A DNA stretch of 47,294 nt from Spongiibacteraceae bacterium (GTDB lineage Bacteria > Pseudomonadota > Gammaproteobacteria > Pseudomonadales > Spongiibacteraceae). Shown one piece after another: positions 1 through 47,294 of this stretch (position 1 is the stretch's first letter; the number at the start of each line of letters is the position of its first letter). The translations under genes were made by a program, and so were the position numbers. Under the pieces are notes generated by a model that made no database searches, was not told the DNA's origin, and saw only the letters and a program-made list of their open reading frames with translations. Location: assembly GCA_041591575.1 (NCBI GenBank), contig JBFHRT010000001.1, positions 1-47,294 on the forward strand, given 5' to 3'.

Positions 1-121
1 GACCATGAGCCAGTTCATCGACAGCTACAGCAGTGACGAAATCGCCGAGACCACCGTTCGCGTCGGCCTGGTCTCCATCCTTGTCACCGGCATGATCTAC
101 TGCATTGCCCTGCTGGCCTAA
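1..121 (+). CDS. 3-prime end of a CDS entering from the left edge, or a stand-alone 38-aa ORF with a hydrophobic tail
   Basis: Open frame from the window edge (ATG at 5) to TAA at 119-121: MSQFIDSYSSDEIAETTVRVGLVSILVTGMIYCIALLA*. The C-terminal stretch looks like one TM helix. A strong terminator hairpin follows 40 nt downstream. Too short for the supplied ORF track. Confidence 0.35.
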   Translation, partial: TMSQFIDSYSSDEIAETTVRVGLVSILVTGMIYCIALLA

Positions 122-161
122 GGCCGGCAACAGAATCACCCATCCAGGGATATGCGAGCTT

Positions 162-190
162 GAGTCCCCACGCGGGGACTCCTTTTTTTC
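162..190 (+). terminator. Rho-independent terminator
   Basis: Perfect 8-bp stem GAGTCCCC / GGGGACTC with loop ACGC (162-181), followed by CC and a T7 run (184-190). Confidence 0.8.
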
Positions 191-229
191 TCGCTTCGTG
201 CTAGGCTGCCGGCACCACTAATAACACGC

Positions 230-616
230 GTGCCGCCGATGAAACCGCTAGAAAAACACAGCTACATCCTGCTCAGCACCCTGAAGAAAAACGGCAACTT
301 CGTCGCCACCCCGGTGTGGTTTGCCAGCGACGGTGACACCCTCTACGCCTTCTCCGCCGGCGATGCCGGCAAGGTCAAGCGCCTGCGCAATTTCTCCGAG
401 GCCAAGGTGGCACCCTGCACCGTCGCCGGCAAGGCACTGGGCGCAGAACAAGACGCCCGCGCTGAAATCATGAATGATGCCGCCGGCATTGAGTACGCCC
501 ACCGCCTGCTGGTCAAGAAATACGGCTGGCAGATGCGCGCGCTGGATGTGCTCTCGGGCCTGGCCGGTCGCAAGCAGAAGCGCGAATTTATCCAGATCGA
601 GTTGGCCGGGGCTTAA
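230..616 (+). CDS. PPOX-class (pyridoxamine-5-phosphate-oxidase-like, FMN/F420-binding split-barrel) family protein
   Basis: 128-aa ORF. The pattern YILLSTLKKNGNFVATPVWF..DGDTLYAFSAGDAGKVKRLRN is typical of small PPOX-class proteins. GTG at 230, alternative ATG at 239. Confidence 0.75.
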   Translation: MPPMKPLEKHSYILLSTLKKNGNFVATPVWFASDGDTLYAFSAGDAGKVKRLRNFSEAKVAPCTVAGKALGAEQDARAEIMNDAAGIEYAHRLLVKKYGWQMRALDVLSGLAGRKQKREFIQIELAGA

Positions 617-621
617 CATTC

Positions 622-1029
622 ATGAGTGATGCAGCCATGGCGGACGAGCTAAGCGGCGCCGACAAGCTGGCCATCCACGAGCTGCTGGCGCGCTACACCC
701 ACGCCCTGGACTACGGCGACATCGAGTCCATGGGTAATATCTGGTGCCAGGACGCGCACTTTCTCGCCGACCAGCCAGCGGTGGATGTGCGCGGCCTCAA
801 TGCCCTGCAGCAGTTTTTTCGCGACACCGTGGCCGCGGTGCCTCATGTGCGCCACGTCATCAGCAATGTCTTCGTCGACGGCAGTGGCGATGCCGCCACC
901 CTGCAGGCCTACGTGCAGATCATCGACTTTCGCGACAAAACACTGGTGGCCGCCGGCCGCTACCGCGACCAGGTGGTACGCACCGCACTGGGCTGGCGTA
1001 TCCAAAAACGCCAATTTACCGCCAATTGA
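622..1029 (+). CDS. SnoaL-like / NTF2-fold family protein
   Basis: 135-aa ORF. The N-terminal DKLAIHELLARYTHALDYGDIESMGNIW.DAHF is the usual SnoaL_4/NTF2-like opening. It starts 6 nt after the preceding stop. Confidence 0.7.
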   Translation: MSDAAMADELSGADKLAIHELLARYTHALDYGDIESMGNIWCQDAHFLADQPAVDVRGLNALQQFFRDTVAAVPHVRHVISNVFVDGSGDAATLQAYVQIIDFRDKTLVAAGRYRDQVVRTALGWRIQKRQFTAN

Positions 1030-1096
1030 CGCCAGCCGGTTGACCCTCCCGGGCCGCTGCCCTACTTTCTGAGCCTCGTTAACCGGAGGCAGGAAC

Positions 1097-1555
1097 ATGG
1101 CCCGATCGCTGGAGCAGTGGCTGGACGAATACAACGCCAGCCACCAGAACCCCACCAACAAAAAAATTCACTTCGCCTGCGTGCCCGCCATCGCGGTGTG
1201 CACGGTGGCGCTGCTGTGGCTGCTGCCGATTCCCGGCACGCCGCTGAACGCCGGCATGGTGCTGGTGGCGCTGTCGGCGCTGTTTTACCTGCGCCTGTCG
1301 GTCAAACTGGCGCTGGGCATGCTGCCCTTTGTCGCCGCCGTGGTCGCCGGCATCTTCGCCTACCAGGCCCACATCAGCCTGCCGCTGTGGATTCCCGCCG
1401 CCGTGATCTGGATCGTGGCCTGGTACTTCCAGTTTGTCGGCCACAAGGCGGAGTCGGTGAAACCCTCTTTCTTCACTGACATTCTGTTCCTGCTGATTGG
1501 CCCGCTGTGGATTCTGGCCTTCGGCTACGACAAGCTGGGCATTCGCTACCGCTGA
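1097..1555 (+). CDS. DUF962 (Mpo1-like) membrane protein
   Basis: 152 aa. The N-terminus LEQWLDEYNASHQNPTNKKIHFACVP matches the DUF962 signature (Y..H.N..N..IH..C.P). Several hydrophobic helices follow. GGAGG Shine-Dalgarno lies upstream. Confidence 0.8.
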   Translation: MARSLEQWLDEYNASHQNPTNKKIHFACVPAIAVCTVALLWLLPIPGTPLNAGMVLVALSALFYLRLSVKLALGMLPFVAAVVAGIFAYQAHISLPLWIPAAVIWIVAWYFQFVGHKAESVKPSFFTDILFLLIGPLWILAFGYDKLGIRYR

Positions 1556-1635
1556 CCCCCTCGAAAGTTCACCGTGGACTGCACAGCCAACCCGTCGCGG
1601 TCCACCACGCCCCGCCTGGCACCATAGGAGTTTCC

Positions 1636-3825
1636 ATGCGCGCAACTTACCTGGCTGCCCTGAGTGTGGCAGTACTCACCCTGCTGGCGGGCTGCAACGG
1701 CTCAAGTTCCAGTTCCAGCAACAACCGTCAGGGCGGCCAGCCGACAGCGGCGGCGACCGACATTTATGCACTCGCCCGCGGCTGTTACCACCTGCAGAGC
1801 ACGAGCGGTGGCTATGTCAGCAGCACAGACAGCAGCTACACGACCACGGCCGCTGCGGCGAATGCCGAAGCCTTTTACATGCAGGCCACCGGCCTGGGCA
1901 GGTACCTGCTCTACGGCCGCGACGAACACATGCCGGCGGCCGTCGACGGCGCTGTCACCCGTGTCGCGGCTCCCAGCGACGAGGCCATCTGGAAGCTGTC
2001 CTACCAACCAGCCAGCAATACCTTTTTCCTGCGCACCAGCGACAATGAACAGCTGAGCGTAAACAACAGTGGTGAGCTGGTGATCGCCAGCTCGGGCAAC
2101 GGCTTCCGCCTTGTGCCGGCACAGATACGCTGCACCGCCTTCCCGGAAATGCCCATCGGCATCAGCGGCGACGACAGCTACAAGGGCCGCGGCGTCGACC
2201 AGCCCATCGTCGGCTTTGCCGAGGTGCACACCCATATGGGCATGTCCAGCGAACTGTCGGCCGACGACAGCGTTGGCCCCTCCGCCGGCGGCGTGCTCTA
2301 CGGTCAGGTTTTCCACCGCCTCGGCGTCGCCCATGCATTGCACGACTGCGAGGAATTTCACGGCCCCAACGGCATCCGCGATGCCAATAACATCCTCGAG
2401 CAGAACCCCACCGGCAACCACGACACCCAGGGTTGGCCGACCTTTGTCGACTGGCCCGCGCGCAATTTCCTCACCCACCAGGTGATGTATTACCGCTGGG
2501 TGGAGCGCGCCTGGCGCGCCGGCCTGCGGGTGATGGTCAACCACGGCACCAATATCAAGGCGCTGTGCGAACTCGGGCGCAGCTACGCGCTGCAACCCGA
2601 TGCCGACTGCGATGACATGAGCATCGCCCTCAAGCAGATCGACTACCTCTATGAAGTGCAGGACTACATCGACGCCCAGCACGGCGGCCCCGGCAAGGGC
2701 TGGTACCGCATCGTCAAGAGTCCACTGGAGGCCCGGCAGGTCATCAACGACGGCAAGCTGGCGGTGATCCTCGGCGTCGAAGTCGCCGAGGTGTTCGACT
2801 GCGGCGTGCGCTTCCAGCCCGACGGCTCAGAGCAGCGGCTGTGCGATACCGCCCAGATCGACCAGCAGATCGACATGCTGTGGGAGCGGGGCGTGCGCCA
2901 TGTCTATCCCTACCACGATATCGACAGTTCGCTGGGCGGCGCCGGGATTTTCAGCGGCGACGTGCTCAATTTCCTCAATTTCATGCAGACCAACCGCTTC
3001 TGGAAAACCACCGAGTGCCGGGATTATCCCGAAGACGAGCCGATGGTGCGCAAGCCCGGCTCCGAGATGACCACCGCCTTCCCCTACCAGGGTGACGACC
3101 CGCTGAGCACCGCCTTTTTTGAACATACCGGCGGCATAGTGCCGCTCTATCCCGCGGGCCAACGCTGCAATGCGCGCACCGTCACCGACCTGGGCGAGCA
3201 CGCGCTGCGTGCACTGATGAAAAAGCGCATGATCATCGACATCGACCACGCCGCCTACCACAGCAAGGACCGCATGCTGGCAATCGCCGCCGAGCAGAGC
3301 CCGGCCTATCCGATGGTCTCCTCGCACAATGCCCACGGTGGCCTCACCAGCGACCAGGCCATCCAACTGCTCAAGGACGGCGGCACCATCTACCCCTACA
3401 AGGGCAACGGCAGCGACCACGCCAGCTTTCTGGAAAAACTCAAGTACTGGCGCGCCAAGGCCGGCCTGCCCAATGACGCCCAGCACCTGGCACTGGGCTA
3501 CGGCGCCGACGGCAACGGCTTCGGCGGCCACGCCGGACCCCGCGGCGGCGATGCCAAGCCGGTGCGATACCCATTCGAACTATTTCAGGGCGAGGACTGG
3601 GGGCCGCAGTTCAACCATATCGCCCCCGTCAGCGTGGCCATGCTCACCATTCTCGACAGCGGCAAGTTCTGGCATATCGACGAGGTGGGCATGGCCCACT
3701 ACGGCATGGTCGCCGACTTTGTCGAGGAGGTGCGGCTGGAATCTGGCGAAGAGGGCCTGAGCGCGCTGTACAACTCGGCCGAGGAATTTATCCAGATGTG
3801 GGAACGGGTCTGGAACAGGAACTGA
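1636..3825 (+). CDS. Lipoprotein with a membrane-dipeptidase (peptidase M19 / amidohydrolase TIM-barrel)-like catalytic domain and an extra ~200-aa N-terminal domain
   Basis: ATG at 1636 is preceded by AGGAG. Lipobox MRATYLAALSVAVLTLLAGC followed by a Ser-rich tether. M19-like metal-ligand motifs occur in the correct order: FAEVHTHMG, LGVEVAE, IIDIDHAAYH, VSSHNAHGG, YGADGNGFGG. The ORF-track start at 1507 overlaps the previous gene and lacks a signal peptide. Confidence 0.7.
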   Translation: MRATYLAALSVAVLTLLAGCNGSSSSSSNNRQGGQPTAAATDIYALARGCYHLQSTSGGYVSSTDSSYTTTAAAANAEAFYMQATGLGRYLLYGRDEHMPAAVDGAVTRVAAPSDEAIWKLSYQPASNTFFLRTSDNEQLSVNNSGELVIASSGNGFRLVPAQIRCTAFPEMPIGISGDDSYKGRGVDQPIVGFAEVHTHMGMSSELSADDSVGPSAGGVLYGQVFHRLGVAHALHDCEEFHGPNGIRDANNILEQNPTGNHDTQGWPTFVDWPARNFLTHQVMYYRWVERAWRAGLRVMVNHGTNIKALCELGRSYALQPDADCDDMSIALKQIDYLYEVQDYIDAQHGGPGKGWYRIVKSPLEARQVINDGKLAVILGVEVAEVFDCGVRFQPDGSEQRLCDTAQIDQQIDMLWERGVRHVYPYHDIDSSLGGAGIFSGDVLNFLNFMQTNRFWKTTECRDYPEDEPMVRKPGSEMTTAFPYQGDDPLSTAFFEHTGGIVPLYPAGQRCNARTVTDLGEHALRALMKKRMIIDIDHAAYHSKDRMLAIAAEQSPAYPMVSSHNAHGGLTSDQAIQLLKDGGTIYPYKGNGSDHASFLEKLKYWRAKAGLPNDAQHLALGYGADGNGFGGHAGPRGGDAKPVRYPFELFQGEDWGPQFNHIAPVSVAMLTILDSGKFWHIDEVGMAHYGMVADFVEEVRLESGEEGLSALYNSAEEFIQMWERVWNRN

Positions 3826-3828
3826 GCC

Positions 3829-4203
3829 GTGCTGCGCCATATTCTTCTAGTCAGTATCGCGGCGCTGCTGCTCGCCGGCCTGTGGCTGGCGTTAAAACCT
3901 GCCCCACCGAGCGCGGTGCCGCCTGCGCCGGCGGCGCCGCGCCTGTTTGCATTCAGCATTGCTGGCGGCCAAGCCAGCGGCCCGGCGGTGATGAAAGTCC
4001 AGCAGGGCGACACCGTACGGCTGCGTGTGGTCAGCGACAGCGCCGATCACCTGCACCTGCACGGCTACGAGCTGGCCGCCGAGCTGCAGCCCGGCACCCC
4101 GCTGACGCTGAAATTCGTCGCCGCCCACAGCGGCCGTTTTGAACTGGAGCTACACCACTCCCATGCCAGCCTCGGCAACCTGGAAGTCTACCCCCGGCCC
4201 TAA
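3829..4203 (+). CDS. Small membrane-anchored or secreted cupredoxin-like protein, Cys-less and His-rich
   Basis: GTG start 3 nt after the lipoprotein stop. N-terminal hydrophobic helix. MKVQQGDTVRLRVVSDSADHLHLHGY...LKFVAAHSGRFELELHHSH fits a cupredoxin beta-sandwich pattern, but there is no Cys ligand; the His clusters HLHLH and HHSH replace it. Confidence 0.6.
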   Translation: MLRHILLVSIAALLLAGLWLALKPAPPSAVPPAPAAPRLFAFSIAGGQASGPAVMKVQQGDTVRLRVVSDSADHLHLHGYELAAELQPGTPLTLKFVAAHSGRFELELHHSHASLGNLEVYPRP

Positions 4204-5644
4204 ACTCGCCGCGCTCGCCCTGTTCAGCGCGGGCGAGGCCGCCGCGCACTCCTTCGCCCAGCCCTACCAGCTACCCATGCCCTATTGGATGTACATCTAC
4301 GGCGCGGTGGCGGCGCTGGCACTGTCTTTTGTGGTGGTGGGGCTGTTTGTCGGCGCCGGCGCCGCGAACCAGCCGGCGCAATCACTGCCGCTGGGCGACA
4401 GCCGCGCGATAAAAGCCCTGCGCCGGCTGCGGCTGCTCCACATCGCCAAGCTGCTCAGCGTGATGGCCCTGCTGCTGTGTATCGCCAGCGGCCTGCTGGG
4501 CACGCGCGACCCCTACCGCAATATCAACATGACCTTTTTCTGGCTGGTGTTCGCGCTGGGTTTCAGCTATTTCACCGCCCTGTTCGGCAACTGGTACGCG
4601 GTACTCAACCCCTGGAAGCTGCTGGCAGAGGGTGTCGGCAAATGCTGCCGCAATTTTATCCGCGGTCGCTTTCGGTACCCACCGCAACTGGCCTACTGGC
4701 CGGCGCTGGCCCTGTACATGGCCTTTATCTGGCTGGAGCTGCTGGGCAATACCCGCCCCTTTTCGCTGTCGGTGGCGCTGCTGGTCTACAGCCTGATCAA
4801 CCTCGCCGGCGTCTACCTGGTGGGGCTGCGCAGCTGGTTTCAATACTGCGAGTTTTTTGCCGTGTTTATGCGCCTGCTGGCACTGTTGGCGCCGCTGCGT
4901 TATCGCCCAGACGCCACCGGGCCGCAGCGTCTGTGCTTGCGCTGGCCGGGCGCCGGCATCCTGGAAGAGCGCGCAGAACACTTTAGCCTGCTGCTGTTTT
5001 TGCTGTTTATGCTCTCCTCCACCGCCTTCGACGGCCTGCGCGAGACCGCGCTGTGGTTCAACCTGTTCTGGAAGGACCCCACCGGCATCGTCGAGTGGCT
5101 GGCCGGAAAACAGCCGATGTTAGCCTACCCCTGGCTGCGGCCCTGGTATGTGCTCTATGAGAGCCTGTGGATTGTCGCCTCGCCCTTTCTCTACCTGGCG
5201 CTGTTCTGGCTGTTTCTGGGGCTGGGCAAGTGGCTGACACGCAGCCCGATGCCGGTGAGCCAGCTGGCCCTGCACTTCGCCTACAGCCTGCTGCCCATCG
5301 TGCTGGTCTACCACTTCACCCACTACTACACCCTGCTGCTGAGCCAGGGAGTGAAAATTCGCGCCCTTATCTCCGACCCTTTCGGCTGGGGCTGGGACCT
5401 GTTCGGCACCGCCCACACCCTGCGCGCGCCGCTGCTGCCAGACATGGGGCTGGTGTGGAATATTCAGGTGTGGATGATTCTGCTCGGCCATGTCGCCAGC
5501 GTCTACCTCGCCCACCGCATCGCCCTGCAGCTGTTTCCCAGCCAGCGCCAGGCAACACTGAGCCAGCTGCCCATGCTGATGCTGATGGTGCTGTTCACCG
5601 GCGCCGGGCTGTGGATTCTGGCGCAGCCGCTGCAGGGCAACTAA
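4163..5644 (+). CDS. Polytopic inner-membrane protein of unknown family with a predicted cleavable signal peptide
   Basis: Long ORF with 10 or more hydrophobic segments. The ATG at 4163 gives MPASATWKSTPGPKLAALALFSAGEAAA|HSF (AxA cleavage site, mature N-terminal His). It overlaps the cupredoxin gene by 41 nt. An alternative in-frame ATG lies at 4139. Confidence 0.65.
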   Translation: MPASATWKSTPGPKLAALALFSAGEAAAHSFAQPYQLPMPYWMYIYGAVAALALSFVVVGLFVGAGAANQPAQSLPLGDSRAIKALRRLRLLHIAKLLSVMALLLCIASGLLGTRDPYRNINMTFFWLVFALGFSYFTALFGNWYAVLNPWKLLAEGVGKCCRNFIRGRFRYPPQLAYWPALALYMAFIWLELLGNTRPFSLSVALLVYSLINLAGVYLVGLRSWFQYCEFFAVFMRLLALLAPLRYRPDATGPQRLCLRWPGAGILEERAEHFSLLLFLLFMLSSTAFDGLRETALWFNLFWKDPTGIVEWLAGKQPMLAYPWLRPWYVLYESLWIVASPFLYLALFWLFLGLGKWLTRSPMPVSQLALHFAYSLLPIVLVYHFTHYYTLLLSQGVKIRALISDPFGWGWDLFGTAHTLRAPLLPDMGLVWNIQVWMILLGHVASVYLAHRIALQLFPSQRQATLSQLPMLMLMVLFTGAGLWILAQPLQGN

Positions 5645-5677
5645 CCTCCGGGCCGCCGTGCCATAGCACCGATAACT

Positions 5678-5765
5678 CCCGTCATCCCGTGGCGCGCTGA
5701 CCTCCCCCAGTCGCGGCCATTGAGCAGGAGATTGCCGCGCCGCCAGCGGCGGCTCGCAATGACGG
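5678..5765 (-). repeat. REP/MITE-like nested-hairpin element, copy A (degenerate left arm)
   Basis: The right arm GGAGATTGCCGCGCC..GGCTCGCAATGACGG is well preserved. The left arm CCCGTCATCCCGTGGCGCG is degenerate. Intergenic, between the membrane-protein gene and phhB. Confidence 0.7.
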
Positions 5766-5869
5766 CTTCGCCCCGCGTTTTGGGTCTTGCCTCTGGCGCT
5801 GATCCACACTGGCGCCGACGCCGATTTTGGCCCAGCATAAACACATCGCCAATCGCCGGGAGGGACACC

Positions 5870-6205
5870 ATGACCAAACTGCATGAAATGGCCTGCGAGG
5901 CCTGCCGCGCCGGCGCCCCCACAGTCAGTGAGGAAGAGATGGCCGAGCTGCTCAAGGAGATTCCCGACTGGCAGCCATTGGCCGAGGACGGGGTGCTAAA
6001 GCTGCGCCGCCGCTTTGAATTCAAGAACTTTGTTGAAGCCCTGGCCTTCAGCAACCGCGTCGGCGAGCTGGCCGAGCAGCAGGGTCACCACCCAGAACTG
6101 CTCACCGAGTGGGGAGCTACCACCGTGACCTGGTGGACCCACAAGATTCGCGGCCTGCACAAGACCGATTTCATCATGGCGGCCAGGACCGACCGGCTGA
6201 CCTGA
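5870..6205 (+). CDS. phhB: Pterin-4-alpha-carbinolamine dehydratase (4a-hydroxytetrahydrobiopterin dehydratase)
   Basis: 111 aa starting at the ATG at 5870 (GGGAGGGA upstream). C..C near the N-terminus, and ...[27 protein letters not shown]...W.THK is the PCD/DCoH signature. The ORF-track extension to 5720 runs through repeat copy A. Confidence 0.9.
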
Positions 6206-6213
6206 AGCGCCGC

Positions 6214-8880
6214 TTACAGCGTCTTCAGGTAGTCGATCAGCTGGCCCTTGTCGTCGTCGCTGAGTTCGCAGCCGAACTCGTGGCCGGCCAGCGGCTGCCA
6301 GTCCTGCAGGCAGATGCCATCGCCGTTGTTGGCCTTGTAGGTCTCCAGCCCCTCGGAACTGGTCAGGTCATAGCCCATGCAGAATGTTTGGCTGCGCTGC
6401 TCAGCCGTTTCGCGCCGGGTGCCCGCACGGCACAGCAGTTCGTCCAGATCGCGCAGCTGGCCGTGGTGCAGCAGCTCGGACTTGTAGCGCACGCCGGTCA
6501 GCCGCTGGGCCTTCACCCCCTGCGACAGCTTGCCCAGTTTTGCCAGCTCCGGATTGACACCGGCGCGGCCGGTTTCAGGGTCGGGCTGGGCAAAGCGCCC
6601 GTAGGTGGGGTCGGTGGCGATAAAGCCGACAAAGCGCGAAATATCTTCTTCGATATCGACATCGGCCGGCACCTCGGTGTAAACCGGTCGGCAGTGATGG
6701 TAGGTGGGCTCGGGTGGAACAGTGTCGCTCCATTCCACCGGGCGCTGGTCCGGTGCGCACAGCGGTATTTCCGTCAATTCCTCGCGCTGGCCAAACAGGA
6801 ACACACCACTGCTCTGGCCGCTGGGCCCGTCGTGGCAGGCCTGACACTCCTGTTCAAACAGCTTGGCGCCGCGCTGGATGTCGGCATTAGCAACAGCCAC
6901 ATCATTGACCGGATACGGTGTTTTCAGCGATTCGATATAGGCCACCAGCGGCTGAACATATTCGCTGCGAACACGGCAGCTGCCGTTGGGTGAGGCCTCC
7001 CAGTTGCCGACGATATTGGGATCGTCGCATTCCACAAAGCGCGGGTCGACAGAGCCGCTGAGCATCACGAAACCGGAGGCAAACTGGGTGAGACTGCGGC
7101 CGGTGCCGGCCATGGACAGCATCTGTGTGTTGCGCCCACCCGCGGTGCGCATATTGGGGTGGGCATCCAAAGTCGCCTGGTCGGGAATACCGACCACATT
7201 GGCGATTTTGCTCAGCGTCCACACCAGATCGTCCGACAACGGCCTCAGCAGAAAATCCAGCACATTGAAGCCGGCATTGATCAGCAGGTCCTGATCGCTC
7301 ACGCTCAGCATCGGCGCGCTCAGCAGTTGGGGATTGCCCAGCGCGGCCAGCAGCTGACTAAACTCACGCCAGTACTCGATGTTCCAGCGCAGCCCCGAAC
7401 AGCTTTCGGCCATGTTCTTGAAGGTTTGGCTGGGGTCCGGCGATGGCTCAAACTGCGCCCATTCCACATCCTCGCCCGCACCGATCATCGCCGGCGTCAT
7501 TGGCGCGGGCAGGCAGTAGGCGACACCGTAGAACTCTTTCATCGCCATCACCCATTCGCCGGTGGTGACCGTGCCGTTTTTTTCCTGCAACAACGCCAGC
7601 ATATCGTCGGCGATTTGCCGGTAGGCGTCGGGCCCGCGCTGCGCATTGTGGTGATCGCAGCGCAACAGCTCACCGTAGCGCCCGTAATAACAGGTGCCCA
7701 GCTTGAGGTCGTTCATCATCGCCTCGTAGGCCGGGCCGTAGTGCGCGTGCGCGGTGGAGGGGTTGTTGAACATCATGCCGGGGTGCATATTCATGGTCGT
7801 CATAAATTCCCCGACCTTCTTCATTTCCGGCACGTACTCGGCAAAGACCGCCAGCAGCTCGCCAAACCGCGGATCCTGCTGACTCGTCATCGCCGCCGTA
7901 CTGACCTGGGTGGGCGCCAGAAACCCCGTTAACAACTGGCCGTAGTTCAGGTGCTGGTTGGCCATGCCCACCGCATAACGCCCATCGGGCAGGCGCCCCA
8001 TGTGGCAGCCGGCACAGGCGAAACCAGCACCGTCGAAACCAAAGCTCTTTTTCGGCCCGAGCTGAAAGCCCACCGGCAGCTGGTCGTCGGCCACCAAGGT
8101 GTAGACCTCCTGCCAGGTATCCTCGGTGGCCACCGGCCCCTCGACGGTCTGACAGTTACTGAAGCCAGCGTCGCACTGCTGACGCTGGCCGCGCTCGCCG
8201 GCCGCCAGTGGCACCACATCGGTCACCACTCGCTTGAAATGTCGATTTGGCGTATAGCCCAGCTTTTCAAACTCATTACCGAAAAATTGCGGAAACCACT
8301 TCTCGTTGAACTCGACCATCATTTTTGGCAGGCCCTCGGTGGACCAATGCTCGTAAAAGAACTGGTACTTGCCGCAGAGGATCTTCTGCTCTTCGGTCTT
8401 CACCACCGGTTCGCCGCCCCAGCCAAAATATTTGTCGCAGGCGGTGGTGCCGTCGGGAGCTATCAGTCGGTCGTGTTCGAGGATGTCGTCAATGGTGTTG
8501 CCCACATCCACCGTGTGCGCGGCATTGGCATTGACGCCGTCGCGCGGCCCGAATAGGGAAAAGGGCTCGATGGCCTTGGCCGCCTCTCCGCCGCCATGGC
8601 CTCCACTACTTCCATTACCTCCATTGCCACCGCTACCGCCGCCTCCATTTCCAGCACTGCCGCCCGAACCGGAGCCCCCAGTACCGGCGCCGGCATTGCC
8701 GCCGTCTACCAGCGGCGCTGGCGGCGCCCGGCGATCGTCACGGGAGTCGGAGTCGGCGTTGCAGGCAGTCAGCAGCAGCGCCAGCGCCGCGGCAGCCAGC
8801 GCCGGCAGTGTGCCGTGGCTGCGGGCTGAAGGAATGTGGCGCGTAGCGCAGCCGGGTAGGATCTTATCGTTATGATGCAT
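6214..8880 (-). CDS. Di-haem cytochrome c lipoprotein, CCP/MauG-superfamily-like, long form (888 aa)
   Basis: ATG at 8880. Lipobox LALLLTAC followed by a Gly/Ser/Asn tether (GGNAGAGTGGSGSGGSAGNGGGGSGGNGGNGSSGGHGGG). Two CxxCH motifs (CAGCH, CQACH). The C-terminal LLHHGQLRDLDELL resembles the CCP (Y/F)xH(D/N)Gxxx(T/S)L motif. Paralogue of 27051-28553. Confidence 0.8.
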   Translation of the reverse strand: MHHNDKILPGCATRHIPSARSHGTLPALAAAALALLLTACNADSDSRDDRRAPPAPLVDGGNAGAGTGGSGSGGSAGNGGGGSGGNGGNGSSGGHGGGEAAKAIEPFSLFGPRDGVNANAAHTVDVGNTIDDILEHDRLIAPDGTTACDKYFGWGGEPVVKTEEQKILCGKYQFFYEHWSTEGLPKMMVEFNEKWFPQFFGNEFEKLGYTPNRHFKRVVTDVVPLAAGERGQRQQCDAGFSNCQTVEGPVATEDTWQEVYTLVADDQLPVGFQLGPKKSFGFDGAGFACAGCHMGRLPDGRYAVGMANQHLNYGQLLTGFLAPTQVSTAAMTSQQDPRFGELLAVFAEYVPEMKKVGEFMTTMNMHPGMMFNNPSTAHAHYGPAYEAMMNDLKLGTCYYGRYGELLRCDHHNAQRGPDAYRQIADDMLALLQEKNGTVTTGEWVMAMKEFYGVAYCLPAPMTPAMIGAGEDVEWAQFEPSPDPSQTFKNMAESCSGLRWNIEYWREFSQLLAALGNPQLLSAPMLSVSDQDLLINAGFNVLDFLLRPLSDDLVWTLSKIANVVGIPDQATLDAHPNMRTAGGRNTQMLSMAGTGRSLTQFASGFVMLSGSVDPRFVECDDPNIVGNWEASPNGSCRVRSEYVQPLVAYIESLKTPYPVNDVAVANADIQRGAKLFEQECQACHDGPSGQSSGVFLFGQREELTEIPLCAPDQRPVEWSDTVPPEPTYHHCRPVYTEVPADVDIEEDISRFVGFIATDPTYGRFAQPDPETGRAGVNPELAKLGKLSQGVKAQRLTGVRYKSELLHHGQLRDLDELLCRAGTRRETAEQRSQTFCMGYDLTSSEGLETYKANNGDGICLQDWQPLAGHEFGCELSDDDKGQLIDYLKTL

Positions 8881-8947
8881 CGCAGTGGCCTCACTGGTCG
8901 GCGGTTTTTTTACCCAATATGTCCCAACCCTAACCGCCACCACAATA

Positions 8948-8969
8948 AAAATCAATATTGTTTGTTTTT
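8948..8969. promoter_or_regulatory. AT-rich inverted-repeat operator candidate, site a
   Basis: AAAATCA-atattgtt-TGTTTTT, 68 nt upstream of the start codon at 8880 (minus-strand gene). Confidence 0.55.
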
Positions 8970-9020
8970 ATTTCAAGAGTCGCGAAAACACCGGTCAAAA
9001 GCTAGAAAACAAGAATGCTC

Positions 9021-9085
9021 GGCCAGTTGGGTGGGAAGCGGAGGGAGATCGCCGCGTCGCTGAAAAACGCTCCTCGCGATGACGG
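9021..9085 (+). repeat. REP/MITE-like element, half copy (loop plus right arm only)
   Basis: ..GTGGGAAGCGGAGGGAGATCGCCGCGTCGCTGAAAAACGCTCCTCGCGATGACGG. No left arm is present. Confidence 0.6.
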
Positions 9086-9095
9086 GAGTCTTTCC

Positions 9096-9222
9096 CGCGT
9101 CATTGCAAGGACCCGGACCGCGCTGCTTAGCGGGCCGGAGACGCGGCAATCTCGGCCAGGGTGGCAGGGACTCAGATAGATCTCCACGCCACATCGAAAA
9201 GCGATGCCGTTGGCGATGACGG
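9096..9222 (+). repeat. REP/MITE-like nested-hairpin element, copy B (expanded, 127 bp)
   Basis: Left arm CGCGTCATTGCAAGG..GACGCGGCAATCTC, core GGTGGCAGGGAC, degenerate right arm ..GATCTCC..GGCGATGACGG. Lies just downstream of the acyl-CoA ligase stop codon. Confidence 0.65.
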
Positions 9223-9250
9223 GGTCGTTATAGGAGCGATCGCAAGCCGG

Positions 9251-10816
9251 TCAGTTCACCGCCCGCTTCCGCCCCTCCCAGTAGGGCGCGCGCAGCACGT
9301 GTTTGAGCAGTTTGCCGGAGGCATTGCGCGGCAGCTCGTCGACAAAATCCACGCTTTTGGGCAGCTTGTAGCCGGCGATGCGCGAGCGTGCAAACTCGAT
9401 CAGCGCCGCCTCGCTCAGCTCGGCACCGGAACGCCTCACCACTACCGCCTTCACCGCCTCGCCCCAACGATCGTCGGGTACGCCGATCACCGCCACGTCC
9501 TGCACCGCCTCGTGGCTGTGCAGGACGTTCTCCACCTCCGCCGGATAGATGTTCTCGGCGCCGGAGACGATCAAGTCCTTGATGCGGTCGCAGATGTAGA
9601 GGTAGCCGTCGGCGTCCAGGTAGCCAGCGTCGCCGCTGTGGTACCAGCCGCCGCTGAGCGCGGCGGCGGTGGCCTCGCCTCGCTTCCAGTAGCCGTTCAT
9701 CACCGCATCCGAGCGGATCAGGATCTCGCCCACCTCACCGGCGGGCAGGGGCTCGCCGTCGGCGTCGGCAATGCGGATTTCGCTGCCGACCAGGGCCCTG
9801 CCACAAGAGTTCATGCGGGCATTGCCGCGCACGTCGTGATCCGCCGGTGGCAGCGCGCAGATGGTGCCGGCGGTCTCGGTCATGCCGTAGTGCTGGGAGA
9901 AGCGCGCATTGCCGAACAGCTGCAGCGAGCGCCGCAGCACGTCGCCGGAAATCGGCGAGGCGCCGTAGACGATGAGGCGCATGGCGCCGAGCTCGGCCCG
10001 CTGCGCCGCCTCGTCGTTGACCAGCGCCTGCAGCAGCGCCGGCACGATAAACATCTTGCTGGCGCCGCTCTCCACTGCCTGGACCACAGCGGCCACATCC
10101 GGCGCCGGCAGGATCAGGTTGGTGCTGCCCTGGTAGAAGGCGGTGAAGCCCCACATAGTGCCGCCGATATGAAAGCTGGGCATGGCCACCAGGCTGAGGT
10201 CGTCATCGCGCCACTCCCCCCAGTCCGCGGCCGCGGCGCCGGCCATCTGTGCGAAGAAGGCGCGGTGGCTGATCAGTACCCCCTTGGGCTGGCCGGTGGT
10301 GCCGCTGGTGTACATCTGCATCACCACCTCGTCGCCGCCACGCTCAAGTTGCGAATCGCGGCTGTCCTGGGCGTCGCGCCAGGCCGGATATTCGGCGCCC
10401 TCGCCGTCACAGACGATCACCGCCTCGATACCCGGACAGGCGGCGCGCAGCTGTGTCAGCAGCGGCAGGAAGGCGCTCTCGATAAACAGCGTTTTGACCT
10501 CGCCGTCGTTGAGAATAAAGGCCAGCTCCGCTGCCGCAAGCCGCCAGTTGAGGCCGATCAGCACGGTGCCCGCCTTGGCGCAGCCGAACAGCAGTTCGAA
10601 GAAATAGTCGCTGTTGAGCCCCAGGTAGGCGATGCGCTGCTGCGGCGTTCGGCCCTGCGCGCGGAGGCCGTTGGCGACCCGCGAGGCGTATTCGTCGAGC
10701 GCGCGGTAGCTGCTGCGGCGCCCGGCGAAGATCTGCGCGATAGCCTCGGGTTGATGTCCAGCGTGGAAGCGGACCACGTCGCCCAGACTGCGGGCTTGTT
10801 CAGCGGGCTTGATCAT
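9251..10816 (-). CDS. Acyl-CoA synthetase / AMP-dependent ligase (ANL superfamily)
   Basis: 521 aa. AMP-binding motif YTSGTTGQPKGV, plus GEI...GY and C-terminal GK motifs. GGAGG Shine-Dalgarno upstream of the ATG at 10816. Confidence 0.92.
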   Translation of the reverse strand: MIKPAEQARSLGDVVRFHAGHQPEAIAQIFAGRRSSYRALDEYASRVANGLRAQGRTPQQRIAYLGLNSDYFFELLFGCAKAGTVLIGLNWRLAAAELAFILNDGEVKTLFIESAFLPLLTQLRAACPGIEAVIVCDGEGAEYPAWRDAQDSRDSQLERGGDEVVMQMYTSGTTGQPKGVLISHRAFFAQMAGAAAADWGEWRDDDLSLVAMPSFHIGGTMWGFTAFYQGSTNLILPAPDVAAVVQAVESGASKMFIVPALLQALVNDEAAQRAELGAMRLIVYGASPISGDVLRRSLQLFGNARFSQHYGMTETAGTICALPPADHDVRGNARMNSCGRALVGSEIRIADADGEPLPAGEVGEILIRSDAVMNGYWKRGEATAAALSGGWYHSGDAGYLDADGYLYICDRIKDLIVSGAENIYPAEVENVLHSHEAVQDVAVIGVPDDRWGEAVKAVVVRRSGAELSEAALIEFARSRIAGYKLPKSVDFVDELPRNASGKLLKHVLRAPYWEGRKRAVN

Positions 10817-10846
10817 ACGCTTGCCTCCGAAATGCGTTGGTGCCTG

Positions 10847-11092
10847 CTAGTTGTAATGGCTATAGGGATTGGCCACCTCAATGGGCTTGGATTTGCGCAA
10901 CAGGAAGCCGAGCAGGAAGAACCACAGGCTGCCGCGGATCAGACCGAAGGCCTTGCGCGCCTCGCCGGGAGTGAGGATGCCCTTGACCGGCATGGCACCC
11001 ATGACGGTGCCGGTGAATTCCAGGTTGTTGCCCCTGTGGCTGAGGGCCTTGACCTCCATCAAAACGGAGCCATCGGCGCTGTAGATTTTCAT
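10847..11092 (-). CDS. Small hypothetical protein (81 aa) with a C-terminal hydrophobic helix
   Basis: The ATG at 11092 gives MKIYSADGSVLMEVKALSHRGNNLEFTGTVMGAMPVKG...SLWFFLLGFLL. It fits exactly between the CrtI-like and CoA-ligase genes on the same strand. The upstream part of the 226-aa track ORF overlaps the CrtI-like gene and has shadow-frame composition. Confidence 0.5.
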   Translation of the reverse strand: MKIYSADGSVLMEVKALSHRGNNLEFTGTVMGAMPVKGILTPGEARKAFGLIRGSLWFFLLGFLLRKSKPIEVANPYSHYN

Positions 11093-11163
11093 GCTGACCT
11101 CGCAGTGTGATAATTCGGCGCTTTGGCTGTCGCGCAACAAACAAATGCGTTCACGGGGCCTCC

Positions 11164-12738
11164 TCAGATCTGCATCACTGACTCGATATTCATGCCGAAG
11201 TCGTCCAGCATTTTCATCGCGGTGGCGCGGCCGCCGCCGTTCACCGCACCGCCGGGATGCATAAAGGGGCCGCTGAGGTAGAGGCCGTCGGCGCCGGGCA
11301 CGGCGTAGCGCGCCAGCGCCGGCGTCGGCCGCCGCCCCAGGTACTGGTGCATGAAGGCGCCGATGCCCATGATGTCGCCCTTCTGAAAAGACGCCGACCA
11401 GCGCGCCATATCCGCCGGCGATTCCGCCGCCGAGGCGATGATGTTGTCGTTGGTCATATTGCGGCAGAACTTGCTGTATTCCCCCAGCATCCACTCCTTG
11501 TATTGGTCGCGGACTTCCTCGCTCCAACCGCCGTCACGCTTCAGCTCCAGCGGCGCGAAGCAGTACAGGTAGAGGGTGTGCTTGCCGGCCGGCGCGCGGC
11601 TGGGATCGTGGCGGCTGTGGTGGGCAATGACCGCATTGAAATGTTTGGCCAGGCGGCCGTCGCGCACGTCGTCCAGGGCGCTGCGCAGATGCTCCATACG
11701 TGAGGGCAGGCACTCCACCAGCAGCGAATCGTTCACCTCACGGCAGTGGTAGTCCGGCGCCTCATGCAGGGCCCAGTGGGTATTGAGGGCGCCGAAGCTG
11801 GACAATTCACAGTTCCGGGCGTCGCGCACCAGCTGCTGGTGCAGGCCCTCGACCATATCCCCCAACAGGTGGGGGTGGATGCAGGCCACCACACCCTTTG
11901 TCGCGCTCAGGATTTCACCGCCGGCCAGCTCCACGCCCCTGGCCTCGCCGCCGCTCATCACGATGCGGGTAACCTCGCTGTCGAGGCGAATCTCACCGCC
12001 GTGGTATTCGATGCAGGCCGCCAACGCGTCGCTCAGCGCCTGGCTGCCACCCACCACCGCGGTCTCTTCCTGAGTGTGGGCGACGGCGGTCATGAAGTAC
12101 AGGGCGATGGCGGTGCCGCGCTCGTCGGGGTGGGTCATGCCCTCGCTCATCCACTTCATGAAGTGCATGCGCACTTTTTCGTTCTCAAACAGTTCGTGGC
12201 AGAGCTGGGTGCCGCTCTTGAACATGGTGCCGACGATTTCCTGACCCAGTGGGCTCTGGTCCAGCATCGCCATAAAGGGTCCGAAGGGCAGCGGCGGCTT
12301 GAACATGCTAGCGGTGAACATCGGCCCCATCTCGATGGTGCGGTTCACAAAGGCGCGGTAGGTCTCGGCGTCCCTGGCCGAGAACTTGGCGATGGATTCG
12401 CAGGTCTTGTCCAGGTCGACGTAGGTGCCCATCCAGGTGTTGTCGTCGAAGATGGAGGAATAGGTGATATCGGGGCAGACAAAGCGCAGGCCAAAGCGGG
12501 ACTGCAGCTCCAGCTCGTCGTGGCGGATCATCGGATTGGCCATGACGATGATCATGCCGGTGGCGTGGGTGTCGTGCTTGAAGCCCGGCGCGGTGATCTC
12601 CTTGGATACCACACCGCCACCCACCTGGTCGTTCTTTTCCAGCACACAGACTTTGAGCCCGGCTTTGGCCAGGTAGGCGGCGGCGGTGAGGGAGTTGGAA
12701 CCGGCGCCGACGACGATGATGTCGCAGTGATTGGACAT
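11164..12738 (-). CDS. NAD(P)/FAD-dependent oxidoreductase, phytoene desaturase (CrtI) family
   Basis: 524 aa. N-terminal dinucleotide fold DIIVVGAGSNSLTAAAYLAKAGLKVCVLEKNDQVGGG. Length and C-terminal GGAVNGGGR are typical of CrtI/CrtISO/RetSat-like enzymes. Confidence 0.88.
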   Translation of the reverse strand: MSNHCDIIVVGAGSNSLTAAAYLAKAGLKVCVLEKNDQVGGGVVSKEITAPGFKHDTHATGMIIVMANPMIRHDELELQSRFGLRFVCPDITYSSIFDDNTWMGTYVDLDKTCESIAKFSARDAETYRAFVNRTIEMGPMFTASMFKPPLPFGPFMAMLDQSPLGQEIVGTMFKSGTQLCHELFENEKVRMHFMKWMSEGMTHPDERGTAIALYFMTAVAHTQEETAVVGGSQALSDALAACIEYHGGEIRLDSEVTRIVMSGGEARGVELAGGEILSATKGVVACIHPHLLGDMVEGLHQQLVRDARNCELSSFGALNTHWALHEAPDYHCREVNDSLLVECLPSRMEHLRSALDDVRDGRLAKHFNAVIAHHSRHDPSRAPAGKHTLYLYCFAPLELKRDGGWSEEVRDQYKEWMLGEYSKFCRNMTNDNIIASAAESPADMARWSASFQKGDIMGIGAFMHQYLGRRPTPALARYAVPGADGLYLSGPFMHPGGAVNGGGRATAMKMLDDFGMNIESVMQI

Positions 12739-12758
12739 GGATACCTCGATCTAGACTG

Positions 12759-12856
12759 CCGTCATTGCGAGGAGCCGAAGGCGACGCGGCAATCTCCATC
12801 AGCGTGGCAGTGACCGTCAGGAGATTGCTTCGTCGCTGCGCTCCTCGCAATGACGG
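12759..12856 (+). repeat. REP/MITE-like nested-hairpin element, copy C (near-canonical, 98 bp)
   Basis: CCGTCATTGCGAGGAGC-cgaag-GCGACGCGGCAATCTCC-atcagcGTGGCAGTGACcgtca-GGAGATTGCTTCGTCGC-tgc-GCTCCTCGCAATGACGG. Lies inside a minus-strand operon, between the SDR and CrtI-like genes. Confidence 0.9.
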
Positions 12857-12899
12857 CGCTGATATTCTGTGTCTCGCGTTTCCCGTTTCGCGCCCCGCC

Positions 12900-13661
12900 T
12901 CAATACTGAATCCGCTGGGTAAAGCCGCCGTCCACCACCACGTTGCTGCCGGTGGTGTAGCTGGCGCGCGGGCTGAGCAGGCACAGCGCCTGGAAGGCAA
13001 CCTCCTCTGCGGTGGCCATACGCCCCATGGGGCAGGCGGCCAGGGTGGCCTCGTACACCGGCGGCATGCCCTGCTTGACCTGGTCCCACATGCCGCTCTC
13101 GACAAACACCGGGCCGGGACTGACGGCATTGACGCGGATGCCCTTGGGCGCCAGCTCCATGGCCAGGTTGCCGGCGTAGTTGAGCAGCGCCGCCTTCATC
13201 GCCGCATAGGGGGTGGGGCCGGCGAACTTTTCCACTGCCGCCGAGGTGGCGATCACCAGCACCGCGCCGCAGTCAGATTGTTCCAGGTAGGGCATAGCGG
13301 CATTGATGCCGCGCACGGTGCCCAGCATGTCCAGCTCCAGATTGGCCAGCCAGCCGGCCTCGCTGCTGTCGAAGCCGCCGGCGCTGACATTGGGCACGAA
13401 GCAGTCGATGCCGCCCAGCTCCTCGGCGCAGCGCGCCACCCACTGGGCATAGGCATCGGCGTCGCGCACATCGCAGGCGGCGCCGTATACCGCCACGCCG
13501 TGGCGACTCAGCTCCGCCACCGCCTGCTCAACTTCCGCCGCGTCGCGGGCACAGATGCCCAGCCGACAGCTCTCCTGGGCCAGCAGCTCGGCGATGGCGC
13601 GACCGATGCCCTTGGTGGCGCCGCTGATCACGGCCACTTTGTCTTTCAGTTGCAGATCCAT
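12900..13661 (-). CDS. SDR-family oxidoreductase
   Basis: 253 aa. The TGxxxGIG-type motif appears as VISGATKGIGRAI, and a classical SDR YxxxK region is present (YAAMKAA). Confidence 0.9.
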   Translation of the reverse strand: MDLQLKDKVAVISGATKGIGRAIAELLAQESCRLGICARDAAEVEQAVAELSRHGVAVYGAACDVRDADAYAQWVARCAEELGGIDCFVPNVSAGGFDSSEAGWLANLELDMLGTVRGINAAMPYLEQSDCGAVLVIATSAAVEKFAGPTPYAAMKAALLNYAGNLAMELAPKGIRVNAVSPGPVFVESGMWDQVKQGMPPVYEATLAACPMGRMATAEEVAFQALCLLSPRASYTTGSNVVVDGGFTQRIQY

Positions 13662-13716
13662 AGTGTGCTCCTTATTAGGCTTATGACGTGGAGACTCGTT
13701 GCAACGCTCCCTGCGC

Positions 13717-14487
13717 TCAGGCGGCGGTCTGACCGCCGTCCACCGCCAGGTGGCTGCCGGTGACGCCGCTGGAGCGTTCTGAGGCGTAGTACAGCACCGC
13801 CTCGGCTACTTCGCGCCCCTCTACCAGGCGGCCGATCGGGTGGGTGGCGGCTAGCTCCGCCAGCGCCGCCTCCGGATCGCCGGCGGCGGCCAGCAGCGGC
13901 TCAAGCATGGGCGTGCGCACCACCCCGGGCAGCACCGCGTTGCAGCGGATGGTATAGCCGGCGCCGGCGCAGTGCAGGGCGATGCTGCGGGTCAGGCTCA
14001 GAATCGCCGCCTTGCTGGCGGCGTAGGCGGTGACCCAGGGTGCCGGCTTAAGCGCCGTGGTAGAGGCGACATTAACCAGCGCAGCGCCGTCGGGGTTATC
14101 TTTCATCAGTTCGATGGCGTATTTGCAGCCCAGGAACACGCCACCGGCGTTGGTGCGCAGGGTACTCTGGAAGGTGTCGTAGTCGCAGTTCTCGATATCC
14201 CCGGGCAGCATCACGCCGGCGCAGTTGACCAGTGCGTCAAGCCGCCCCCAGCGCTGGCGAATGGTCGCCATCACCCGCTGCCAATCCGCCTCCTCGGCGA
14301 TGTCCTGGCGCAGAAACTCGGCGCGCTCGCCCAGCTCTCGCTGCAGCGCCGCGCCGCGCTCCTCGCTGCGACCGGACAGCAGCACCACGGCGCCCTCCTC
14401 GGCGAAGCGGCGGGCAATATCGGCGCCGATGCCCGAGGTGGCGCCGGTAATAAGAACGACCTTGTCGGCTAGCACAGCCATGAACAT
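13717..14487 (-). CDS. SDR-family oxidoreductase
   Basis: 256 aa. VLITGATSGIGADIARRF and YAASKAA are present. The start may instead be the ATG at 14481. Confidence 0.9.
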   Translation of the reverse strand: MFMAVLADKVVLITGATSGIGADIARRFAEEGAVVLLSGRSEERGAALQRELGERAEFLRQDIAEEADWQRVMATIRQRWGRLDALVNCAGVMLPGDIENCDYDTFQSTLRTNAGGVFLGCKYAIELMKDNPDGAALVNVASTTALKPAPWVTAYAASKAAILSLTRSIALHCAGAGYTIRCNAVLPGVVRTPMLEPLLAAAGDPEAALAELAATHPIGRLVEGREVAEAVLYYASERSSGVTGSHLAVDGGQTAA

Positions 14488-14546
14488 CCCCTCGTATTGC
14501 CGAGCAATGCTTCAGTTTCGACTTAGTATAGGGGAATGAAAAATAA

Positions 14547-14568
14547 AAAAACAGTCTTACCTGTTTTT
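14547..14568. promoter_or_regulatory. AT-rich inverted-repeat operator candidate, site b
   Basis: AAAAACA-gtcttacc-TGTTTTT, 60 nt upstream of the SDR start at 14487 (minus strand). Confidence 0.6.
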
Positions 14569-14663
14569 AATAGTGCGCAGTGATAATCAGGGGCTGCCAG
14601 TAGGATGGGGTTGCAGCGAGGTCGACAGGAAATGCCGGGGAATGATGCGCTATTCGACAAACT

Positions 14664-14760
14664 CCGTCGTTGCGAGGAGCGCCAGCGACGCGGCAATCTC
14701 CTCAAGTCACTGCCACACTGGAGGGGATTGCCACGTCGCAGGCGGCGGCTCGCAATGACG
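14664..14760 (-). repeat. REP/MITE-like element, copy D1
   Basis: CCGTCGTTGCGAGGAGC..GCGACGCGGCAATCTCC..GTCACTGCCAC..GGGGATTGCCACGTCGC..GGCTCGCAATGACG. The core is in the reverse orientation. Confidence 0.85.
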
Positions 14761-14769
14761 CGACTATCT

Positions 14770-14870
14770 CACCGTTATCGCGAGGAACGCTTGCTAGCGA
14801 CCCAGCAATCTTGCTGAAGCCAGCGCCATCCCGATGGATGGTTGCCGTGTGGCCAGCCCACAACGACAGG
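14770..14870. repeat. REP/MITE-like element, copy D2 (strongly degenerate)
   Basis: CACCGTTATCGCGAGGAACGC..AGCGACCCAGCAATCTTGC...GGATGGTTGCCGTGTGGC..CACAACGACAGG aligns arm-by-arm with the canonical element but carries many substitutions. Confidence 0.5.
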
Positions 14871-14893
14871 GATGCTCCGCTATTCGACAACGC

Positions 14894-14990
14894 CCGTCAT
14901 TGCGAGGAGCGCAAGCGACGCAGCAATATCCTCAAGTCACTGCCACACTGAATGAGATTGCCGCGCCGCCGGTGGCGGCTCGCAATGACG
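14894..14990 (-). repeat. REP/MITE-like element, copy D3
   Basis: CCGTCATTGCGAGGAGC..GCGACGCAGCAATATCC..GTCACTGCCAC..TGAGATTGCCGCGCC..GGCTCGCAATGACG. It is the partner of D1 in a ~230-bp tandem duplication. Confidence 0.85.
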
Positions 14991-15054
14991 CGGGTATGTC
15001 ACCGCCATCGCGAAAAGCGCCGCCCGCCGCGGCGCGTTATGAGGAGAGTGCGCC

Positions 15055-15723
15055 TCAGCCCTTCTTGCTGTTACCGCGATACATGCGGTAACACTCGTCA
15101 GTGAGGTGCTCGACGATGGCGTCAAAGCGGGCGCGCTTGCGCGAGTGCACATAGGAACCCACCAAGCCGCGCAGGGTGAAGTTGACCAGGTCGGAGACCA
15201 GTTGCATCTGCCCTTCCTCCCAGTCCCCCTTGGTCCACAGTGACTCCTGAGCGCTGTAGAACTCCTTCTCGAAACGCTTCTGCATCGGCTCCATCAGCTT
15301 GGCCAGCTCGGCGTCGGTGCGCGCGGCAACAAACAGTTCCTGGTAGGCAGTAAAGCTGGGTTGGTTCAGGTATTTCCAGATGCCGAGGATACCCTCACGA
15401 AAATCCTCGCGGGTCAGTTCCTTGGCCTCGTGGGGCGGCAGGTAGGGAATCGCCTCACGAAACTCCCGCATGCGTTTTTCCTGCACATAGAGCACGGTGG
15501 CGGCAATCACCTCGTTGCGCGACGGGAAGTGGTGCATCATCGCGCCGCGGGACACGCCGGCCTCCTCGCAGATGCGCGGCGTGGTGGTATGACTGTAGCC
15601 ATACTGAATCAGGCAGCGGATGGCCGCTTCCAGAATGGCGGTGCGGGTCATCTGGCTCTTTTCCGCCTGCCATGAGCCCTCGCGGGTGCCGGCCTTGCGC
15701 CGGCGGGCGACTGGATTATTCAT
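15055..15723 (-). CDS. TetR/AcrR-family transcriptional regulator
   Basis: 222 aa. The N-terminal HTH reads TRTAILEAAIRCLIQYGYSHTTTPRICEEAGVSRGAMMHHFPSRNEVI. Confidence 0.92.
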   Translation of the reverse strand: MNNPVARRRKAGTREGSWQAEKSQMTRTAILEAAIRCLIQYGYSHTTTPRICEEAGVSRGAMMHHFPSRNEVIAATVLYVQEKRMREFREAIPYLPPHEAKELTREDFREGILGIWKYLNQPSFTAYQELFVAARTDAELAKLMEPMQKRFEKEFYSAQESLWTKGDWEEGQMQLVSDLVNFTLRGLVGSYVHSRKRARFDAIVEHLTDECYRMYRGNSKKG

Positions 15724-15757
15724 GCGCTGTGGCTACCTTTCCGTCGTGGACGCGCCC

Positions 15758-15763
15758 ATTATA
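15758..15763 (-). promoter_or_regulatory. Candidate -10 hexamer (TATAAT) of a TetR-gene promoter
   Basis: The minus strand reads ..cattttcc-TGGCAAGTGCTGCCACG-TATAAT-gggcg, about 35 nt upstream of the ATG at 15723. The -35 is weak (TTTTCC at a 17-nt spacing). Confidence 0.35.
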
Positions 15764-15799
15764 CGTGGCAGCACTTGCCAGGAAAATGCTGCTGACTGT

Positions 15800-15822
15800 A
15801 AAAACCAGCGCTGCCTGTTTTG
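15800..15822. promoter_or_regulatory. Degenerate copy of the AT-rich inverted repeat (N9 spacer), upstream of the TetR gene
   Basis: AAAAACC-agcgctgcc-TGTTTTG, 77 nt upstream of the TetR start. One mismatch per half-site and a 9-nt spacer. Confidence 0.35.
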
Positions 15823-15869
15823 TTTCTTGACGCTGTGCACGGCGACGCTGGTCACTGCCGGGCGATACC

Positions 15870-18278
15870 TCAAAAGCGGAGCCGACCTTGCACGGAGATT
15901 GCGCGCGGCGGATTGATAGTCGCCACGTAGGCGCCAATACCTCCGGCGGTGTCTTCCGACAGCGGTATCACAGTGCCGGCCTGCATGGTGTTCTCGTCGG
16001 TGACGTTGGTGGCCAGCAGGGCCAGCTCCCAGTCGTCGTCGATGTCCTGCAGCGCGAGGCGCAGGTCCACCAGGGTATAGGCCTCCTGCACCAGCAGCGG
16101 GTCCAGACCCGGGTTGACGAAAGCGTCGTCGCGGTACTTCAACGACAGCCTCGAGGCGAACTTGATGCCGTCGCTGAGCATGAAGTAGTGGTCCAGCGCC
16201 AGGAAACCGGTCAGCTCGGGGGTGCCGAAGGTGGTCTCGCCGGAAAGGTCGCAGGTGCCATCGCCGTTGTCCTTGTCACTGCCTTTGAAGGACGGCGCAC
16301 AGCCGGCGCGGGTGTACTTCACCCACTCGAAGTCGATATAACCCAGCGCGGCGGTCGCCATCAGCCGCTCGGTCAGCAGCCAGCGGCCGTCAATCTCCAC
16401 ACCGTGGGATTCGGCCTCACCGGCGTTGCTGACCTCGAAAGCCAGACCGCCGTTGAACACCGACACCTGGCGATCCTCCATCTGCGAGTAGAAGGCCGCC
16501 ACATTGAGCTCGGCGGCGCCACCGGCCAAGGTGGTTTTGACCCCGAGCTCCACGGTTTCGGCCATCTCTTCCTGGAATTCGAAATCCTCCGGGTCTGCCG
16601 ATACCGAGCGCGGGTCGAAGCCGCCGTCCTTGATGCCTTTGTCGTAGCGGATATAACTCATCACATCGTCGCTCCAGGTGTACTGGAGGTTGGCGCCGGC
16701 GGTGATGTCCTCGGCCTCACGCATTTCCTTGTCGAAGCGATGCGGCTCGACCCCAATCATATCCCATACCACCAAGGTGACGTCGGCGCCGCGCGGGCCG
16801 AGACCGATACCGCCGCCGATGTCCACGCCCTCGGGCTGGTATTCGGCATTGCCGAACAGGTCGGCCACGAACAGATTGTGGGAGGCTTCGGTCTCGGAAT
16901 ACACGTAGCGCGCACCCACAGTGAGCTGCAAAGCCTCGGTCATGCGCCAGCTGACTTGGCCGAAGGCGGAGGCGGTGTCCGCCCGGCGATCATAGCCGGT
17001 GACCTGGGAGCTGGCATTGGAAAACAGCAACGTACCCGGCGGCAGGCCCAGATCAGTGGCGGCCAACGAGCTAGCCACGTCCACCTCGCCGAAATAGGGC
17101 ACCGCCATGATCTCGTCGTACTCCAGATCGCTGGTCTGCGCGTAGGCGCCAAGGATGTAATCAAAGCGCTCGCCCACCGCCGACACGAAGCGGATCTCCT
17201 GGCTGTACTGCGCGAAATCCTCGCGCTCGTCACCGGCGATCCAGGCCTGGGGCGACCAGTCGGCGTCGTGCATTTCGTGGTAGTCATAAGCGGAGTAGCC
17301 GCTGATCAGAGTCCAGGTGCCGGCGTCCACCGCGTAATCGATCTGCAATGCGGCATTGCGGCTGTTGTTATCGCTGAACTCGAAGGCAAAGTCGGTGCCC
17401 ACCAGCGGGCCGGTGTTGTTGGAAATGCTGTGCCGGTAGTCGCGATCGTCCTCGCCGTAAATCGCCAGCGCCTCGTCACTGGGCGACAGCACCACTTCCC
17501 AATTGCGGCCCTTGGTGTCAAACGTCGACTGCTGGTATTTCAGGTAGACCTGCAGGTTTTCGCTGATATCCCACTGCAGGCCCAGGCGCGCCGACTCCTC
17601 TTCCGACCAGGGGGTGTTGGTGTCGTCCACCAGGTTGTCCATATAGCCGTCGCTGCCGCCGCGGCGATAGGCCAGGCGCAGGCCCAGACTGTCGCCCAGC
17701 GGCACAGACACCCCCACTTCTGCAGAGTGAGTGCCGTACTCGGGATCGTAGCTGGCGTCCAGCCGGCCCTCGAAGTCATCGCCCGGACGGGTCGAGTGCA
17801 TGCTGATGGCGCCGGCGATGGTGTTCTTGCCGAACAGCACCGACTGGGCACCGCGCAGGATCTCCACCCGCTCCAGGTCCATAAACGGAATGCGCATCTG
17901 CTGGCCGCGGCCCATGTAGATGCCGTCAACAAACATGCCCACCGATTGCTCGAAACCCTGATTCAGCCCCGATGCGACGCCGCGGATATTGATCACATTG
18001 GTAAAGGCGCCCTTGTTGATGGTGAGATTGGGCACGGTGCCGGTCATCTCCTCCATGCGCGAGATGCCCTGCTTCTGCAGGCCCTCGCCCATTAGTGCCG
18101 AGGCCGAAACCGGAATGTCCTGCACACTCTGGGAGCGCTGCTGGGCGGTGACAATCACCTCCTCCAACACCGGCCCCTCGGCCAGACTGGCGCTGGCCGC
18201 CAGCAATGCGATCAGTGAGGCGGCGGCGCGAACCACCGGATTAATACTAATGTTATAATTATGCGTCATGGCATTCAC
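15870..18278 (-). CDS. TonB-dependent outer-membrane receptor
   Basis: 802 aa. Signal peptide ..LLAASASLAEG. The plug region reads LEEVIVTAQQRSQSVQDIPVSASAL. The body is long and beta-barrel-like. The C-terminus is ..SVQGRLRF (terminal aromatic residue). Confidence 0.93.
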   Translation of the reverse strand: MNAMTHNYNISINPVVRAAASLIALLAASASLAEGPVLEEVIVTAQQRSQSVQDIPVSASALMGEGLQKQGISRMEEMTGTVPNLTINKGAFTNVINIRGVASGLNQGFEQSVGMFVDGIYMGRGQQMRIPFMDLERVEILRGAQSVLFGKNTIAGAISMHSTRPGDDFEGRLDASYDPEYGTHSAEVGVSVPLGDSLGLRLAYRRGGSDGYMDNLVDDTNTPWSEEESARLGLQWDISENLQVYLKYQQSTFDTKGRNWEVVLSPSDEALAIYGEDDRDYRHSISNNTGPLVGTDFAFEFSDNNSRNAALQIDYAVDAGTWTLISGYSAYDYHEMHDADWSPQAWIAGDEREDFAQYSQEIRFVSAVGERFDYILGAYAQTSDLEYDEIMAVPYFGEVDVASSLAATDLGLPPGTLLFSNASSQVTGYDRRADTASAFGQVSWRMTEALQLTVGARYVYSETEASHNLFVADLFGNAEYQPEGVDIGGGIGLGPRGADVTLVVWDMIGVEPHRFDKEMREAEDITAGANLQYTWSDDVMSYIRYDKGIKDGGFDPRSVSADPEDFEFQEEMAETVELGVKTTLAGGAAELNVAAFYSQMEDRQVSVFNGGLAFEVSNAGEAESHGVEIDGRWLLTERLMATAALGYIDFEWVKYTRAGCAPSFKGSDKDNGDGTCDLSGETTFGTPELTGFLALDHYFMLSDGIKFASRLSLKYRDDAFVNPGLDPLLVQEAYTLVDLRLALQDIDDDWELALLATNVTDENTMQAGTVIPLSEDTAGGIGAYVATINPPRAISVQGRLRF

Positions 18279-18354
18279 CTGTATATCACCGGCAGGAAGC
18301 CGAGTCTACCGCTGACATTCCCGCCTTCTGCCGAGATGCCCGCGTCGCCAGATT

Positions 18355-18376
18355 AAAAACATATATGATTGTTTTT
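18355..18376. promoter_or_regulatory. AT-rich inverted-repeat operator candidate, site c1
   Basis: AAAAACA-tatatgat-TGTTTTT, 77 nt upstream of the TonB-dependent receptor start (18278, minus strand). Confidence 0.6.
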
Positions 18377-18504
18377 TAGAAAACAACAACAAGCTGAAAC
18401 TAAACTCCGGCGCAGCCATTTCCGGCCACATTATAAATTGATTGCCCCGCCCTACTTACCGCGAGAGTTACCACTAGCAAAGCGACCACCGCCCTTCCCA
18501 CCAA

Positions 18505-18526
18505 ACAAACATTCGTGTATGTTTTA
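18505..18526. promoter_or_regulatory. AT-rich inverted-repeat operator candidate, site c2
   Basis: ACAAACA-ttcgtgta-TGTTTTA, 79 nt upstream of the ATG at 18605 (plus-strand ALDH gene). Confidence 0.5.
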
Positions 18527-18604
18527 TAAATGCCGAGGGCTGCGCTGTCAATGACAGCCAGCTATAACGATGCCGCCGACAACAACACAGGACCGAAACA
18601 CAGC

Positions 18605-20068
18605 ATGCCTCTGGATCAAATGCAGGACCACGACCTGATCAAGACAGCCTCCTATATTGACGGCACCTGGAATGCTGGCGCCGACAGCTTTGCCGTCAGC
18701 AACCCGGCCAACGGCGACATCATCGCCCGCGTCACTGATGCCGGCGCCGAGGAGACCCGTCGCGCCATTGCCGCGGCCGAGCGCGCGCTGCCGGCCTGGC
18801 GCGCGCGCAGCGGCAAGGAGCGTGCCGGCATGTTGCGCCGCTGGTTTGAACTGATCATGGCCAAGCAGGAAGACCTGGCGCGGCTGATGACCCTGGAGCA
18901 GGGCAAGCCCCTGGCCGAGGCCCGCGCCGAGATCGCCTATGCCGCCTCTTTCGTCGAGTGGTTCGCCGAGGAAGCCAAGCGGGTGGACGGCGACGTACTG
19001 CAGAGCACCGCCGGCGATCGCCGCTTCCTCACCCTCAAGCAGCCGGTAGGTGTGGTCGCGGCCATTACCCCCTGGAACTTCCCCAGCGCCATGCTCACGC
19101 GCAAGGCGGCACCGGCGCTGGCGGTGGGCTGCACGATTGTGATCAAGCCCTCGGAGGAGACGCCGCTGTCGGCACTGGCACTGGCGGAACTGGCCCAGCG
19201 CGCCGGCCTGCCCGCCGGCACCCTGAACATCGTGGTGGGCCGCGACGCCGCCGCCATCGGTGCTGAACTCACCACCAGCACGGCGGTGCGCAAACTCAGC
19301 TTCACCGGCTCCACGGCGGTAGGCAAGCGGTTGTTGCGCGACAGCGCCGCCACCGTAAAAAAAGTGTCGATGGAGCTGGGCGGCAACGCGCCCATCATCG
19401 TGTTTGACGACGCCGACCTGGAGCTGGCGATAGCCGGTGCCATCGGCACCAAGTTCCGCAACGCCGGTCAGACCTGCATCTGTGCCAACCGCGTGCTGGT
19501 GCAGGACGGCATCTACGACGCTTTTGTGGAGAAATTCACCGCCGCGGTAGCCGCACTGAAAGTGGGCCCCGGCCTGATTGAAACCAACCAGATCGGCCCG
19601 CTGATCACCCCCGCGGCGCTGATCAAGGTCGACGGCCTGGTGCAGGACGCCATCGCCGCTGGCGCCCAGATTGTAGTGGGCGGCGCCCGCCACAGCGCCG
19701 GCGAACAGTTCTACCAGCCCACAGTAATCACCCATGTCAGCGCCGACATGCGTGTGCACCGCGAGGAAATCTTCGGCCCGGTGGCGCCGGTGTTCCGCTT
19801 CAGCGACGAGGCCGAGGCCATCGCCCTAGCCAACGACACCGAATACGGCCTCGCCGCCTATTTCTACAGCCGCGACGTCGGCCGCGTATGGCGGGTCAGC
19901 GAGGCGCTGGACTACGGCATGGTGGGCGTCAACGAGGTGGGCATCACCAGCGAGGTCATTCCCTTCGGCGGCGTCAAGGAATCGGGCCTGGGCCGCGAGG
20001 GCTCCAGGTATGGTGTCGAGGACTATCTGGAAACTAAGTACGTGTGTATGGGTGGGTTGGATCGCTAA
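18605..20068 (+). CDS. NAD(P)-dependent aldehyde dehydrogenase, succinate-semialdehyde dehydrogenase (GabD)-like
   Basis: ALDH motifs FTGSTAVGK, MELGGNAP and FRNAGQTCICANR (the last is GabD-like) are present. The ATG at 18605 gives 487 aa, the normal family length. In-frame alternatives lie at 18551 and 18530. Confidence 0.88.
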   Translation: MPLDQMQDHDLIKTASYIDGTWNAGADSFAVSNPANGDIIARVTDAGAEETRRAIAAAERALPAWRARSGKERAGMLRRWFELIMAKQEDLARLMTLEQGKPLAEARAEIAYAASFVEWFAEEAKRVDGDVLQSTAGDRRFLTLKQPVGVVAAITPWNFPSAMLTRKAAPALAVGCTIVIKPSEETPLSALALAELAQRAGLPAGTLNIVVGRDAAAIGAELTTSTAVRKLSFTGSTAVGKRLLRDSAATVKKVSMELGGNAPIIVFDDADLELAIAGAIGTKFRNAGQTCICANRVLVQDGIYDAFVEKFTAAVAALKVGPGLIETNQIGPLITPAALIKVDGLVQDAIAAGAQIVVGGARHSAGEQFYQPTVITHVSADMRVHREEIFGPVAPVFRFSDEAEAIALANDTEYGLAAYFYSRDVGRVWRVSEALDYGMVGVNEVGITSEVIPFGGVKESGLGREGSRYGVEDYLETKYVCMGGLDR

Positions 20069-20132
20069 AACTGTCGGAAGTCGGAAGTCGAAAGCGTGAG
20101 ACGAATAGCAAAGCATTGCGACTATCGGCAGC

Positions 20133-20224
20133 CCGTCATCGCGAGGAGCGCATGCGACGCGGCGATCTCCATCCAGTCACTGCCACACTGACCGAGATTG
20201 CCGCGCCGCCCGATCGCAATGACA
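20133..20224 (-). repeat. REP/MITE-like element, copy E
   Basis: CCGTCATCGCGAGGAGC..GCGACGCGGCGATCTCC..GTCACTGCCAC..GAGATTGCCGCGCC..GATCGCAATGACA. Lies between the ALDH and the oxygenase genes in a plus-strand operon. Confidence 0.85.
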
Positions 20225-20317
20225 GAGGTTTATCAGGACATCTGAAGGTGCGCACAGCGCAGCCTACAGCACACAAGCCAAGGCCTAACAACAGTGCCCA
20301 ACAATAAGGAGAGCACC

Positions 20318-21727
20318 ATGGACCTGAGCCGTTTTCCCTACCTGCAGGACAACTATGCCCCGGTCGCCGAGGAACGCGATTTCAGCCACGACGAGCTGCG
20401 CATCGAGGGCGAGGTTCCCGACGATTTGGTGGGCGCCTTTATGCGCAACGGTCCCAACGTCGCCTACCAACCCGACCACTATGTCTACCCGCTGGACGGA
20501 GACGGCATGGTGCACGCCATCTACTTCGACCGCGGCAAGCTGCATTACCGCAACCGCTGGGTACAGACCGGCCAGCTCAAGACTGAGCGCCAGTTCGGCC
20601 GCCGCATCTACGGCTCGGTGGGCAAACTAACGCCTGTGCCCGAGGAGGTGATCGCCGCTGGCGGCGATCCCAACCCGCTGAAAAACACCGCCAATACCAA
20701 CGTGATCTACCACGGCGGCAAGCTGCTGGCGCTGTGGGAGGGCGGCTTTCCGCACCGGCTCAATGCGGACCTGTCCACCGCGGGCCTGGACGACTGCGGC
20801 GGTGCGCTGCAGCCCGGTGATGCCTTTTTCGCCCACCCCAAGTTCTGCCCCACCACCGGCGAGATGATCACCTGTACCCAGGGCTGGGCACCACCCTACC
20901 TCAGCGCCCAGATCTTCGACCGCGACGGCCAGCACCTACGCGCCATCCCGGTGGAGATGCCGGAGAAGGTGGTGATCCACGACCTGCAGATCACCGAGAA
21001 CTACATCATTTTCTTTTGCTGCCCGGCCTTCGCCGACCTGGAAGCGGCGATGCAGGGCGGCGATCCCTTTCGCTGGGACGGCAGCCAACCGACGCGCATC
21101 GCGGCGGTGCCGCGCGCCGGCGGCCCGGTTCGCTGGTTCGATAAGGAGGCCTTCTTCAGCTGGCATTTCTGCAACGGCTACGAGGCGGGCGACAAACTGG
21201 TCATCGACTATATCTGGATCGCCAGCCTGCCCATATCCCAGGGCCTGCAGGCCCAAGCCGAGCGCCAGCCGCGCCACCTGCACCGCATGACCATCGACCT
21301 GGCCAGCGGCGCCGTCAGCGACGGCCCGGTGGGCGATGTGTTCTGCGAGTTCTCCCGCGTCGACGAGCGCCGTACCGGCCTAGATTACCGCTACGGCTTC
21401 GCCACCGCCTCGAACACCCACCAGTGGGCGGGCAGCTACCACGGCTATAACAGCACCCTGCGCTACGATCTGACTAACGGTAGCGCACAGCTGCACACTT
21501 ACGGCGAGCACGCAAACGCCGGCGAGCCGGTGTACGTGCCCTCCAGCCGCAGCGAGCGCGAGGAGGACGGCTACCTGATGTGCTACGTCTACAACCCCGA
21601 CGAGGGTGCCTTTCTCTCCATCCTCTGCGCCGGCGACGTCGCCGCGGGGCCGGTGGCAAAAATCCATATTCCGGGACGGGTACCCAACGGCTTCCACGCC
21701 AACTGGATGGCCGGCCTGACCGACTGA
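20318..21727 (+). CDS. Carotenoid cleavage oxygenase family protein (CCO / lignostilbene-dioxygenase-like)
   Basis: 469 aa from the ATG at 20318 (AAGGAGA Shine-Dalgarno). The N-terminus NYAPVAEE.....L.I.G.VP..L.G.FMRNGPN is typical. The four conserved His contexts are present: FAHPKF, VIHDLQ, SWHFCNGY, GFHANW. Confidence 0.9.
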   Translation: MDLSRFPYLQDNYAPVAEERDFSHDELRIEGEVPDDLVGAFMRNGPNVAYQPDHYVYPLDGDGMVHAIYFDRGKLHYRNRWVQTGQLKTERQFGRRIYGSVGKLTPVPEEVIAAGGDPNPLKNTANTNVIYHGGKLLALWEGGFPHRLNADLSTAGLDDCGGALQPGDAFFAHPKFCPTTGEMITCTQGWAPPYLSAQIFDRDGQHLRAIPVEMPEKVVIHDLQITENYIIFFCCPAFADLEAAMQGGDPFRWDGSQPTRIAAVPRAGGPVRWFDKEAFFSWHFCNGYEAGDKLVIDYIWIASLPISQGLQAQAERQPRHLHRMTIDLASGAVSDGPVGDVFCEFSRVDERRTGLDYRYGFATASNTHQWAGSYHGYNSTLRYDLTNGSAQLHTYGEHANAGEPVYVPSSRSEREEDGYLMCYVYNPDEGAFLSILCAGDVAAGPVAKIHIPGRVPNGFHANWMAGLTD

Positions 21728-21761
21728 AGCCGATCGGAAACTTTCAGGAGCCGCAAGCCAC

Positions 21762-22766
21762 ATGATCAACCGACAATGGCGACTCGCCGCCCGCCCCAAT
21801 GGCGAACTGAGCAAAGCGCATTTCCAGTGGGTAGAGGAACCCGTGGCCGAGCTGCAGCCCGGACAGATACGGGTGCGCAACCAACTGCTGTCACTGGACC
21901 CCACCAACCGCCTCTGGGTCAACGAGCAGGACTCCTACCTGCCGGCGGTACCGCTGGGCGAGGTGATGCGCGGCGTGGCCATCGGCGTGGTGGAAGAGTC
22001 CCGCTGCGAAGGCGTCAAGGAGGGTGAGCGGGTCACCGGCCTGCTGGGCTGGCAGGACTACGCGGTGCTGCCCGGCGAGCTGGCCACCGTCGTGCCCGAT
22101 ATTCCGGGCATCCCGCTGGAGGCCCACCACGCCCTGCTGGGCGCCACCGGCATGACCGCCTACTTCGGCCTGCTGGATATCGGCCAGCCCCAGCCCGACG
22201 AAACCCTGGTGGTATCCGGCGCCGCCGGCGCCGTGGGCTCGCTGGTCTGCCAGATGGGCAAGATCCACAACCTGCGCGTGGTCGGCATTGCCGGCGGCGC
22301 AGATAAGTGCGCCTATTTGAAAGACGAACTGGGCTGCGATGCGGTGGTGGATTACAAGGCCGGCGATGTCGATGGCGCCCTGCGCGCCGCCTGTCCCGTG
22401 GGCATCGACATCTACTTCGACAATGTCGGCGGCGAGATTCTGGACGCGGTGTTGGGTCAGATCAAGGACTTCGCCCGCATCATCGAGTGCGGCCTGATCT
22501 CCCAGTACAACACCGGCGACGACGCGCCCGGCCCGCGCAACTACAAGAACATCCTGATCCGCCGCGCCAAGGTGCAGGGCTTTATCGTGATGGACTACCT
22601 GCACCGCGCCGAAGAAGCCATGGCCGACATCGGAAGCTGGTTTATGGAGGGCAAGCTGCGCTACCGCGCCGACGTGCGCGAGGGCCTGGAGCACGCGCCG
22701 GAGGTGCTGAACGAACTGTTCCGCGGCGCCAACAATGGCAAGCTGATGTTAAAAATTCAGGATTAA
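21762..22766 (+). CDS. NADP-dependent alkene/enone reductase of the MDR superfamily (PTGR1/CurA/YncB-like)
   Basis: 334 aa. The opening INRQWRLAARPNGELSKAHFQWVEEPV is characteristic of the zinc-free leukotriene-B4 dehydrogenase / curcumin reductase subfamily. GAAGAVGS nucleotide motif present. Confidence 0.85.
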   Translation: MINRQWRLAARPNGELSKAHFQWVEEPVAELQPGQIRVRNQLLSLDPTNRLWVNEQDSYLPAVPLGEVMRGVAIGVVEESRCEGVKEGERVTGLLGWQDYAVLPGELATVVPDIPGIPLEAHHALLGATGMTAYFGLLDIGQPQPDETLVVSGAAGAVGSLVCQMGKIHNLRVVGIAGGADKCAYLKDELGCDAVVDYKAGDVDGALRAACPVGIDIYFDNVGGEILDAVLGQIKDFARIIECGLISQYNTGDDAPGPRNYKNILIRRAKVQGFIVMDYLHRAEEAMADIGSWFMEGKLRYRADVREGLEHAPEVLNELFRGANNGKLMLKIQD

Positions 22767-22772
22767 ACGCAC

Positions 22773-22872
22773 CGCGTCACAGCGAGGAGCGAAGCGATGC
22801 GGTAATCTCCGTCAGAATGGCAGTAACCTGATGGAGATCGCCACGGCGCGAAATCGCGCCTCGCGATGACGG
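22773..22872 (+). repeat. REP/MITE-like element, copy F1
   Basis: CGCGTCACAGCGAGGAGC..GCGATGCGGTAATCTCC..AATGGCAGTAAC..GGAGATCGCCACGGCGC..GCGCCTCGCGATGACGG. Confidence 0.8.
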
Positions 22873-22898
22873 GTTTACTTTTGAGGTTGATTATTTCC

Positions 22899-22972
22899 CC
22901 GTCATTGCGAGGAGCGCAGCGACGAAGCAATCTCCACCCGGATGGCAGTGACCCGATGGAGATCGCCACGAC
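22899..22972 (+). repeat. REP/MITE-like element, copy F2 (outer right arm missing)
   Basis: CCGTCATTGCGAGGAGC..GCGACGAAGCAATCTCC..GATGGCAGTGAC..GGAGATCGCCACGAC, then the element ends 13 nt before the convergent ThuA-like stop codon. Confidence 0.75.
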
Positions 22973-22984
22973 AGCAACAAGCTA

Positions 22985-23773
22985 TTACCCCAACTCCCCC
23001 ATCCCCCAGCGAATTCCCCGCCGCAGCAACTCATAATATTCCGGCGTCTTCCACGCTCCCAGCTCGCGAACCGGGTACTCGGCCATCAGCGGCTGCATGT
23101 CGTACTTGCCGCGACAGTGCCCCAGGGTCAGATACAACACACGGCCCTCGCCGTAGAGGTGCAGATACATCACTGGCCGCCGCGAGTCGTCGTTCTCCCA
23201 GTCACTGTGGGCAAACTCCGGTACCGTGCCGCGGTACTCCGTGTGCAACAGCACCTCCGGCTCGCCGTGCAGACGCGACAGGTACAGCTCATCATCCACC
23301 GCAAATTCATCGATGCCGGCGGTCAGCGGGTGCTCAGCGTTCGCGATCCGAACGCGGTATTCAGCAATCGGCGGGTGTGCCAGGAACTGGCTCCCCAATA
23401 GCTGCATAAAGGCGGGATTGTCGTCGGGGCAGTCCACCCGGCCATCGTCCAGGAAGCGCAGCACCGAGTTGGTGCCGTGTAGCGCAAACCACCTGCCACC
23501 GCTGGCCATCCAGTCGCAGAGCCGAGCGGTTTGCTCTGGCGTGGGCAGCACGTCGCAGGTGTAGCTGATCACCAGATCGGCGCGCTCAATAGCCGCGATA
23601 TCGCTGTAGTCCTCTCCCACCCGCACGCGGATCCGCGGCTGTTCCGCCAGCAGTTTCAGCAGTTCCAGCCGGGCGTGGTCGATATCGTGGTACTTGCCCG
23701 CCGCCACCAGGTATACATCGAAGCGATCACTCTTGCTCACGGTACTCTCTCCTGTCGTTATTCGATCCTGCAC
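22985..23773 (-). CDS. ThuA-domain (class-I glutamine-amidotransferase-like fold) protein
   Basis: 262 aa. The order ..ADLVISYT......Q...L.DWMASGGRWFALHGT...LLGSQFLAHPPIAEYRVRIANAEHPLTAGIDEFAVDDELY follows the ThuA pattern (GG.F..HP...v.v....HP.t.g...f...DE.Y). Confidence 0.7.
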   Translation of the reverse strand: MQDRITTGESTVSKSDRFDVYLVAAGKYHDIDHARLELLKLLAEQPRIRVRVGEDYSDIAAIERADLVISYTCDVLPTPEQTARLCDWMASGGRWFALHGTNSVLRFLDDGRVDCPDDNPAFMQLLGSQFLAHPPIAEYRVRIANAEHPLTAGIDEFAVDDELYLSRLHGEPEVLLHTEYRGTVPEFAHSDWENDDSRRPVMYLHLYGEGRVLYLTLGHCRGKYDMQPLMAEYPVRELGAWKTPEYYELLRRGIRWGMGELG

Positions 23774-23803
23774 TTTCCGATGCTATCAGAGCCCCATTAT
23801 TAA

Positions 23804-23825
23804 ACAAACATTTATGCTTGTTTTT
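23804..23825. promoter_or_regulatory. AT-rich inverted-repeat operator candidate, site d (divergent ThuA / P450 promoter region)
   Basis: ACAAACA-tttatgct-TGTTTTT in a 111-nt divergent intergenic region, 31-52 nt from the ThuA start (23773) and 60-81 nt from the P450 start (23885). Confidence 0.6.
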
Positions 23826-23884
23826 AATATTCGTTTGTTGCTAAGCTCAGAATCACGATCAGGCCAATCAGCGGAGTTACCGGT

Positions 23885-25138
23885 ATGAACTGCCCCCTGG
23901 AGGCACACGACTTTTTTTCGGAACAGACCCTGAGCTGCCCCTTTGATTTCTACCGCGAACTGCATCGCGAGGCGCCGGTGTACCCGGTTCCAGGCACCGA
24001 CATCTACGTCGTCAGCCGCCACGAGCATATTCGCAAGCTGCTCAAACAGACCGACCTGTACTCCAACGACATCAGCGCCGCACTCAATATCGGCGGCCCC
24101 TCGCCCGAGGCGGCAGCAGTGCTGGCCCAGGGCTGGAAACCGGCCAACACCCTGCTGACCATGGATCCGCCCGGCCACAAGACCTACCGCAGCCTGCTCA
24201 ACAAGGTATTCTCGGCGCGCCGGGTGGAGCAGATGCACGACTATGTGGAGACCATCACCGACGAGCTGGTCGACGCCTTTATTGAGCGCGGCGAGTGCGA
24301 ATTCGTCGGCGAGTTCTGTGTGCCACTACCGGTGTATATCATCGCCGACCAACTGGGTGTGCCGCGCAGTGACCTGGCACTGTTCAAGCGCTGGTCCGAC
24401 GCCAGCGCCGCCCAGCTCGGTCGATATTCCGATGAGCAGGGCAGTGACGCCGAGGTGGAGAACGCTCGGCTGATCGTCGAGTTCCAACACTATTTCGTGG
24501 ACAAACTGGCCGAGCGCCGCCAGTCACCGCGGGACGACATCATCTCCGACCTCGCCCGGGCCGAAATCGACGACGGCCGCCCGCTGACCACCGAGGAACT
24601 GCTGAGCCTGCTGCAGCAACTGCTGGTGGCGGGCAACGAGACCACCACCTCATCCATCGCCGGCGGCCTGTGGCAGCTGCTGCAGTACCCCGAGCAGATG
24701 GCGAAGCTGCGCGCCGAGCCGGCGCTGATTGCCAATGCGGTGGAGGAGATGCTACGACTGGAGTCGCCCACCGCCGGCATGTGGCGGCTGGTCACCCGCG
24801 ACACTGAGCTGCACGGCGTGCTCCTTCCCGCCGGCAGCAAAGTGATGTTGCGCTTCGCCGCCGCCAACCGCGACCCCGAACAGTTCGACGCCCCCGAGTG
24901 CATGGACGTGAGCCGCGATAACGCCAGCTCGCACCTGGCCTTCGGCCAGGGCATCCACTTTTGCCTGGGCGCCATGCTTGCGCGCAAGGAAATGCAGGTG
25001 GCCTTCAGCAAACTGCTGGGGCGGCTGGACAACATCCGCCTGGCCGAGGACAAACCCGAGCCGGCCTACTGGCCCAATCTGCTGCTGCGGGGATTGGACA
25101 GTCTGCATATTCGCTTTGATAAACGCACGGAACCTTAA
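23885..25138 (+). CDS. Cytochrome P450 monooxygenase
   Basis: 417 aa. Haem-thiolate loop FGQGIHFCLGAMLAR, ExxR (EEMLRLE), and I-helix LLVAGNETTTS. Confidence 0.95.
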   Translation: MNCPLEAHDFFSEQTLSCPFDFYRELHREAPVYPVPGTDIYVVSRHEHIRKLLKQTDLYSNDISAALNIGGPSPEAAAVLAQGWKPANTLLTMDPPGHKTYRSLLNKVFSARRVEQMHDYVETITDELVDAFIERGECEFVGEFCVPLPVYIIADQLGVPRSDLALFKRWSDASAAQLGRYSDEQGSDAEVENARLIVEFQHYFVDKLAERRQSPRDDIISDLARAEIDDGRPLTTEELLSLLQQLLVAGNETTTSSIAGGLWQLLQYPEQMAKLRAEPALIANAVEEMLRLESPTAGMWRLVTRDTELHGVLLPAGSKVMLRFAAANRDPEQFDAPECMDVSRDNASSHLAFGQGIHFCLGAMLARKEMQVAFSKLLGRLDNIRLAEDKPEPAYWPNLLLRGLDSLHIRFDKRTEP

Positions 25139-25145
25139 ACAAACA

Positions 25146-25246
25146 CCGTCATTGCGAGCAGTGCTTTTCCGCGACGCGGCAATCTCATGCAGCGTGGCAG
25201 TGACTGTAAGGAGATTGCCGCGTCGCTTCGCTCCTCGCAATGACGG
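25146..25246 (+). repeat. REP/MITE-like element, copy G (near-canonical, 101 bp)
   Basis: CCGTCATTGCGAGCAG..GCGACGCGGCAATCTC-atgcagcGTGGCAGTGACtgtaa-GGAGATTGCCGCGTCGC-ttc-GCTCCTCGCAATGACGG. Confidence 0.9.
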
Positions 25247-25322
25247 CGGCAAGACTGTCGTAGGGTGCGCTATGCGCACCGTTGCGGAACCCAACAACTA
25301 TCTAGCAGCGCGAGAGGCAATC

Positions 25323-25964
25323 ATGAAACTCTACTCCTCCATCGGCCCCAACCCCCGCGTCGTGCGCCAATTTGCCGCCGAGAAAGGCCTGCAACTGGAA
25401 ACGGTCGAGGTCGATATCCTGGCCGGCGCCAACCGCCAACCCGACTACCTGGCCAAAAACTCCACCGGCCAAACCCCCTGCCTGCAGCTGCAAGGCGGCC
25501 GCGTGATCTGCGAGATCACCGCCATCTGCGAATATCTGGAAGAGCTGCACCCCGCACCCACCCTGATCGGCGACAGCGCCGAGCAGCGCGCCGAAACCCG
25601 CATGTGGCTGCGCCGCATCGACCAGCGCATTATCGAGCCGGAGGTGCTGGCCTTCCGCTCTGCCGAGGGCTTCGAGCTGTTCAAAGACCGCTATCAGCTG
25701 CTGCCGGGCGCGGTAAGCGATCTGCGCGCCATCAGCAGCACCAACCTGCAGTGGCTGGAACGGCAACTGGCGGGCAGGCGCTGGATCTGCGGCGAGCGTT
25801 TCAGCCTGGCGGATATTCTGCTGTTTGCCTTCGTCGATTTCCTCGCGCCCTTCCGCCAGGCCATTGAACCCGCGCAGCAAACCCTGAGCGACTGGTACCA
25901 GCGCATGCTGCAGCGCCCCAGCAGCGCGGCCAGCCTGCACCCAACCGAACGTCATGCGGCCTGA
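25323..25964 (+). CDS. Glutathione S-transferase family protein
   Basis: 213 aa from the ATG at 25323. The thioredoxin-like N-domain reads KLYSS..PNPRVVRQFAAEKGL..E.V.VD...G.NR.P.YL.KN..GQ.P.L. The 328-aa track ORF extends upstream through repeat copy G. Confidence 0.88.
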   Translation: MKLYSSIGPNPRVVRQFAAEKGLQLETVEVDILAGANRQPDYLAKNSTGQTPCLQLQGGRVICEITAICEYLEELHPAPTLIGDSAEQRAETRMWLRRIDQRIIEPEVLAFRSAEGFELFKDRYQLLPGAVSDLRAISSTNLQWLERQLAGRRWICGERFSLADILLFAFVDFLAPFRQAIEPAQQTLSDWYQRMLQRPSSAASLHPTERHAA

Positions 25965-25967
25965 GCT

Positions 25968-26984
25968 GTGAAAGCCGCCGTGTTCAAGGGTGTTGATCGC
26001 CCGCTGACTATCGACACCGTGGCCGACCCCACACCGGAGGCCGACGAGCTGGTGCTGAAGGTCGCCTACTGCGGCATCTGCGGCACCGATCTGCACGCCA
26101 CCCGCGAAGGCATTGCCACCGTACCCTGCGATTCCATTCTCGGCCACGAGTTCGTTGGCGAAGTGGTGGATGGTGGCGCCCACACCCGCGAGCACTGGCG
26201 GGCCGGCGAGCGCGTCTGCGCCCTGCCCTTTCTCGCCTGCGGCCGCTGCCCCGCCTGCGTCAACGGCCGCCCTTTCCAGTGCAGCCAGCGCCGGCTCACC
26301 GGGCTGGAGGTACCCGGCGGCTTCGCCGACTACGTCAAGACCCATGCCAGCGCCACCCTGCGTCTGCCCGATGCGCTGGCCTTTGAGCGCGCCGCGCTGA
26401 TCGAGCCGCTGGCAGTGGCGCTGCACGCGGTGCGCGTGGCCGGGCTGCAGGCCGGGCAGCGCGTGCTGATTCTTGGTGCCGGCCCGGTGGGGCTGGCGGT
26501 GGCGCTGTGGGCCAATACCCTGGGCGCGGCCGCGGTGGTGGTGAGCGAACCCGCCAGCGGCCGCCGCGCGCTGGCCGCCAAGCTCGGCGCCACCGCCCTG
26601 ATCGAGCCCGGTGAGAACCTGGCCGAGCAGATGCGCGATGCCGCCGGCGGCGATGCTGACATCATCTTCGAGTGCGTGGGCGCGCCCGGCATGCTCCAAC
26701 ACTGCGTGGACATCGCCGCCTTCGGCAGCCGCATCGTACCGGTGGGGGTGTGCGAACAGCCCGACAGCTTTATGCCCTTTATCGCGCTAACCAAGGAGCT
26801 GCGCATCCAGTTCGCCATCGCCTATAGCCGTGACGACTTTCTCACTGCCATGCAACTGCTGGCCCAGGGCCGCATCGACGCCTCGGCCATGGTTACCGAT
26901 ACCGTGCCACTGGAGTCCATGCCGCCGGTATTCGAGGCGCTGCGCAGCCCGGGCGAACAGTGCAAGGTGCTGGTAGCGCTCTGA
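25968..26984 (+). CDS. Zinc-dependent alcohol dehydrogenase (MDR family)
   Basis: 338 aa, GTG start 4 nt after the GST stop. Catalytic-Zn region CGICGTDLH..GHEFVGEV, structural-Zn Cys cluster CGRCPACVNG..C, and GAGPVGL Rossmann motif. Confidence 0.92.
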   Translation: MKAAVFKGVDRPLTIDTVADPTPEADELVLKVAYCGICGTDLHATREGIATVPCDSILGHEFVGEVVDGGAHTREHWRAGERVCALPFLACGRCPACVNGRPFQCSQRRLTGLEVPGGFADYVKTHASATLRLPDALAFERAALIEPLAVALHAVRVAGLQAGQRVLILGAGPVGLAVALWANTLGAAAVVVSEPASGRRALAAKLGATALIEPGENLAEQMRDAAGGDADIIFECVGAPGMLQHCVDIAAFGSRIVPVGVCEQPDSFMPFIALTKELRIQFAIAYSRDDFLTAMQLLAQGRIDASAMVTDTVPLESMPPVFEALRSPGEQCKVLVAL

Positions 26985-27050
26985 CTCACTCTGTAAGTGC
27001 CGGACCGAAACCGGCCCGGCGTGCCGATAACGATAACGAGAGGCACTGCT

Positions 27051-28553
27051 ATGACGACACGATTGATCGCAACGCTGGCGCTGGCCGCCCTGCTGCTCGC
27101 CGGCGGCTGCAACGACGACAGCCATCGCCGCGGCGCACCCGCCGCTGGACTCCCTCCCCGCGTTGACGGTCCCTTCGCGCCGCGGCCCGACACCACCGAG
27201 GGCCTGGTCAACAGCTCCTGGGACCTGATGGAGGTGTTGGAATACGGCAAGCTGGAAGGCGCCTGCGAGCGCTATGAGGCCATGGCCGAACCCACGCGCC
27301 GCGACATGCTGCTGTGTGGCAAGTACATGTTCTTCTATGAAACCTACGACACCGTGGGTGCGCCGGGCCCACTGCTGCGCCTGCTGATCAATGAGTTCCC
27401 CGACATCGTCGGCCCCGGCTTTGCCGGCCACGGCATGATTCCCGACCCCACCGCCGACGAAAGCCTGCCGCTGGGCATCACCCCCTCGCGCAACTTCGGC
27501 ACCCCGCCCATCGTCGACAGCTACGCCTACACCTGCCCAGCCTGCCACTTAGGCAAGCTTCCCGACGGCCGCTACTCGGTGGGCGCACCCAACCACGACT
27601 ACGACTACGGTCGGCAAATGCTGAGCATGTTCCTGTTCCCAATGCTCGCCATCGGCGACCCGGAGTCGCGCCACCACCCTGACGCGGTGGAAAAAGTGCG
27701 GCCGCTGCTGGACAAGGTGGCCGCCGACCCGCAGCTGCGCGCCCGCATCGCCGCCGACTTCCTGCCGCTGATGGCGCCACTGGCCACCTCCGCCACCCTG
27801 CCCGACCGCGAGGACGAGGGCCACTACGCCAGCTGGAAGACCGGGGTGCAGGACTTCGTCATTGACCCGCTGCCGCTGGAAGACGACGTGCACATCGCCG
27901 GCAAGATCCTCAGCCTGTGGGGCATGCCCAATGAAAGCGAGCGCGAGCGCACGGGCATGATCCACGGCATGCTGGCCCACAGCGGCGTCGGCCACAGCCT
28001 CTACCGCTTCCTGGAGGGCTTCATCCAGCTGGGCGGTGGCGAACCCGAGCAGTGGCCGCGCGAGCGCCTGCGCCCGCTGGTGGCATACGTGCACAGCCTG
28101 CGCGCCCCGGCCAACCCCGAGCCGGCGCCACGTGAACAGCTCGCCCGCGGTGAGCAGCTCTTTTACCGCGAGGGCTGCATCGACTGCCACGACGGTCCCC
28201 ACGGCAGCGGCAAGCGCATCTACAACTTCGAGGAAATCGGCACCGACGACGCCCTACGCTACTGGCTGGACCCGGAGCTGGACGGCGAACCCTGCTGCAA
28301 TGTGGAGTTCGAGGAGGGCGAGGGCCTGACCCACGGCGTCAAATCGCCGCGGCTAGTGGGCCTGTGGACCATGAAGCGCTTTCTGCACAACGGCGAACTG
28401 GACAGCCTGGAACAGTTGCTGTGCTTGGACGGCCCCCGCGAGGCCCAGGCCAATCCCGAGCAGCGCCCCTTCAGCCGCGCCGGCCATGTGTTCGGCTGTG
28501 AGTTGGGCGACAGCGACCGGCACGCACTGATCGCCTATCTCAAGGCGCATTGA
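27051..28553 (+). CDS. Di-haem cytochrome c lipoprotein, CCP/MauG-superfamily-like, short form (500 aa)
   Basis: The ATG at 27051 gives lipobox ALAALLLAGGC. Two CxxCH motifs (CPACH, CIDCH). FLHNGELDSLEQLL is CCP-like. It aligns clearly to 6214-8880 (LCGKYMFFYE / LCGKYQFFYE; CHLGKLPDGRYSVG / CHMGRLPDGRYAVG; GHVFGCELGDSD..LIAYLK / GHEFGCELSDDD..LIDYLK). Confidence 0.85.
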   Translation: MTTRLIATLALAALLLAGGCNDDSHRRGAPAAGLPPRVDGPFAPRPDTTEGLVNSSWDLMEVLEYGKLEGACERYEAMAEPTRRDMLLCGKYMFFYETYDTVGAPGPLLRLLINEFPDIVGPGFAGHGMIPDPTADESLPLGITPSRNFGTPPIVDSYAYTCPACHLGKLPDGRYSVGAPNHDYDYGRQMLSMFLFPMLAIGDPESRHHPDAVEKVRPLLDKVAADPQLRARIAADFLPLMAPLATSATLPDREDEGHYASWKTGVQDFVIDPLPLEDDVHIAGKILSLWGMPNESERERTGMIHGMLAHSGVGHSLYRFLEGFIQLGGGEPEQWPRERLRPLVAYVHSLRAPANPEPAPREQLARGEQLFYREGCIDCHDGPHGSGKRIYNFEEIGTDDALRYWLDPELDGEPCCNVEFEEGEGLTHGVKSPRLVGLWTMKRFLHNGELDSLEQLLCLDGPREAQANPEQRPFSRAGHVFGCELGDSDRHALIAYLKAH

Positions 28554-28625
28554 TGGCGCGGCTGTGCGCCGAACGCTGCTTCCAAGCTGAAGTTGACCTG
28601 CGCTGCAAGCGAGAGAAAAACCGAT

Positions 28626-29396
28626 ATGTCAGAACTGAAGTTTGCCAATAAATCGGTCGTCGTCACCGGCGCGGGCTCTGGCATCGGCCGCGCCGTGGCG
28701 CAGGCCTTTGCCAGCGCCGGCGCGTCGCTGACCCTGTGCGATATCGACGCAACCGCGCTGCGCCAGACCGCCGATGCGCTACGCGCCGATGCCCACAGCC
28801 ATGAAAGCAGCGTTGCGACACAGCTGCTGGATGTCAGAAATCCGGCCAGTTGCCGGCAGGTGATCGCCACTGCCGTCGAACAGTTCGGCGGCATCGATGT
28901 GCTCTGCAACAGCGCGGGCATTGCCCGCTGCGCTTACTTCACCGACATCGCCGTTGAGGACTGGCAGGCGGTCATCGACACCAACCTCAATGGTGTCTTC
29001 CATCTGAGTCAGGCGGTCATCCCCCACCTGCTCGAGCGCGGCGGCTGCATCGTCAACCTCGCCTCCGTCGCCGGCCTCAAGGGCCAGGCCTATACCGCGG
29101 CCTACTGCGCCAGCAAGTTTGCGGTCATCGGACTGACCCAGTCGCTGGCACTGGAATATGCCCAACAGGGGCTGCGCGTCAACGCGGTGTGTCCGGGCGG
29201 CACCGACACCGCCATGGTCGCCGGTTTTATGCCGCCACCCGATGCCGACCCGGCATTGATGGCGCGCTACCTGCCGCTAACCGAGATGGCCGAGGCCGAG
29301 GATATCGCCCAGGTAATACTGTTTCTGAGTTCCGAGCGCGCGCGGCATATCAACGGCGTCGCACTGCCGGTGGATGGCGGGGTGTGCGCGGGCTGA
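28626..29396 (+). CDS. SDR-family oxidoreductase
   Basis: 256 aa from the ATG at 28626. VVVTGAGSGIGRAVA and YCASKFA are present. Confidence 0.9.
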   Translation: MSELKFANKSVVVTGAGSGIGRAVAQAFASAGASLTLCDIDATALRQTADALRADAHSHESSVATQLLDVRNPASCRQVIATAVEQFGGIDVLCNSAGIARCAYFTDIAVEDWQAVIDTNLNGVFHLSQAVIPHLLERGGCIVNLASVAGLKGQAYTAAYCASKFAVIGLTQSLALEYAQQGLRVNAVCPGGTDTAMVAGFMPPPDADPALMARYLPLTEMAEAEDIAQVILFLSSERARHINGVALPVDGGVCAG

Positions 29397-30571
29397 TGGC
29401 GGCAATATTCACCCACATCGGGCCACAGGCCCTGAACCGTCGGCTGCAGCGGCACCTGCGCGCCGGCAGCAGCGACCTCGCCCCCGGCAAGTTGCAACTG
29501 CCCGCCGACTATTACCTGGACCCCGAGCAGTGGCAGCGCGAACGCGAATACCTTTTTCAGCGCCTGCCGCTGCTGGCCGGTTTCAGTGTGGAGTTGCCCG
29601 CGCCCGGCGACTACAAGGCGCTGCAACTGATGGACACGTCGGTGCTGCTGATTCGCGGCGACGATCAGCGCGTGCGCGCCTTTATCAACAGCTGCCAGCA
29701 CCGCGGCGGCCGGCTGAAAGACGAGGGCCGCGGCCATTGCCACAAGCTGGTCTGTCCCTACCACGCCTGGCGCTACAACCGCAGCGGCGAACTGATCAGC
29801 ATCCTCGATCAGGAAAAATTTGGCGAGCTGGAGCGCCGGCAGCACAATTTGGCGCCGCTGGCCTGCGCCGAAGACGCGGGGCTAATTTTTGTCTCCCTGG
29901 GCGAAACAGTTGTGCTTGAAGAGTTTCTGGGCGGCATGCTGGCGGAACTCCGCGAACTGGGGCTCGAGCGCTGGCAGCTGTGGGACAGGCGCGAACTCAG
30001 CACCGGCAACTGGAAGCTGGCCCACGACGGCTACCTGGACGGCTATCACCTAGCCTCGCTGCACCCCCACAGCGTCGGCAGCGTGGTGCATAACAATGTG
30101 CTGCTGTTCGACCACTGGGGCCCGCACCAGCGCATGAGCTTTGCGCAGAAAGAGCTGGACCGCGACCGAGCTCCCGAACTGCCGGACGCAGGCACCATCA
30201 TCATCCGCACCGTGTTCCCCAATGTGTCCATTTCGGTGGCGCGGGACTGGGGCGGCATGATCTCGGTGTTATGGCCGGGTGCCAGCGCGGATCAATCCCG
30301 AACCGAGCAGTATTTTCTCTACGCCCCTGCGACAGAGAACGAGGAATACAGCGAGCAGGTACGCGCCGAGATCGCCCTCTACCACAACGCGGTGCGCGCC
30401 GAAGACTACTCCATGGTGGACAAGGTGCAGCAAAACCTCGCCGTCGGCTCACCGGCCTCGGTCACCTTCGGTCGCAATGAATTGGGCAACCAGCGCTGGC
30501 ACGCCTGGCTAAAGTATTACTGCGAGCAGAGCGGCGAGGCGCCGTCCATACCAACCATTACCGCACAATGA
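29396..30571 (+). CDS. Rieske [2Fe-2S] non-haem-iron oxygenase, alpha subunit
   Basis: 391 aa. The ATG overlaps the SDR stop (TGATG). Rieske motif CQHRGGRL...CPYHAWRY, and a mononuclear-iron region HDGYLDGYHLASLH. The track ORF start at 29189 lies inside the SDR gene. Confidence 0.9.
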   Translation: MAAIFTHIGPQALNRRLQRHLRAGSSDLAPGKLQLPADYYLDPEQWQREREYLFQRLPLLAGFSVELPAPGDYKALQLMDTSVLLIRGDDQRVRAFINSCQHRGGRLKDEGRGHCHKLVCPYHAWRYNRSGELISILDQEKFGELERRQHNLAPLACAEDAGLIFVSLGETVVLEEFLGGMLAELRELGLERWQLWDRRELSTGNWKLAHDGYLDGYHLASLHPHSVGSVVHNNVLLFDHWGPHQRMSFAQKELDRDRAPELPDAGTIIIRTVFPNVSISVARDWGGMISVLWPGASADQSRTEQYFLYAPATENEEYSEQVRAEIALYHNAVRAEDYSMVDKVQQNLAVGSPASVTFGRNELGNQRWHAWLKYYCEQSGEAPSIPTITAQ

Positions 30572-30615
30572 GTCTGCACTCGCGCCCGCAATTTGGTGGC
30601 TGTCCCCAATTATTC

Positions 30616-30737
30616 CTCGTCATCGCGAGGAGCTTTTTTCTGCGACGCGGCGATCTCCATCAGCGCTCTGCCAATCGGCATGAGATTGCCGCGTCCCCAG
30701 ATCACTGAACAACGTGATCCGGCTTCTCGAAATGACC
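30616..30737 (-). repeat. REP/MITE-like element, copy H (variant with a 22-nt mini-hairpin insertion)
   Basis: CTCGTCATCGCGAGGAGC..GCGACGCGGCGATCTCC..CTCTGCCAA..GAGATTGCCGCGTCCCC-aGATCACtgaacaacGTGATCc-GGCTTCTCGAAATGACC. The insertion is shared only with copy I. Confidence 0.8.
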
Positions 30738-30738
30738 A

Positions 30739-30766
30739 CAAGAAAACAAGAAAACGACAAGAAAAC
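30739..30766. repeat. Short tandem repeat, (C)AAGAAAAC x3
   Basis: CAAGAAAAC-AAGAAAAC-GA-CAAGAAAAC between repeat copy H and the TPR gene stop codon. Confidence 0.6.
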
Positions 30767-30798
30767 GGGGACAGCCCCCGATTTTCTAGCACAAGAAC

Positions 30799-32250
30799 TC
30801 AGTTCTTCCCCGAGCAAACACCTCGACTTTCCAGCGCTGACAGCGATCCCGACATCCAGTCAAGTCGCTTCTTCGAACAGCTTCCCTCCGACTCACACTG
30901 CGCAAGATAGCTGCGGGCGTCAGACATAAAAACACAGTCGTTCAAGTGCCAGCGTGCTGCCGCCAGCCAATAGCGGTCATTTAGGCCATCCTGTCTAAGC
31001 GCCAAGGCTATTTCATAATGCTCTATCGCGCTCTGGTAATCTTTCTTGGAGTAATACACCGAGCCCAGATAACTTCGCGACACCGCATTGGTGTCATCGT
31101 AGGCGATGGCATCGTGCAGATCTGCTATCGCGAGGTCATACTTTTTCAGCTCATAATAGACTCGCCCCCTGGTGGTGAGCGCGCGCCGGCTCATCCGGTC
31201 GTAGCCAATGGCCTCGTTGAGTACCTGCAGCGCTGCATCGTAGTTCTTTAAGCGATAGAGATATTGTCCTTTCAAGGCAAGGCGCCTGGCATTCTCGGGA
31301 TTTAACTCCAGGGAGCTATCTAGGTCCCTGATTGCCGCATCATAGTCACGCAGGCAAGCATGCTTATAGGCACGCTCTAGGTAGAAAATATGGTGCTCGC
31401 CCTTGGACAGTGCCTTATCCAGATAGGCAATCGCCTCTCGGCATCGTTTCTTTGATCGTATCCGGTCAGCGCGCACAAAATCCGCAAATCCCCGCAGGCT
31501 CGCCAGTCGCTGATTCGACGCCATCAGCTCTTCCAAGAACACCAGGTATTGCTCAACCTCTCGCATGGAACCACCCCACTTCGGCATCCTGGAGAACACA
31601 TACTGGTAGTGGGGAAGATAGGAGTGGGAATCCACTTCTAATGCCTGTTTGAGATTTGCAAGCAACGACGCCGATTCGCCCTCGGCGTTGTCCATCCGCA
31701 GTAAACGCTCATAGGCGACAATGAGCTTGGCATTGCGCTGCAGCGCGACCGTAATCATCTTTCTGGCCTTGGCGAAGTACTCATGCATTGACAGGAACTG
31801 CCGCTCCGGCGTCTTGCTGGCCCACTGACTGCCACGCGCCAGCCAGCCGAAATGCTCGTAGTAATACGCCAGTGCCAGCGGGGGCGCGAAATGCGAGGGA
31901 TAGCGAGCGTTCCAGTCCAGCAGCATGCTCTCCAGTGCAGGATCGGCATTGGCGAAGGCGAGAAACGCATGGCGGACCAGCATCTCGTCACCTGCCCCCA
32001 TCTCGTAGTCGCCCTGAAGCTCGGCTAGGAAAGCATTCAGCCTTGCATAGTCTTTGTTTTGCAACCATGCGAGCACCTGCAGCTTTGACGGATGCCGGTA
32101 TGGGTAAGCATTCGGGTCCCGCACAGTCGCGTCGCCGCCACTGCTGCCTTGAACATGCTCCCCGTCCAGATTAGTCGACTCCAAGGCGTGGGCAGAAACC
32201 ATACTCCCGAGCATCAATACGCATCGCAATAGCTGTTTCACCGACGTCAC
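30799..32250 (-). CDS. Secreted DUF4034-like plus tetratricopeptide-repeat (TPR) protein
   Basis: About 480 aa. Signal peptide ..LLRCVLMLGSMVSAHA|LE. The N-terminal half (W..RYP.S...PLALAYYYEHFGWLARG) resembles DUF4034. The C-terminal half has about 5 TPR units (Y..A...L..A..L.P.N..). The likely true start is the in-frame GTG at 32241, 8 nt after AAGGAG. G+C is visibly lower than in the flanks. Confidence 0.8.
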   Translation of the reverse strand: MTSVKQLLRCVLMLGSMVSAHALESTNLDGEHVQGSSGGDATVRDPNAYPYRHPSKLQVLAWLQNKDYARLNAFLAELQGDYEMGAGDEMLVRHAFLAFANADPALESMLLDWNARYPSHFAPPLALAYYYEHFGWLARGSQWASKTPERQFLSMHEYFAKARKMITVALQRNAKLIVAYERLLRMDNAEGESASLLANLKQALEVDSHSYLPHYQYVFSRMPKWGGSMREVEQYLVFLEELMASNQRLASLRGFADFVRADRIRSKKRCREAIAYLDKALSKGEHHIFYLERAYKHACLRDYDAAIRDLDSSLELNPENARRLALKGQYLYRLKNYDAALQVLNEAIGYDRMSRRALTTRGRVYYELKKYDLAIADLHDAIAYDDTNAVSRSYLGSVYYSKKDYQSAIEHYEIALALRQDGLNDRYWLAAARWHLNDCVFMSDARSYLAQCESEGSCSKKRLDWMSGSLSALESRGVCSGKN

Positions 32251-32381
32251 TCCTTCTTATTGCTTATTTGCGACGACACCATGGCACCGCTGCACTACGC
32301 ATGCAAACTCTCAGAGCAATGTTGGAACAGACATCGGCCGATACAGCCAAAGCGAGAATGGGGACAGTCCCTGATTCCTGT

Positions 32382-32469
32382 GGCGATTCCATTGGGAGTC
32401 TGCCATTCTGAGGGAGATTGCCACGTCACCGAATCACTGAACAACGTGATCCGACTCCTCGCAATGACG
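32382..32469 (-). repeat. REP/MITE-like element, copy I (left arm missing; same 22-nt insertion as copy H)
   Basis: GCGATTCC..GTCTGCCAT..GGGAGATTGCCACGTCACC-gAATCACtgaacaacGTGATCc-GACTCCTCGCAATGACG. Same orientation as copy H. Confidence 0.8.
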
Positions 32470-32486
32470 AAAGCGGAAAAACCCGT

Positions 32487-33482
32487 TCAGCTACCCGCCA
32501 GCCGCGCCACCACCGGCGCGAAGGCCTCGACCATGTTGTTGCTGCCGTCGTCCATTACCGAGATGTAGGAGATGCCGTAGCGCTCGCGGCGCCGCTGCAG
32601 TTCTTCGCAGATGTAATCGACACTACCGATCAGGCAGTGGGGATGGCTGAGCACGTCGTCGGCGCTCAGCCCCAGCGCCTGGCCGACGGCGGTGGCGGTT
32701 TCCTGCTGCTTGTCGGTGACGATGGTGTTGTAGGCGCCGATTTCCAACTCCAGGCTGTCGAAGCGTTCGCCGGCACCCTCTCGTATCCAGCGCACTTTCT
32801 GCTCGGTGGCCGCCGCCAGACCCGAGTTGACACCGTCGACGCCCAGGGTGCCGGCGCGGTTGTTGAAGTTCAGGCTGACGATATCCGCCTCGCGCCCGGC
32901 AAAGCCGAGTATCTTCTTGCTGCCGCCGCCGATCATGATGGGCGGATGCGGCGACTGGGCCGGCGCCGGGCTGCCGCAGAAGCCGTTCCAGTGCAGGTAA
33001 TCGCCCTGGATGTCTAGCTGCTCGCCGCCCATAAAGGCCTTGTAGGCGTGCACAAACTCCACCAAGCGGGCGAAGCGCTGGGGGAATTCATCGAAGCGCA
33101 GCCCGGCGGCCTCGTACTCGGCCTTGATCCAGCCGGCGCCGATGCCCAGCTCGAAACGCCCCTCCGACAGGTAATCCAGGGTGGCCGCTTCCTTGGCCAG
33201 CATCACCGGCAGACGGTAGTCGTTGCAGAACACCCGACAGCCGACGCGCAGGGTAGTGGTCTGCTGCAGGGCCATGGCGATGGCCGGCATCGCCGCCAGC
33301 ATTTGTGGCGGGTGGAAGGTGCTGTCGATGGCCGGACCCGGCCCCAGAAAATGGTCCGCCAGGAAAAAGGTGGAGTAGCCCAGCGCCTCGGTCTTGTCGA
33401 TCAGCTCGCGCCAGCTACGCGGTGAATCGGTGTTGAAGCTCTGCAGCGAAAAGCGAAAGGGTTTGCGCATCGTCATGACCAT
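32487..33482 (-). CDS. LLM-class (luciferase-like) flavin/F420-dependent oxidoreductase
   Basis: About 330 aa. The TIM-barrel LLM opening reads FRFSLQ......W.ELIDKTEALGYSTFFLADHF. The probable start is the third codon ATG (33476), given the position of the GGAGAG Shine-Dalgarno. Confidence 0.85.
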   Translation of the reverse strand: MVMTMRKPFRFSLQSFNTDSPRSWRELIDKTEALGYSTFFLADHFLGPGPAIDSTFHPPQMLAAMPAIAMALQQTTTLRVGCRVFCNDYRLPVMLAKEAATLDYLSEGRFELGIGAGWIKAEYEAAGLRFDEFPQRFARLVEFVHAYKAFMGGEQLDIQGDYLHWNGFCGSPAPAQSPHPPIMIGGGSKKILGFAGREADIVSLNFNNRAGTLGVDGVNSGLAAATEQKVRWIREGAGERFDSLELEIGAYNTIVTDKQQETATAVGQALGLSADDVLSHPHCLIGSVDYICEELQRRRERYGISYISVMDDGSNNMVEAFAPVVARLAGS

Positions 33483-33530
33483 CTCTCCTCGGCGATGTGA
33501 ATCGGGCGGAGCAGCAAAACTGCTGCGCCG

Positions 33531-33875
33531 TTACTCGGTGAAAAAGTCGCCGCGGGGGCGGCCCTCGGGGTCGTATACCGGCTCTTCCAGGGCAATCTTG
33601 AACTTGGACACATCGGCGTTGCGGGCCTGAAAGCGCGTGAGCAGGCCCAGCATCTGCGCGTAATAGGGACCGGCGAGGTGGGCGCAGAGGTCTTCCGAGC
33701 TGGCCCAGTTCTCGAGTACGTAGACGCGGCTGTCGGAGCTGGGGTCGGCGGACCAAACGTAGTGCCGGCAACCCTTTTGCGTCCGGGTTTCCAGCATCAG
33801 CGTTGCGGCCTCGCGCAGCACGCGCTCACGGGTATCCGCGTCGAACTCCACGGTTCCGGTGATCAGTACGGTCAT
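33531..33875 (-). CDS. Antibiotic-biosynthesis-monooxygenase (ABM) family protein
   Basis: 114 aa. The ferredoxin-like ABM pattern is VLITGTVEFD......V...A..L...TR.E.GC..Y.WS.D......V.VLE.W.S...L..H. It overlaps the upstream gene by 4 nt. Confidence 0.8.
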   Translation of the reverse strand: MTVLITGTVEFDADTRERVLREAATLMLETRTQKGCRHYVWSADPSSDSRVYVLENWASSEDLCAHLAGPYYAQMLGLLTRFQARNADVSKFKIALEEPVYDPEGRPRGDFFTE

Positions 33876-34333
33876 GTCTGGCTCCCTGTGCTTGCAGAAG
33901 ATGCATTCGCCGCGCCGTGATAGTGACCGCTGAGATCGGCGGGGCCGCTGTAGAGCAGCGTGTAGTCCCGCTGCTCAAACAGCCACTGGCCGTCGGTGCG
34001 GCGGTAGACATCACGGTAGCGGCCGATAATGCTAGCGGCCTGGCCATTGCTGTCGCGGCTGTGTTCCTGCAGGTAGCAGTGCCCCTCGGCGCGTTCGCCG
34101 TTGATATCGAACAGGCTGGAGCCGGGCAGCATCAGTACAAAATCAAACCCCGCCATCAGCTGCTGCCAGAAGCCGAGAATGTCGCCGCGGCCACTGACGC
34201 TGTTGCCAAGCAGGCTCCAGCGACCGTCCTCGCTCCAGCAGCGGATCCAGTCCTCGCCGTCACGGCGATTGACGGCGTCGATATAGCGGGCCGATAGCCG
34301 GCGCAGGGCAAGTTCATCGTCGATGTGATTCAT
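33872..34333 (-). CDS. SnoaL-like / NTF2-fold family protein
   Basis: 153 aa. The opening reads LALRRLSARYIDAVNRRDGEDWIRCWSEDGRW. Confidence 0.75.
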   Translation of the reverse strand: MNHIDDELALRRLSARYIDAVNRRDGEDWIRCWSEDGRWSLLGNSVSGRGDILGFWQQLMAGFDFVLMLPGSSLFDINGERAEGHCYLQEHSRDSNGQAASIIGRYRDVYRRTDGQWLFEQRDYTLLYSGPADLSGHYHGAANASSASTGSQT

Positions 34334-34352
34334 GTCGGGGCTCCTTGCGCGA

Positions 34353-35756
34353 TCACGGCGCGGCGATGTAGTGGTCCAGCGTTTGGTGCAGGTGGCGGAT
34401 GCGGCTCTCCTGATAGCTTGCCAGCTGCACCGCGCCGGTCTTGGAGGCCTTGAGCCCCTTCATCATGTGCTGCAGGTTGCTGAGGTCCTGATCGAACACC
34501 CGGCCCAGGCCGCCCAGTTCCGGCGCGTCGGCAAAGCCCTGCTGCGACTCCAGCACGTGCACCGGCACCGCCGGCGGGTGATCGCCGCCTTCCGGGTAGC
34601 GTGCCAGCACGCGGATATCGAAGATACTGCTATTGGGGTCGTCGCCGTTGGGGCGCCACTGGTAGATGAGATTGTTGTTGTAGCCGGCCCAGATCTGCAC
34701 ATTGGGAAACACGCCGTAGAGGATGGCGTCGTACAGCTCGCTGAGGGTGGCCTCGTCCAGGGGCTCCCCGGAGGCGGCGGCGAATTGCTGGCGGTTGATC
34801 TCGGCCAGGAAGCGGCGCGCGCTCATACCCGGCGGCATGGTATCGGCGGCCCTGGGCGTGTCCGGCGGCGCGTACTGGTCCAGCACCGACTGGGCGATGC
34901 GCTCCTCCTCCACGTCGCCGAGGTGGGGGCTGGGAACGCCCATGGGCGTGATCATGCGGCTGACGTGTTCACCGTAGATATCATACTGGGTGTTGGCGTC
35001 GGCGGTGTAGGGCAGAATCTGCGGGTGGGTGGCCACCGAGTGGTAGGCCTCCAGAAACGCCTCGTGGCCCAGCTTCCAGTTGCAGGGCACCACCTTCTGC
35101 ACGTGCACCGCCTTGTAGGTTTTCTCGAAGGGGAAGTGAGCGTAGTGCTGGGTGAGCACGCCCAGGTAATCCTCCAGCGGCTGGCAGTTTGCGTCGAAGT
35201 TGATAAAGACAAAGCCCTTCCAGCTCGCCACCCGCACTTGCGGCAGGCCCATGCGCTCCCTGCCCTCACCACCCTCGCCGTCACCGCTTTTGCAGAGATG
35301 CTGAAAGTCCCACTCGCAGGGCATGCCCTTGAAGCTGCCATCCAGCTTCCAGGTAAAGGCGTGAAAGGGACAGCGGAATTCTTTGACGCGGCCGCCCTCG
35401 CTGCGCAGGGCGCGGCCGCGGTGCAGGCAGGAGTTGATCAGGCCGCGGATGACGCCGTCCTCGCCGCGCACCACGATCACCGAGTCGTCGACGATATCGT
35501 AGAGCACATGGTCGCCGGGATTGGCCAGCTCTTCCTCGCGACAGACGAACTGCCATACTCGCGGCCACACCTTCAGCTTTTCCTGTTCAAAAAAGGTGCG
35601 GGAGGTATAGCGGCCGATGTCCAGCGGCTCCTCCCCCAGCACCGGGTTGTGTTGCTCGCGCAAATAGGCGGGCACGGTGACGGTCTCGGCGTCCAGCAGT
35701 TCCTGCACGCTGATGGCGTCGCAGCGGGCTTTTCCCTGTTGTGCGGAATCAGTCAT
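34353..35756 (-). CDS. Rieske [2Fe-2S] non-haem-iron oxygenase, alpha subunit
   Basis: 467 aa. Rieske motif CLHRGRAL...CPFHAFTW, and an iron-ligand region NWKLGHEAFLEAYHSVATH. Confidence 0.9.
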   Translation of the reverse strand: MTDSAQQGKARCDAISVQELLDAETVTVPAYLREQHNPVLGEEPLDIGRYTSRTFFEQEKLKVWPRVWQFVCREEELANPGDHVLYDIVDDSVIVVRGEDGVIRGLINSCLHRGRALRSEGGRVKEFRCPFHAFTWKLDGSFKGMPCEWDFQHLCKSGDGEGGEGRERMGLPQVRVASWKGFVFINFDANCQPLEDYLGVLTQHYAHFPFEKTYKAVHVQKVVPCNWKLGHEAFLEAYHSVATHPQILPYTADANTQYDIYGEHVSRMITPMGVPSPHLGDVEEERIAQSVLDQYAPPDTPRAADTMPPGMSARRFLAEINRQQFAAASGEPLDEATLSELYDAILYGVFPNVQIWAGYNNNLIYQWRPNGDDPNSSIFDIRVLARYPEGGDHPPAVPVHVLESQQGFADAPELGGLGRVFDQDLSNLQHMMKGLKASKTGAVQLASYQESRIRHLHQTLDHYIAAP

Positions 35757-35777
35757 GATTTCTTGCTCCTTTCTACA

Positions 35778-35908
35778 CCGTCATTGCGTGGCGCGCTTTG
35801 CTTCGGCCTTTAGCCGCGAGCGATGCGCGGCGGGACGCGGCAATTTCCCTGTAGTCGCTGCCACACTGACGGAGATTGCTTCGTCGCCTGTGGCTCCTCG
35901 CAATGACG
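35778..35908 (-). repeat. REP/MITE-like element, copy J (expanded left arm, 131 bp)
   Basis: CCGTCATTGCGTGGCGC...(about 30-nt insertion)...GACGCGGCAATTTCC..GTCGCTGCCAC..GGAGATTGCTTCGTCGC..GGCTCCTCGCAATGACG. Confidence 0.8.
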
Positions 35909-35931
35909 CGCTTCTTGAATGACAACGATCG

Positions 35932-37083
35932 TCAGCGCTGAAAAATATTCACACCGCTGACACCCGGCGCGCCGTACACGTGGGTGTAGCCCGTCTTGGG
36001 TTCCCCCGACACCTGACGACGGCCGGCGTCGCCGCGCAGCTGCAGGCAGATCTCGTACACCTGGCGCAGGCCGGAGGCGCCGATGGGTTCGCCGTTGGCC
36101 AGGCAACCGCCGTCGGTGTTGATGGGCAGGCGGCCGTCAATGCGGGTGGCGCCTTCGCGGATCAAGCTCTCCTGCTCGCCGTGTTCGCAGAAACCGTTCT
36201 CCGCCATGTGCATGATCTCGGCGCCACTCTCGGTGTCCTGCAGCTGCAGCACGTCCATGTCCTCGGGGCCCAGGCAGGCCTTTTCATAGGCGGCCCTGGC
36301 GGCGGTGACGGTGGGTGCCTCGCCGTCCTCGGCGGCCAATCCCGGGCTGAATACCTCGAAGCTGCCGTAGTGGCGGCTGCGCACCACCGCCGCCTTGATC
36401 CACACCGGTTTGCTCACCCCCAGCTCGCGCGCCTTTTTGGCCGAACACAGCACCAGCGCGGCGCCGCCCTCGGAGGGCGAGCAGAACATGTATTTGCGGA
36501 GTGGGTGGCTGACCATGGCCGACTGGGCGATGTCCGCGGCGCTCAGCGCCTGCTGGCGCCAGGCCTGGGGATTGAGGGAGCCGTGGTAGAAGGCCTTCTC
36601 CGCCACCCGTGCCAGGCAGTCCTCGCTGATGCCGTGCAGCGCCATGTAGCGCTGGATCTTCATGGCGAAGAACTGGGTGGTGAGCATCATGCCCGCCTCA
36701 CCGTACCAGTCCTCCAGCCCCCAGTCGCCGGGCTTGGCGTTAAAGGCACCGGAGGGATGCTTGTCGAAGCCCACCGCCACTGCGATATCCGCCTCGCCGG
36801 AGCGGATGGCGTTATAGGCGCAGTTCAGTGCGCTGCCGCCGGTGGCGCAGCCGTTCCACACATTGATAAAGGGCACGCTGGTCAGGCCCATCTCGCTGAT
36901 CACCGCGTCGGCATTGCCCGAGTCGGGGCTGGCGCCGCCGTAGGCCATGTGCACGTCGCGCCAGGCGATTCCGGCGTCTTTTAGCGCCCCACGCAGGGCG
37001 ACCGCGCCCTGCTCGGCGGCGCCCATGCCCTCGCTGCGACCAAAGCGGTGCAAGCCGATGCCGGCAATGGCGACTTCAGTCAT
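35932..37083 (-). CDS. Thiolase-fold protein of the SCP-x / lipid-transfer (DUF35-partnered) type
   Basis: 383 aa. The opening is VAIAGIG..RFGR and a catalytic-Cys context appears as NVWNGCATGGSAL. It overlaps the upstream DUF35 gene by 8 nt, the usual arrangement for these heteromeric enzymes. Confidence 0.85.
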   Translation of the reverse strand: MTEVAIAGIGLHRFGRSEGMGAAEQGAVALRGALKDAGIAWRDVHMAYGGASPDSGNADAVISEMGLTSVPFINVWNGCATGGSALNCAYNAIRSGEADIAVAVGFDKHPSGAFNAKPGDWGLEDWYGEAGMMLTTQFFAMKIQRYMALHGISEDCLARVAEKAFYHGSLNPQAWRQQALSAADIAQSAMVSHPLRKYMFCSPSEGGAALVLCSAKKARELGVSKPVWIKAAVVRSRHYGSFEVFSPGLAAEDGEAPTVTAARAAYEKACLGPEDMDVLQLQDTESGAEIMHMAENGFCEHGEQESLIREGATRIDGRLPINTDGGCLANGEPIGASGLRQVYEICLQLRGDAGRRQVSGEPKTGYTHVYGAPGVSGVNIFQR

Positions 37084-37537
37084 GACTCACCTCCTGCGCA
37101 CGGCGAAAGGCATAGACCTGCCGCGCCTCACCACTGTTGTCAGTCAGGGTTTCCAGCAGCAGTTCCATCGGCATGCCGATCTGCAACTGCTCGGGCATGT
37201 GTTCAATCAGCCGCGACTCCACTTTTACGCCGCAGTCCAGTTCCACATAGCCCACACCGAAGGGCGCGAACTCAGTGGTGTTGCCGCGGTAGGGCGGCGG
37301 CGGCGGAAAGCCCTGGATGGTCCAGCTCCACAGTCGGCCGCGCCGTCCCAGGGAGATGCTCTCGATGTCGCGACTCTGGCAGCGGGCGCAGTAGGGCCGG
37401 GGCGGAAACTGGCGCTCACCGCAGTCATTGCAGCGGCTGCCCACCAGTTCCGGCCGCGCTCTACTGCCGGCGATCAGTTCGGGGCCTATCAGTTCCGCGT
37501 CGAATAGGGAGGTATCGTTCATGGCGGTATCATTCAT
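37076..37537 (-). CDS. DUF35 OB-fold / Zn-ribbon protein (thiolase partner)
   Basis: About 150 aa. Rubredoxin-like zinc ribbon RCNDCGERQFPPRPYCARCQS followed by an OB-fold region. Several in-frame ATGs lie near the N-terminus. Confidence 0.85.
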   Translation of the reverse strand: MNDTAMNDTSLFDAELIGPELIAGSRARPELVGSRCNDCGERQFPPRPYCARCQSRDIESISLGRRGRLWSWTIQGFPPPPPYRGNTTEFAPFGVGYVELDCGVKVESRLIEHMPEQLQIGMPMELLLETLTDNSGEARQVYAFRRAQEVSHD

Positions 37538-37549
37538 GGTCTGCTCTCG

Positions 37550-38932
37550 CTAGTGATGCAGTGCCCGGCCGTCGGCGTCGAGTACCGCTTCGTGCATGGC
37601 TTCCGACAGGGTGGGATGGGGAAACACCGCGTGCATCAACTCGCGCTCGGTGGCCTCCAGGCCGATGGCCAGGGCAAAGCCCTGGATCATCTCGGTGACC
37701 TCGGCGCCGACCATATGCGCACCCAACAATTCGCCGGTGGCGGCGTCGAACACGGTTTTCACCAGACCCGCGGACTCGCCCTGGACCAGCGCCTTGCCAT
37801 TGGTCTGAAACTCGAAGCGACCCACCTTGACTTTGCGCCCCGCCGCCTTGGCGGCGTCTTCGCTGAGGCCGACACTGGCCACCTGCGGGCGGCTGTAGGT
37901 GCAGCCGGGAATGGTTGCGGCTTTAAGCGGAGCCGAGCCTTCCACCCCGGCGATGCGCTCGACGCAGATCACCGCCTCGTGGCTGGCCTTGTGCGCCAGA
38001 CAGGGGGCACCGGCAACATCGCCGATGGCATACAGGCCAACCACATTGGTCCGCGAGAATGCATCGGTAGCGACAAAGCCCCGCTCGGTGTTCACGCCCA
38101 GCGACTCCAGCCCGAGATGCTCGATATTGCCGGTGACACCGCCGGCGACGATGACCCGGTCGAAGCGCTGCGACTGGCCGGCGAAGCTGACCTCGACTTC
38201 CTCTTCGCCTGCCGCCACGTCTTTCAGCTGGGTCGCCGTGTGCACTCGGATGCCCCGGCGACTGAAGGCTTTTTCCACCCGCGCCGAGATCTCGGCGTCC
38301 TCATTGGGCAGGATGCGGTCCAGCACCTCCACCACCGTGACCTCGCTACCGAGGTCGGCGTAGAGGCTGGCGAACTCGATACCGATGGCGCCGGAGCCCA
38401 CCACCAGCAGGCGCCGGGGCAGGCATTGCGGCGTCATCGCCTCGCGGGCGCCGATGATCAGGCGGCCATCCTGGGGCAACAGTGGTAGCGCCTTGGCACG
38501 GGCGCCGGTGGCGAGAATGATATGGTCTGCGCGGTAGTCCTCATCGCGCCCAGCAGCGGTCACTTTCAGTTGGCACTTGCCAGTGAGCCGGGCTTCGCCG
38601 CGAATCACCGCAATATTATGTTTCTGCATCAGGTAGGCGATGCCCTTCGACAGCTTGTCGGAGGTGTCGCGGCTGTGCTGGACCAGTGTCGCCAGATCGA
38701 ACTGCAGATCGCCGGCGCTGAAACCAAAGGCTTCCAGGTTGCGCAGCTGGTGCGCCAAGTCCGCACCCTTGAGCAGCGCCTTGGTGGGAATGCAGCCCCA
38801 GTTGAGGCAGGTACCGCCGAGGGCGTCTTTTTCCACCAGCGCGGTGGCAAAGCCCAGCTGGGCGGCGCGGATGGCGGCCACGTAGCCGCCGGGGCCACCG
38901 CCGATCACCATCAAGTCGTAGTGTTTGCTCAC
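37550..38932 (-). CDS. lpdA: Dihydrolipoyl dehydrogenase (E3)
   Basis: 460 aa. VIGGGPGGYVAAIRAAQLG, the redox-active disulfide GGTCLNWGCIPTK, and the C-terminal HAHPTLSE-like motif FPHPTLSEA. Confidence 0.95.
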   Translation of the reverse strand: MSKHYDLMVIGGGPGGYVAAIRAAQLGFATALVEKDALGGTCLNWGCIPTKALLKGADLAHQLRNLEAFGFSAGDLQFDLATLVQHSRDTSDKLSKGIAYLMQKHNIAVIRGEARLTGKCQLKVTAAGRDEDYRADHIILATGARAKALPLLPQDGRLIIGAREAMTPQCLPRRLLVVGSGAIGIEFASLYADLGSEVTVVEVLDRILPNEDAEISARVEKAFSRRGIRVHTATQLKDVAAGEEEVEVSFAGQSQRFDRVIVAGGVTGNIEHLGLESLGVNTERGFVATDAFSRTNVVGLYAIGDVAGAPCLAHKASHEAVICVERIAGVEGSAPLKAATIPGCTYSRPQVASVGLSEDAAKAAGRKVKVGRFEFQTNGKALVQGESAGLVKTVFDAATGELLGAHMVGAEVTEMIQGFALAIGLEATERELMHAVFPHPTLSEAMHEAVLDADGRALHH

Positions 38933-38965
38933 AGTGCTCGCTCGTTGTGTGTTCAGTTAAATTCC

Positions 38966-39066
38966 CCGTCATTGCGAGGAGCCGCAGGCGACGCGGCAGT
39001 CTCCGTCAGCGTGGCAGCGGGCCCAGGGAGATCGCCGCGGCGCAAACGGCGCGCTTCGCGACGACG
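38966..39066 (+). repeat. REP/MITE-like element, copy K
   Basis: CCGTCATTGCGAGGAGC..GCGACGCGGCAGTCTCC-gtcagcGTGGCAGCGGGcccag-GGAGATCGCCGCGGCGC..GCGCTTCGCGACGACG. Lies between the E2 and E3 genes. Confidence 0.8.
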
Positions 39067-39091
39067 ACGATTGGGTTGCGCGCCGCCGTGA

Positions 39092-40621
39092 TCAGGCCAG
39101 CAGCGTCGCTGGCCGCTCGATAAAGCCCTTTAGCGCCTGTAAAAACTGCGCCGCGGTGGCGCCGTCGATGACCCGGTGGTCGCTGGACAGATTCAGCGTC
39201 ATCGCCAGCCCCACTTCCAGTTCGCCACTGGCGCCCACCACCGGCCGGCGCTCGGCACCGCCCACGGCAAGGATGGCGGCCTGGGGCGGGTTGATGATGG
39301 CGTCGAAGTGCTTGACGCCGTACATGCCCAGATTCGAGATACAGAAGCTGCCGCCCTGGAATTCGCTCGCCTGCAGCCGGCCCAGCTTGGCGCGAGTGGC
39401 GAGGTCGCGCACCTCGTTGGAGATCTGCACCACACCCTTGCTGTTAGCCGAGCGCACGACCGGCGTGATCAGACCATCTTCCAGCGCCACCGCCACCGCG
39501 ATATCGGCATCGGCAAAGCGCGTGATGGCCTCGCCGTCAAACTGGATGTTCAGCGCCGGCACTGCCTGCAGCACCGCGGCACTGGCCTTGATCAGCAGGT
39601 CGTTGACCGAAATCCTGGCATCGCTGCGCGCGGCATTGAGCTGTTCGCGCGCAGCCTGCAGCGCCTCCAGCCGCACGTCCACCGCCACCCGAAAATGGGG
39701 CGCGAGCTGCTTGGACTGCTGCAGGCGCGCGGCGATGGTTTTGCGCATGCCGTTCAGCGGTTGCGTCTGTACTGGCGTGTTAGCTTGCTGCGAAGCCGGC
39801 TCGACGGCCGCCTGCACCGAGGCATTTGCAGGTTTGTCCGCGTCATTGCGCAGCGCGGCCGCGGCTTCGACATCGGCCTTGGCGACGCGACCGTTGCGAC
39901 CGCTGGCGCGACAGTCGTTGAGATTGATGCCCAGCTCGGCGGCCAGGCGCCGCGCCACCGGGGTGGCCTTGATATGGCTGTCATCGGCGCCGCTGGGGCG
40001 CGGCGCTTGCCGCGCGTGCTGCGGCAGCGCCAGCTCTCCACCGGCGGCGGCCACCGCCTGCTTGAGGTCGGCGAGGGTGACGCGGCCACCGCGACCGCTT
40101 GCGGCGGCGTGGTTAAGCACCGCGTTGAGGTTGATGCCCTCGCGCGCCGCCAGCCGCCGCGCCACCGGGGTGGCTGGCACGGCGCTGTCGTCGCCACCCT
40201 CGCCAAGGCCGTTGACGGCTACCCCCCTGGGCGCGGCATCGCCATTGCTGTGACTGCCGCCGGCCGACAGTTCGTCCACCGCCGCGCCATTAGGCTCGTC
40301 TGCGGCCTGTTCGCCGGCGTCGCAACCAAAGGCCGCAATGAAGGCGTCGATATCGGCCTCGGCGGTGTCCGCCTCGGCCACCACCCCCAGCAGCGCTCCC
40401 ACCGCCAGGGTCTCGCCGGGCTGTGCGAGGATGCGGCGCAGGGTGCCGGCGCGGTCGGCGGTGAGGGTGTTGACGATTTTGCTGGTCTCGATGTCCACCA
40501 GCTCGGCGCCGGGCGCGATGGCCTCGCCCTCGGCCAGGTGCCAGCTATTGATGACGCCCTCACTCATTTCCATGCCCCACTTGGGCATGGCGATGGGGTA
40601 AATGCTTGCGGCCATGATCAA
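39092..40621 (-). CDS. Dihydrolipoamide acyltransferase (E2) with one lipoyl domain and two peripheral-subunit-binding domains
   Basis: 509 aa. Lipoyl-Lys context VDIETSKIV. Two PSBD copies: ATPVARRLAAREGINLN (about 40052-40177) and ATPVARRLAAELGINLN (about 39860-39970). Catalytic motif DHRVIDGA. Confidence 0.92.
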   Translation of the reverse strand: MIMAASIYPIAMPKWGMEMSEGVINSWHLAEGEAIAPGAELVDIETSKIVNTLTADRAGTLRRILAQPGETLAVGALLGVVAEADTAEADIDAFIAAFGCDAGEQAADEPNGAAVDELSAGGSHSNGDAAPRGVAVNGLGEGGDDSAVPATPVARRLAAREGINLNAVLNHAAASGRGGRVTLADLKQAVAAAGGELALPQHARQAPRPSGADDSHIKATPVARRLAAELGINLNDCRASGRNGRVAKADVEAAAALRNDADKPANASVQAAVEPASQQANTPVQTQPLNGMRKTIAARLQQSKQLAPHFRVAVDVRLEALQAAREQLNAARSDARISVNDLLIKASAAVLQAVPALNIQFDGEAITRFADADIAVAVALEDGLITPVVRSANSKGVVQISNEVRDLATRAKLGRLQASEFQGGSFCISNLGMYGVKHFDAIINPPQAAILAVGGAERRPVVGASGELEVGLAMTLNLSSDHRVIDGATAAQFLQALKGFIERPATLLA

Positions 40622-41625
40622 CCCTCCAGCGCGGCTCTGACGCCTGCTTCGATGCGCTCCACCGACGGCACGTACAGGTCTTCCAGCAACGGCGCGAAGG
40701 GCACCGGCGTGTGCGGCGCAGTGACCTTGACCACCGGTGCGCGCAGCGAGTGGAAACCCTTGGCGGCGACCATGCTGGCGATGTCAGCGGCGAGGCTGCA
40801 GCGCTCGTTGGCCTCGTCGACAATCACCAGGCGACCGGTGATCTCCACGCTCTCCAGAATCGCCTCCTCGTCCAGCGGTGAGACGCTGCGCGGATCGATG
40901 ACATCGCAGCCGATGCCCTCCTCCGCCAGCTTGTCGGCCACCGCGTTGGCCCGCGGCACCATGGACGACAGCGCGACGATGGTGACGTCGCCGCCGTGGC
41001 GGGTGAAGGCGGCCTCGCCAAAGGGAATGCAGTAGTCCTCGTCCGGCACCTCACAGGCGGCGTCGTAGAGGGTCTTGTGCTCCAGGAAGATGACCGGGTC
41101 ATTGTCGCGAATGGCGGTGGCGAGCAAGCCCTTGGCGTCATAGGCGTTGGAGGGCATCACCACCTTTAGCCCCGGCACCATGGTGACCATGGGGTGCAGC
41201 ATCTGCGAGTGCTGGGCGCCGCCGCGGAAACCGGCACCGACCATGGCGCGGATCACCAGCGGGGTTTCCGACTTGCCGCCAAACATATAACGAAACTTGG
41301 CGGCCTGGTTGTAGATCTGGTCGAAGCAGACGCCGATGAAGTCGAAGAACATCAGGTCCACCACCGGGCGCAGGCCGGTGCAGGCGGCACCGGCGGCGGC
41401 GCCGACAAAAGACGACTCGCTGATGGGTGTGTCGATCACCCGCTCGCGGCCAAATTCGCTCACCAGCCCCTTGGTAACCCCGAACACGCCGCCATAGGCA
41501 TCGTCGCTGCCGTCGCAGCCGGCACCACCGGCCACGTCCTCACCGATAACAATGACACGAGAATCGCGCCGCATCTCCTGGCGCAGGGTGTCGTTGATCG
41601 CTTCGCGAATAGTTTTCGTCGCCAT
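40618..41625 (-). CDS. 2-oxoacid/acetoin dehydrogenase E1 component, beta subunit
   Basis: 335 aa. Transketolase-like Pyr and C-terminal domains (VIVIGEDVA..GG.F..T.GL...FG..RV.DTPI.E). Overlaps the E2 start by 4 nt. Confidence 0.93.
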   Translation of the reverse strand: MATKTIREAINDTLRQEMRRDSRVIVIGEDVAGGAGCDGSDDAYGGVFGVTKGLVSEFGRERVIDTPISESSFVGAAAGAACTGLRPVVDLMFFDFIGVCFDQIYNQAAKFRYMFGGKSETPLVIRAMVGAGFRGGAQHSQMLHPMVTMVPGLKVVMPSNAYDAKGLLATAIRDNDPVIFLEHKTLYDAACEVPDEDYCIPFGEAAFTRHGGDVTIVALSSMVPRANAVADKLAEEGIGCDVIDPRSVSPLDEEAILESVEITGRLVIVDEANERCSLAADIASMVAAKGFHSLRAPVVKVTAPHTPVPFAPLLEDLYVPSVERIEAGVRAALEG

Positions 41626-41634
41626 GGGGATTCC

Positions 41635-42618
41635 TCAGTATTGCGCGTACACGTCCAGGGTGAGCTGATCGGCGCTGGGGCCGGGGGCACCCAGCGCCTC
41701 TTCCACCGCCTCGTCGATGAGCAGCGAGACCTCGCGGTCGACCGCTTCCAGCTGCGCGGCCTTGAGCCAGCCCTCGGCCTGCACACGCTCGCTGAAAATC
41801 TTCAGGCAGTCGCGCTCGGCGCGCAGCCGCGCCAGCTCACCATCGCCGCGGTAGAGCTGCGGATCGCCAACGAAGTGGCCGTTGAAGCGCACCACCTGCG
41901 CCTCGATGGCATAGGGCCCCCTGCCGCTCTTGCAGTGCTCCACCGCCTGTTGCGCGGCCTCGTACACCGCGAAAAAATCGGAGCCGTCCACCTTCACCGC
42001 CGGCATGCCGAAGGCCTCGGCGCGCTTGGCGATGTCGCCGCTACCGACGGCATAGGCGGCGCCAGTGCCCTCGGCGTAGCCGTTGTTCTCGAACACAAAG
42101 ATCGCCGGCACCTGCAGCACCACCGCCAGGTTCATGGACTCGAACACCGTGCCCTGGTTGGAGCCGCCATCGCCGGTGAAGGCCAGCCCGACGCTGGGCT
42201 TGCCCAGGGTCTTGGCCGACAGCGCCGCACCCACGCACAGCGGCGGCGCACCGCCGACGATGGCATTGGCGCCGAGCATACCTTTGTCGATGTCGGCGAT
42301 GTGCATGGAGCCGCCCTTGCCTTTGCACAGCCCCGTCGCCCTGGCCATGATCTCCTTCATCATGCCCTTCACGTCACAGCCCTTGGCAATGCAGTGACCG
42401 TGGCCGCGATGGGTGCTGCCGATGTAGTCGTCGTCGCTCAGGTGCATGCATACGCCGGTGGCGACCGCCTCCTGGCCGTCGTAGACATGAACAAATCCGG
42501 GGATATTGCCGGCCTGAAATTCCGCGATGACCCGCTCTTCAAAGGCGCGGATGGTTTTCATCGTGCGGTAGGCACTGAGCAGTGTGTCTTCGGGTAGGGC
42601 CATGTTGTCTCCCGCCAA
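41635..42618 (-). CDS. Thiamine-diphosphate-dependent dehydrogenase E1 component, alpha subunit (AcoA/PdhA-like)
   Basis: 327 aa. TPP-binding region GDGGSNQG...N.A......PAIFVFENNGYA, and the N-terminal M..IR.FEE pattern. Confidence 0.93.
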   Translation of the reverse strand: MAGDNMALPEDTLLSAYRTMKTIRAFEERVIAEFQAGNIPGFVHVYDGQEAVATGVCMHLSDDDYIGSTHRGHGHCIAKGCDVKGMMKEIMARATGLCKGKGGSMHIADIDKGMLGANAIVGGAPPLCVGAALSAKTLGKPSVGLAFTGDGGSNQGTVFESMNLAVVLQVPAIFVFENNGYAEGTGAAYAVGSGDIAKRAEAFGMPAVKVDGSDFFAVYEAAQQAVEHCKSGRGPYAIEAQVVRFNGHFVGDPQLYRGDGELARLRAERDCLKIFSERVQAEGWLKAAQLEAVDREVSLLIDEAVEEALGAPGPSADQLTLDVYAQY

Positions 42619-42670
42619 GCTGTTGTCGTTATTTCACCTGCAGTCTTCGACTATAGTGGAAGCGATTTTA

Positions 42671-42692
42671 TAAAACAAGCACGATTGTTTTT
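42671..42692. promoter_or_regulatory. AT-rich inverted-repeat operator candidate, site e
   Basis: TAAAACA-agcacgat-TGTTTTT, 53 nt upstream of the E1-alpha start (42618, minus strand). Confidence 0.6.
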
Positions 42693-42713
42693 AATAAATG
42701 GACGGATTTATCT

Positions 42714-42815
42714 CCAGTCATTGCGAGCCTCCGATGGCGGCGCGGCAATCGCCAGCAGGCAAGGTGCCAGTCCAAGGAGATCGCCACGGCGTGACATGCG
42801 CGCCTCGCGATGACG
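42714..42815 (+). repeat. REP/MITE-like element, copy L1
   Basis: CCAGTCATTGCGAGCC..GGCGCGGCAATCGCC..AAGGTGCCAGTCC..GGAGATCGCCACGGCG..GCGCCTCGCGATGACG. Confidence 0.75.
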
Positions 42816-42827
42816 TCGGAATAAACC

Positions 42828-42978
42828 CGCGTCATTGCGAGGAGCCGCAGTCGACGCGGCAACCCCATTCCGCGTGGCAGTGGCCTGATGGCGATCACCG
42901 CGTCGTGCGGGGCGCCTACAGAAATTTTCTTCTGCAATTTCTGCACTTCCGCCATCCCTGGCGGTCGTCGCGATGACG
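42828..42978 (+). repeat. REP/MITE-like element, copy L2 (about 45-nt AT-richer insertion in the right arm)
   Basis: CGCGTCATTGCGAGGAGC..TCGACGCGGCAACCCC..GCGTGGCAGTGGCC..GGCGATCACCGCGTCG..[ctacagaaattttcttctgcaatttctgcacttcc]..GGTCGTCGCGATGACG. Confidence 0.75.
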
Positions 42979-42993
42979 AGGCGCTGTTCAGCC

Positions 42994-44418
42994 TCAGAAA
43001 TTCAGGGCCTTCAACTCCAGAAACTCGTCCAGCCCCGCCCGCCCCAGCTCGCGGCCATTGCCGGACTGCTTGTAACCGCCAAAGGGCGCGGCGAAGTTGA
43101 ACTGACCGCCGTTGATGGCCACCTGCCCGGTGCGCAGTTGCAGCGCCACTTTTTTCGCGCGCTCGCTATCCGCCGACCACACACCGCCGGAGAGACCGTA
43201 GTCGCTGTCATTGGCCTCGGCGATGGCCTGCTCCTCGCTGTCGTAGGGGAGGATGGCCAGTACCGGGCCGAAGATCTCCTCGCGGGCGATGAGCATGTCG
43301 TTGCGCACATCACTGAAGATCGTGGGCTGCACGTAGGCGCCCCGCTCCAGCCCCGGCGGCGGCTCTACGCCGCCGCAGACCAGGGTGGCCCCCTCGTCGA
43401 TGCCGAGCTGGATATAACCGAGTACGGTGTTTTTCTGTGCCTGAGATACCAGCGGCCCCATAAAGGTATTGGGGCTGCGCGGGTCGCCCACCACCACCGC
43501 GGCGGCGGTCTCGCGGGCGATGGCCACTGCCTGCGCCTGCTGCTCGCGCGGCACGAACACGCGGCTGAGGGCGGCACAGGTCTGGCCGCTGTTGGCCATC
43601 ATCGCCATCACCGCCGCCGGCACTGCCTGCGCCAGCGGGCAGTCGTCCAGCAGAATTAGCGCCGACTTGCCACCCAACTCCTGGGACACGCGCTTGATGG
43701 TGGGCGCCGCCAGCTCGGCTATGCGCGCGCCGGAGGCGGTGGAGCCGGTGATGGATACCATGTCGACTTGCGGGTGGGCCGCCAACACCTCGCCCACGCT
43801 GCGCCCGGCACCGCTGACCAGGTTGAACACCCCGGCGGGCAGTTCGGCGGCCTCGGCCAGCTCGGCGAACAGGAAGGCGTTGAGCGGGGTCTCAGAACTG
43901 GGCTTGAGCACCGCGGTGCAACCGGCGATCAGCGCCGGCGCCAGCTTGACGGCAATCTGGTGCAGCGGATAGTTCCAGGGGGTGATGAAACTACACACCC
44001 CCACCGGCTCGCGGTGAATCTCCGAGTTGCCCACCGTTTCCGACTCCTCAGCGGCATAGGCGCGGCCCACCTCAACGTAACTGGCCAGATCGCCCAGTCC
44101 CAGCCCCACCTGCACCTCGCTGGCAAAGCCGGCGGGCGCGCCCAGCTCCAGGCGGATCACCTCGGCAAATTCGGCGGCGCGCTCACCCATCAGCGCCAGC
44201 AGCTTTTCCACATAGGCCAGGCGCTCGCTCACCGGCCGCGCCGCCCAGGCGGGAAAGGCCTCCCGCGCCGCCAGTATCGCGCGCTCGGCGTCCTGAGCAC
44301 TGCCTGCCGGCACCTTGCCGATGTTCTCGCCGTCGGCGGGATTGATCACGTCGATGGCGCCAGTGGTTTGCAGCACCTGCCACTGGCCTCCGATATAGAA
44401 CTTGTCATAGATACGCAT
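42994..44418 (-). CDS. NAD(P)-dependent aldehyde dehydrogenase
   Basis: 474 aa. The ALDH motifs are present as ITGSTASG, QELGGKSA and SGQTCAALSR. Confidence 0.92.
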   Translation of the reverse strand: MRIYDKFYIGGQWQVLQTTGAIDVINPADGENIGKVPAGSAQDAERAILAAREAFPAWAARPVSERLAYVEKLLALMGERAAEFAEVIRLELGAPAGFASEVQVGLGLGDLASYVEVGRAYAAEESETVGNSEIHREPVGVCSFITPWNYPLHQIAVKLAPALIAGCTAVLKPSSETPLNAFLFAELAEAAELPAGVFNLVSGAGRSVGEVLAAHPQVDMVSITGSTASGARIAELAAPTIKRVSQELGGKSALILLDDCPLAQAVPAAVMAMMANSGQTCAALSRVFVPREQQAQAVAIARETAAAVVVGDPRSPNTFMGPLVSQAQKNTVLGYIQLGIDEGATLVCGGVEPPPGLERGAYVQPTIFSDVRNDMLIAREEIFGPVLAILPYDSEEQAIAEANDSDYGLSGGVWSADSERAKKVALQLRTGQVAINGGQFNFAAPFGGYKQSGNGRELGRAGLDEFLELKALNF

Positions 44419-44429
44419 GGGAATCCCCG

Positions 44430-45524
44430 TCAGTGTGTGAGGCTGTTGTAGCGCTGGAGGTGTTCATCACTGGAGCCGAACAGCTGGCTCAGCACGGTGA
44501 GGCGCTTGAAGTAGTGGCCGACGCTGAGCTCGTCGGTCATGGCGATACCACCGTGCAGTTGTATCGCCGACTGGCCGACGAAGCGCGCGGCGTCGTCGAC
44601 CTTAACCTTGAGGGCTGCGATATAGCGACGCGCATCGGCCGCCCCAGACTGCAGCTTGGCGGCGCAGACCGGCAACAACGAGCGCGCCGACTCGCAGGCC
44701 AGATACATGTCCACCATACGGTGCTGCAACACCTGAAAGCGGCCAATGGGGCTCCCGAACTGCCGGCGCTCCTTGCAGTAATCCACCGTTGCCGTCAGCA
44801 ACGCGTCCATGGCACCCACGGCCTCGGCGCACACCACCAGCAGCGCCTCGTCCAGCACCACTGCCAGCACGCCTTCTGCCTCGGCCTCGCTCAGCAGGGC
44901 ATCGCGCCCCAGGTGCACATCGTCGAGCGCGATGTCGGCAGCGCTGCGGCCGTCGATGGTGGGGTATTCGCGGCGGCCGAGCCCGGGGCTGTCGGCGGGT
45001 ACGGCAAAAAGCGCAACCGCGGAATGCAGGCGTGCGCTGACAACCAGCAACTGCGCCGCCGGTGCGTTGTACACCACCGCCTTACTGCCGTTGAGCCGAT
45101 AGCCCTCCCCCTCGGGCTCGGCGCGAGTCTCGAGTCCCGCTGCCTCAAAGTGCGCCAGTGCCGCCTGCAACTCGCCGGCCATCAGCGGCGCCAGCCAGCG
45201 CCGACGCTGTTCGGCCGAGGCGGCGCGGCGCAGCGCGCCGCCGGCGAGCACGATGTTTTCCAGGTAGGGCTCGACCACCAGATGGCGACCGAAGGCCTCG
45301 AACAGCCCCGCCAGCTCCACCGCGCCACCGCCGAAGCCGCCGTCGGCCTCGGCAAAGGGCAGGCCCAGCCAGCCCAGCTCCGCGAAGTCGCGCCAGCACT
45401 CGGCGCTGAAGGGCGCCGCGTCGGCGACGTTGGCGCGGCGCTGCTCGAAGCTGTAGTGATCGCCTAGGTACCTGCCGATGCTGTCGTTGAGCAGCTGCTG
45501 CTCTTCGTTACTGTCAAAACTCAT
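44430..45524 (-). CDS. Acyl-CoA dehydrogenase family protein (364 aa; probable non-catalytic partner subunit)
   Basis: ATG at 45524 (AAGGAAACA upstream). ACAD N-, middle- and C-domain pattern, ..QLHGGIAMTDE. The position of the usual YEG catalytic Glu reads LFGSS. Confidence 0.85.
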   Translation of the reverse strand: MSFDSNEEQQLLNDSIGRYLGDHYSFEQRRANVADAAPFSAECWRDFAELGWLGLPFAEADGGFGGGAVELAGLFEAFGRHLVVEPYLENIVLAGGALRRAASAEQRRRWLAPLMAGELQAALAHFEAAGLETRAEPEGEGYRLNGSKAVVYNAPAAQLLVVSARLHSAVALFAVPADSPGLGRREYPTIDGRSAADIALDDVHLGRDALLSEAEAEGVLAVVLDEALLVVCAEAVGAMDALLTATVDYCKERRQFGSPIGRFQVLQHRMVDMYLACESARSLLPVCAAKLQSGAADARRYIAALKVKVDDAARFVGQSAIQLHGGIAMTDELSVGHYFKRLTVLSQLFGSSDEHLQRYNSLTH

Positions 45525-45579
45525 GGCTGTTTCCTTTGTCATTCAGAACACGGCTCACGCTATAGACCAGCGCCAACTT

Positions 45580-45680
45580 CTCGTCATCGCGAGGAGCGTT
45601 TTCAGCGACTTGGCGATCTCCCAGAGACACTGCCAACTTGGCGGAGATTGCCGCCTCGCTTTCGGCTCGTCGCAATGACG
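45580..45680 (-). repeat. REP/MITE-like element, copy M
   Basis: CTCGTCATCGCGAGGAGC..GCGACTTGGCGATCTCC..ACACTGCCAAC..GGAGATTGCCGCCTCGC..GGCTCGTCGCAATGACG. Lies between the two ACAD genes. Confidence 0.85.
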
Positions 45681-45761
45681 CGCCCTTGCTGATAAAAAAG
45701 GCCCCGCTGGAAGGGGCCAAGCGGGAGGTACTCCGTTGCCCGCGCCACAGCCGAGGTCCGC

Positions 45762-46967
45762 TTACAGCCCCAGCACCAGCTTGGCGATGATATTGCGCTG
45801 TACCTGGGCAGTGCCGCCGTAGATGGTGGAGGCGCGGTTGTTGAGATAGGCATTGGTCAATGCGATGCCGCTCTCCGGGCCGATGGGCTCGCCGACAAAG
45901 TCCGGCGCCAGCGCGGCGTTCTGCAGCGGCGCGCAGTAGCGGCCGCGCAATTCGATGCCCAGCTCATCCAGTTGCTGACCCAGCTCGGTGCCGATCAGCT
46001 TGGTCAGCGAGGACAGCGCGCCGGGGTTCTGCCCCGCCGCAGCCTGCGACTTGATGCGCTGTTCCATGGCCTGCAGCGCCAGGGCGTCGATCTCCAGCCG
46101 ACCCAGCCGCGCCGCGAACAACGGCTCATCGAGATAGCAACTACCGCCGGGCGAGGTGTACTCGGCGGCCAGCTTGCGCAGCCTGGCCAGCTGCTGGTTG
46201 ATGGGCACAAAGTAACTGAGGCCACCGCGCTCGAACTCCAGCAGGTACTTGGCCACCTCCCAGCCCTGGTTCTCGGTGCCAACCAGATTGGCCCGCGGCA
46301 CGCGCACATCGTCGAAAAATACCTCGCACTGCTCCACTTCGCCGTCGATGCCGACGATGGGCGACACGGTGATGCCCGGGGCATCCAGGTCGATGAGCAG
46401 GAAGCTGATGCCCGCCTGGGGCCGGGCCCCGGGATCGGTGCGCACCAGGCAGAAGATCTTGTTGGCGCGGTGGGCATAGCTGGTCCAGATCTTGGCGCCG
46501 TTGACGACATAGTCGTCGCCGTCGGCCACCGCCCGGGTCTGCAGCGAGGCCAGGTCGGAGCCGGCATTGGGTTCGGAATAGCCCTGGCACCACACGTCCT
46601 CGCCGGAGCGGATGCGCGGCAGCAGTTCCGCCTTCTGCTGCTCGCCGCCATAGCGGATCAGCATCGGCCCCAGCATCGCCAGCCCCATCGGCAGCAGTGC
46701 CGGCGCGCCGGCCATGCGGCACTCCTCCAGGAAAATATCGCGCTGATTTAGGGTCCAGCCGATGCCGCCGTACTCCTCGGGCCAGTCCGGGGTGATCCAG
46801 TTGTGCTCATAGAGAATTCGGTGCCAGGCCATCGCCGCATCGAAATCGGCGAAGATGCTGGTCATGCGCTGCCCTGCCCGGCGCAGAGTCGGGGTCAGGT
46901 GGGTGTCGAGAAACTGCCTGACGGTCTTGCGGAAGACATGGTCGGCATCGCCGGCGGATAGGTCCAT
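45762..46967 (-). CDS. Acyl-CoA dehydrogenase family protein (401 aa)
   Basis: ACAD pattern: W..PDWPEEYGG.GW, the CQGYSEPNAGSDLASL motif, and the C-terminal IYGGTAQVQRNIIA. Confidence 0.9.
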   Translation of the reverse strand: MDLSAGDADHVFRKTVRQFLDTHLTPTLRRAGQRMTSIFADFDAAMAWHRILYEHNWITPDWPEEYGGIGWTLNQRDIFLEECRMAGAPALLPMGLAMLGPMLIRYGGEQQKAELLPRIRSGEDVWCQGYSEPNAGSDLASLQTRAVADGDDYVVNGAKIWTSYAHRANKIFCLVRTDPGARPQAGISFLLIDLDAPGITVSPIVGIDGEVEQCEVFFDDVRVPRANLVGTENQGWEVAKYLLEFERGGLSYFVPINQQLARLRKLAAEYTSPGGSCYLDEPLFAARLGRLEIDALALQAMEQRIKSQAAAGQNPGALSSLTKLIGTELGQQLDELGIELRGRYCAPLQNAALAPDFVGEPIGPESGIALTNAYLNNRASTIYGGTAQVQRNIIAKLVLGL

Positions 46968-47029
46968 CGCTCACTGCCTCGTTTTTATTGGACTCGCCGT
47001 CCATTGACGGCGGGGCGCTCCCCCAACAT

Positions 47030-47051
47030 AAAAACAGACATGATTGTTTTT
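47030..47051. promoter_or_regulatory. AT-rich inverted-repeat operator candidate, site f
   Basis: AAAAACA-gacatgat-TGTTTTT, 63 nt upstream of the ACAD start (46967, minus strand). Confidence 0.6.
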
Positions 47052-47253
47052 GTAAAGACCAAGCACAGGCAGTTTTTGCCCCATCACGTGTATTAGCCGT
47101 GATGGGGGTTTCGTGGCGAGATATTGCCATCGACCGGGACTTCACCATCCGGCGCGCAATTGCCTTGAAACCTTGGCGGCCGCAACGAGAACCTACGCAA
47201 TAGGACGTGAGAAAGGTGATTCTGAATAAGGTTATGCGGGAAAGAGATGAAAA

Positions 47254-47294
47254 TGGTCGGAGTGAGAGGACTTGAACCTCCGACCCCCGCCTCC
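47254..47294 (-). tRNA. tRNA gene, 3-prime portion only (truncated by the window edge); class II, probably Leu or Tyr
   Basis: The reverse complement reads GGAGGCGGGGGTC-GGAGG-TTCAAGT-CCTCT-CACTCCG-A-CCA. That is a T-arm with a canonical TTCAAGT loop, a 7-nt acceptor 3-prime strand, discriminator A and an encoded CCA. The G-rich segment before the T-arm looks like a long variable arm. The anticodon lies outside the window. Confidence 0.7.

Follow-up and report, generated by a model that had tools for sequence, protein, structure and literature searches.

What joins the genes of this locus, which range from dihaem lipoproteins and a TonB-dependent receptor to acyl-CoA dehydrogenases and a carotenoid-cleavage-type oxygenase, and is the A+T-rich inverted repeat that recurs between them the binding site of a single regulator? 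The stretch of DNA that was analysed (the window) comprises 47,294 nucleotides of a Spongiibacteraceae genome. An earlier note on it had reported eight copies of AAAAACA-N8-TGTTTTT and proposed that they define one regulon, with the TetR-family gene at 15055-15723 as the candidate regulator. Judged from sequence comparison, the eight palindromes are probably the operators of one TetR-family repressor, the predicted product of that gene.

Eight palindromes and the units behind them

A pattern search of the window, permitting two mismatches or fewer, recovered exactly the eight reported places. One correction applies to the weak site in front of the TetR gene, which had been given as 15800 with a nine-nucleotide spacer and is properly 15801, AAAACCA-N8-TGTTTTG; it is probably the autoregulation site of that gene. 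The putative operators are as follows, with bit scores from a matrix that was built without the window's own sites:

8948..8969: site 1, AAAATCAATATTGTTTGTTTTT, upstream of the gene for an 888-aa dihaem lipoprotein; 1 mismatch, 37.5 bits
14547..14568: site 2, AAAAACAGTCTTACCTGTTTTT, upstream of the SDR-SDR-CrtI-like-CoA ligase unit; 0 mismatches, 35.0 bits
15801..15822: site 3 (weak), AAAACCAGCGCTGCCTGTTTTG, 77 nt upstream of the TetR start codon; 2 mismatches, 16.2 bits
18355..18376: site 4, AAAAACATATATGATTGTTTTT, upstream of the TonB-dependent receptor gene; 0 mismatches, 38.1 bits
18505..18526: site 5, ACAAACATTCGTGTATGTTTTA, upstream of the ALDH-CCO-enone reductase unit; 2 mismatches, 33.2 bits
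23804..23825: site 6, ACAAACATTTATGCTTGTTTTT, in the 111-bp divergent ThuA / P450 intergenic region; from the pattern search, 36.6 bits
42671..42692: site 7, TAAAACAAGCACGATTGTTTTT, upstream of the E1alpha operon; from the pattern search, 37.2 bits
47030..47051: site 8, AAAAACAGACATGATTGTTTTT, upstream of the ACAD-ACAD-ALDH unit; 0 mismatches, 36.9 bits

The sites are not random. Shuffling of the whole window produced 0.01 matches on average and never as many as eight; when only the 4.8 kb of intergenic DNA was shuffled, in 40-nt blocks that preserve local A+T richness, 0.0085 matches were expected, in agreement with the claim that such recurrence is very unlikely by chance. The statement that no copy falls within coding DNA holds once start codons are corrected, all eight then being intergenic: for the dihaem gene, the longest reading frame (from TTG at 8955) reaches into site 8948, whereas the identical NCBI contig has this gene annotated from 8880, and the ALDH ATG at 18530 lies 3 nt past site 18505, with likelier starts at 18551 or 18604. 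Placement upstream of the first gene of each unit was likewise recovered, with a measured distance to the start codon of about 30-85 nt. The candidate regulated units and the regulator are:

6214..8880, minus strand: dihaem c-type lipoprotein
9251..14487, minus strand: two SDRs, CrtI/CrtO-like FAD oxidoreductase, 81-aa ORF, acyl-CoA ligase
15055..15723, minus strand: TetR-family regulator of 222 aa, candidate repressor (PF00440, E 1.2e-14)
15870..18278, minus strand: TonB-dependent receptor
18530..22766, plus strand: aldehyde dehydrogenase, RPE65-family carotenoid/stilbene cleavage oxygenase, enone (alkenal) reductase-like protein
22985..23773, minus strand: ThuA-like protein, likely start 23740
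23885..30571, plus strand: P450, GST, Zn-ADH, second dihaem lipoprotein, SDR, Rieske oxygenase
32487..42618, minus strand: E1alpha, E1beta, E2 and E3 (acetoin/pyruvate-dehydrogenase-like), DUF35/ChsH2-OB, thiolase-like protein, Rieske oxygenase, SnoaL, ABM, luciferase-like monooxygenase; the first seven genes are the conserved core operon of the regulon
42994..46967, minus strand: PimC/PimD-like large and small acyl-CoA dehydrogenase subunits, aldehyde dehydrogenase

The refined motif and its promoter geometry

Iterated matrix searching yielded 293 sites, compared with about 3.6 in shuffles, and gave the refined motif AAAaCAAtCatGaTTGtTT, with the consensus AAAAAaACAAtCatGaTTGTtTTTTT and key positions A3, C6, A7, C10 / G13, T16, G17 and T20. 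The dyad symmetry extends into the spacer, where C10/G13 are 82% conserved though never selected for; outside the spacer, A3/T20 are invariant. The "extra ATCAT" that had been read in the spacer is thus not an asymmetry but the inner palindrome (A8 t9 C10 a11 t12 G13 a14 T15). When the matrix was derived from sites outside the window, the window's eight were its top eight (33-38 bits for seven), with site 15801 ranking eighth and a clear gap to the ninth match at 10.0 bits. A variant in the Halieaceae carries a GCAAGC-NN-GCTTG core and reads TTGACT in its gene-proximal half.

The motif keeps a fixed distance to a -10-like box: the frequency of TAnnnT peaks 15-16 nt past the site, and TAnnnT occurs 14-17 nt from the site on 47% of gene-facing sides versus 25% of others. 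The gene-proximal half-site (TTGTTT or TTGACT) therefore appears to be the -35 box itself, so that the site would overlap the -35 hexamer and not lie between the -35 and -10 elements, as had been supposed. In the window, minus-strand -10-like hexamers are found 15 nt from site 8948 (TAGGGT, 8927-8932), 16 nt from site 14547 (TATACT, 14525-14530) and 15 nt from site 42671 (TATAGT, 42650-42655), while site 23804 is flanked on both sides (TAAGCT, 23842-23847, plus strand, 16 nt; TAGCAT, 23780-23785, minus strand, 18 nt). Three to four window sites (18355, for which no clear -10 was found, 18505, 47030 and 15801) have no such hexamer at the canonical distance. A generic sigma-70 consensus scan called no promoter at any site, and TTGTTT agrees with TTGACA at only three of six positions.

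We suggest that a TetR dimer binds a palindrome of roughly 18-26 bp and that, at most promoters, the half-site TTGTTT (TTGACT in Halieaceae) serves as the -35 element, followed after 17 bp by a TAnnnT -10 box. A bound repressor would then cover about -50 to -28 and keep RNA polymerase out; where two units diverge, a single operator could provide both back-to-back promoters with their -35 boxes, and the repressor would control its own gene as well. It may be released by a substrate or intermediate of the pathway, for which a branched or isoprenoid-type acid or acyl-CoA is the most plausible identity.

The same geometry could be read with the opposite sign, as a class II activator site at which this TetR, or another dimeric factor, recruits RNA polymerase from a position overlapping -35. 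The 22-bp dyad would be centred at about -39 if transcription starts some 7 nt past the -10 box, close to the -41.5 of CRP and FNR class II sites, and TTGTTT is an imperfect -35 element. However, the gene-proximal half-site has TTG at frequencies of 68/90/95%, reaches the near-consensus TTGACT in Halieaceae and stands at a 17-bp spacer from TAnnnT, so that the promoters look self-sufficient; moreover, TetR-family proteins are overwhelmingly repressors. Activation is accordingly considered unlikely. A CRP/FNR site as such was rejected: those dyads also span 22 bp, with a TGTGA-N6-TCACA (CRP) or TTGAT-N4-ATCAA core, and the present consensus has AACAA/TTGTT there.

Linkage of the motif to a TetR-family gene

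The protein encoded at 15055-15723 is the sole transcription factor among 38 ORFs scanned against Pfam, with a TetR_N helix-turn-helix (PF00440) at residues 30-75 scoring 54.2 bits against a gathering cut-off of 24. Its AlphaFold model (pLDDT 88.4) is an all-helical two-domain fold of nine helices, for which the top Foldseek matches in the PDB are all TetR-family (probability 1.0, TM 0.5-0.66). Orthologues in Cellvibrionales are 40-48% identical to it, and their invariant helix-turn-helix residues agree with the conserved operator core; the protein also carries a basic N-terminal tail, which may touch the A/T flanks. The regulator probably belongs to an uncharacterised TetR subfamily confined to marine Cellvibrionales.

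The earlier note had proposed looking for the sites in orthologous clusters, and 81 loci from other Cellvibrionales genera, each encoding an orthologue of the window's TetR, were compared for this. The motif lies within 400 bp upstream of the TetR orthologue in 74/81 loci and flanks it in 77/81; together with site 15801, this places the palindrome at the regulator's own gene and at adjacent target promoters, the arrangement of a TetR-type repressor and its operator. Its upstream position is conserved gene by gene, with a site before the orthologous first genes for E1alpha (20/20), TetR (63/67), CoA ligase (16/17), ACAD-L (10/11), the TonB receptor (5/6) and the enone reductase (30/41), compared with 59/242 genes that have no homologue in the window. 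The footprinting thus speaks strongly for a single-regulator regulon, with the 15055-15723 protein as the candidate regulator.

It is improbable that the sites are true operators of a different regulator encoded elsewhere, with the linked TetR controlling something else. In other genera the tetR gene is divergent from the E1alpha operon, whereas in the window it sits elsewhere, and some genomes have a second TetR paralogue inside the cluster (locus L029), but the association with the TetR orthologue spans many genera, no other regulator family is consistently linked to the motif among the orthologous loci, and the invariant helix-turn-helix fits the operator core.

A generic promoter architecture, that is, an A+T-rich UP element plus a -35 box without any specific protein, would account for outer arms made of A- and T-tracts and for the coincidence of one arm with the -35 box, yet it is very improbable in view of the strict dyad symmetry, the conserved C10/G13 and the invariant A3/T20. 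Across the window and the orthologous loci (1.35 Mb), 151 pattern matches were found versus 3.4 in local shuffles; 124 of the 151 fall in intergenic DNA, which makes up 10% of the total. How dense the sites are away from the cluster was judged through two proxies, convergent intergenic regions and unrelated metagenome DNA. The orthologous loci have a site in 210/490 of their 5' intergenic regions versus 2/113 of the convergent ones; a general promoter element would hardly be missing from the other 280/490, or from 11/18 of those in the window that measure 50 bp or more. Unrelated metagenome DNA gave 19 weak matches per 0.75 Mb, none at ≥25 bits, as against 285 matches per about 1.3 Mb in TetR-linked loci, with 175 at ≥25 bits.

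Finally, an RNA hairpin (terminator or attenuator) or a piece of a mobile repeat is scarcely credible: the sites are inverted repeats in a window full of REP/MITE-like repeats, but their predicted folds are weak (-3.6 to -6.1 kcal/mol), they lie upstream of the -10 box and hence are probably not transcribed, they have no Rfam match, the window's REP-like element is a different sequence, and the copies have nothing in common outside the motif of about 26-30 bp (repeat families D9 and D12), their likeness ending at about 29-36 nt, so that they are not parts of a larger element.

Known regulators and the possible pathway

Several characterized systems resemble the predicted repressor and its operator. 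PsrA of Pseudomonas, to whose operator class the half-site had been likened, shares a TetR-family dimer, a palindromic operator with an AAAC/GTTT half-site core, autoregulation and acyl-CoA dehydrogenase/beta-oxidation-type targets (the dimer, the autoregulation and the control of these targets being predicted here). Orthology to PsrA was rejected: the family profile matched 2fbq, which we take to be PA3006/PsrA, only over the helix-turn-helix (E about 1e-6, rank about 39 among PDB TetRs), 2fbq was not in the top 60 matches of a single-sequence search with the window TetR, and no NCBIfam equivalog scored above its cut-off for that protein. PsrA itself responds to long-chain fatty acids and regulates beta-oxidation genes, rpoS and its own gene, repressing through promoter occlusion at the operator C/GAAAC-N2-4-GTTTG/C (PMC13104628). 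Of the proposed resemblance, then, only the half-site stands; the spacing of N2-4 contrasts with AAAC-N10-GTTT and its conserved central C..G here.

KstR2 of Mycobacterium and Rhodococcus, a TetR repressor of steroid C/D-ring catabolism with the 14-bp motif AnCAAGnnCTTGnT (PMC3068626), likewise has a clustered lipid/steroid-type catabolic regulon with several divergent operons and an own-gene site, under a TetR repressor (here predicted). Its CAAG/CTTG half-site core resembles the Halieaceae variant, but the gap is 2 bp in KstR2 and 4 bp here (CAAgC-NN-GcTTG), where A/T tracts flank the core to make 22-26 bp in all, and the host phylum differs from the Pseudomonadota of the window. Orthology was rejected here too, as similarity to 4w97 is confined to the helix-turn-helix (E 3e-6) and the operator departs from the 14-bp form, its spacing being 2 bp larger.

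The TetR/tetO and QacR/IR1 pairs share dyad operators, as well as operator overlap with promoter elements, one region serving divergent promoters, and ligand release (these last three being proposed here), although Foldseek TM-scores of the window TetR to QacR, EilR, GusR and others reach only 0.5-0.6. In length, the present site falls between tetO (15 bp) and IR1 (28 bp, bound by two dimers). AtuR of Pseudomonas aeruginosa, a TetR repressor of acyclic terpene utilisation that binds inverted repeats in a divergent promoter region, is a similar case; its gene also lies beside an isoprenoid-type catabolic cluster (a putative one here), but AtuR controls one atu operon, compared with the eight or more units predicted here.

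Switches in which a TetR repressor occupies a palindromic operator covering the -35 box are textbook cases; for this regulator subfamily, operator and regulon, no description was found in the literature. The motif ties together about 38 kb of heterogeneous genes here and an orthologous core in dozens of marine genera (SAR92, OM60/NOR5, Zhongshania), and so marks out a catabolic pathway, as yet uncharacterised, of bacteria that reach high numbers in phytoplankton blooms. Tentatively, the operator may mark an undescribed regulon, widespread in abundant marine Cellvibrionales (SAR92/Porticoccaceae, OM60/NOR5 Halieaceae, Zhongshania and others), for a new route of (apo)carotenoid/isoprenoid-type lipid degradation, with the TetR sensing an acyl-CoA or acid intermediate. 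Such a regulon would have a conserved core of acetoin-dehydrogenase-like E1/E2/E3, a DUF35/thiolase-like pair, a Rieske oxygenase with ferredoxin, SDRs and enone reductases, expanded in this MAG by the carotenoid-cleavage-type oxygenase, the CrtI/CrtO-like oxidoreductase, the P450, the TonB-dependent receptor and the two uncharacterised dihaem lipoproteins. For finding the substrate, the operator DNA, the 222-aa predicted repressor (for ligand screening) and cultured relatives with the same system offer ready reagents.

Copies of the proposed operator in the window

Eight copies of the palindrome AAAAACA-N8-TGTTTTT, with at most two mismatches, were returned by pattern search (8948, 14547, 15801, 18355, 18505, 23804, 42671 and 47030). 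These are the eight places listed in the earlier note, except that the weakest copy, put there at 15800 with a nine-nucleotide spacer, exists but lies at 15801 and has an 8-bp spacer. Dinucleotide-preserving shuffles of the whole window gave a chance level of 0.01, and because intergenic DNA is richer in A+T, the test was repeated on the 4.8 kb of intergenic sequence only, shuffled in 40-nt blocks (8 seen, 0.0085 expected). A repeat finder retrieved the motif independently, as repeat families D9 and D12; likeness between the copies stops after about 29–36 nt, so they are not part of a larger repeat, and such an element was rejected as carrier of the motif. Once start codons had been corrected against the gene calls of the identical NCBI contig, all eight sites proved to be intergenic, 30–85 nt upstream of a first gene, and the claim that no copy lies inside a coding region therefore holds. 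The window has 18 5' intergenic regions that are 50 bp or longer, and 7 of these hold a site; the eighth site is located past the final gene. In the unrelated left 6 kb, all three regions of this kind lack a site.

The gene map, based on GC3-based ORF selection, Pfam and NCBIfam, agrees with the annotation first given, and the sole transcription factor among the 38 ORFs scanned is TetR.

Units of the gene map
6214-8880, minus: dihaem c-type lipoprotein
14487 down to 9251: SDR, SDR, CrtI/CrtO-like oxidoreductase, 81-aa ORF, acyl-CoA ligase
15055-15723, minus: TetR
Between TetR and the ALDH unit: TonB-dependent receptor gene
ALDH, RPE65-type cleavage oxygenase, enone reductase unit
ThuA, divergent from P450, GST, ADH, second dihaem protein, SDR, Rieske oxygenase
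E1alpha, E1beta, E2, E3, DUF35, thiolase-like, Rieske, SnoaL, ABM, LLM unit
ACAD, ACAD, ALDH unit

Half-site-like extra stretches (GAAAACAACAACAAG, CGTTTGTTGC and AGAAAACAAG; window about 18377-18393, 23830-23841 and about 9000-9015) occur 1–35 nt past three operators; they may represent auxiliary half-sites, or A/C-rich sequence that is there by chance. Some intergenic regions, in the window and at loci in other genomes, hold paired operators 61–150 bp apart, which may permit cooperative binding or looping.

Paired operators
Window: 18355 and 18505
Locus L008: 9777 and 9838
Locus L024: 2644 and 2711
Locus L078: 4906 and 4979

Consensus of the proposed operator and predicted promoter geometry

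Phylogenetic footprinting covered 1.35 Mb, made up of the window and 81 non-redundant loci. In this DNA the simple pattern gave 151 matches, against 3.4 in local shuffles, with 124 of them in the 10% of the DNA called intergenic; an iterated position matrix settled on 293 sites, where shuffles gave about 3.6, and its consensus is AAAAAaACAAtCatGaTTGTtTTTTT. Positions A3 and T20 are invariant, and C10 and G13 in the spacer reach 82% although they were free in the seed pattern, so the "extra ATCAT" formerly read in the spacer is the inner part of the palindrome itself. A matrix built from sites outside the window only, yet descended from the window-derived seed and hence not fully independent, gave its eight highest scores to the eight sites of the window (seven at 33–38 bits and 15801 at 16; the ninth position scored 10). 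As a control with natural DNA, unrelated metagenome contigs (0.75 Mb) yielded 19 matches at 12 bits or more and none at 25; TetR-linked loci yielded 285 matches, of which 175 scored 25 bits or more. A scan of metagenome contigs for exact AAAANCAAGCNNGNTTGNNTTT, a rough natural-DNA control and not a specificity test, gave at least 120 matches; 5 of the 120 listed occur with TetR or several regulon genes, and most of those listed arise by chance in DNA that is unrelated and often A+T-rich (human gut, for instance).

When sites were oriented towards the downstream gene (n=346), TAnnnT was found to start 15–16 nt past the motif (101 and 37 of 346), far above any other offset. With near-duplicates removed, 43% of sites have TAnnnT at 14–17 nt, and it occurs on 47% of gene-facing sides versus 25% of others, the exceptions being mostly mis-called divergent genes. 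Given a 17-bp spacer, motif positions 15–20 would form the -35 hexamer (TTGTTT generally, TTGACT in Halieaceae), so that the predicted operator covers roughly -50 to -28; it is the half-site itself that would fall at -35, with a predicted transcription start about 28–29 nt past the 3' end of the motif, and the motif would not sit between -35 and -10 as the earlier note had it. In divergent regions, exemplified by 23804 in the window and by E1alpha/TetR regions elsewhere, the two half-sites of one operator would serve as the -35 boxes of back-to-back promoters. The geometry fits five gene-facing sides in the window (dihaem, SDR, E1alpha, P450 and ThuA) and has no obvious fit at 18355, 18505, 47030 and 15801. 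A stricter, generic sigma-70 consensus scan called no promoter at any of the sites and overall did no better than chance; the geometry thus rests on the positional analysis of TAnnnT.

The predicted motif centre near -39 is where a class II activator would also bind, but the good -35/-10 pairs at the sites and the habits of the TetR family make activation improbable. The putative operator would work like a classical TetR repressor/operator system.

Linkage of the proposed operator to TetR and its orthologues

Roughly 200 homologues of TetR were found, all from marine Cellvibrionales (Halieaceae/Luminiphilus/Parahaliea, Porticoccaceae/SAR92, Zhongshania, Pseudomaricurvus and Halioxenophilus), the closest only 48% identical. 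Cultured species with the system include Zhongshania borealis, Z. aquimaris, Parahaliea aestuarii, Pseudomaricurvus alcaniphilus and Halioxenophilus aromaticivorans; Luminiphilus syltensis NOR5-1B also has an orthologue. In these relatives, TetR is usually divergent from an E1alpha-E1beta-E2-E3-DUF35-thiolase-Rieske operon orthologous to window 42618 down to 34353 (E1beta 73–79% identical), with SDR genes next and enone reductases, Rieske genes and ACADs nearby. Compared with L004, L005, L029, L036 and other such loci, the TetR gene in the window is relocated, with the SDR unit on one side and the TonB receptor gene on the other; the E1alpha promoter region here comes after an ALDH gene and keeps its operator. 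Two MAG contigs match the window (GCA_041584715.1 and GCA_041597775.1); the latter is the only close relative found of the window, and its dihaem promoter is 100% identical and so adds nothing to fine-scale footprinting.

A site lies within 400 bp upstream of the TetR orthologue at 74 of 81 loci and flanks TetR at 77 of 81, and sites precede the first gene of orthologous units for E1alpha (20/20), TetR (63/67), CoA ligase (16/17), ACAD-L (10/11), TonB receptor (5/6), enone reductase (30/41) and DUF35 (24/33), which bears out the conservation expected of orthologous clusters. First genes without a homologue in the window are preceded by a site in 59 of 242 cases; a site also recurs at genes for a small Rieske ferredoxin, a crotonase and an ABM protein. 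Only 2 of 113 convergent intergenic regions, whose composition is similar, hold a site, compared with 210 of 490 5' regions, in keeping with the proposed confinement to promoters. That the motif is bound by a regulator not linked to it is improbable in view of the sites flanking TetR. Generic promoter architecture is scarcely credible, given the dyad symmetry, the conserved C10/G13 and the many promoters without the motif. An RNA-structure reading was rejected, the hairpins being weak and the motif sites matching no Rfam family. Phylogenetic footprinting thus supports, at the level of sequence, the proposed single-regulator regulon with TetR as the candidate regulator.

The TetR protein has a TetR_N domain and a confident AlphaFold model of nine helices, with generic TetR proteins as its only structural neighbours (TM 0.5–0.66) and no NCBIfam model matched at its cut-off. 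PDB sequence and profile searches gave matches confined to the helix-turn-helix, including KstR2 and 2fbq (PsrA). The helix-turn-helix residues are invariant in 35 orthologues, and all orthologues have a basic, disordered N-terminal tail, with on average about 8 Arg/Lys in a stretch of about 30 residues. The tail spans 16–60 residues (1–17 in the window TetR) before a conserved G-W-Q-A-E-K-S motif. By analogy with SimR, the TetR tail might act as a minor-groove arm that recognises the A/T flanks of the operator.

The likeness to PsrA half-sites remarked on earlier extends to the letters, which are shared, but not to spacing: the PsrA operator is C/GAAAC-N2-4-GTTTG/C (PMC13104628), whereas the window operator reads AAAC-N10-GTTT. 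The KstR2 operator, AnCAAGnnCTTGnT (PMC3068626), likewise has half-site letters in common and a different spacing (window CAAgC-NN-GcTTG). Membership of either regulon was rejected on spacing and lack of orthology.

Content of the proposed regulon and other features of the window

The gene content of the proposed regulon is a TonB receptor, a carotenoid/stilbene-type cleavage oxygenase, ALDHs, enone reductases, a CrtI-like flavoprotein, a CoA ligase, heteromeric ACADs, a DUF35/thiolase-like pair, an acetoin-dehydrogenase-like complex and Rieske/P450 oxygenases. Genes of these kinds suggest that the cluster breaks down a bulky, branched lipid, which could be isoprenoid, apocarotenoid or steroid-like. 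Steroid breakdown has been reported in Halieaceae and Spongiibacteraceae (PMC5790920); hallmark 9,10-seco pathway genes are absent from the window, so a steroid substrate was not assigned. Literature searches returned no described Cellvibrionales regulon of this kind and nothing relevant on a carotenoid-cleavage/TonB/TetR catabolic cluster; the motif offers a way into an uncharacterised pathway of marine bacteria that are abundant.

Two paralogous dihaem lipoproteins (6214-8880, minus, 888 aa; 26997-28553, plus, 518 aa), each with two CxxCH haem motifs, both belong to units predicted to be operator-controlled. Their only matches, partial and sub-threshold, are to the di-haem cytochrome c peroxidase subfamily; no homologue with a solved structure was detected, and hence no relative of the rubber oxygenase type. 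A TPR/DUF4034 protein gene (30799-32250, minus), placed between convergent units without an operator, has a G+C of 0.55–0.59, clearly below the window's value of about 0.64, and may have been inserted later. The 81-aa ORF between the CrtI-like and CoA-ligase genes (10847-11092, minus) has no Pfam match and is present as a gene call in the NCBI MAG. In the longest ORF at 24978-25964 (plus), the N-terminal extension is spurious: it is Arg/Pro-rich and crosses a REP-like element. The actual gene is a GST that starts near 25320.

A REP/MITE-like palindromic element of about 80–150 nt (CCGTCATTGCGAGGAGC...GCGACGCGGCAATCTCC...GGAGATTGC...GCTCCTCGCAATGACGG) occupies 15 or more intergenic gaps, in either orientation, some of them within presumed operons.

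Approximate positions of the REP/MITE-like element
5672-5766, 9038-9171, 12752-12862, 14639-14790, 14869-15020
20126-20215, 22772-22871, 22892-22970, 25139-25248, 30618-30736
32388-32468, 35820-35910, 38959-39069, 42714-42932, 45603-45682

Most of the long intergenic regions without an operator are accounted for by this element.

Follow-up and report, generated by a model that had tools for sequence, protein, structure and literature searches.

A putative TetR-repressed regulon centred on a carotenoid-cleavage-oxygenase-family enzyme in a Spongiibacteraceae bacterium, possibly serving the consumption of polyene-like lipids

About 30 catabolic genes spread over approximately 41 kb (6.2–47.05 kb) of a Spongiibacteraceae contig can be read as a single TetR-repressed regulon of eight transcription units, in which co-expression and TetR binding are presumed. 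The regulon is centred on a carotenoid-cleavage-oxygenase (CCO/RPE65) gene, is common to many marine Cellvibrionales, and may constitute an undescribed route for the consumption of polyene or carotenoid-like lipids; a literature search found no published work on this cluster. A polyene or apocarotenoid is the best reading of the substrate, though a circumstantial one; this reading, and the account as a whole, we hold tentatively, somewhat below an even chance. For the window, meaning the whole stretch of 47,294 nucleotides that was analysed, gene calls used GC3 and families were assigned with Pfam and NCBIfam, which recovered nearly every gene named in an earlier note on this DNA. Three SDRs were found where that note counted four, and a glutathione S-transferase (GST), a ThuA-like protein, a SnoaL protein, two di-haem lipoproteins and a low-GC TPR gene had been overlooked.

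The palindrome AAACA-N8-TGTTT, with at most one mismatch, yields 10 overlapping matches at 8 intergenic sites of the window against 0.30 expected, and none of 100 shuffles reached 10 matches; the shared operator proposed earlier is real. One copy of this 18-bp operator precedes every transcription unit of the regulon: 8950..8967 (AATCAATATTGTTTGTTT), upstream of a di-haem lipoprotein gene (6214..8955); 14549..14566; 15803..15820, centred 88 bp upstream of the gene of a TetR-family repressor (15055..15723, minus strand; TetR_N domain); 18357..18374, upstream of the TonB-dependent receptor gene; 18507..18524, upstream of the aldehyde dehydrogenase–CCO–reductase operon; 23806..23823, between the divergent ThuA and P450 genes; 42673..42690, upstream of E1alpha; and 47032..47049, upstream of a unit of two acyl-CoA dehydrogenases (ACADs) and an aldehyde dehydrogenase (ALDH). 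With the start of gene 6214–8955 set to Met26 at 8880, which is probably the true one, the sites are centred approximately 40–90 bp upstream of gene starts, except for the ALDH-proximal site at 18507, whose distance to the first ATG is 14 bp. The site 88 bp before its own gene suggests that the TetR protein is probably autoregulated. Since an operator stands before each unit from 6.2 to 47.05 kb, the regulon outreaches the span of 9251–46967 given in the earlier note: the 913-aa ORF of the di-haem lipoprotein, with its own operator, forms the left end and the last operator (47032–47049) the right end, both outside that span. The grouping of the window genes is not a product of chance.

Orthologues of the CCO (57–67% identity) occur in Halieaceae, Microbulbifer and Porticoccus within compact clusters, which share thiolase/DUF35, Rieske, SnoaL, ABM, LLM, enone reductase, E1/E2, ALDH and TetR genes. 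Among 76 CCO-orthologue loci we found DUF35 in 55, thiolase in 53, SnoaL in 51, Rieske in 48, enone reductase in 42, ABM in 39, E1alpha in 32, E1beta in 31, TetR in 31, LLM in 27 (74–78% identity) and GabD-like ALDH in 25, all of these counts being minimum values, as short contigs are frequent among the loci. GabD-type ALDH orthologues at 57–63% identity are present in 22 related loci, and in most related genomes the SnoaL and CCO genes are transcribed divergently. Of 78 loci, 65 have the exact operator 60–110 bp before the CCO gene. It also precedes E1alpha in an independent contig found via the CrtI-like gene (in locus L080, an equivalent site 50 bp upstream). In Microbulbifer and Biformimicrobium, the neighbours of a second CCO paralogue are a TonB-dependent receptor and a di-haem lipoprotein, and the supercluster that holds them also has P450 and Rieske genes close by. 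Both the operator statistics and the fact that dozens of Cellvibrionales genomes have these families together under this operator support the earlier view of one co-regulated system.

A TetR-family global repressor acting over several independent lipid or xenobiotic modules, with the CCO as just one peripheral enzyme, is an unlikely account of these data. Modules in the window are scattered, with about 15 REP-like elements and the low-GC TPR gene between them, the receptor, P450, CrtI-like and second Rieske genes lie apart from the CCO in most genomes, and a Mo-oxidoreductase conserved elsewhere is missing here; yet in about 50 genomes a contiguous core of CCO, SnoaL, thiolase-like, DUF35, Rieske, E1E2, ABM, LLM, enone reductase, GabD-like ALDH, ACAD and TetR genes bears the same operator, and the CrtI-like/ligase module recurs with E1E2, ACADs, Rieske and enone reductase genes under that operator. 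The separation of the CrtI-like, receptor and P450 genes from the CCO in most related genomes also counts against the polyene reading, as does the absence from the window of the molybdopterin oxidoreductase carried by related clusters (42 loci).

The CCO (20294..21727, plus strand; PF03055, 387 bits), whose start is placed at 20318 in the database gene model, retains by alignment all four His ligands and the Glu135 equivalent. Its nearest solved relative and best PDB match is the Synechocystis apocarotenoid oxygenase ACO (2biw), with 35% identity against 28–30% to LsdA, LSD4 and NOV1, and with search scores of 213 bits for ACO, 168 for LsdA and 160 for NOV1. Phe59, Tyr101 and Lys134 are catalytic and phenol-binding residues of lignostilbene and stilbene oxygenases (PMC8191317). 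This LSD triad, the hallmark of those enzymes, reads Leu/Val/Trp in the window CCO and F/V/W in ACO, and each of the three residues is absent from the window CCO and from eight aligned orthologues and paralogues of related loci. The sequence thus places the CCO as an intact 4-His enzyme of the ACO-like, non-stilbene kind, and the active-site comparison with LSDs suggested earlier came out in favour of the apocarotenoid oxygenases; the candidate role of lignostilbene dioxygenase was rejected. Catabolism of stilbenoid or lignin-derived aromatics by a lignostilbene or isoeugenol oxygenase is extremely improbable: although LSDs belong to the CCO family, the LSD model scores 242 bits, and the cluster contains a GST (sphingomonad lignin pathways use GSTs as beta-etherases), the triad and identity values point elsewhere, vanillin, protocatechuate and ring-cleavage genes are absent from the cluster, and the host clade is marine Cellvibrionales. 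The carotenoid or apocarotenoid substrate of the earlier note stays no more than a candidate: the scores of the enzyme are well under the cut-offs of the two named equivalogs (apocarotenoid 13,14-dioxygenase, 282 bits against 675; LSD, 242 against 800), and it forms its own clade, outside every characterised equivalog. An identity of only 35% to ACO, together with scores below every named cut-off, weighs against the polyene reading.

In the same operon, the ALDH (18530..20068, plus strand) is a GabD-type succinate-semialdehyde dehydrogenase, which passes the TIGR01780 SSADH model (689 bits against 646) and shares 60% identity over 477 aa with E. coli GabD (3jz4); it is not of the retinal or apocarotenal type. 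The third gene encodes an NADPH enone (C=C) reductase of the CurA/PTGR1 type (21762..22766, plus strand; ADH_N_2 and ADH_zinc_N domains), with 347 bits to the CurA model NF058644 (cut-off 440). A generic, BADH/Rv0768-like ALDH (42994..44418, minus strand) accompanies two ACADs on the minus strand, one resembling the PimD small subunit (44430..45542; TIGR03203, 330 bits) and the other the PimC large subunit (45762..46967; TIGR03204, 339 bits), both below cut-off and both of the kind acting on dicarboxyl-CoA. The SCP2-thiolase-like protein (35932..37083, minus strand), whose best PDB match is BbsB (7pxp), has a non-canonical active site: the Cys nucleophile is kept and both catalytic His are lost (HDCF to QDTE, GHP to GEP), as in 49 orthologues. 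Its partner is a DUF35 protein with an OB-fold and zinc ribbon (37076..37537, minus strand). Enoyl-CoA hydratase, ferredoxin, reductase and alpha-methylacyl-CoA racemase genes were all absent from the window, which counts against the polyene reading; without the first three, the beta-oxidation-like shortening by a thiolase proposed earlier is incomplete as written. Taken together, the GabD-type ALDH, the PimCD-like ACADs, the His-less thiolase and the lack of a hydratase indicate intermediates of the dicarboxylate or semialdehyde kind, which the earlier scheme did not foresee.

Short dicarboxylates, which the GabD-type ALDH and PimCD-like ACADs fit, are obtainable from many non-isoprenoid substrates, and this weighs against a polyene or apocarotenoid. 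With the same architecture and regulation, the substrate could instead be a non-carotenoid conjugated alkene (an unbranched polyenoic acid or aryl polyene, an algal oxylipin or polyunsaturated-aldehyde-type lipid, or another alkenyl natural product) from which the CCO releases true succinate semialdehyde. The close GabD match and the passed SSADH cut-off suggest this unbranched semialdehyde over a methyl-branched one, the best-known substrates of PimCD-like ACADs are straight-chain dicarboxyl-CoAs, the PTGR1/CurA family acts on alkenals and enones, and the CCO, in a clade of its own, belongs to none of the characterised equivalogs. We nevertheless consider this alternative rather unlikely: the established substrates of CCO-family enzymes are carotenoids, apocarotenoids or aryl-conjugated alkenes, we know of none acting on fatty-acid-type polyenes, and the CrtI/CrtO-like flavoenzyme, CYP125-like P450 and thiolase-like/DUF35 pair better fit branched or bulky isoprenoids.

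The P450 (23885..25138, plus strand) has CYP125, CYP142 and CYP107 as its nearest solved relatives, and the acyl-CoA ligase (9251..10816, minus strand; AMP-binding domain, 270 bits), the final gene of the SDR-SDR-FAD oxidoreductase-ligase unit, passes the NF004837 long-chain-fatty-acid-CoA ligase subfamily (556 against 476). Along with the heteromeric ACAD pair, an SCPx-like thiolase with DUF35, the TetR and the TonB-dependent receptor, these genes would suit degradation of the side chain or acyclic part of a steroid, hopanoid or other cyclic terpenoid, a reading made highly unlikely by the absence from the window of KstD, KshA-type Rieske, HsaA-D, IpdAB and meta-cleavage genes, by thiolase-like scores nearer BbsB (165 bits) and SCP2-thiolase (148) than the steroid aldolase Ltp2 (6ok1, 92), and by the lack, to our knowledge, of any CCO role in steroid catabolism. 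Pfam and NCBIfam detected no extradiol or intradiol dioxygenase, KstD, KshA-type or HsaABCD domain in any window gene, so that neither aromatic ring-cleavage nor steroid-ring genes are present, in agreement with the earlier statement on steroid hallmark genes.

The flavoenzyme (11164..12738, minus strand) aligns over its full length with CrtI (4dgk, E 4e-7), and its best NCBIfam match is CrtO ketolase (208 bits, cut-off 1000; crtI_fam 98 against 238); the earlier CrtI-family label holds at superfamily level, with the protein a distant CrtI/CrtO relative. A similar cluster under the same operator contains a 73% homologue. On the minus strand are two SDRs (12900..13661, and 13717..14487, which heads its unit), the TonB-dependent outer-membrane receptor (15870..18278; plug and beta-barrel domains, signal peptide), the ThuA-like protein (22985..23773), divergent from the P450 operon, an LLM-class oxidoreductase of a family annotated as F420-dependent (32487..33482; TIGR03621, 271 against 213 bits), an ABM-domain protein (33531..33875), a SnoaL_4/NTF2-like protein (33872..34333) and the conserved Rieske oxygenase alpha subunit (34353..35756; 48 loci). 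The plus strand encodes the GST (about 25272..25964, start chosen), a Zn-dependent alcohol dehydrogenase (25968..26984), a third SDR (28593..29396) and another Rieske alpha subunit (29396..30571, start chosen). The TPP-dependent complex, all on the minus strand, comprises E1alpha (41635..42618; PDH E1alpha model, 323 against 394 bits), E1beta (40618..41625; NF006667 passed, 343 against 321), lipoyl-bearing acyltransferase E2 (39092..40621) and dihydrolipoamide dehydrogenase E3 (37550..38932), which confirms the complex noted earlier and leaves "Aco-type" as a family-level label.

Under the polyene reading, the most likely substrate is an isoprenoid of polyene or apocarotenoid-like type, or else a polyenoic acid formed from such an isoprenoid; this lipophilic molecule, bearing conjugated C=C bonds, would enter through the TonB-dependent receptor, and the two periplasmic di-haem lipoproteins might act on it at that point. 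The P450, Rieske oxygenases, SDRs, alcohol dehydrogenase and CrtI-like flavoenzyme would tailor it before scission at a double bond by the CCO. The operon of GabD-like ALDH, CCO and enone reductase suggests cleavage beside the carboxyl end, giving a 4-oxo-2-enoate that the CurA-type reductase would saturate to (methyl)succinate semialdehyde, which would then be oxidised to (methyl)succinate by the GabD-type enzyme. The other fragment would be activated by the ligase, desaturated by the PimCD-like pair and shortened by the thiolase-like/DUF35 pair, possibly through retro-aldol or retro-Claisen cleavage at hindered, methyl-branched carbons, and the PDH/Aco-like E1E2E3 complex could turn keto or alpha-hydroxy-keto fragments into acyl-CoA. 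Release of TetR by the substrate or an acyl-CoA intermediate would induce all units.

Both di-haem c-type cytochrome lipoproteins carry two CxxCH motifs and a lipobox. The first (6214..8955, minus strand; lipobox LLTAC) weakly matches the di-haem cytochrome c peroxidase model NF040606; the second (27051..28553, plus strand) is a distant member of the CCP/MauG superfamily, and its AF2 model (pLDDT 88) has Foldseek matches only to di-haem peroxidases and MauG (TMq 0.24–0.27). The TPR gene that helps to break up the modules occupies 30799–32250.

Genes in the window (GC about 64%) were called with the guidance of GC3 and assigned to families with Pfam and NCBIfam, which bore out almost all of the gene list that the earlier note had given for 9251-46967, where it proposed a supercluster for the uptake and degradation of a polyene or apocarotenoid. 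Uptake and control are represented by a TonB-dependent receptor (TBDR) and a TetR-family repressor, while redox and tailoring functions comprise a CrtI-superfamily flavoenzyme, a P450, a Zn-dependent alcohol dehydrogenase, two Rieske alpha subunits, an LLM oxidoreductase (32487-33482, minus strand) and an ABM protein. An aldehyde dehydrogenase (ALDH), the carotenoid-cleavage-oxygenase-family enzyme (CCO; 20294-21727, plus strand) and an enone reductase follow one another in a single operon. The acyl-CoA side includes an acyl-CoA ligase, two acyl-CoA dehydrogenases (ACADs) and a thiolase of the SCPx type paired with a DUF35 protein; a second ALDH and an E1alpha/E1beta/E2/E3 set are also present. 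Of the four SDRs claimed, three were found and the fourth was not found in the window; the list had also overlooked one GST, one ThuA-like and one SnoaL_4 protein, as well as a di-haem c-type lipoprotein (27051-28553) and a low-GC TPR gene. Genes for an enoyl-CoA hydratase, a ferredoxin or a reductase were not detected in the window, nor was any Rfam match or tRNA gene, and simple promoter and terminator scans of it returned background levels.

The shared operator reported in the earlier note proved to be real. Searching for AAACA-N8-TGTTT with one mismatch allowed returned 10 overlapping matches at 8 intergenic sites, against 0.30 expected, and none of 100 shuffled sequences reached 10 matches; the extended consensus is taaAAACA-N8-TGTTTtta. 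Each unit's first gene, tetR included, has an operator centred about 40-90 bp upstream, the distance for tetR being 88 bp; the exception is the ALDH-proximal site at 18507, which is 14 bp away from the initial ATG of the ALDH reading frame. Since an operator also precedes the gene of a 913-aa di-haem lipoprotein (6214-8955) and the last one lies at 47032-47049, the regulon is slightly larger than first proposed. The repressor carries a TetR_N domain and the palindrome recurs before the units and before the repressor gene, as in a TetR-family regulon, and a TetR regulon of catabolic operons that includes a TBDR is a known kind of architecture. No informative characterised relative of the repressor was found in PDB or NCBIfam. 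The putative repressor/operator pair offers a clean handle for finding the inducer. Regulons of the KstR/KstR2 or PsrA type likewise combine one TetR protein, a short palindromic operator and many catabolic units, among them an acyl-CoA ligase, a heteromeric ACAD and a thiolase-like/DUF35 pair. Unlike them, the window has the operator AAACA-N8-TGTTT, a CCO-centred content and no steroid-ring genes (KstD, KshA-type oxygenase and HsaABCD meta-cleavage domains were found in none of its genes), and we regard a steroid or cyclic terpenoid substrate as improbable.

Conservation was assessed by scanning one genome per species, which yielded 76 loci, about 70 of them encoding CCO orthologues of 57-67% identity. 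These belong nearly all to Halieaceae (Halioglobus, Haliea, Seongchinamella), Microbulbifer, Biformimicrobium, Porticoccus and related Cellvibrionales, and a protein search added Sinobacterium and Oceanicoccus. Every window protein was compared by tblastn with the 76 loci and counted within 10 kb of the CCO gene; because many contigs are short, the counts are lower bounds. The most frequent neighbours are DUF35 (at least 55 loci), thiolase-like (at least 53), SnoaL (at least 51), Rieske (at least 48), enone reductase (at least 42) and ABM (at least 39), followed by E1alpha (at least 32), E1beta and TetR (at least 31 each), LLM (at least 27), E2 (at least 26), the GabD-like ALDH (at least 25) and the PimD-like ACAD (at least 20). 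The typical order in one arm is ACAD, TetR, ALDH, LLM, Mo-oxidoreductase, ABM, enone reductase and SnoaL; in the other, CCO, divergent from SnoaL, is followed by E1alpha, E1beta, E2, sometimes E3, DUF35, thiolase, Rieske, SDR, ligase and SDR. The Mo-oxidoreductase is a 722-aa molybdopterin protein that lies between LLM and ABM in 42 related clusters (e.g., 4354-6522 of related locus L023); among the closest relatives listed, its identity is 76-94%. The window has no copy of it, and there LLM adjoins ABM. In a few Halioglobus clusters, a serine hydrolase of the beta-lactamase fold, possibly an esterase, is encoded between enone reductase and SnoaL (L023 8146-9336); the window lacks it.

The operator is conserved together with the genes: 65 of 78 loci have an exact copy 60-110 bp upstream of CCO. 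A second CCO paralogue, about 17-22 kb away in Microbulbifer and Biformimicrobium, adjoins a TBDR and a di-haem lipoprotein and has P450 and Rieske genes in its vicinity, indicating that the uptake and tailoring genes of the window also travel with the system. The CrtI-like gene has a 73% homologue on a separate contig, near an enone reductase, a Rieske gene, two ACADs and an SDR; that contig also holds E1alpha/E1beta/E2, ligase, ALDH and TetR genes, with an exact operator 50 bp upstream of E1alpha. The earlier proposal that these genes form one system is thus well supported by synteny and operator across Cellvibrionales, and we consider it quite unlikely that the regulon joins only loosely related modules. 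No similar cluster surrounds the gene of NACOX1, an 8'-apo-carotenoid 13,14-dioxygenase of Novosphingobium (plasmid pNL2), or a 37% identical CCO homologue on a Martelella plasmid, so that the cluster is specific to the Cellvibrionales CCO clade.

The CCO matches PF03055 over its full length (387 bits against a gathering threshold of 27; profile positions 2-468 of 469) and keeps the equivalents of His167, His218, His282, His472 and Glu135 (LsdA numbering), the ligand histidines and the glutamate also being conserved in eight aligned Cellvibrionales orthologues and paralogues. Among solved structures, the best match is the Synechocystis apocarotenoid-15,15'-oxygenase ACO (2biw, 213 bits), ahead of LsdA (168) and NOV1 (160). 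The best NCBIfam model is that of NACOX1 (NF052295; 282 bits, cut-off 675), while the lignostilbene dioxygenase (LSD) model NF053778 gives 241.6 bits (cut-off 800); with both scores under cut-off, the enzyme is a member of neither equivalog. In the LSDs of SYK-6, the conserved residues Phe59, Tyr101 and Lys134 hold and activate the 4-hydroxyphenyl group of the substrate (PMC8191317). In an alignment of ACO, NACOX1, the window CCO with its orthologues, and the sequences of LsdA, LSD4 and a NOV1-type enzyme recovered from PDB alignments, the four histidines and the glutamate are unchanged in every sequence, and these positions are Leu/Val/Trp in the window CCO and its closest orthologues and Phe/Val/Trp in ACO; among the aligned orthologues, the first is Leu, Val or Ile, the second Val, His or Leu, and the third Trp or Phe. 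The stilbene Tyr/Lys pair is therefore replaced by hydrophobic Val and Trp, identical to ACO. Identity is 35% to ACO, 33% to NACOX1 and 28-30% to LsdA, LSD4 and NOV1. Clustering with strict stilbene oxygenases, which the earlier note had named as an outcome that would speak against its reading, does not occur.

A function as an LSD was rejected on these active-site residues. LsdA, LSD4 and NOV1 share superfamily and metal site with the window CCO, and LSDs are bacterial catabolic enzymes; given the missing triad, we hold a stilbenoid substrate to be very improbable. ACO and NACOX1 share with the window CCO the full-length RPE65/CCO fold, the four histidine ligands and the second-shell glutamate, but are encoded by stand-alone genes, that of NACOX1 having no catabolic cluster around it on pNL2, whereas the window CCO lies inside a conserved catabolic regulon. 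By sequence comparison with ACO, NACOX1, LsdA, LSD4 and a NOV1-type sequence, the enzyme forms a clade of its own, so that its likeness to ACO is a lead on specificity, not a proof. A polyene or apocarotenoid substrate is our tentative preference, to which we give a little short of an even chance; that the CCO acts on another conjugated alkene, which the separate clade would also accommodate, seems unlikely.

Several other features of the regulon were not foreseen by the scheme in the earlier note. The ALDH of the CCO operon (18530-20068, plus strand), which is conserved in the cluster elsewhere, passes TIGR01780 (688.8 against 646.35 bits), misses the stricter equivalog NF008415 (718.6 against 828) and shares 60% identity with E. 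coli GabD (3jz4) across 477 aa; as judged from these matches, it is a GabD-type succinate-semialdehyde dehydrogenase. The ACAD pair most resembles the pimeloyl-CoA dehydrogenase PimC/PimD, under the cut-offs. The thiolase-like protein (35932-37083, minus strand) is nearest to BbsB, its best PDB match, and to SCP2-thiolase, and with its DUF35 partner (37076-37537, minus strand) it repeats the pairing of an SCP2-thiolase fold with a DUF35 zinc-ribbon/OB protein known from the BbsAB benzoylsuccinyl-CoA thiolase and the steroid aldolase Ltp2-ChsH2. It keeps the nucleophilic cysteine and has lost both catalytic histidines (HDCF to QDTE, GHP to GEP), substitutions that are invariant in 50 of 50 sequences (the window and 49 orthologues from the related loci L001-L076). 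With both histidines lost, the active site fits neither a canonical thiolase nor BbsB, and the chemistry of the protein is probably non-canonical. The E1alpha, E1beta, lipoyl-E2 and E3 set is complete in the window and has the same subunits as acetoin and pyruvate dehydrogenase (PDH) complexes. Its E1beta passes the PDH E1beta subfamily cut-off (343 against 321 bits), the best models for E1alpha (323 against 394) and E2 (392 against 445) are PDH-type and under cut-off, and the AcoC model reaches 112 bits against 307. In related genomes these genes lie between those of the CCO and the thiolase-like protein, which would imply a dedicated keto substrate.

From the observed parts list, operator and synteny, we infer the following chemistry. 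The TBDR would import a conjugated lipophilic substrate, which the P450, the Rieske oxygenases, the SDRs and the CrtI-like enzyme could tailor before the CCO cleaves it. Cleavage near a carboxyl end would yield a 4-oxo-2-enoate, and reduction followed by oxidation would turn this into (methyl)succinate, a release step suggested by the gene order gabD-like/CCO/curA-like. The remainder may be converted to a CoA ester, desaturated by the PimCD-like ACADs and cut further by the thiolase-like/DUF35 pair and the PDH/Aco-like complex. Features that revise the pathway scheme in the earlier note include the GabD-type ALDH, the PimCD-like ACADs, the His-less thiolase-like protein and the lack of a hydratase, ferredoxin or reductase in the window.

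Carotenoids are abundant marine lipids, and we know of no described bacterial catabolic pathway for them. Literature searches on this cluster or on bacterial carotenoid catabolism found nothing relevant, and a conserved catabolic cluster around a non-stilbene CCO was not found described in the literature searched. It is conceivable, if rather doubtful, that the system is the first complete bacterial pathway for the uptake and mineralisation of carotenoid-derived polyenes, conserved across marine Cellvibrionales. If so, it would act on substrates such as the xanthophylls of algae or the apocarotenoids into which they break down, span Halieaceae, Microbulbiferaceae, Porticoccaceae and Spongiibacteraceae, and unite a new CCO clade, a cleave-reduce-oxidise operon releasing (methyl)succinate, a His-less thiolase-fold/DUF35 C-C lyase, a dedicated TPP/lipoyl complex and possibly F420-dependent reductases. 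Whatever the substrate, the His-less thiolase-fold protein, the two di-haem lipoproteins and the PDH-like complex are variants without a characterised counterpart. Common coastal heterotrophs carry the cluster as well, and several of these are in culture (Halioglobus japonicus, Seongchinamella unica, Microbulbifer elongatus and M. agarilyticus), which makes the substrate question directly testable.

F420-dependent reductases are rare in Gammaproteobacteria, and F420 would be an unusual cofactor there. The LLM of the window scores above the cut-off for a family whose annotation is F420-dependent. Small PNPOx/FDOR-like proteins (230-616 in the window) are 77-88% conserved in 26 related clusters, and fno, cofE, cofD and cofC directly adjoin the CCO cluster of Microbulbifer elongatus (locus L068, 17889-21152). 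The two regulon lipoproteins (6214-8955, minus strand; 27051-28553, plus strand) each contain two CxxCH haem motifs. A relative lies at L068 15085-17643, the Microbulbifer relatives adjoining a TBDR and the second CCO, and homologues of the 500-aa protein are common, without annotation, in Polyangiaceae and Myxococcales. Both are only distant relatives of CCP/MauG: a sequence search against PDB found nothing, and an AF2 model (pLDDT 88) matches only di-haem peroxidases and MauG, weakly (TMq 0.24-0.27). A specific role as a RoxA-type rubber oxygenase was rejected (PF21419 at 13.8 against 26.7 bits; model not RoxA-like); some homologues show sub-threshold PF21419 matches.

Upstream of the regulon, 1507-5644 (plus strand) holds three genes without a Pfam family; their products are a lipoprotein of 772 aa, a secreted protein of 124 aa and a membrane protein of 501 aa. 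PNPOx-like, SnoaL-like and Mpo1-like genes come before the three, and a gene for pterin-4a-carbinolamine dehydratase comes after them. The low-GC segment 30593-32487 (57% against 64%) contains a gene for a secreted TPR/DUF4034 protein (30799-32250, minus strand), with a copy of an 81-nt direct repeat on either side (30656-30736 and 32388-32468; 79% identical). It resembles an insertion into the regulon and lacks an operator. A REP/MITE-like nested-palindromic element of about 95-105 nt, without an Rfam match, is present in about 15 copies, some in tandem, with inverted termini CGTCATTGCGAGGAGC...GCTCCTCGCAATGACG and inner arms GCGACGCGGCAATCTCC...GGAGATTGCCGCGTCGC; the terminus has 28 matches against 0.9 expected. 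The element occupies most inter-operon gaps and several intra-operon gaps, with copies at, for example, 12758-12862, 14639-14790, 14869-15020, 20131-20215, 22772-22871, 22897-22970, 25147-25248, 30618-30737, 32388-32469, 35779-35910, 38964-39069, 42714-42978 and 45582-45682.
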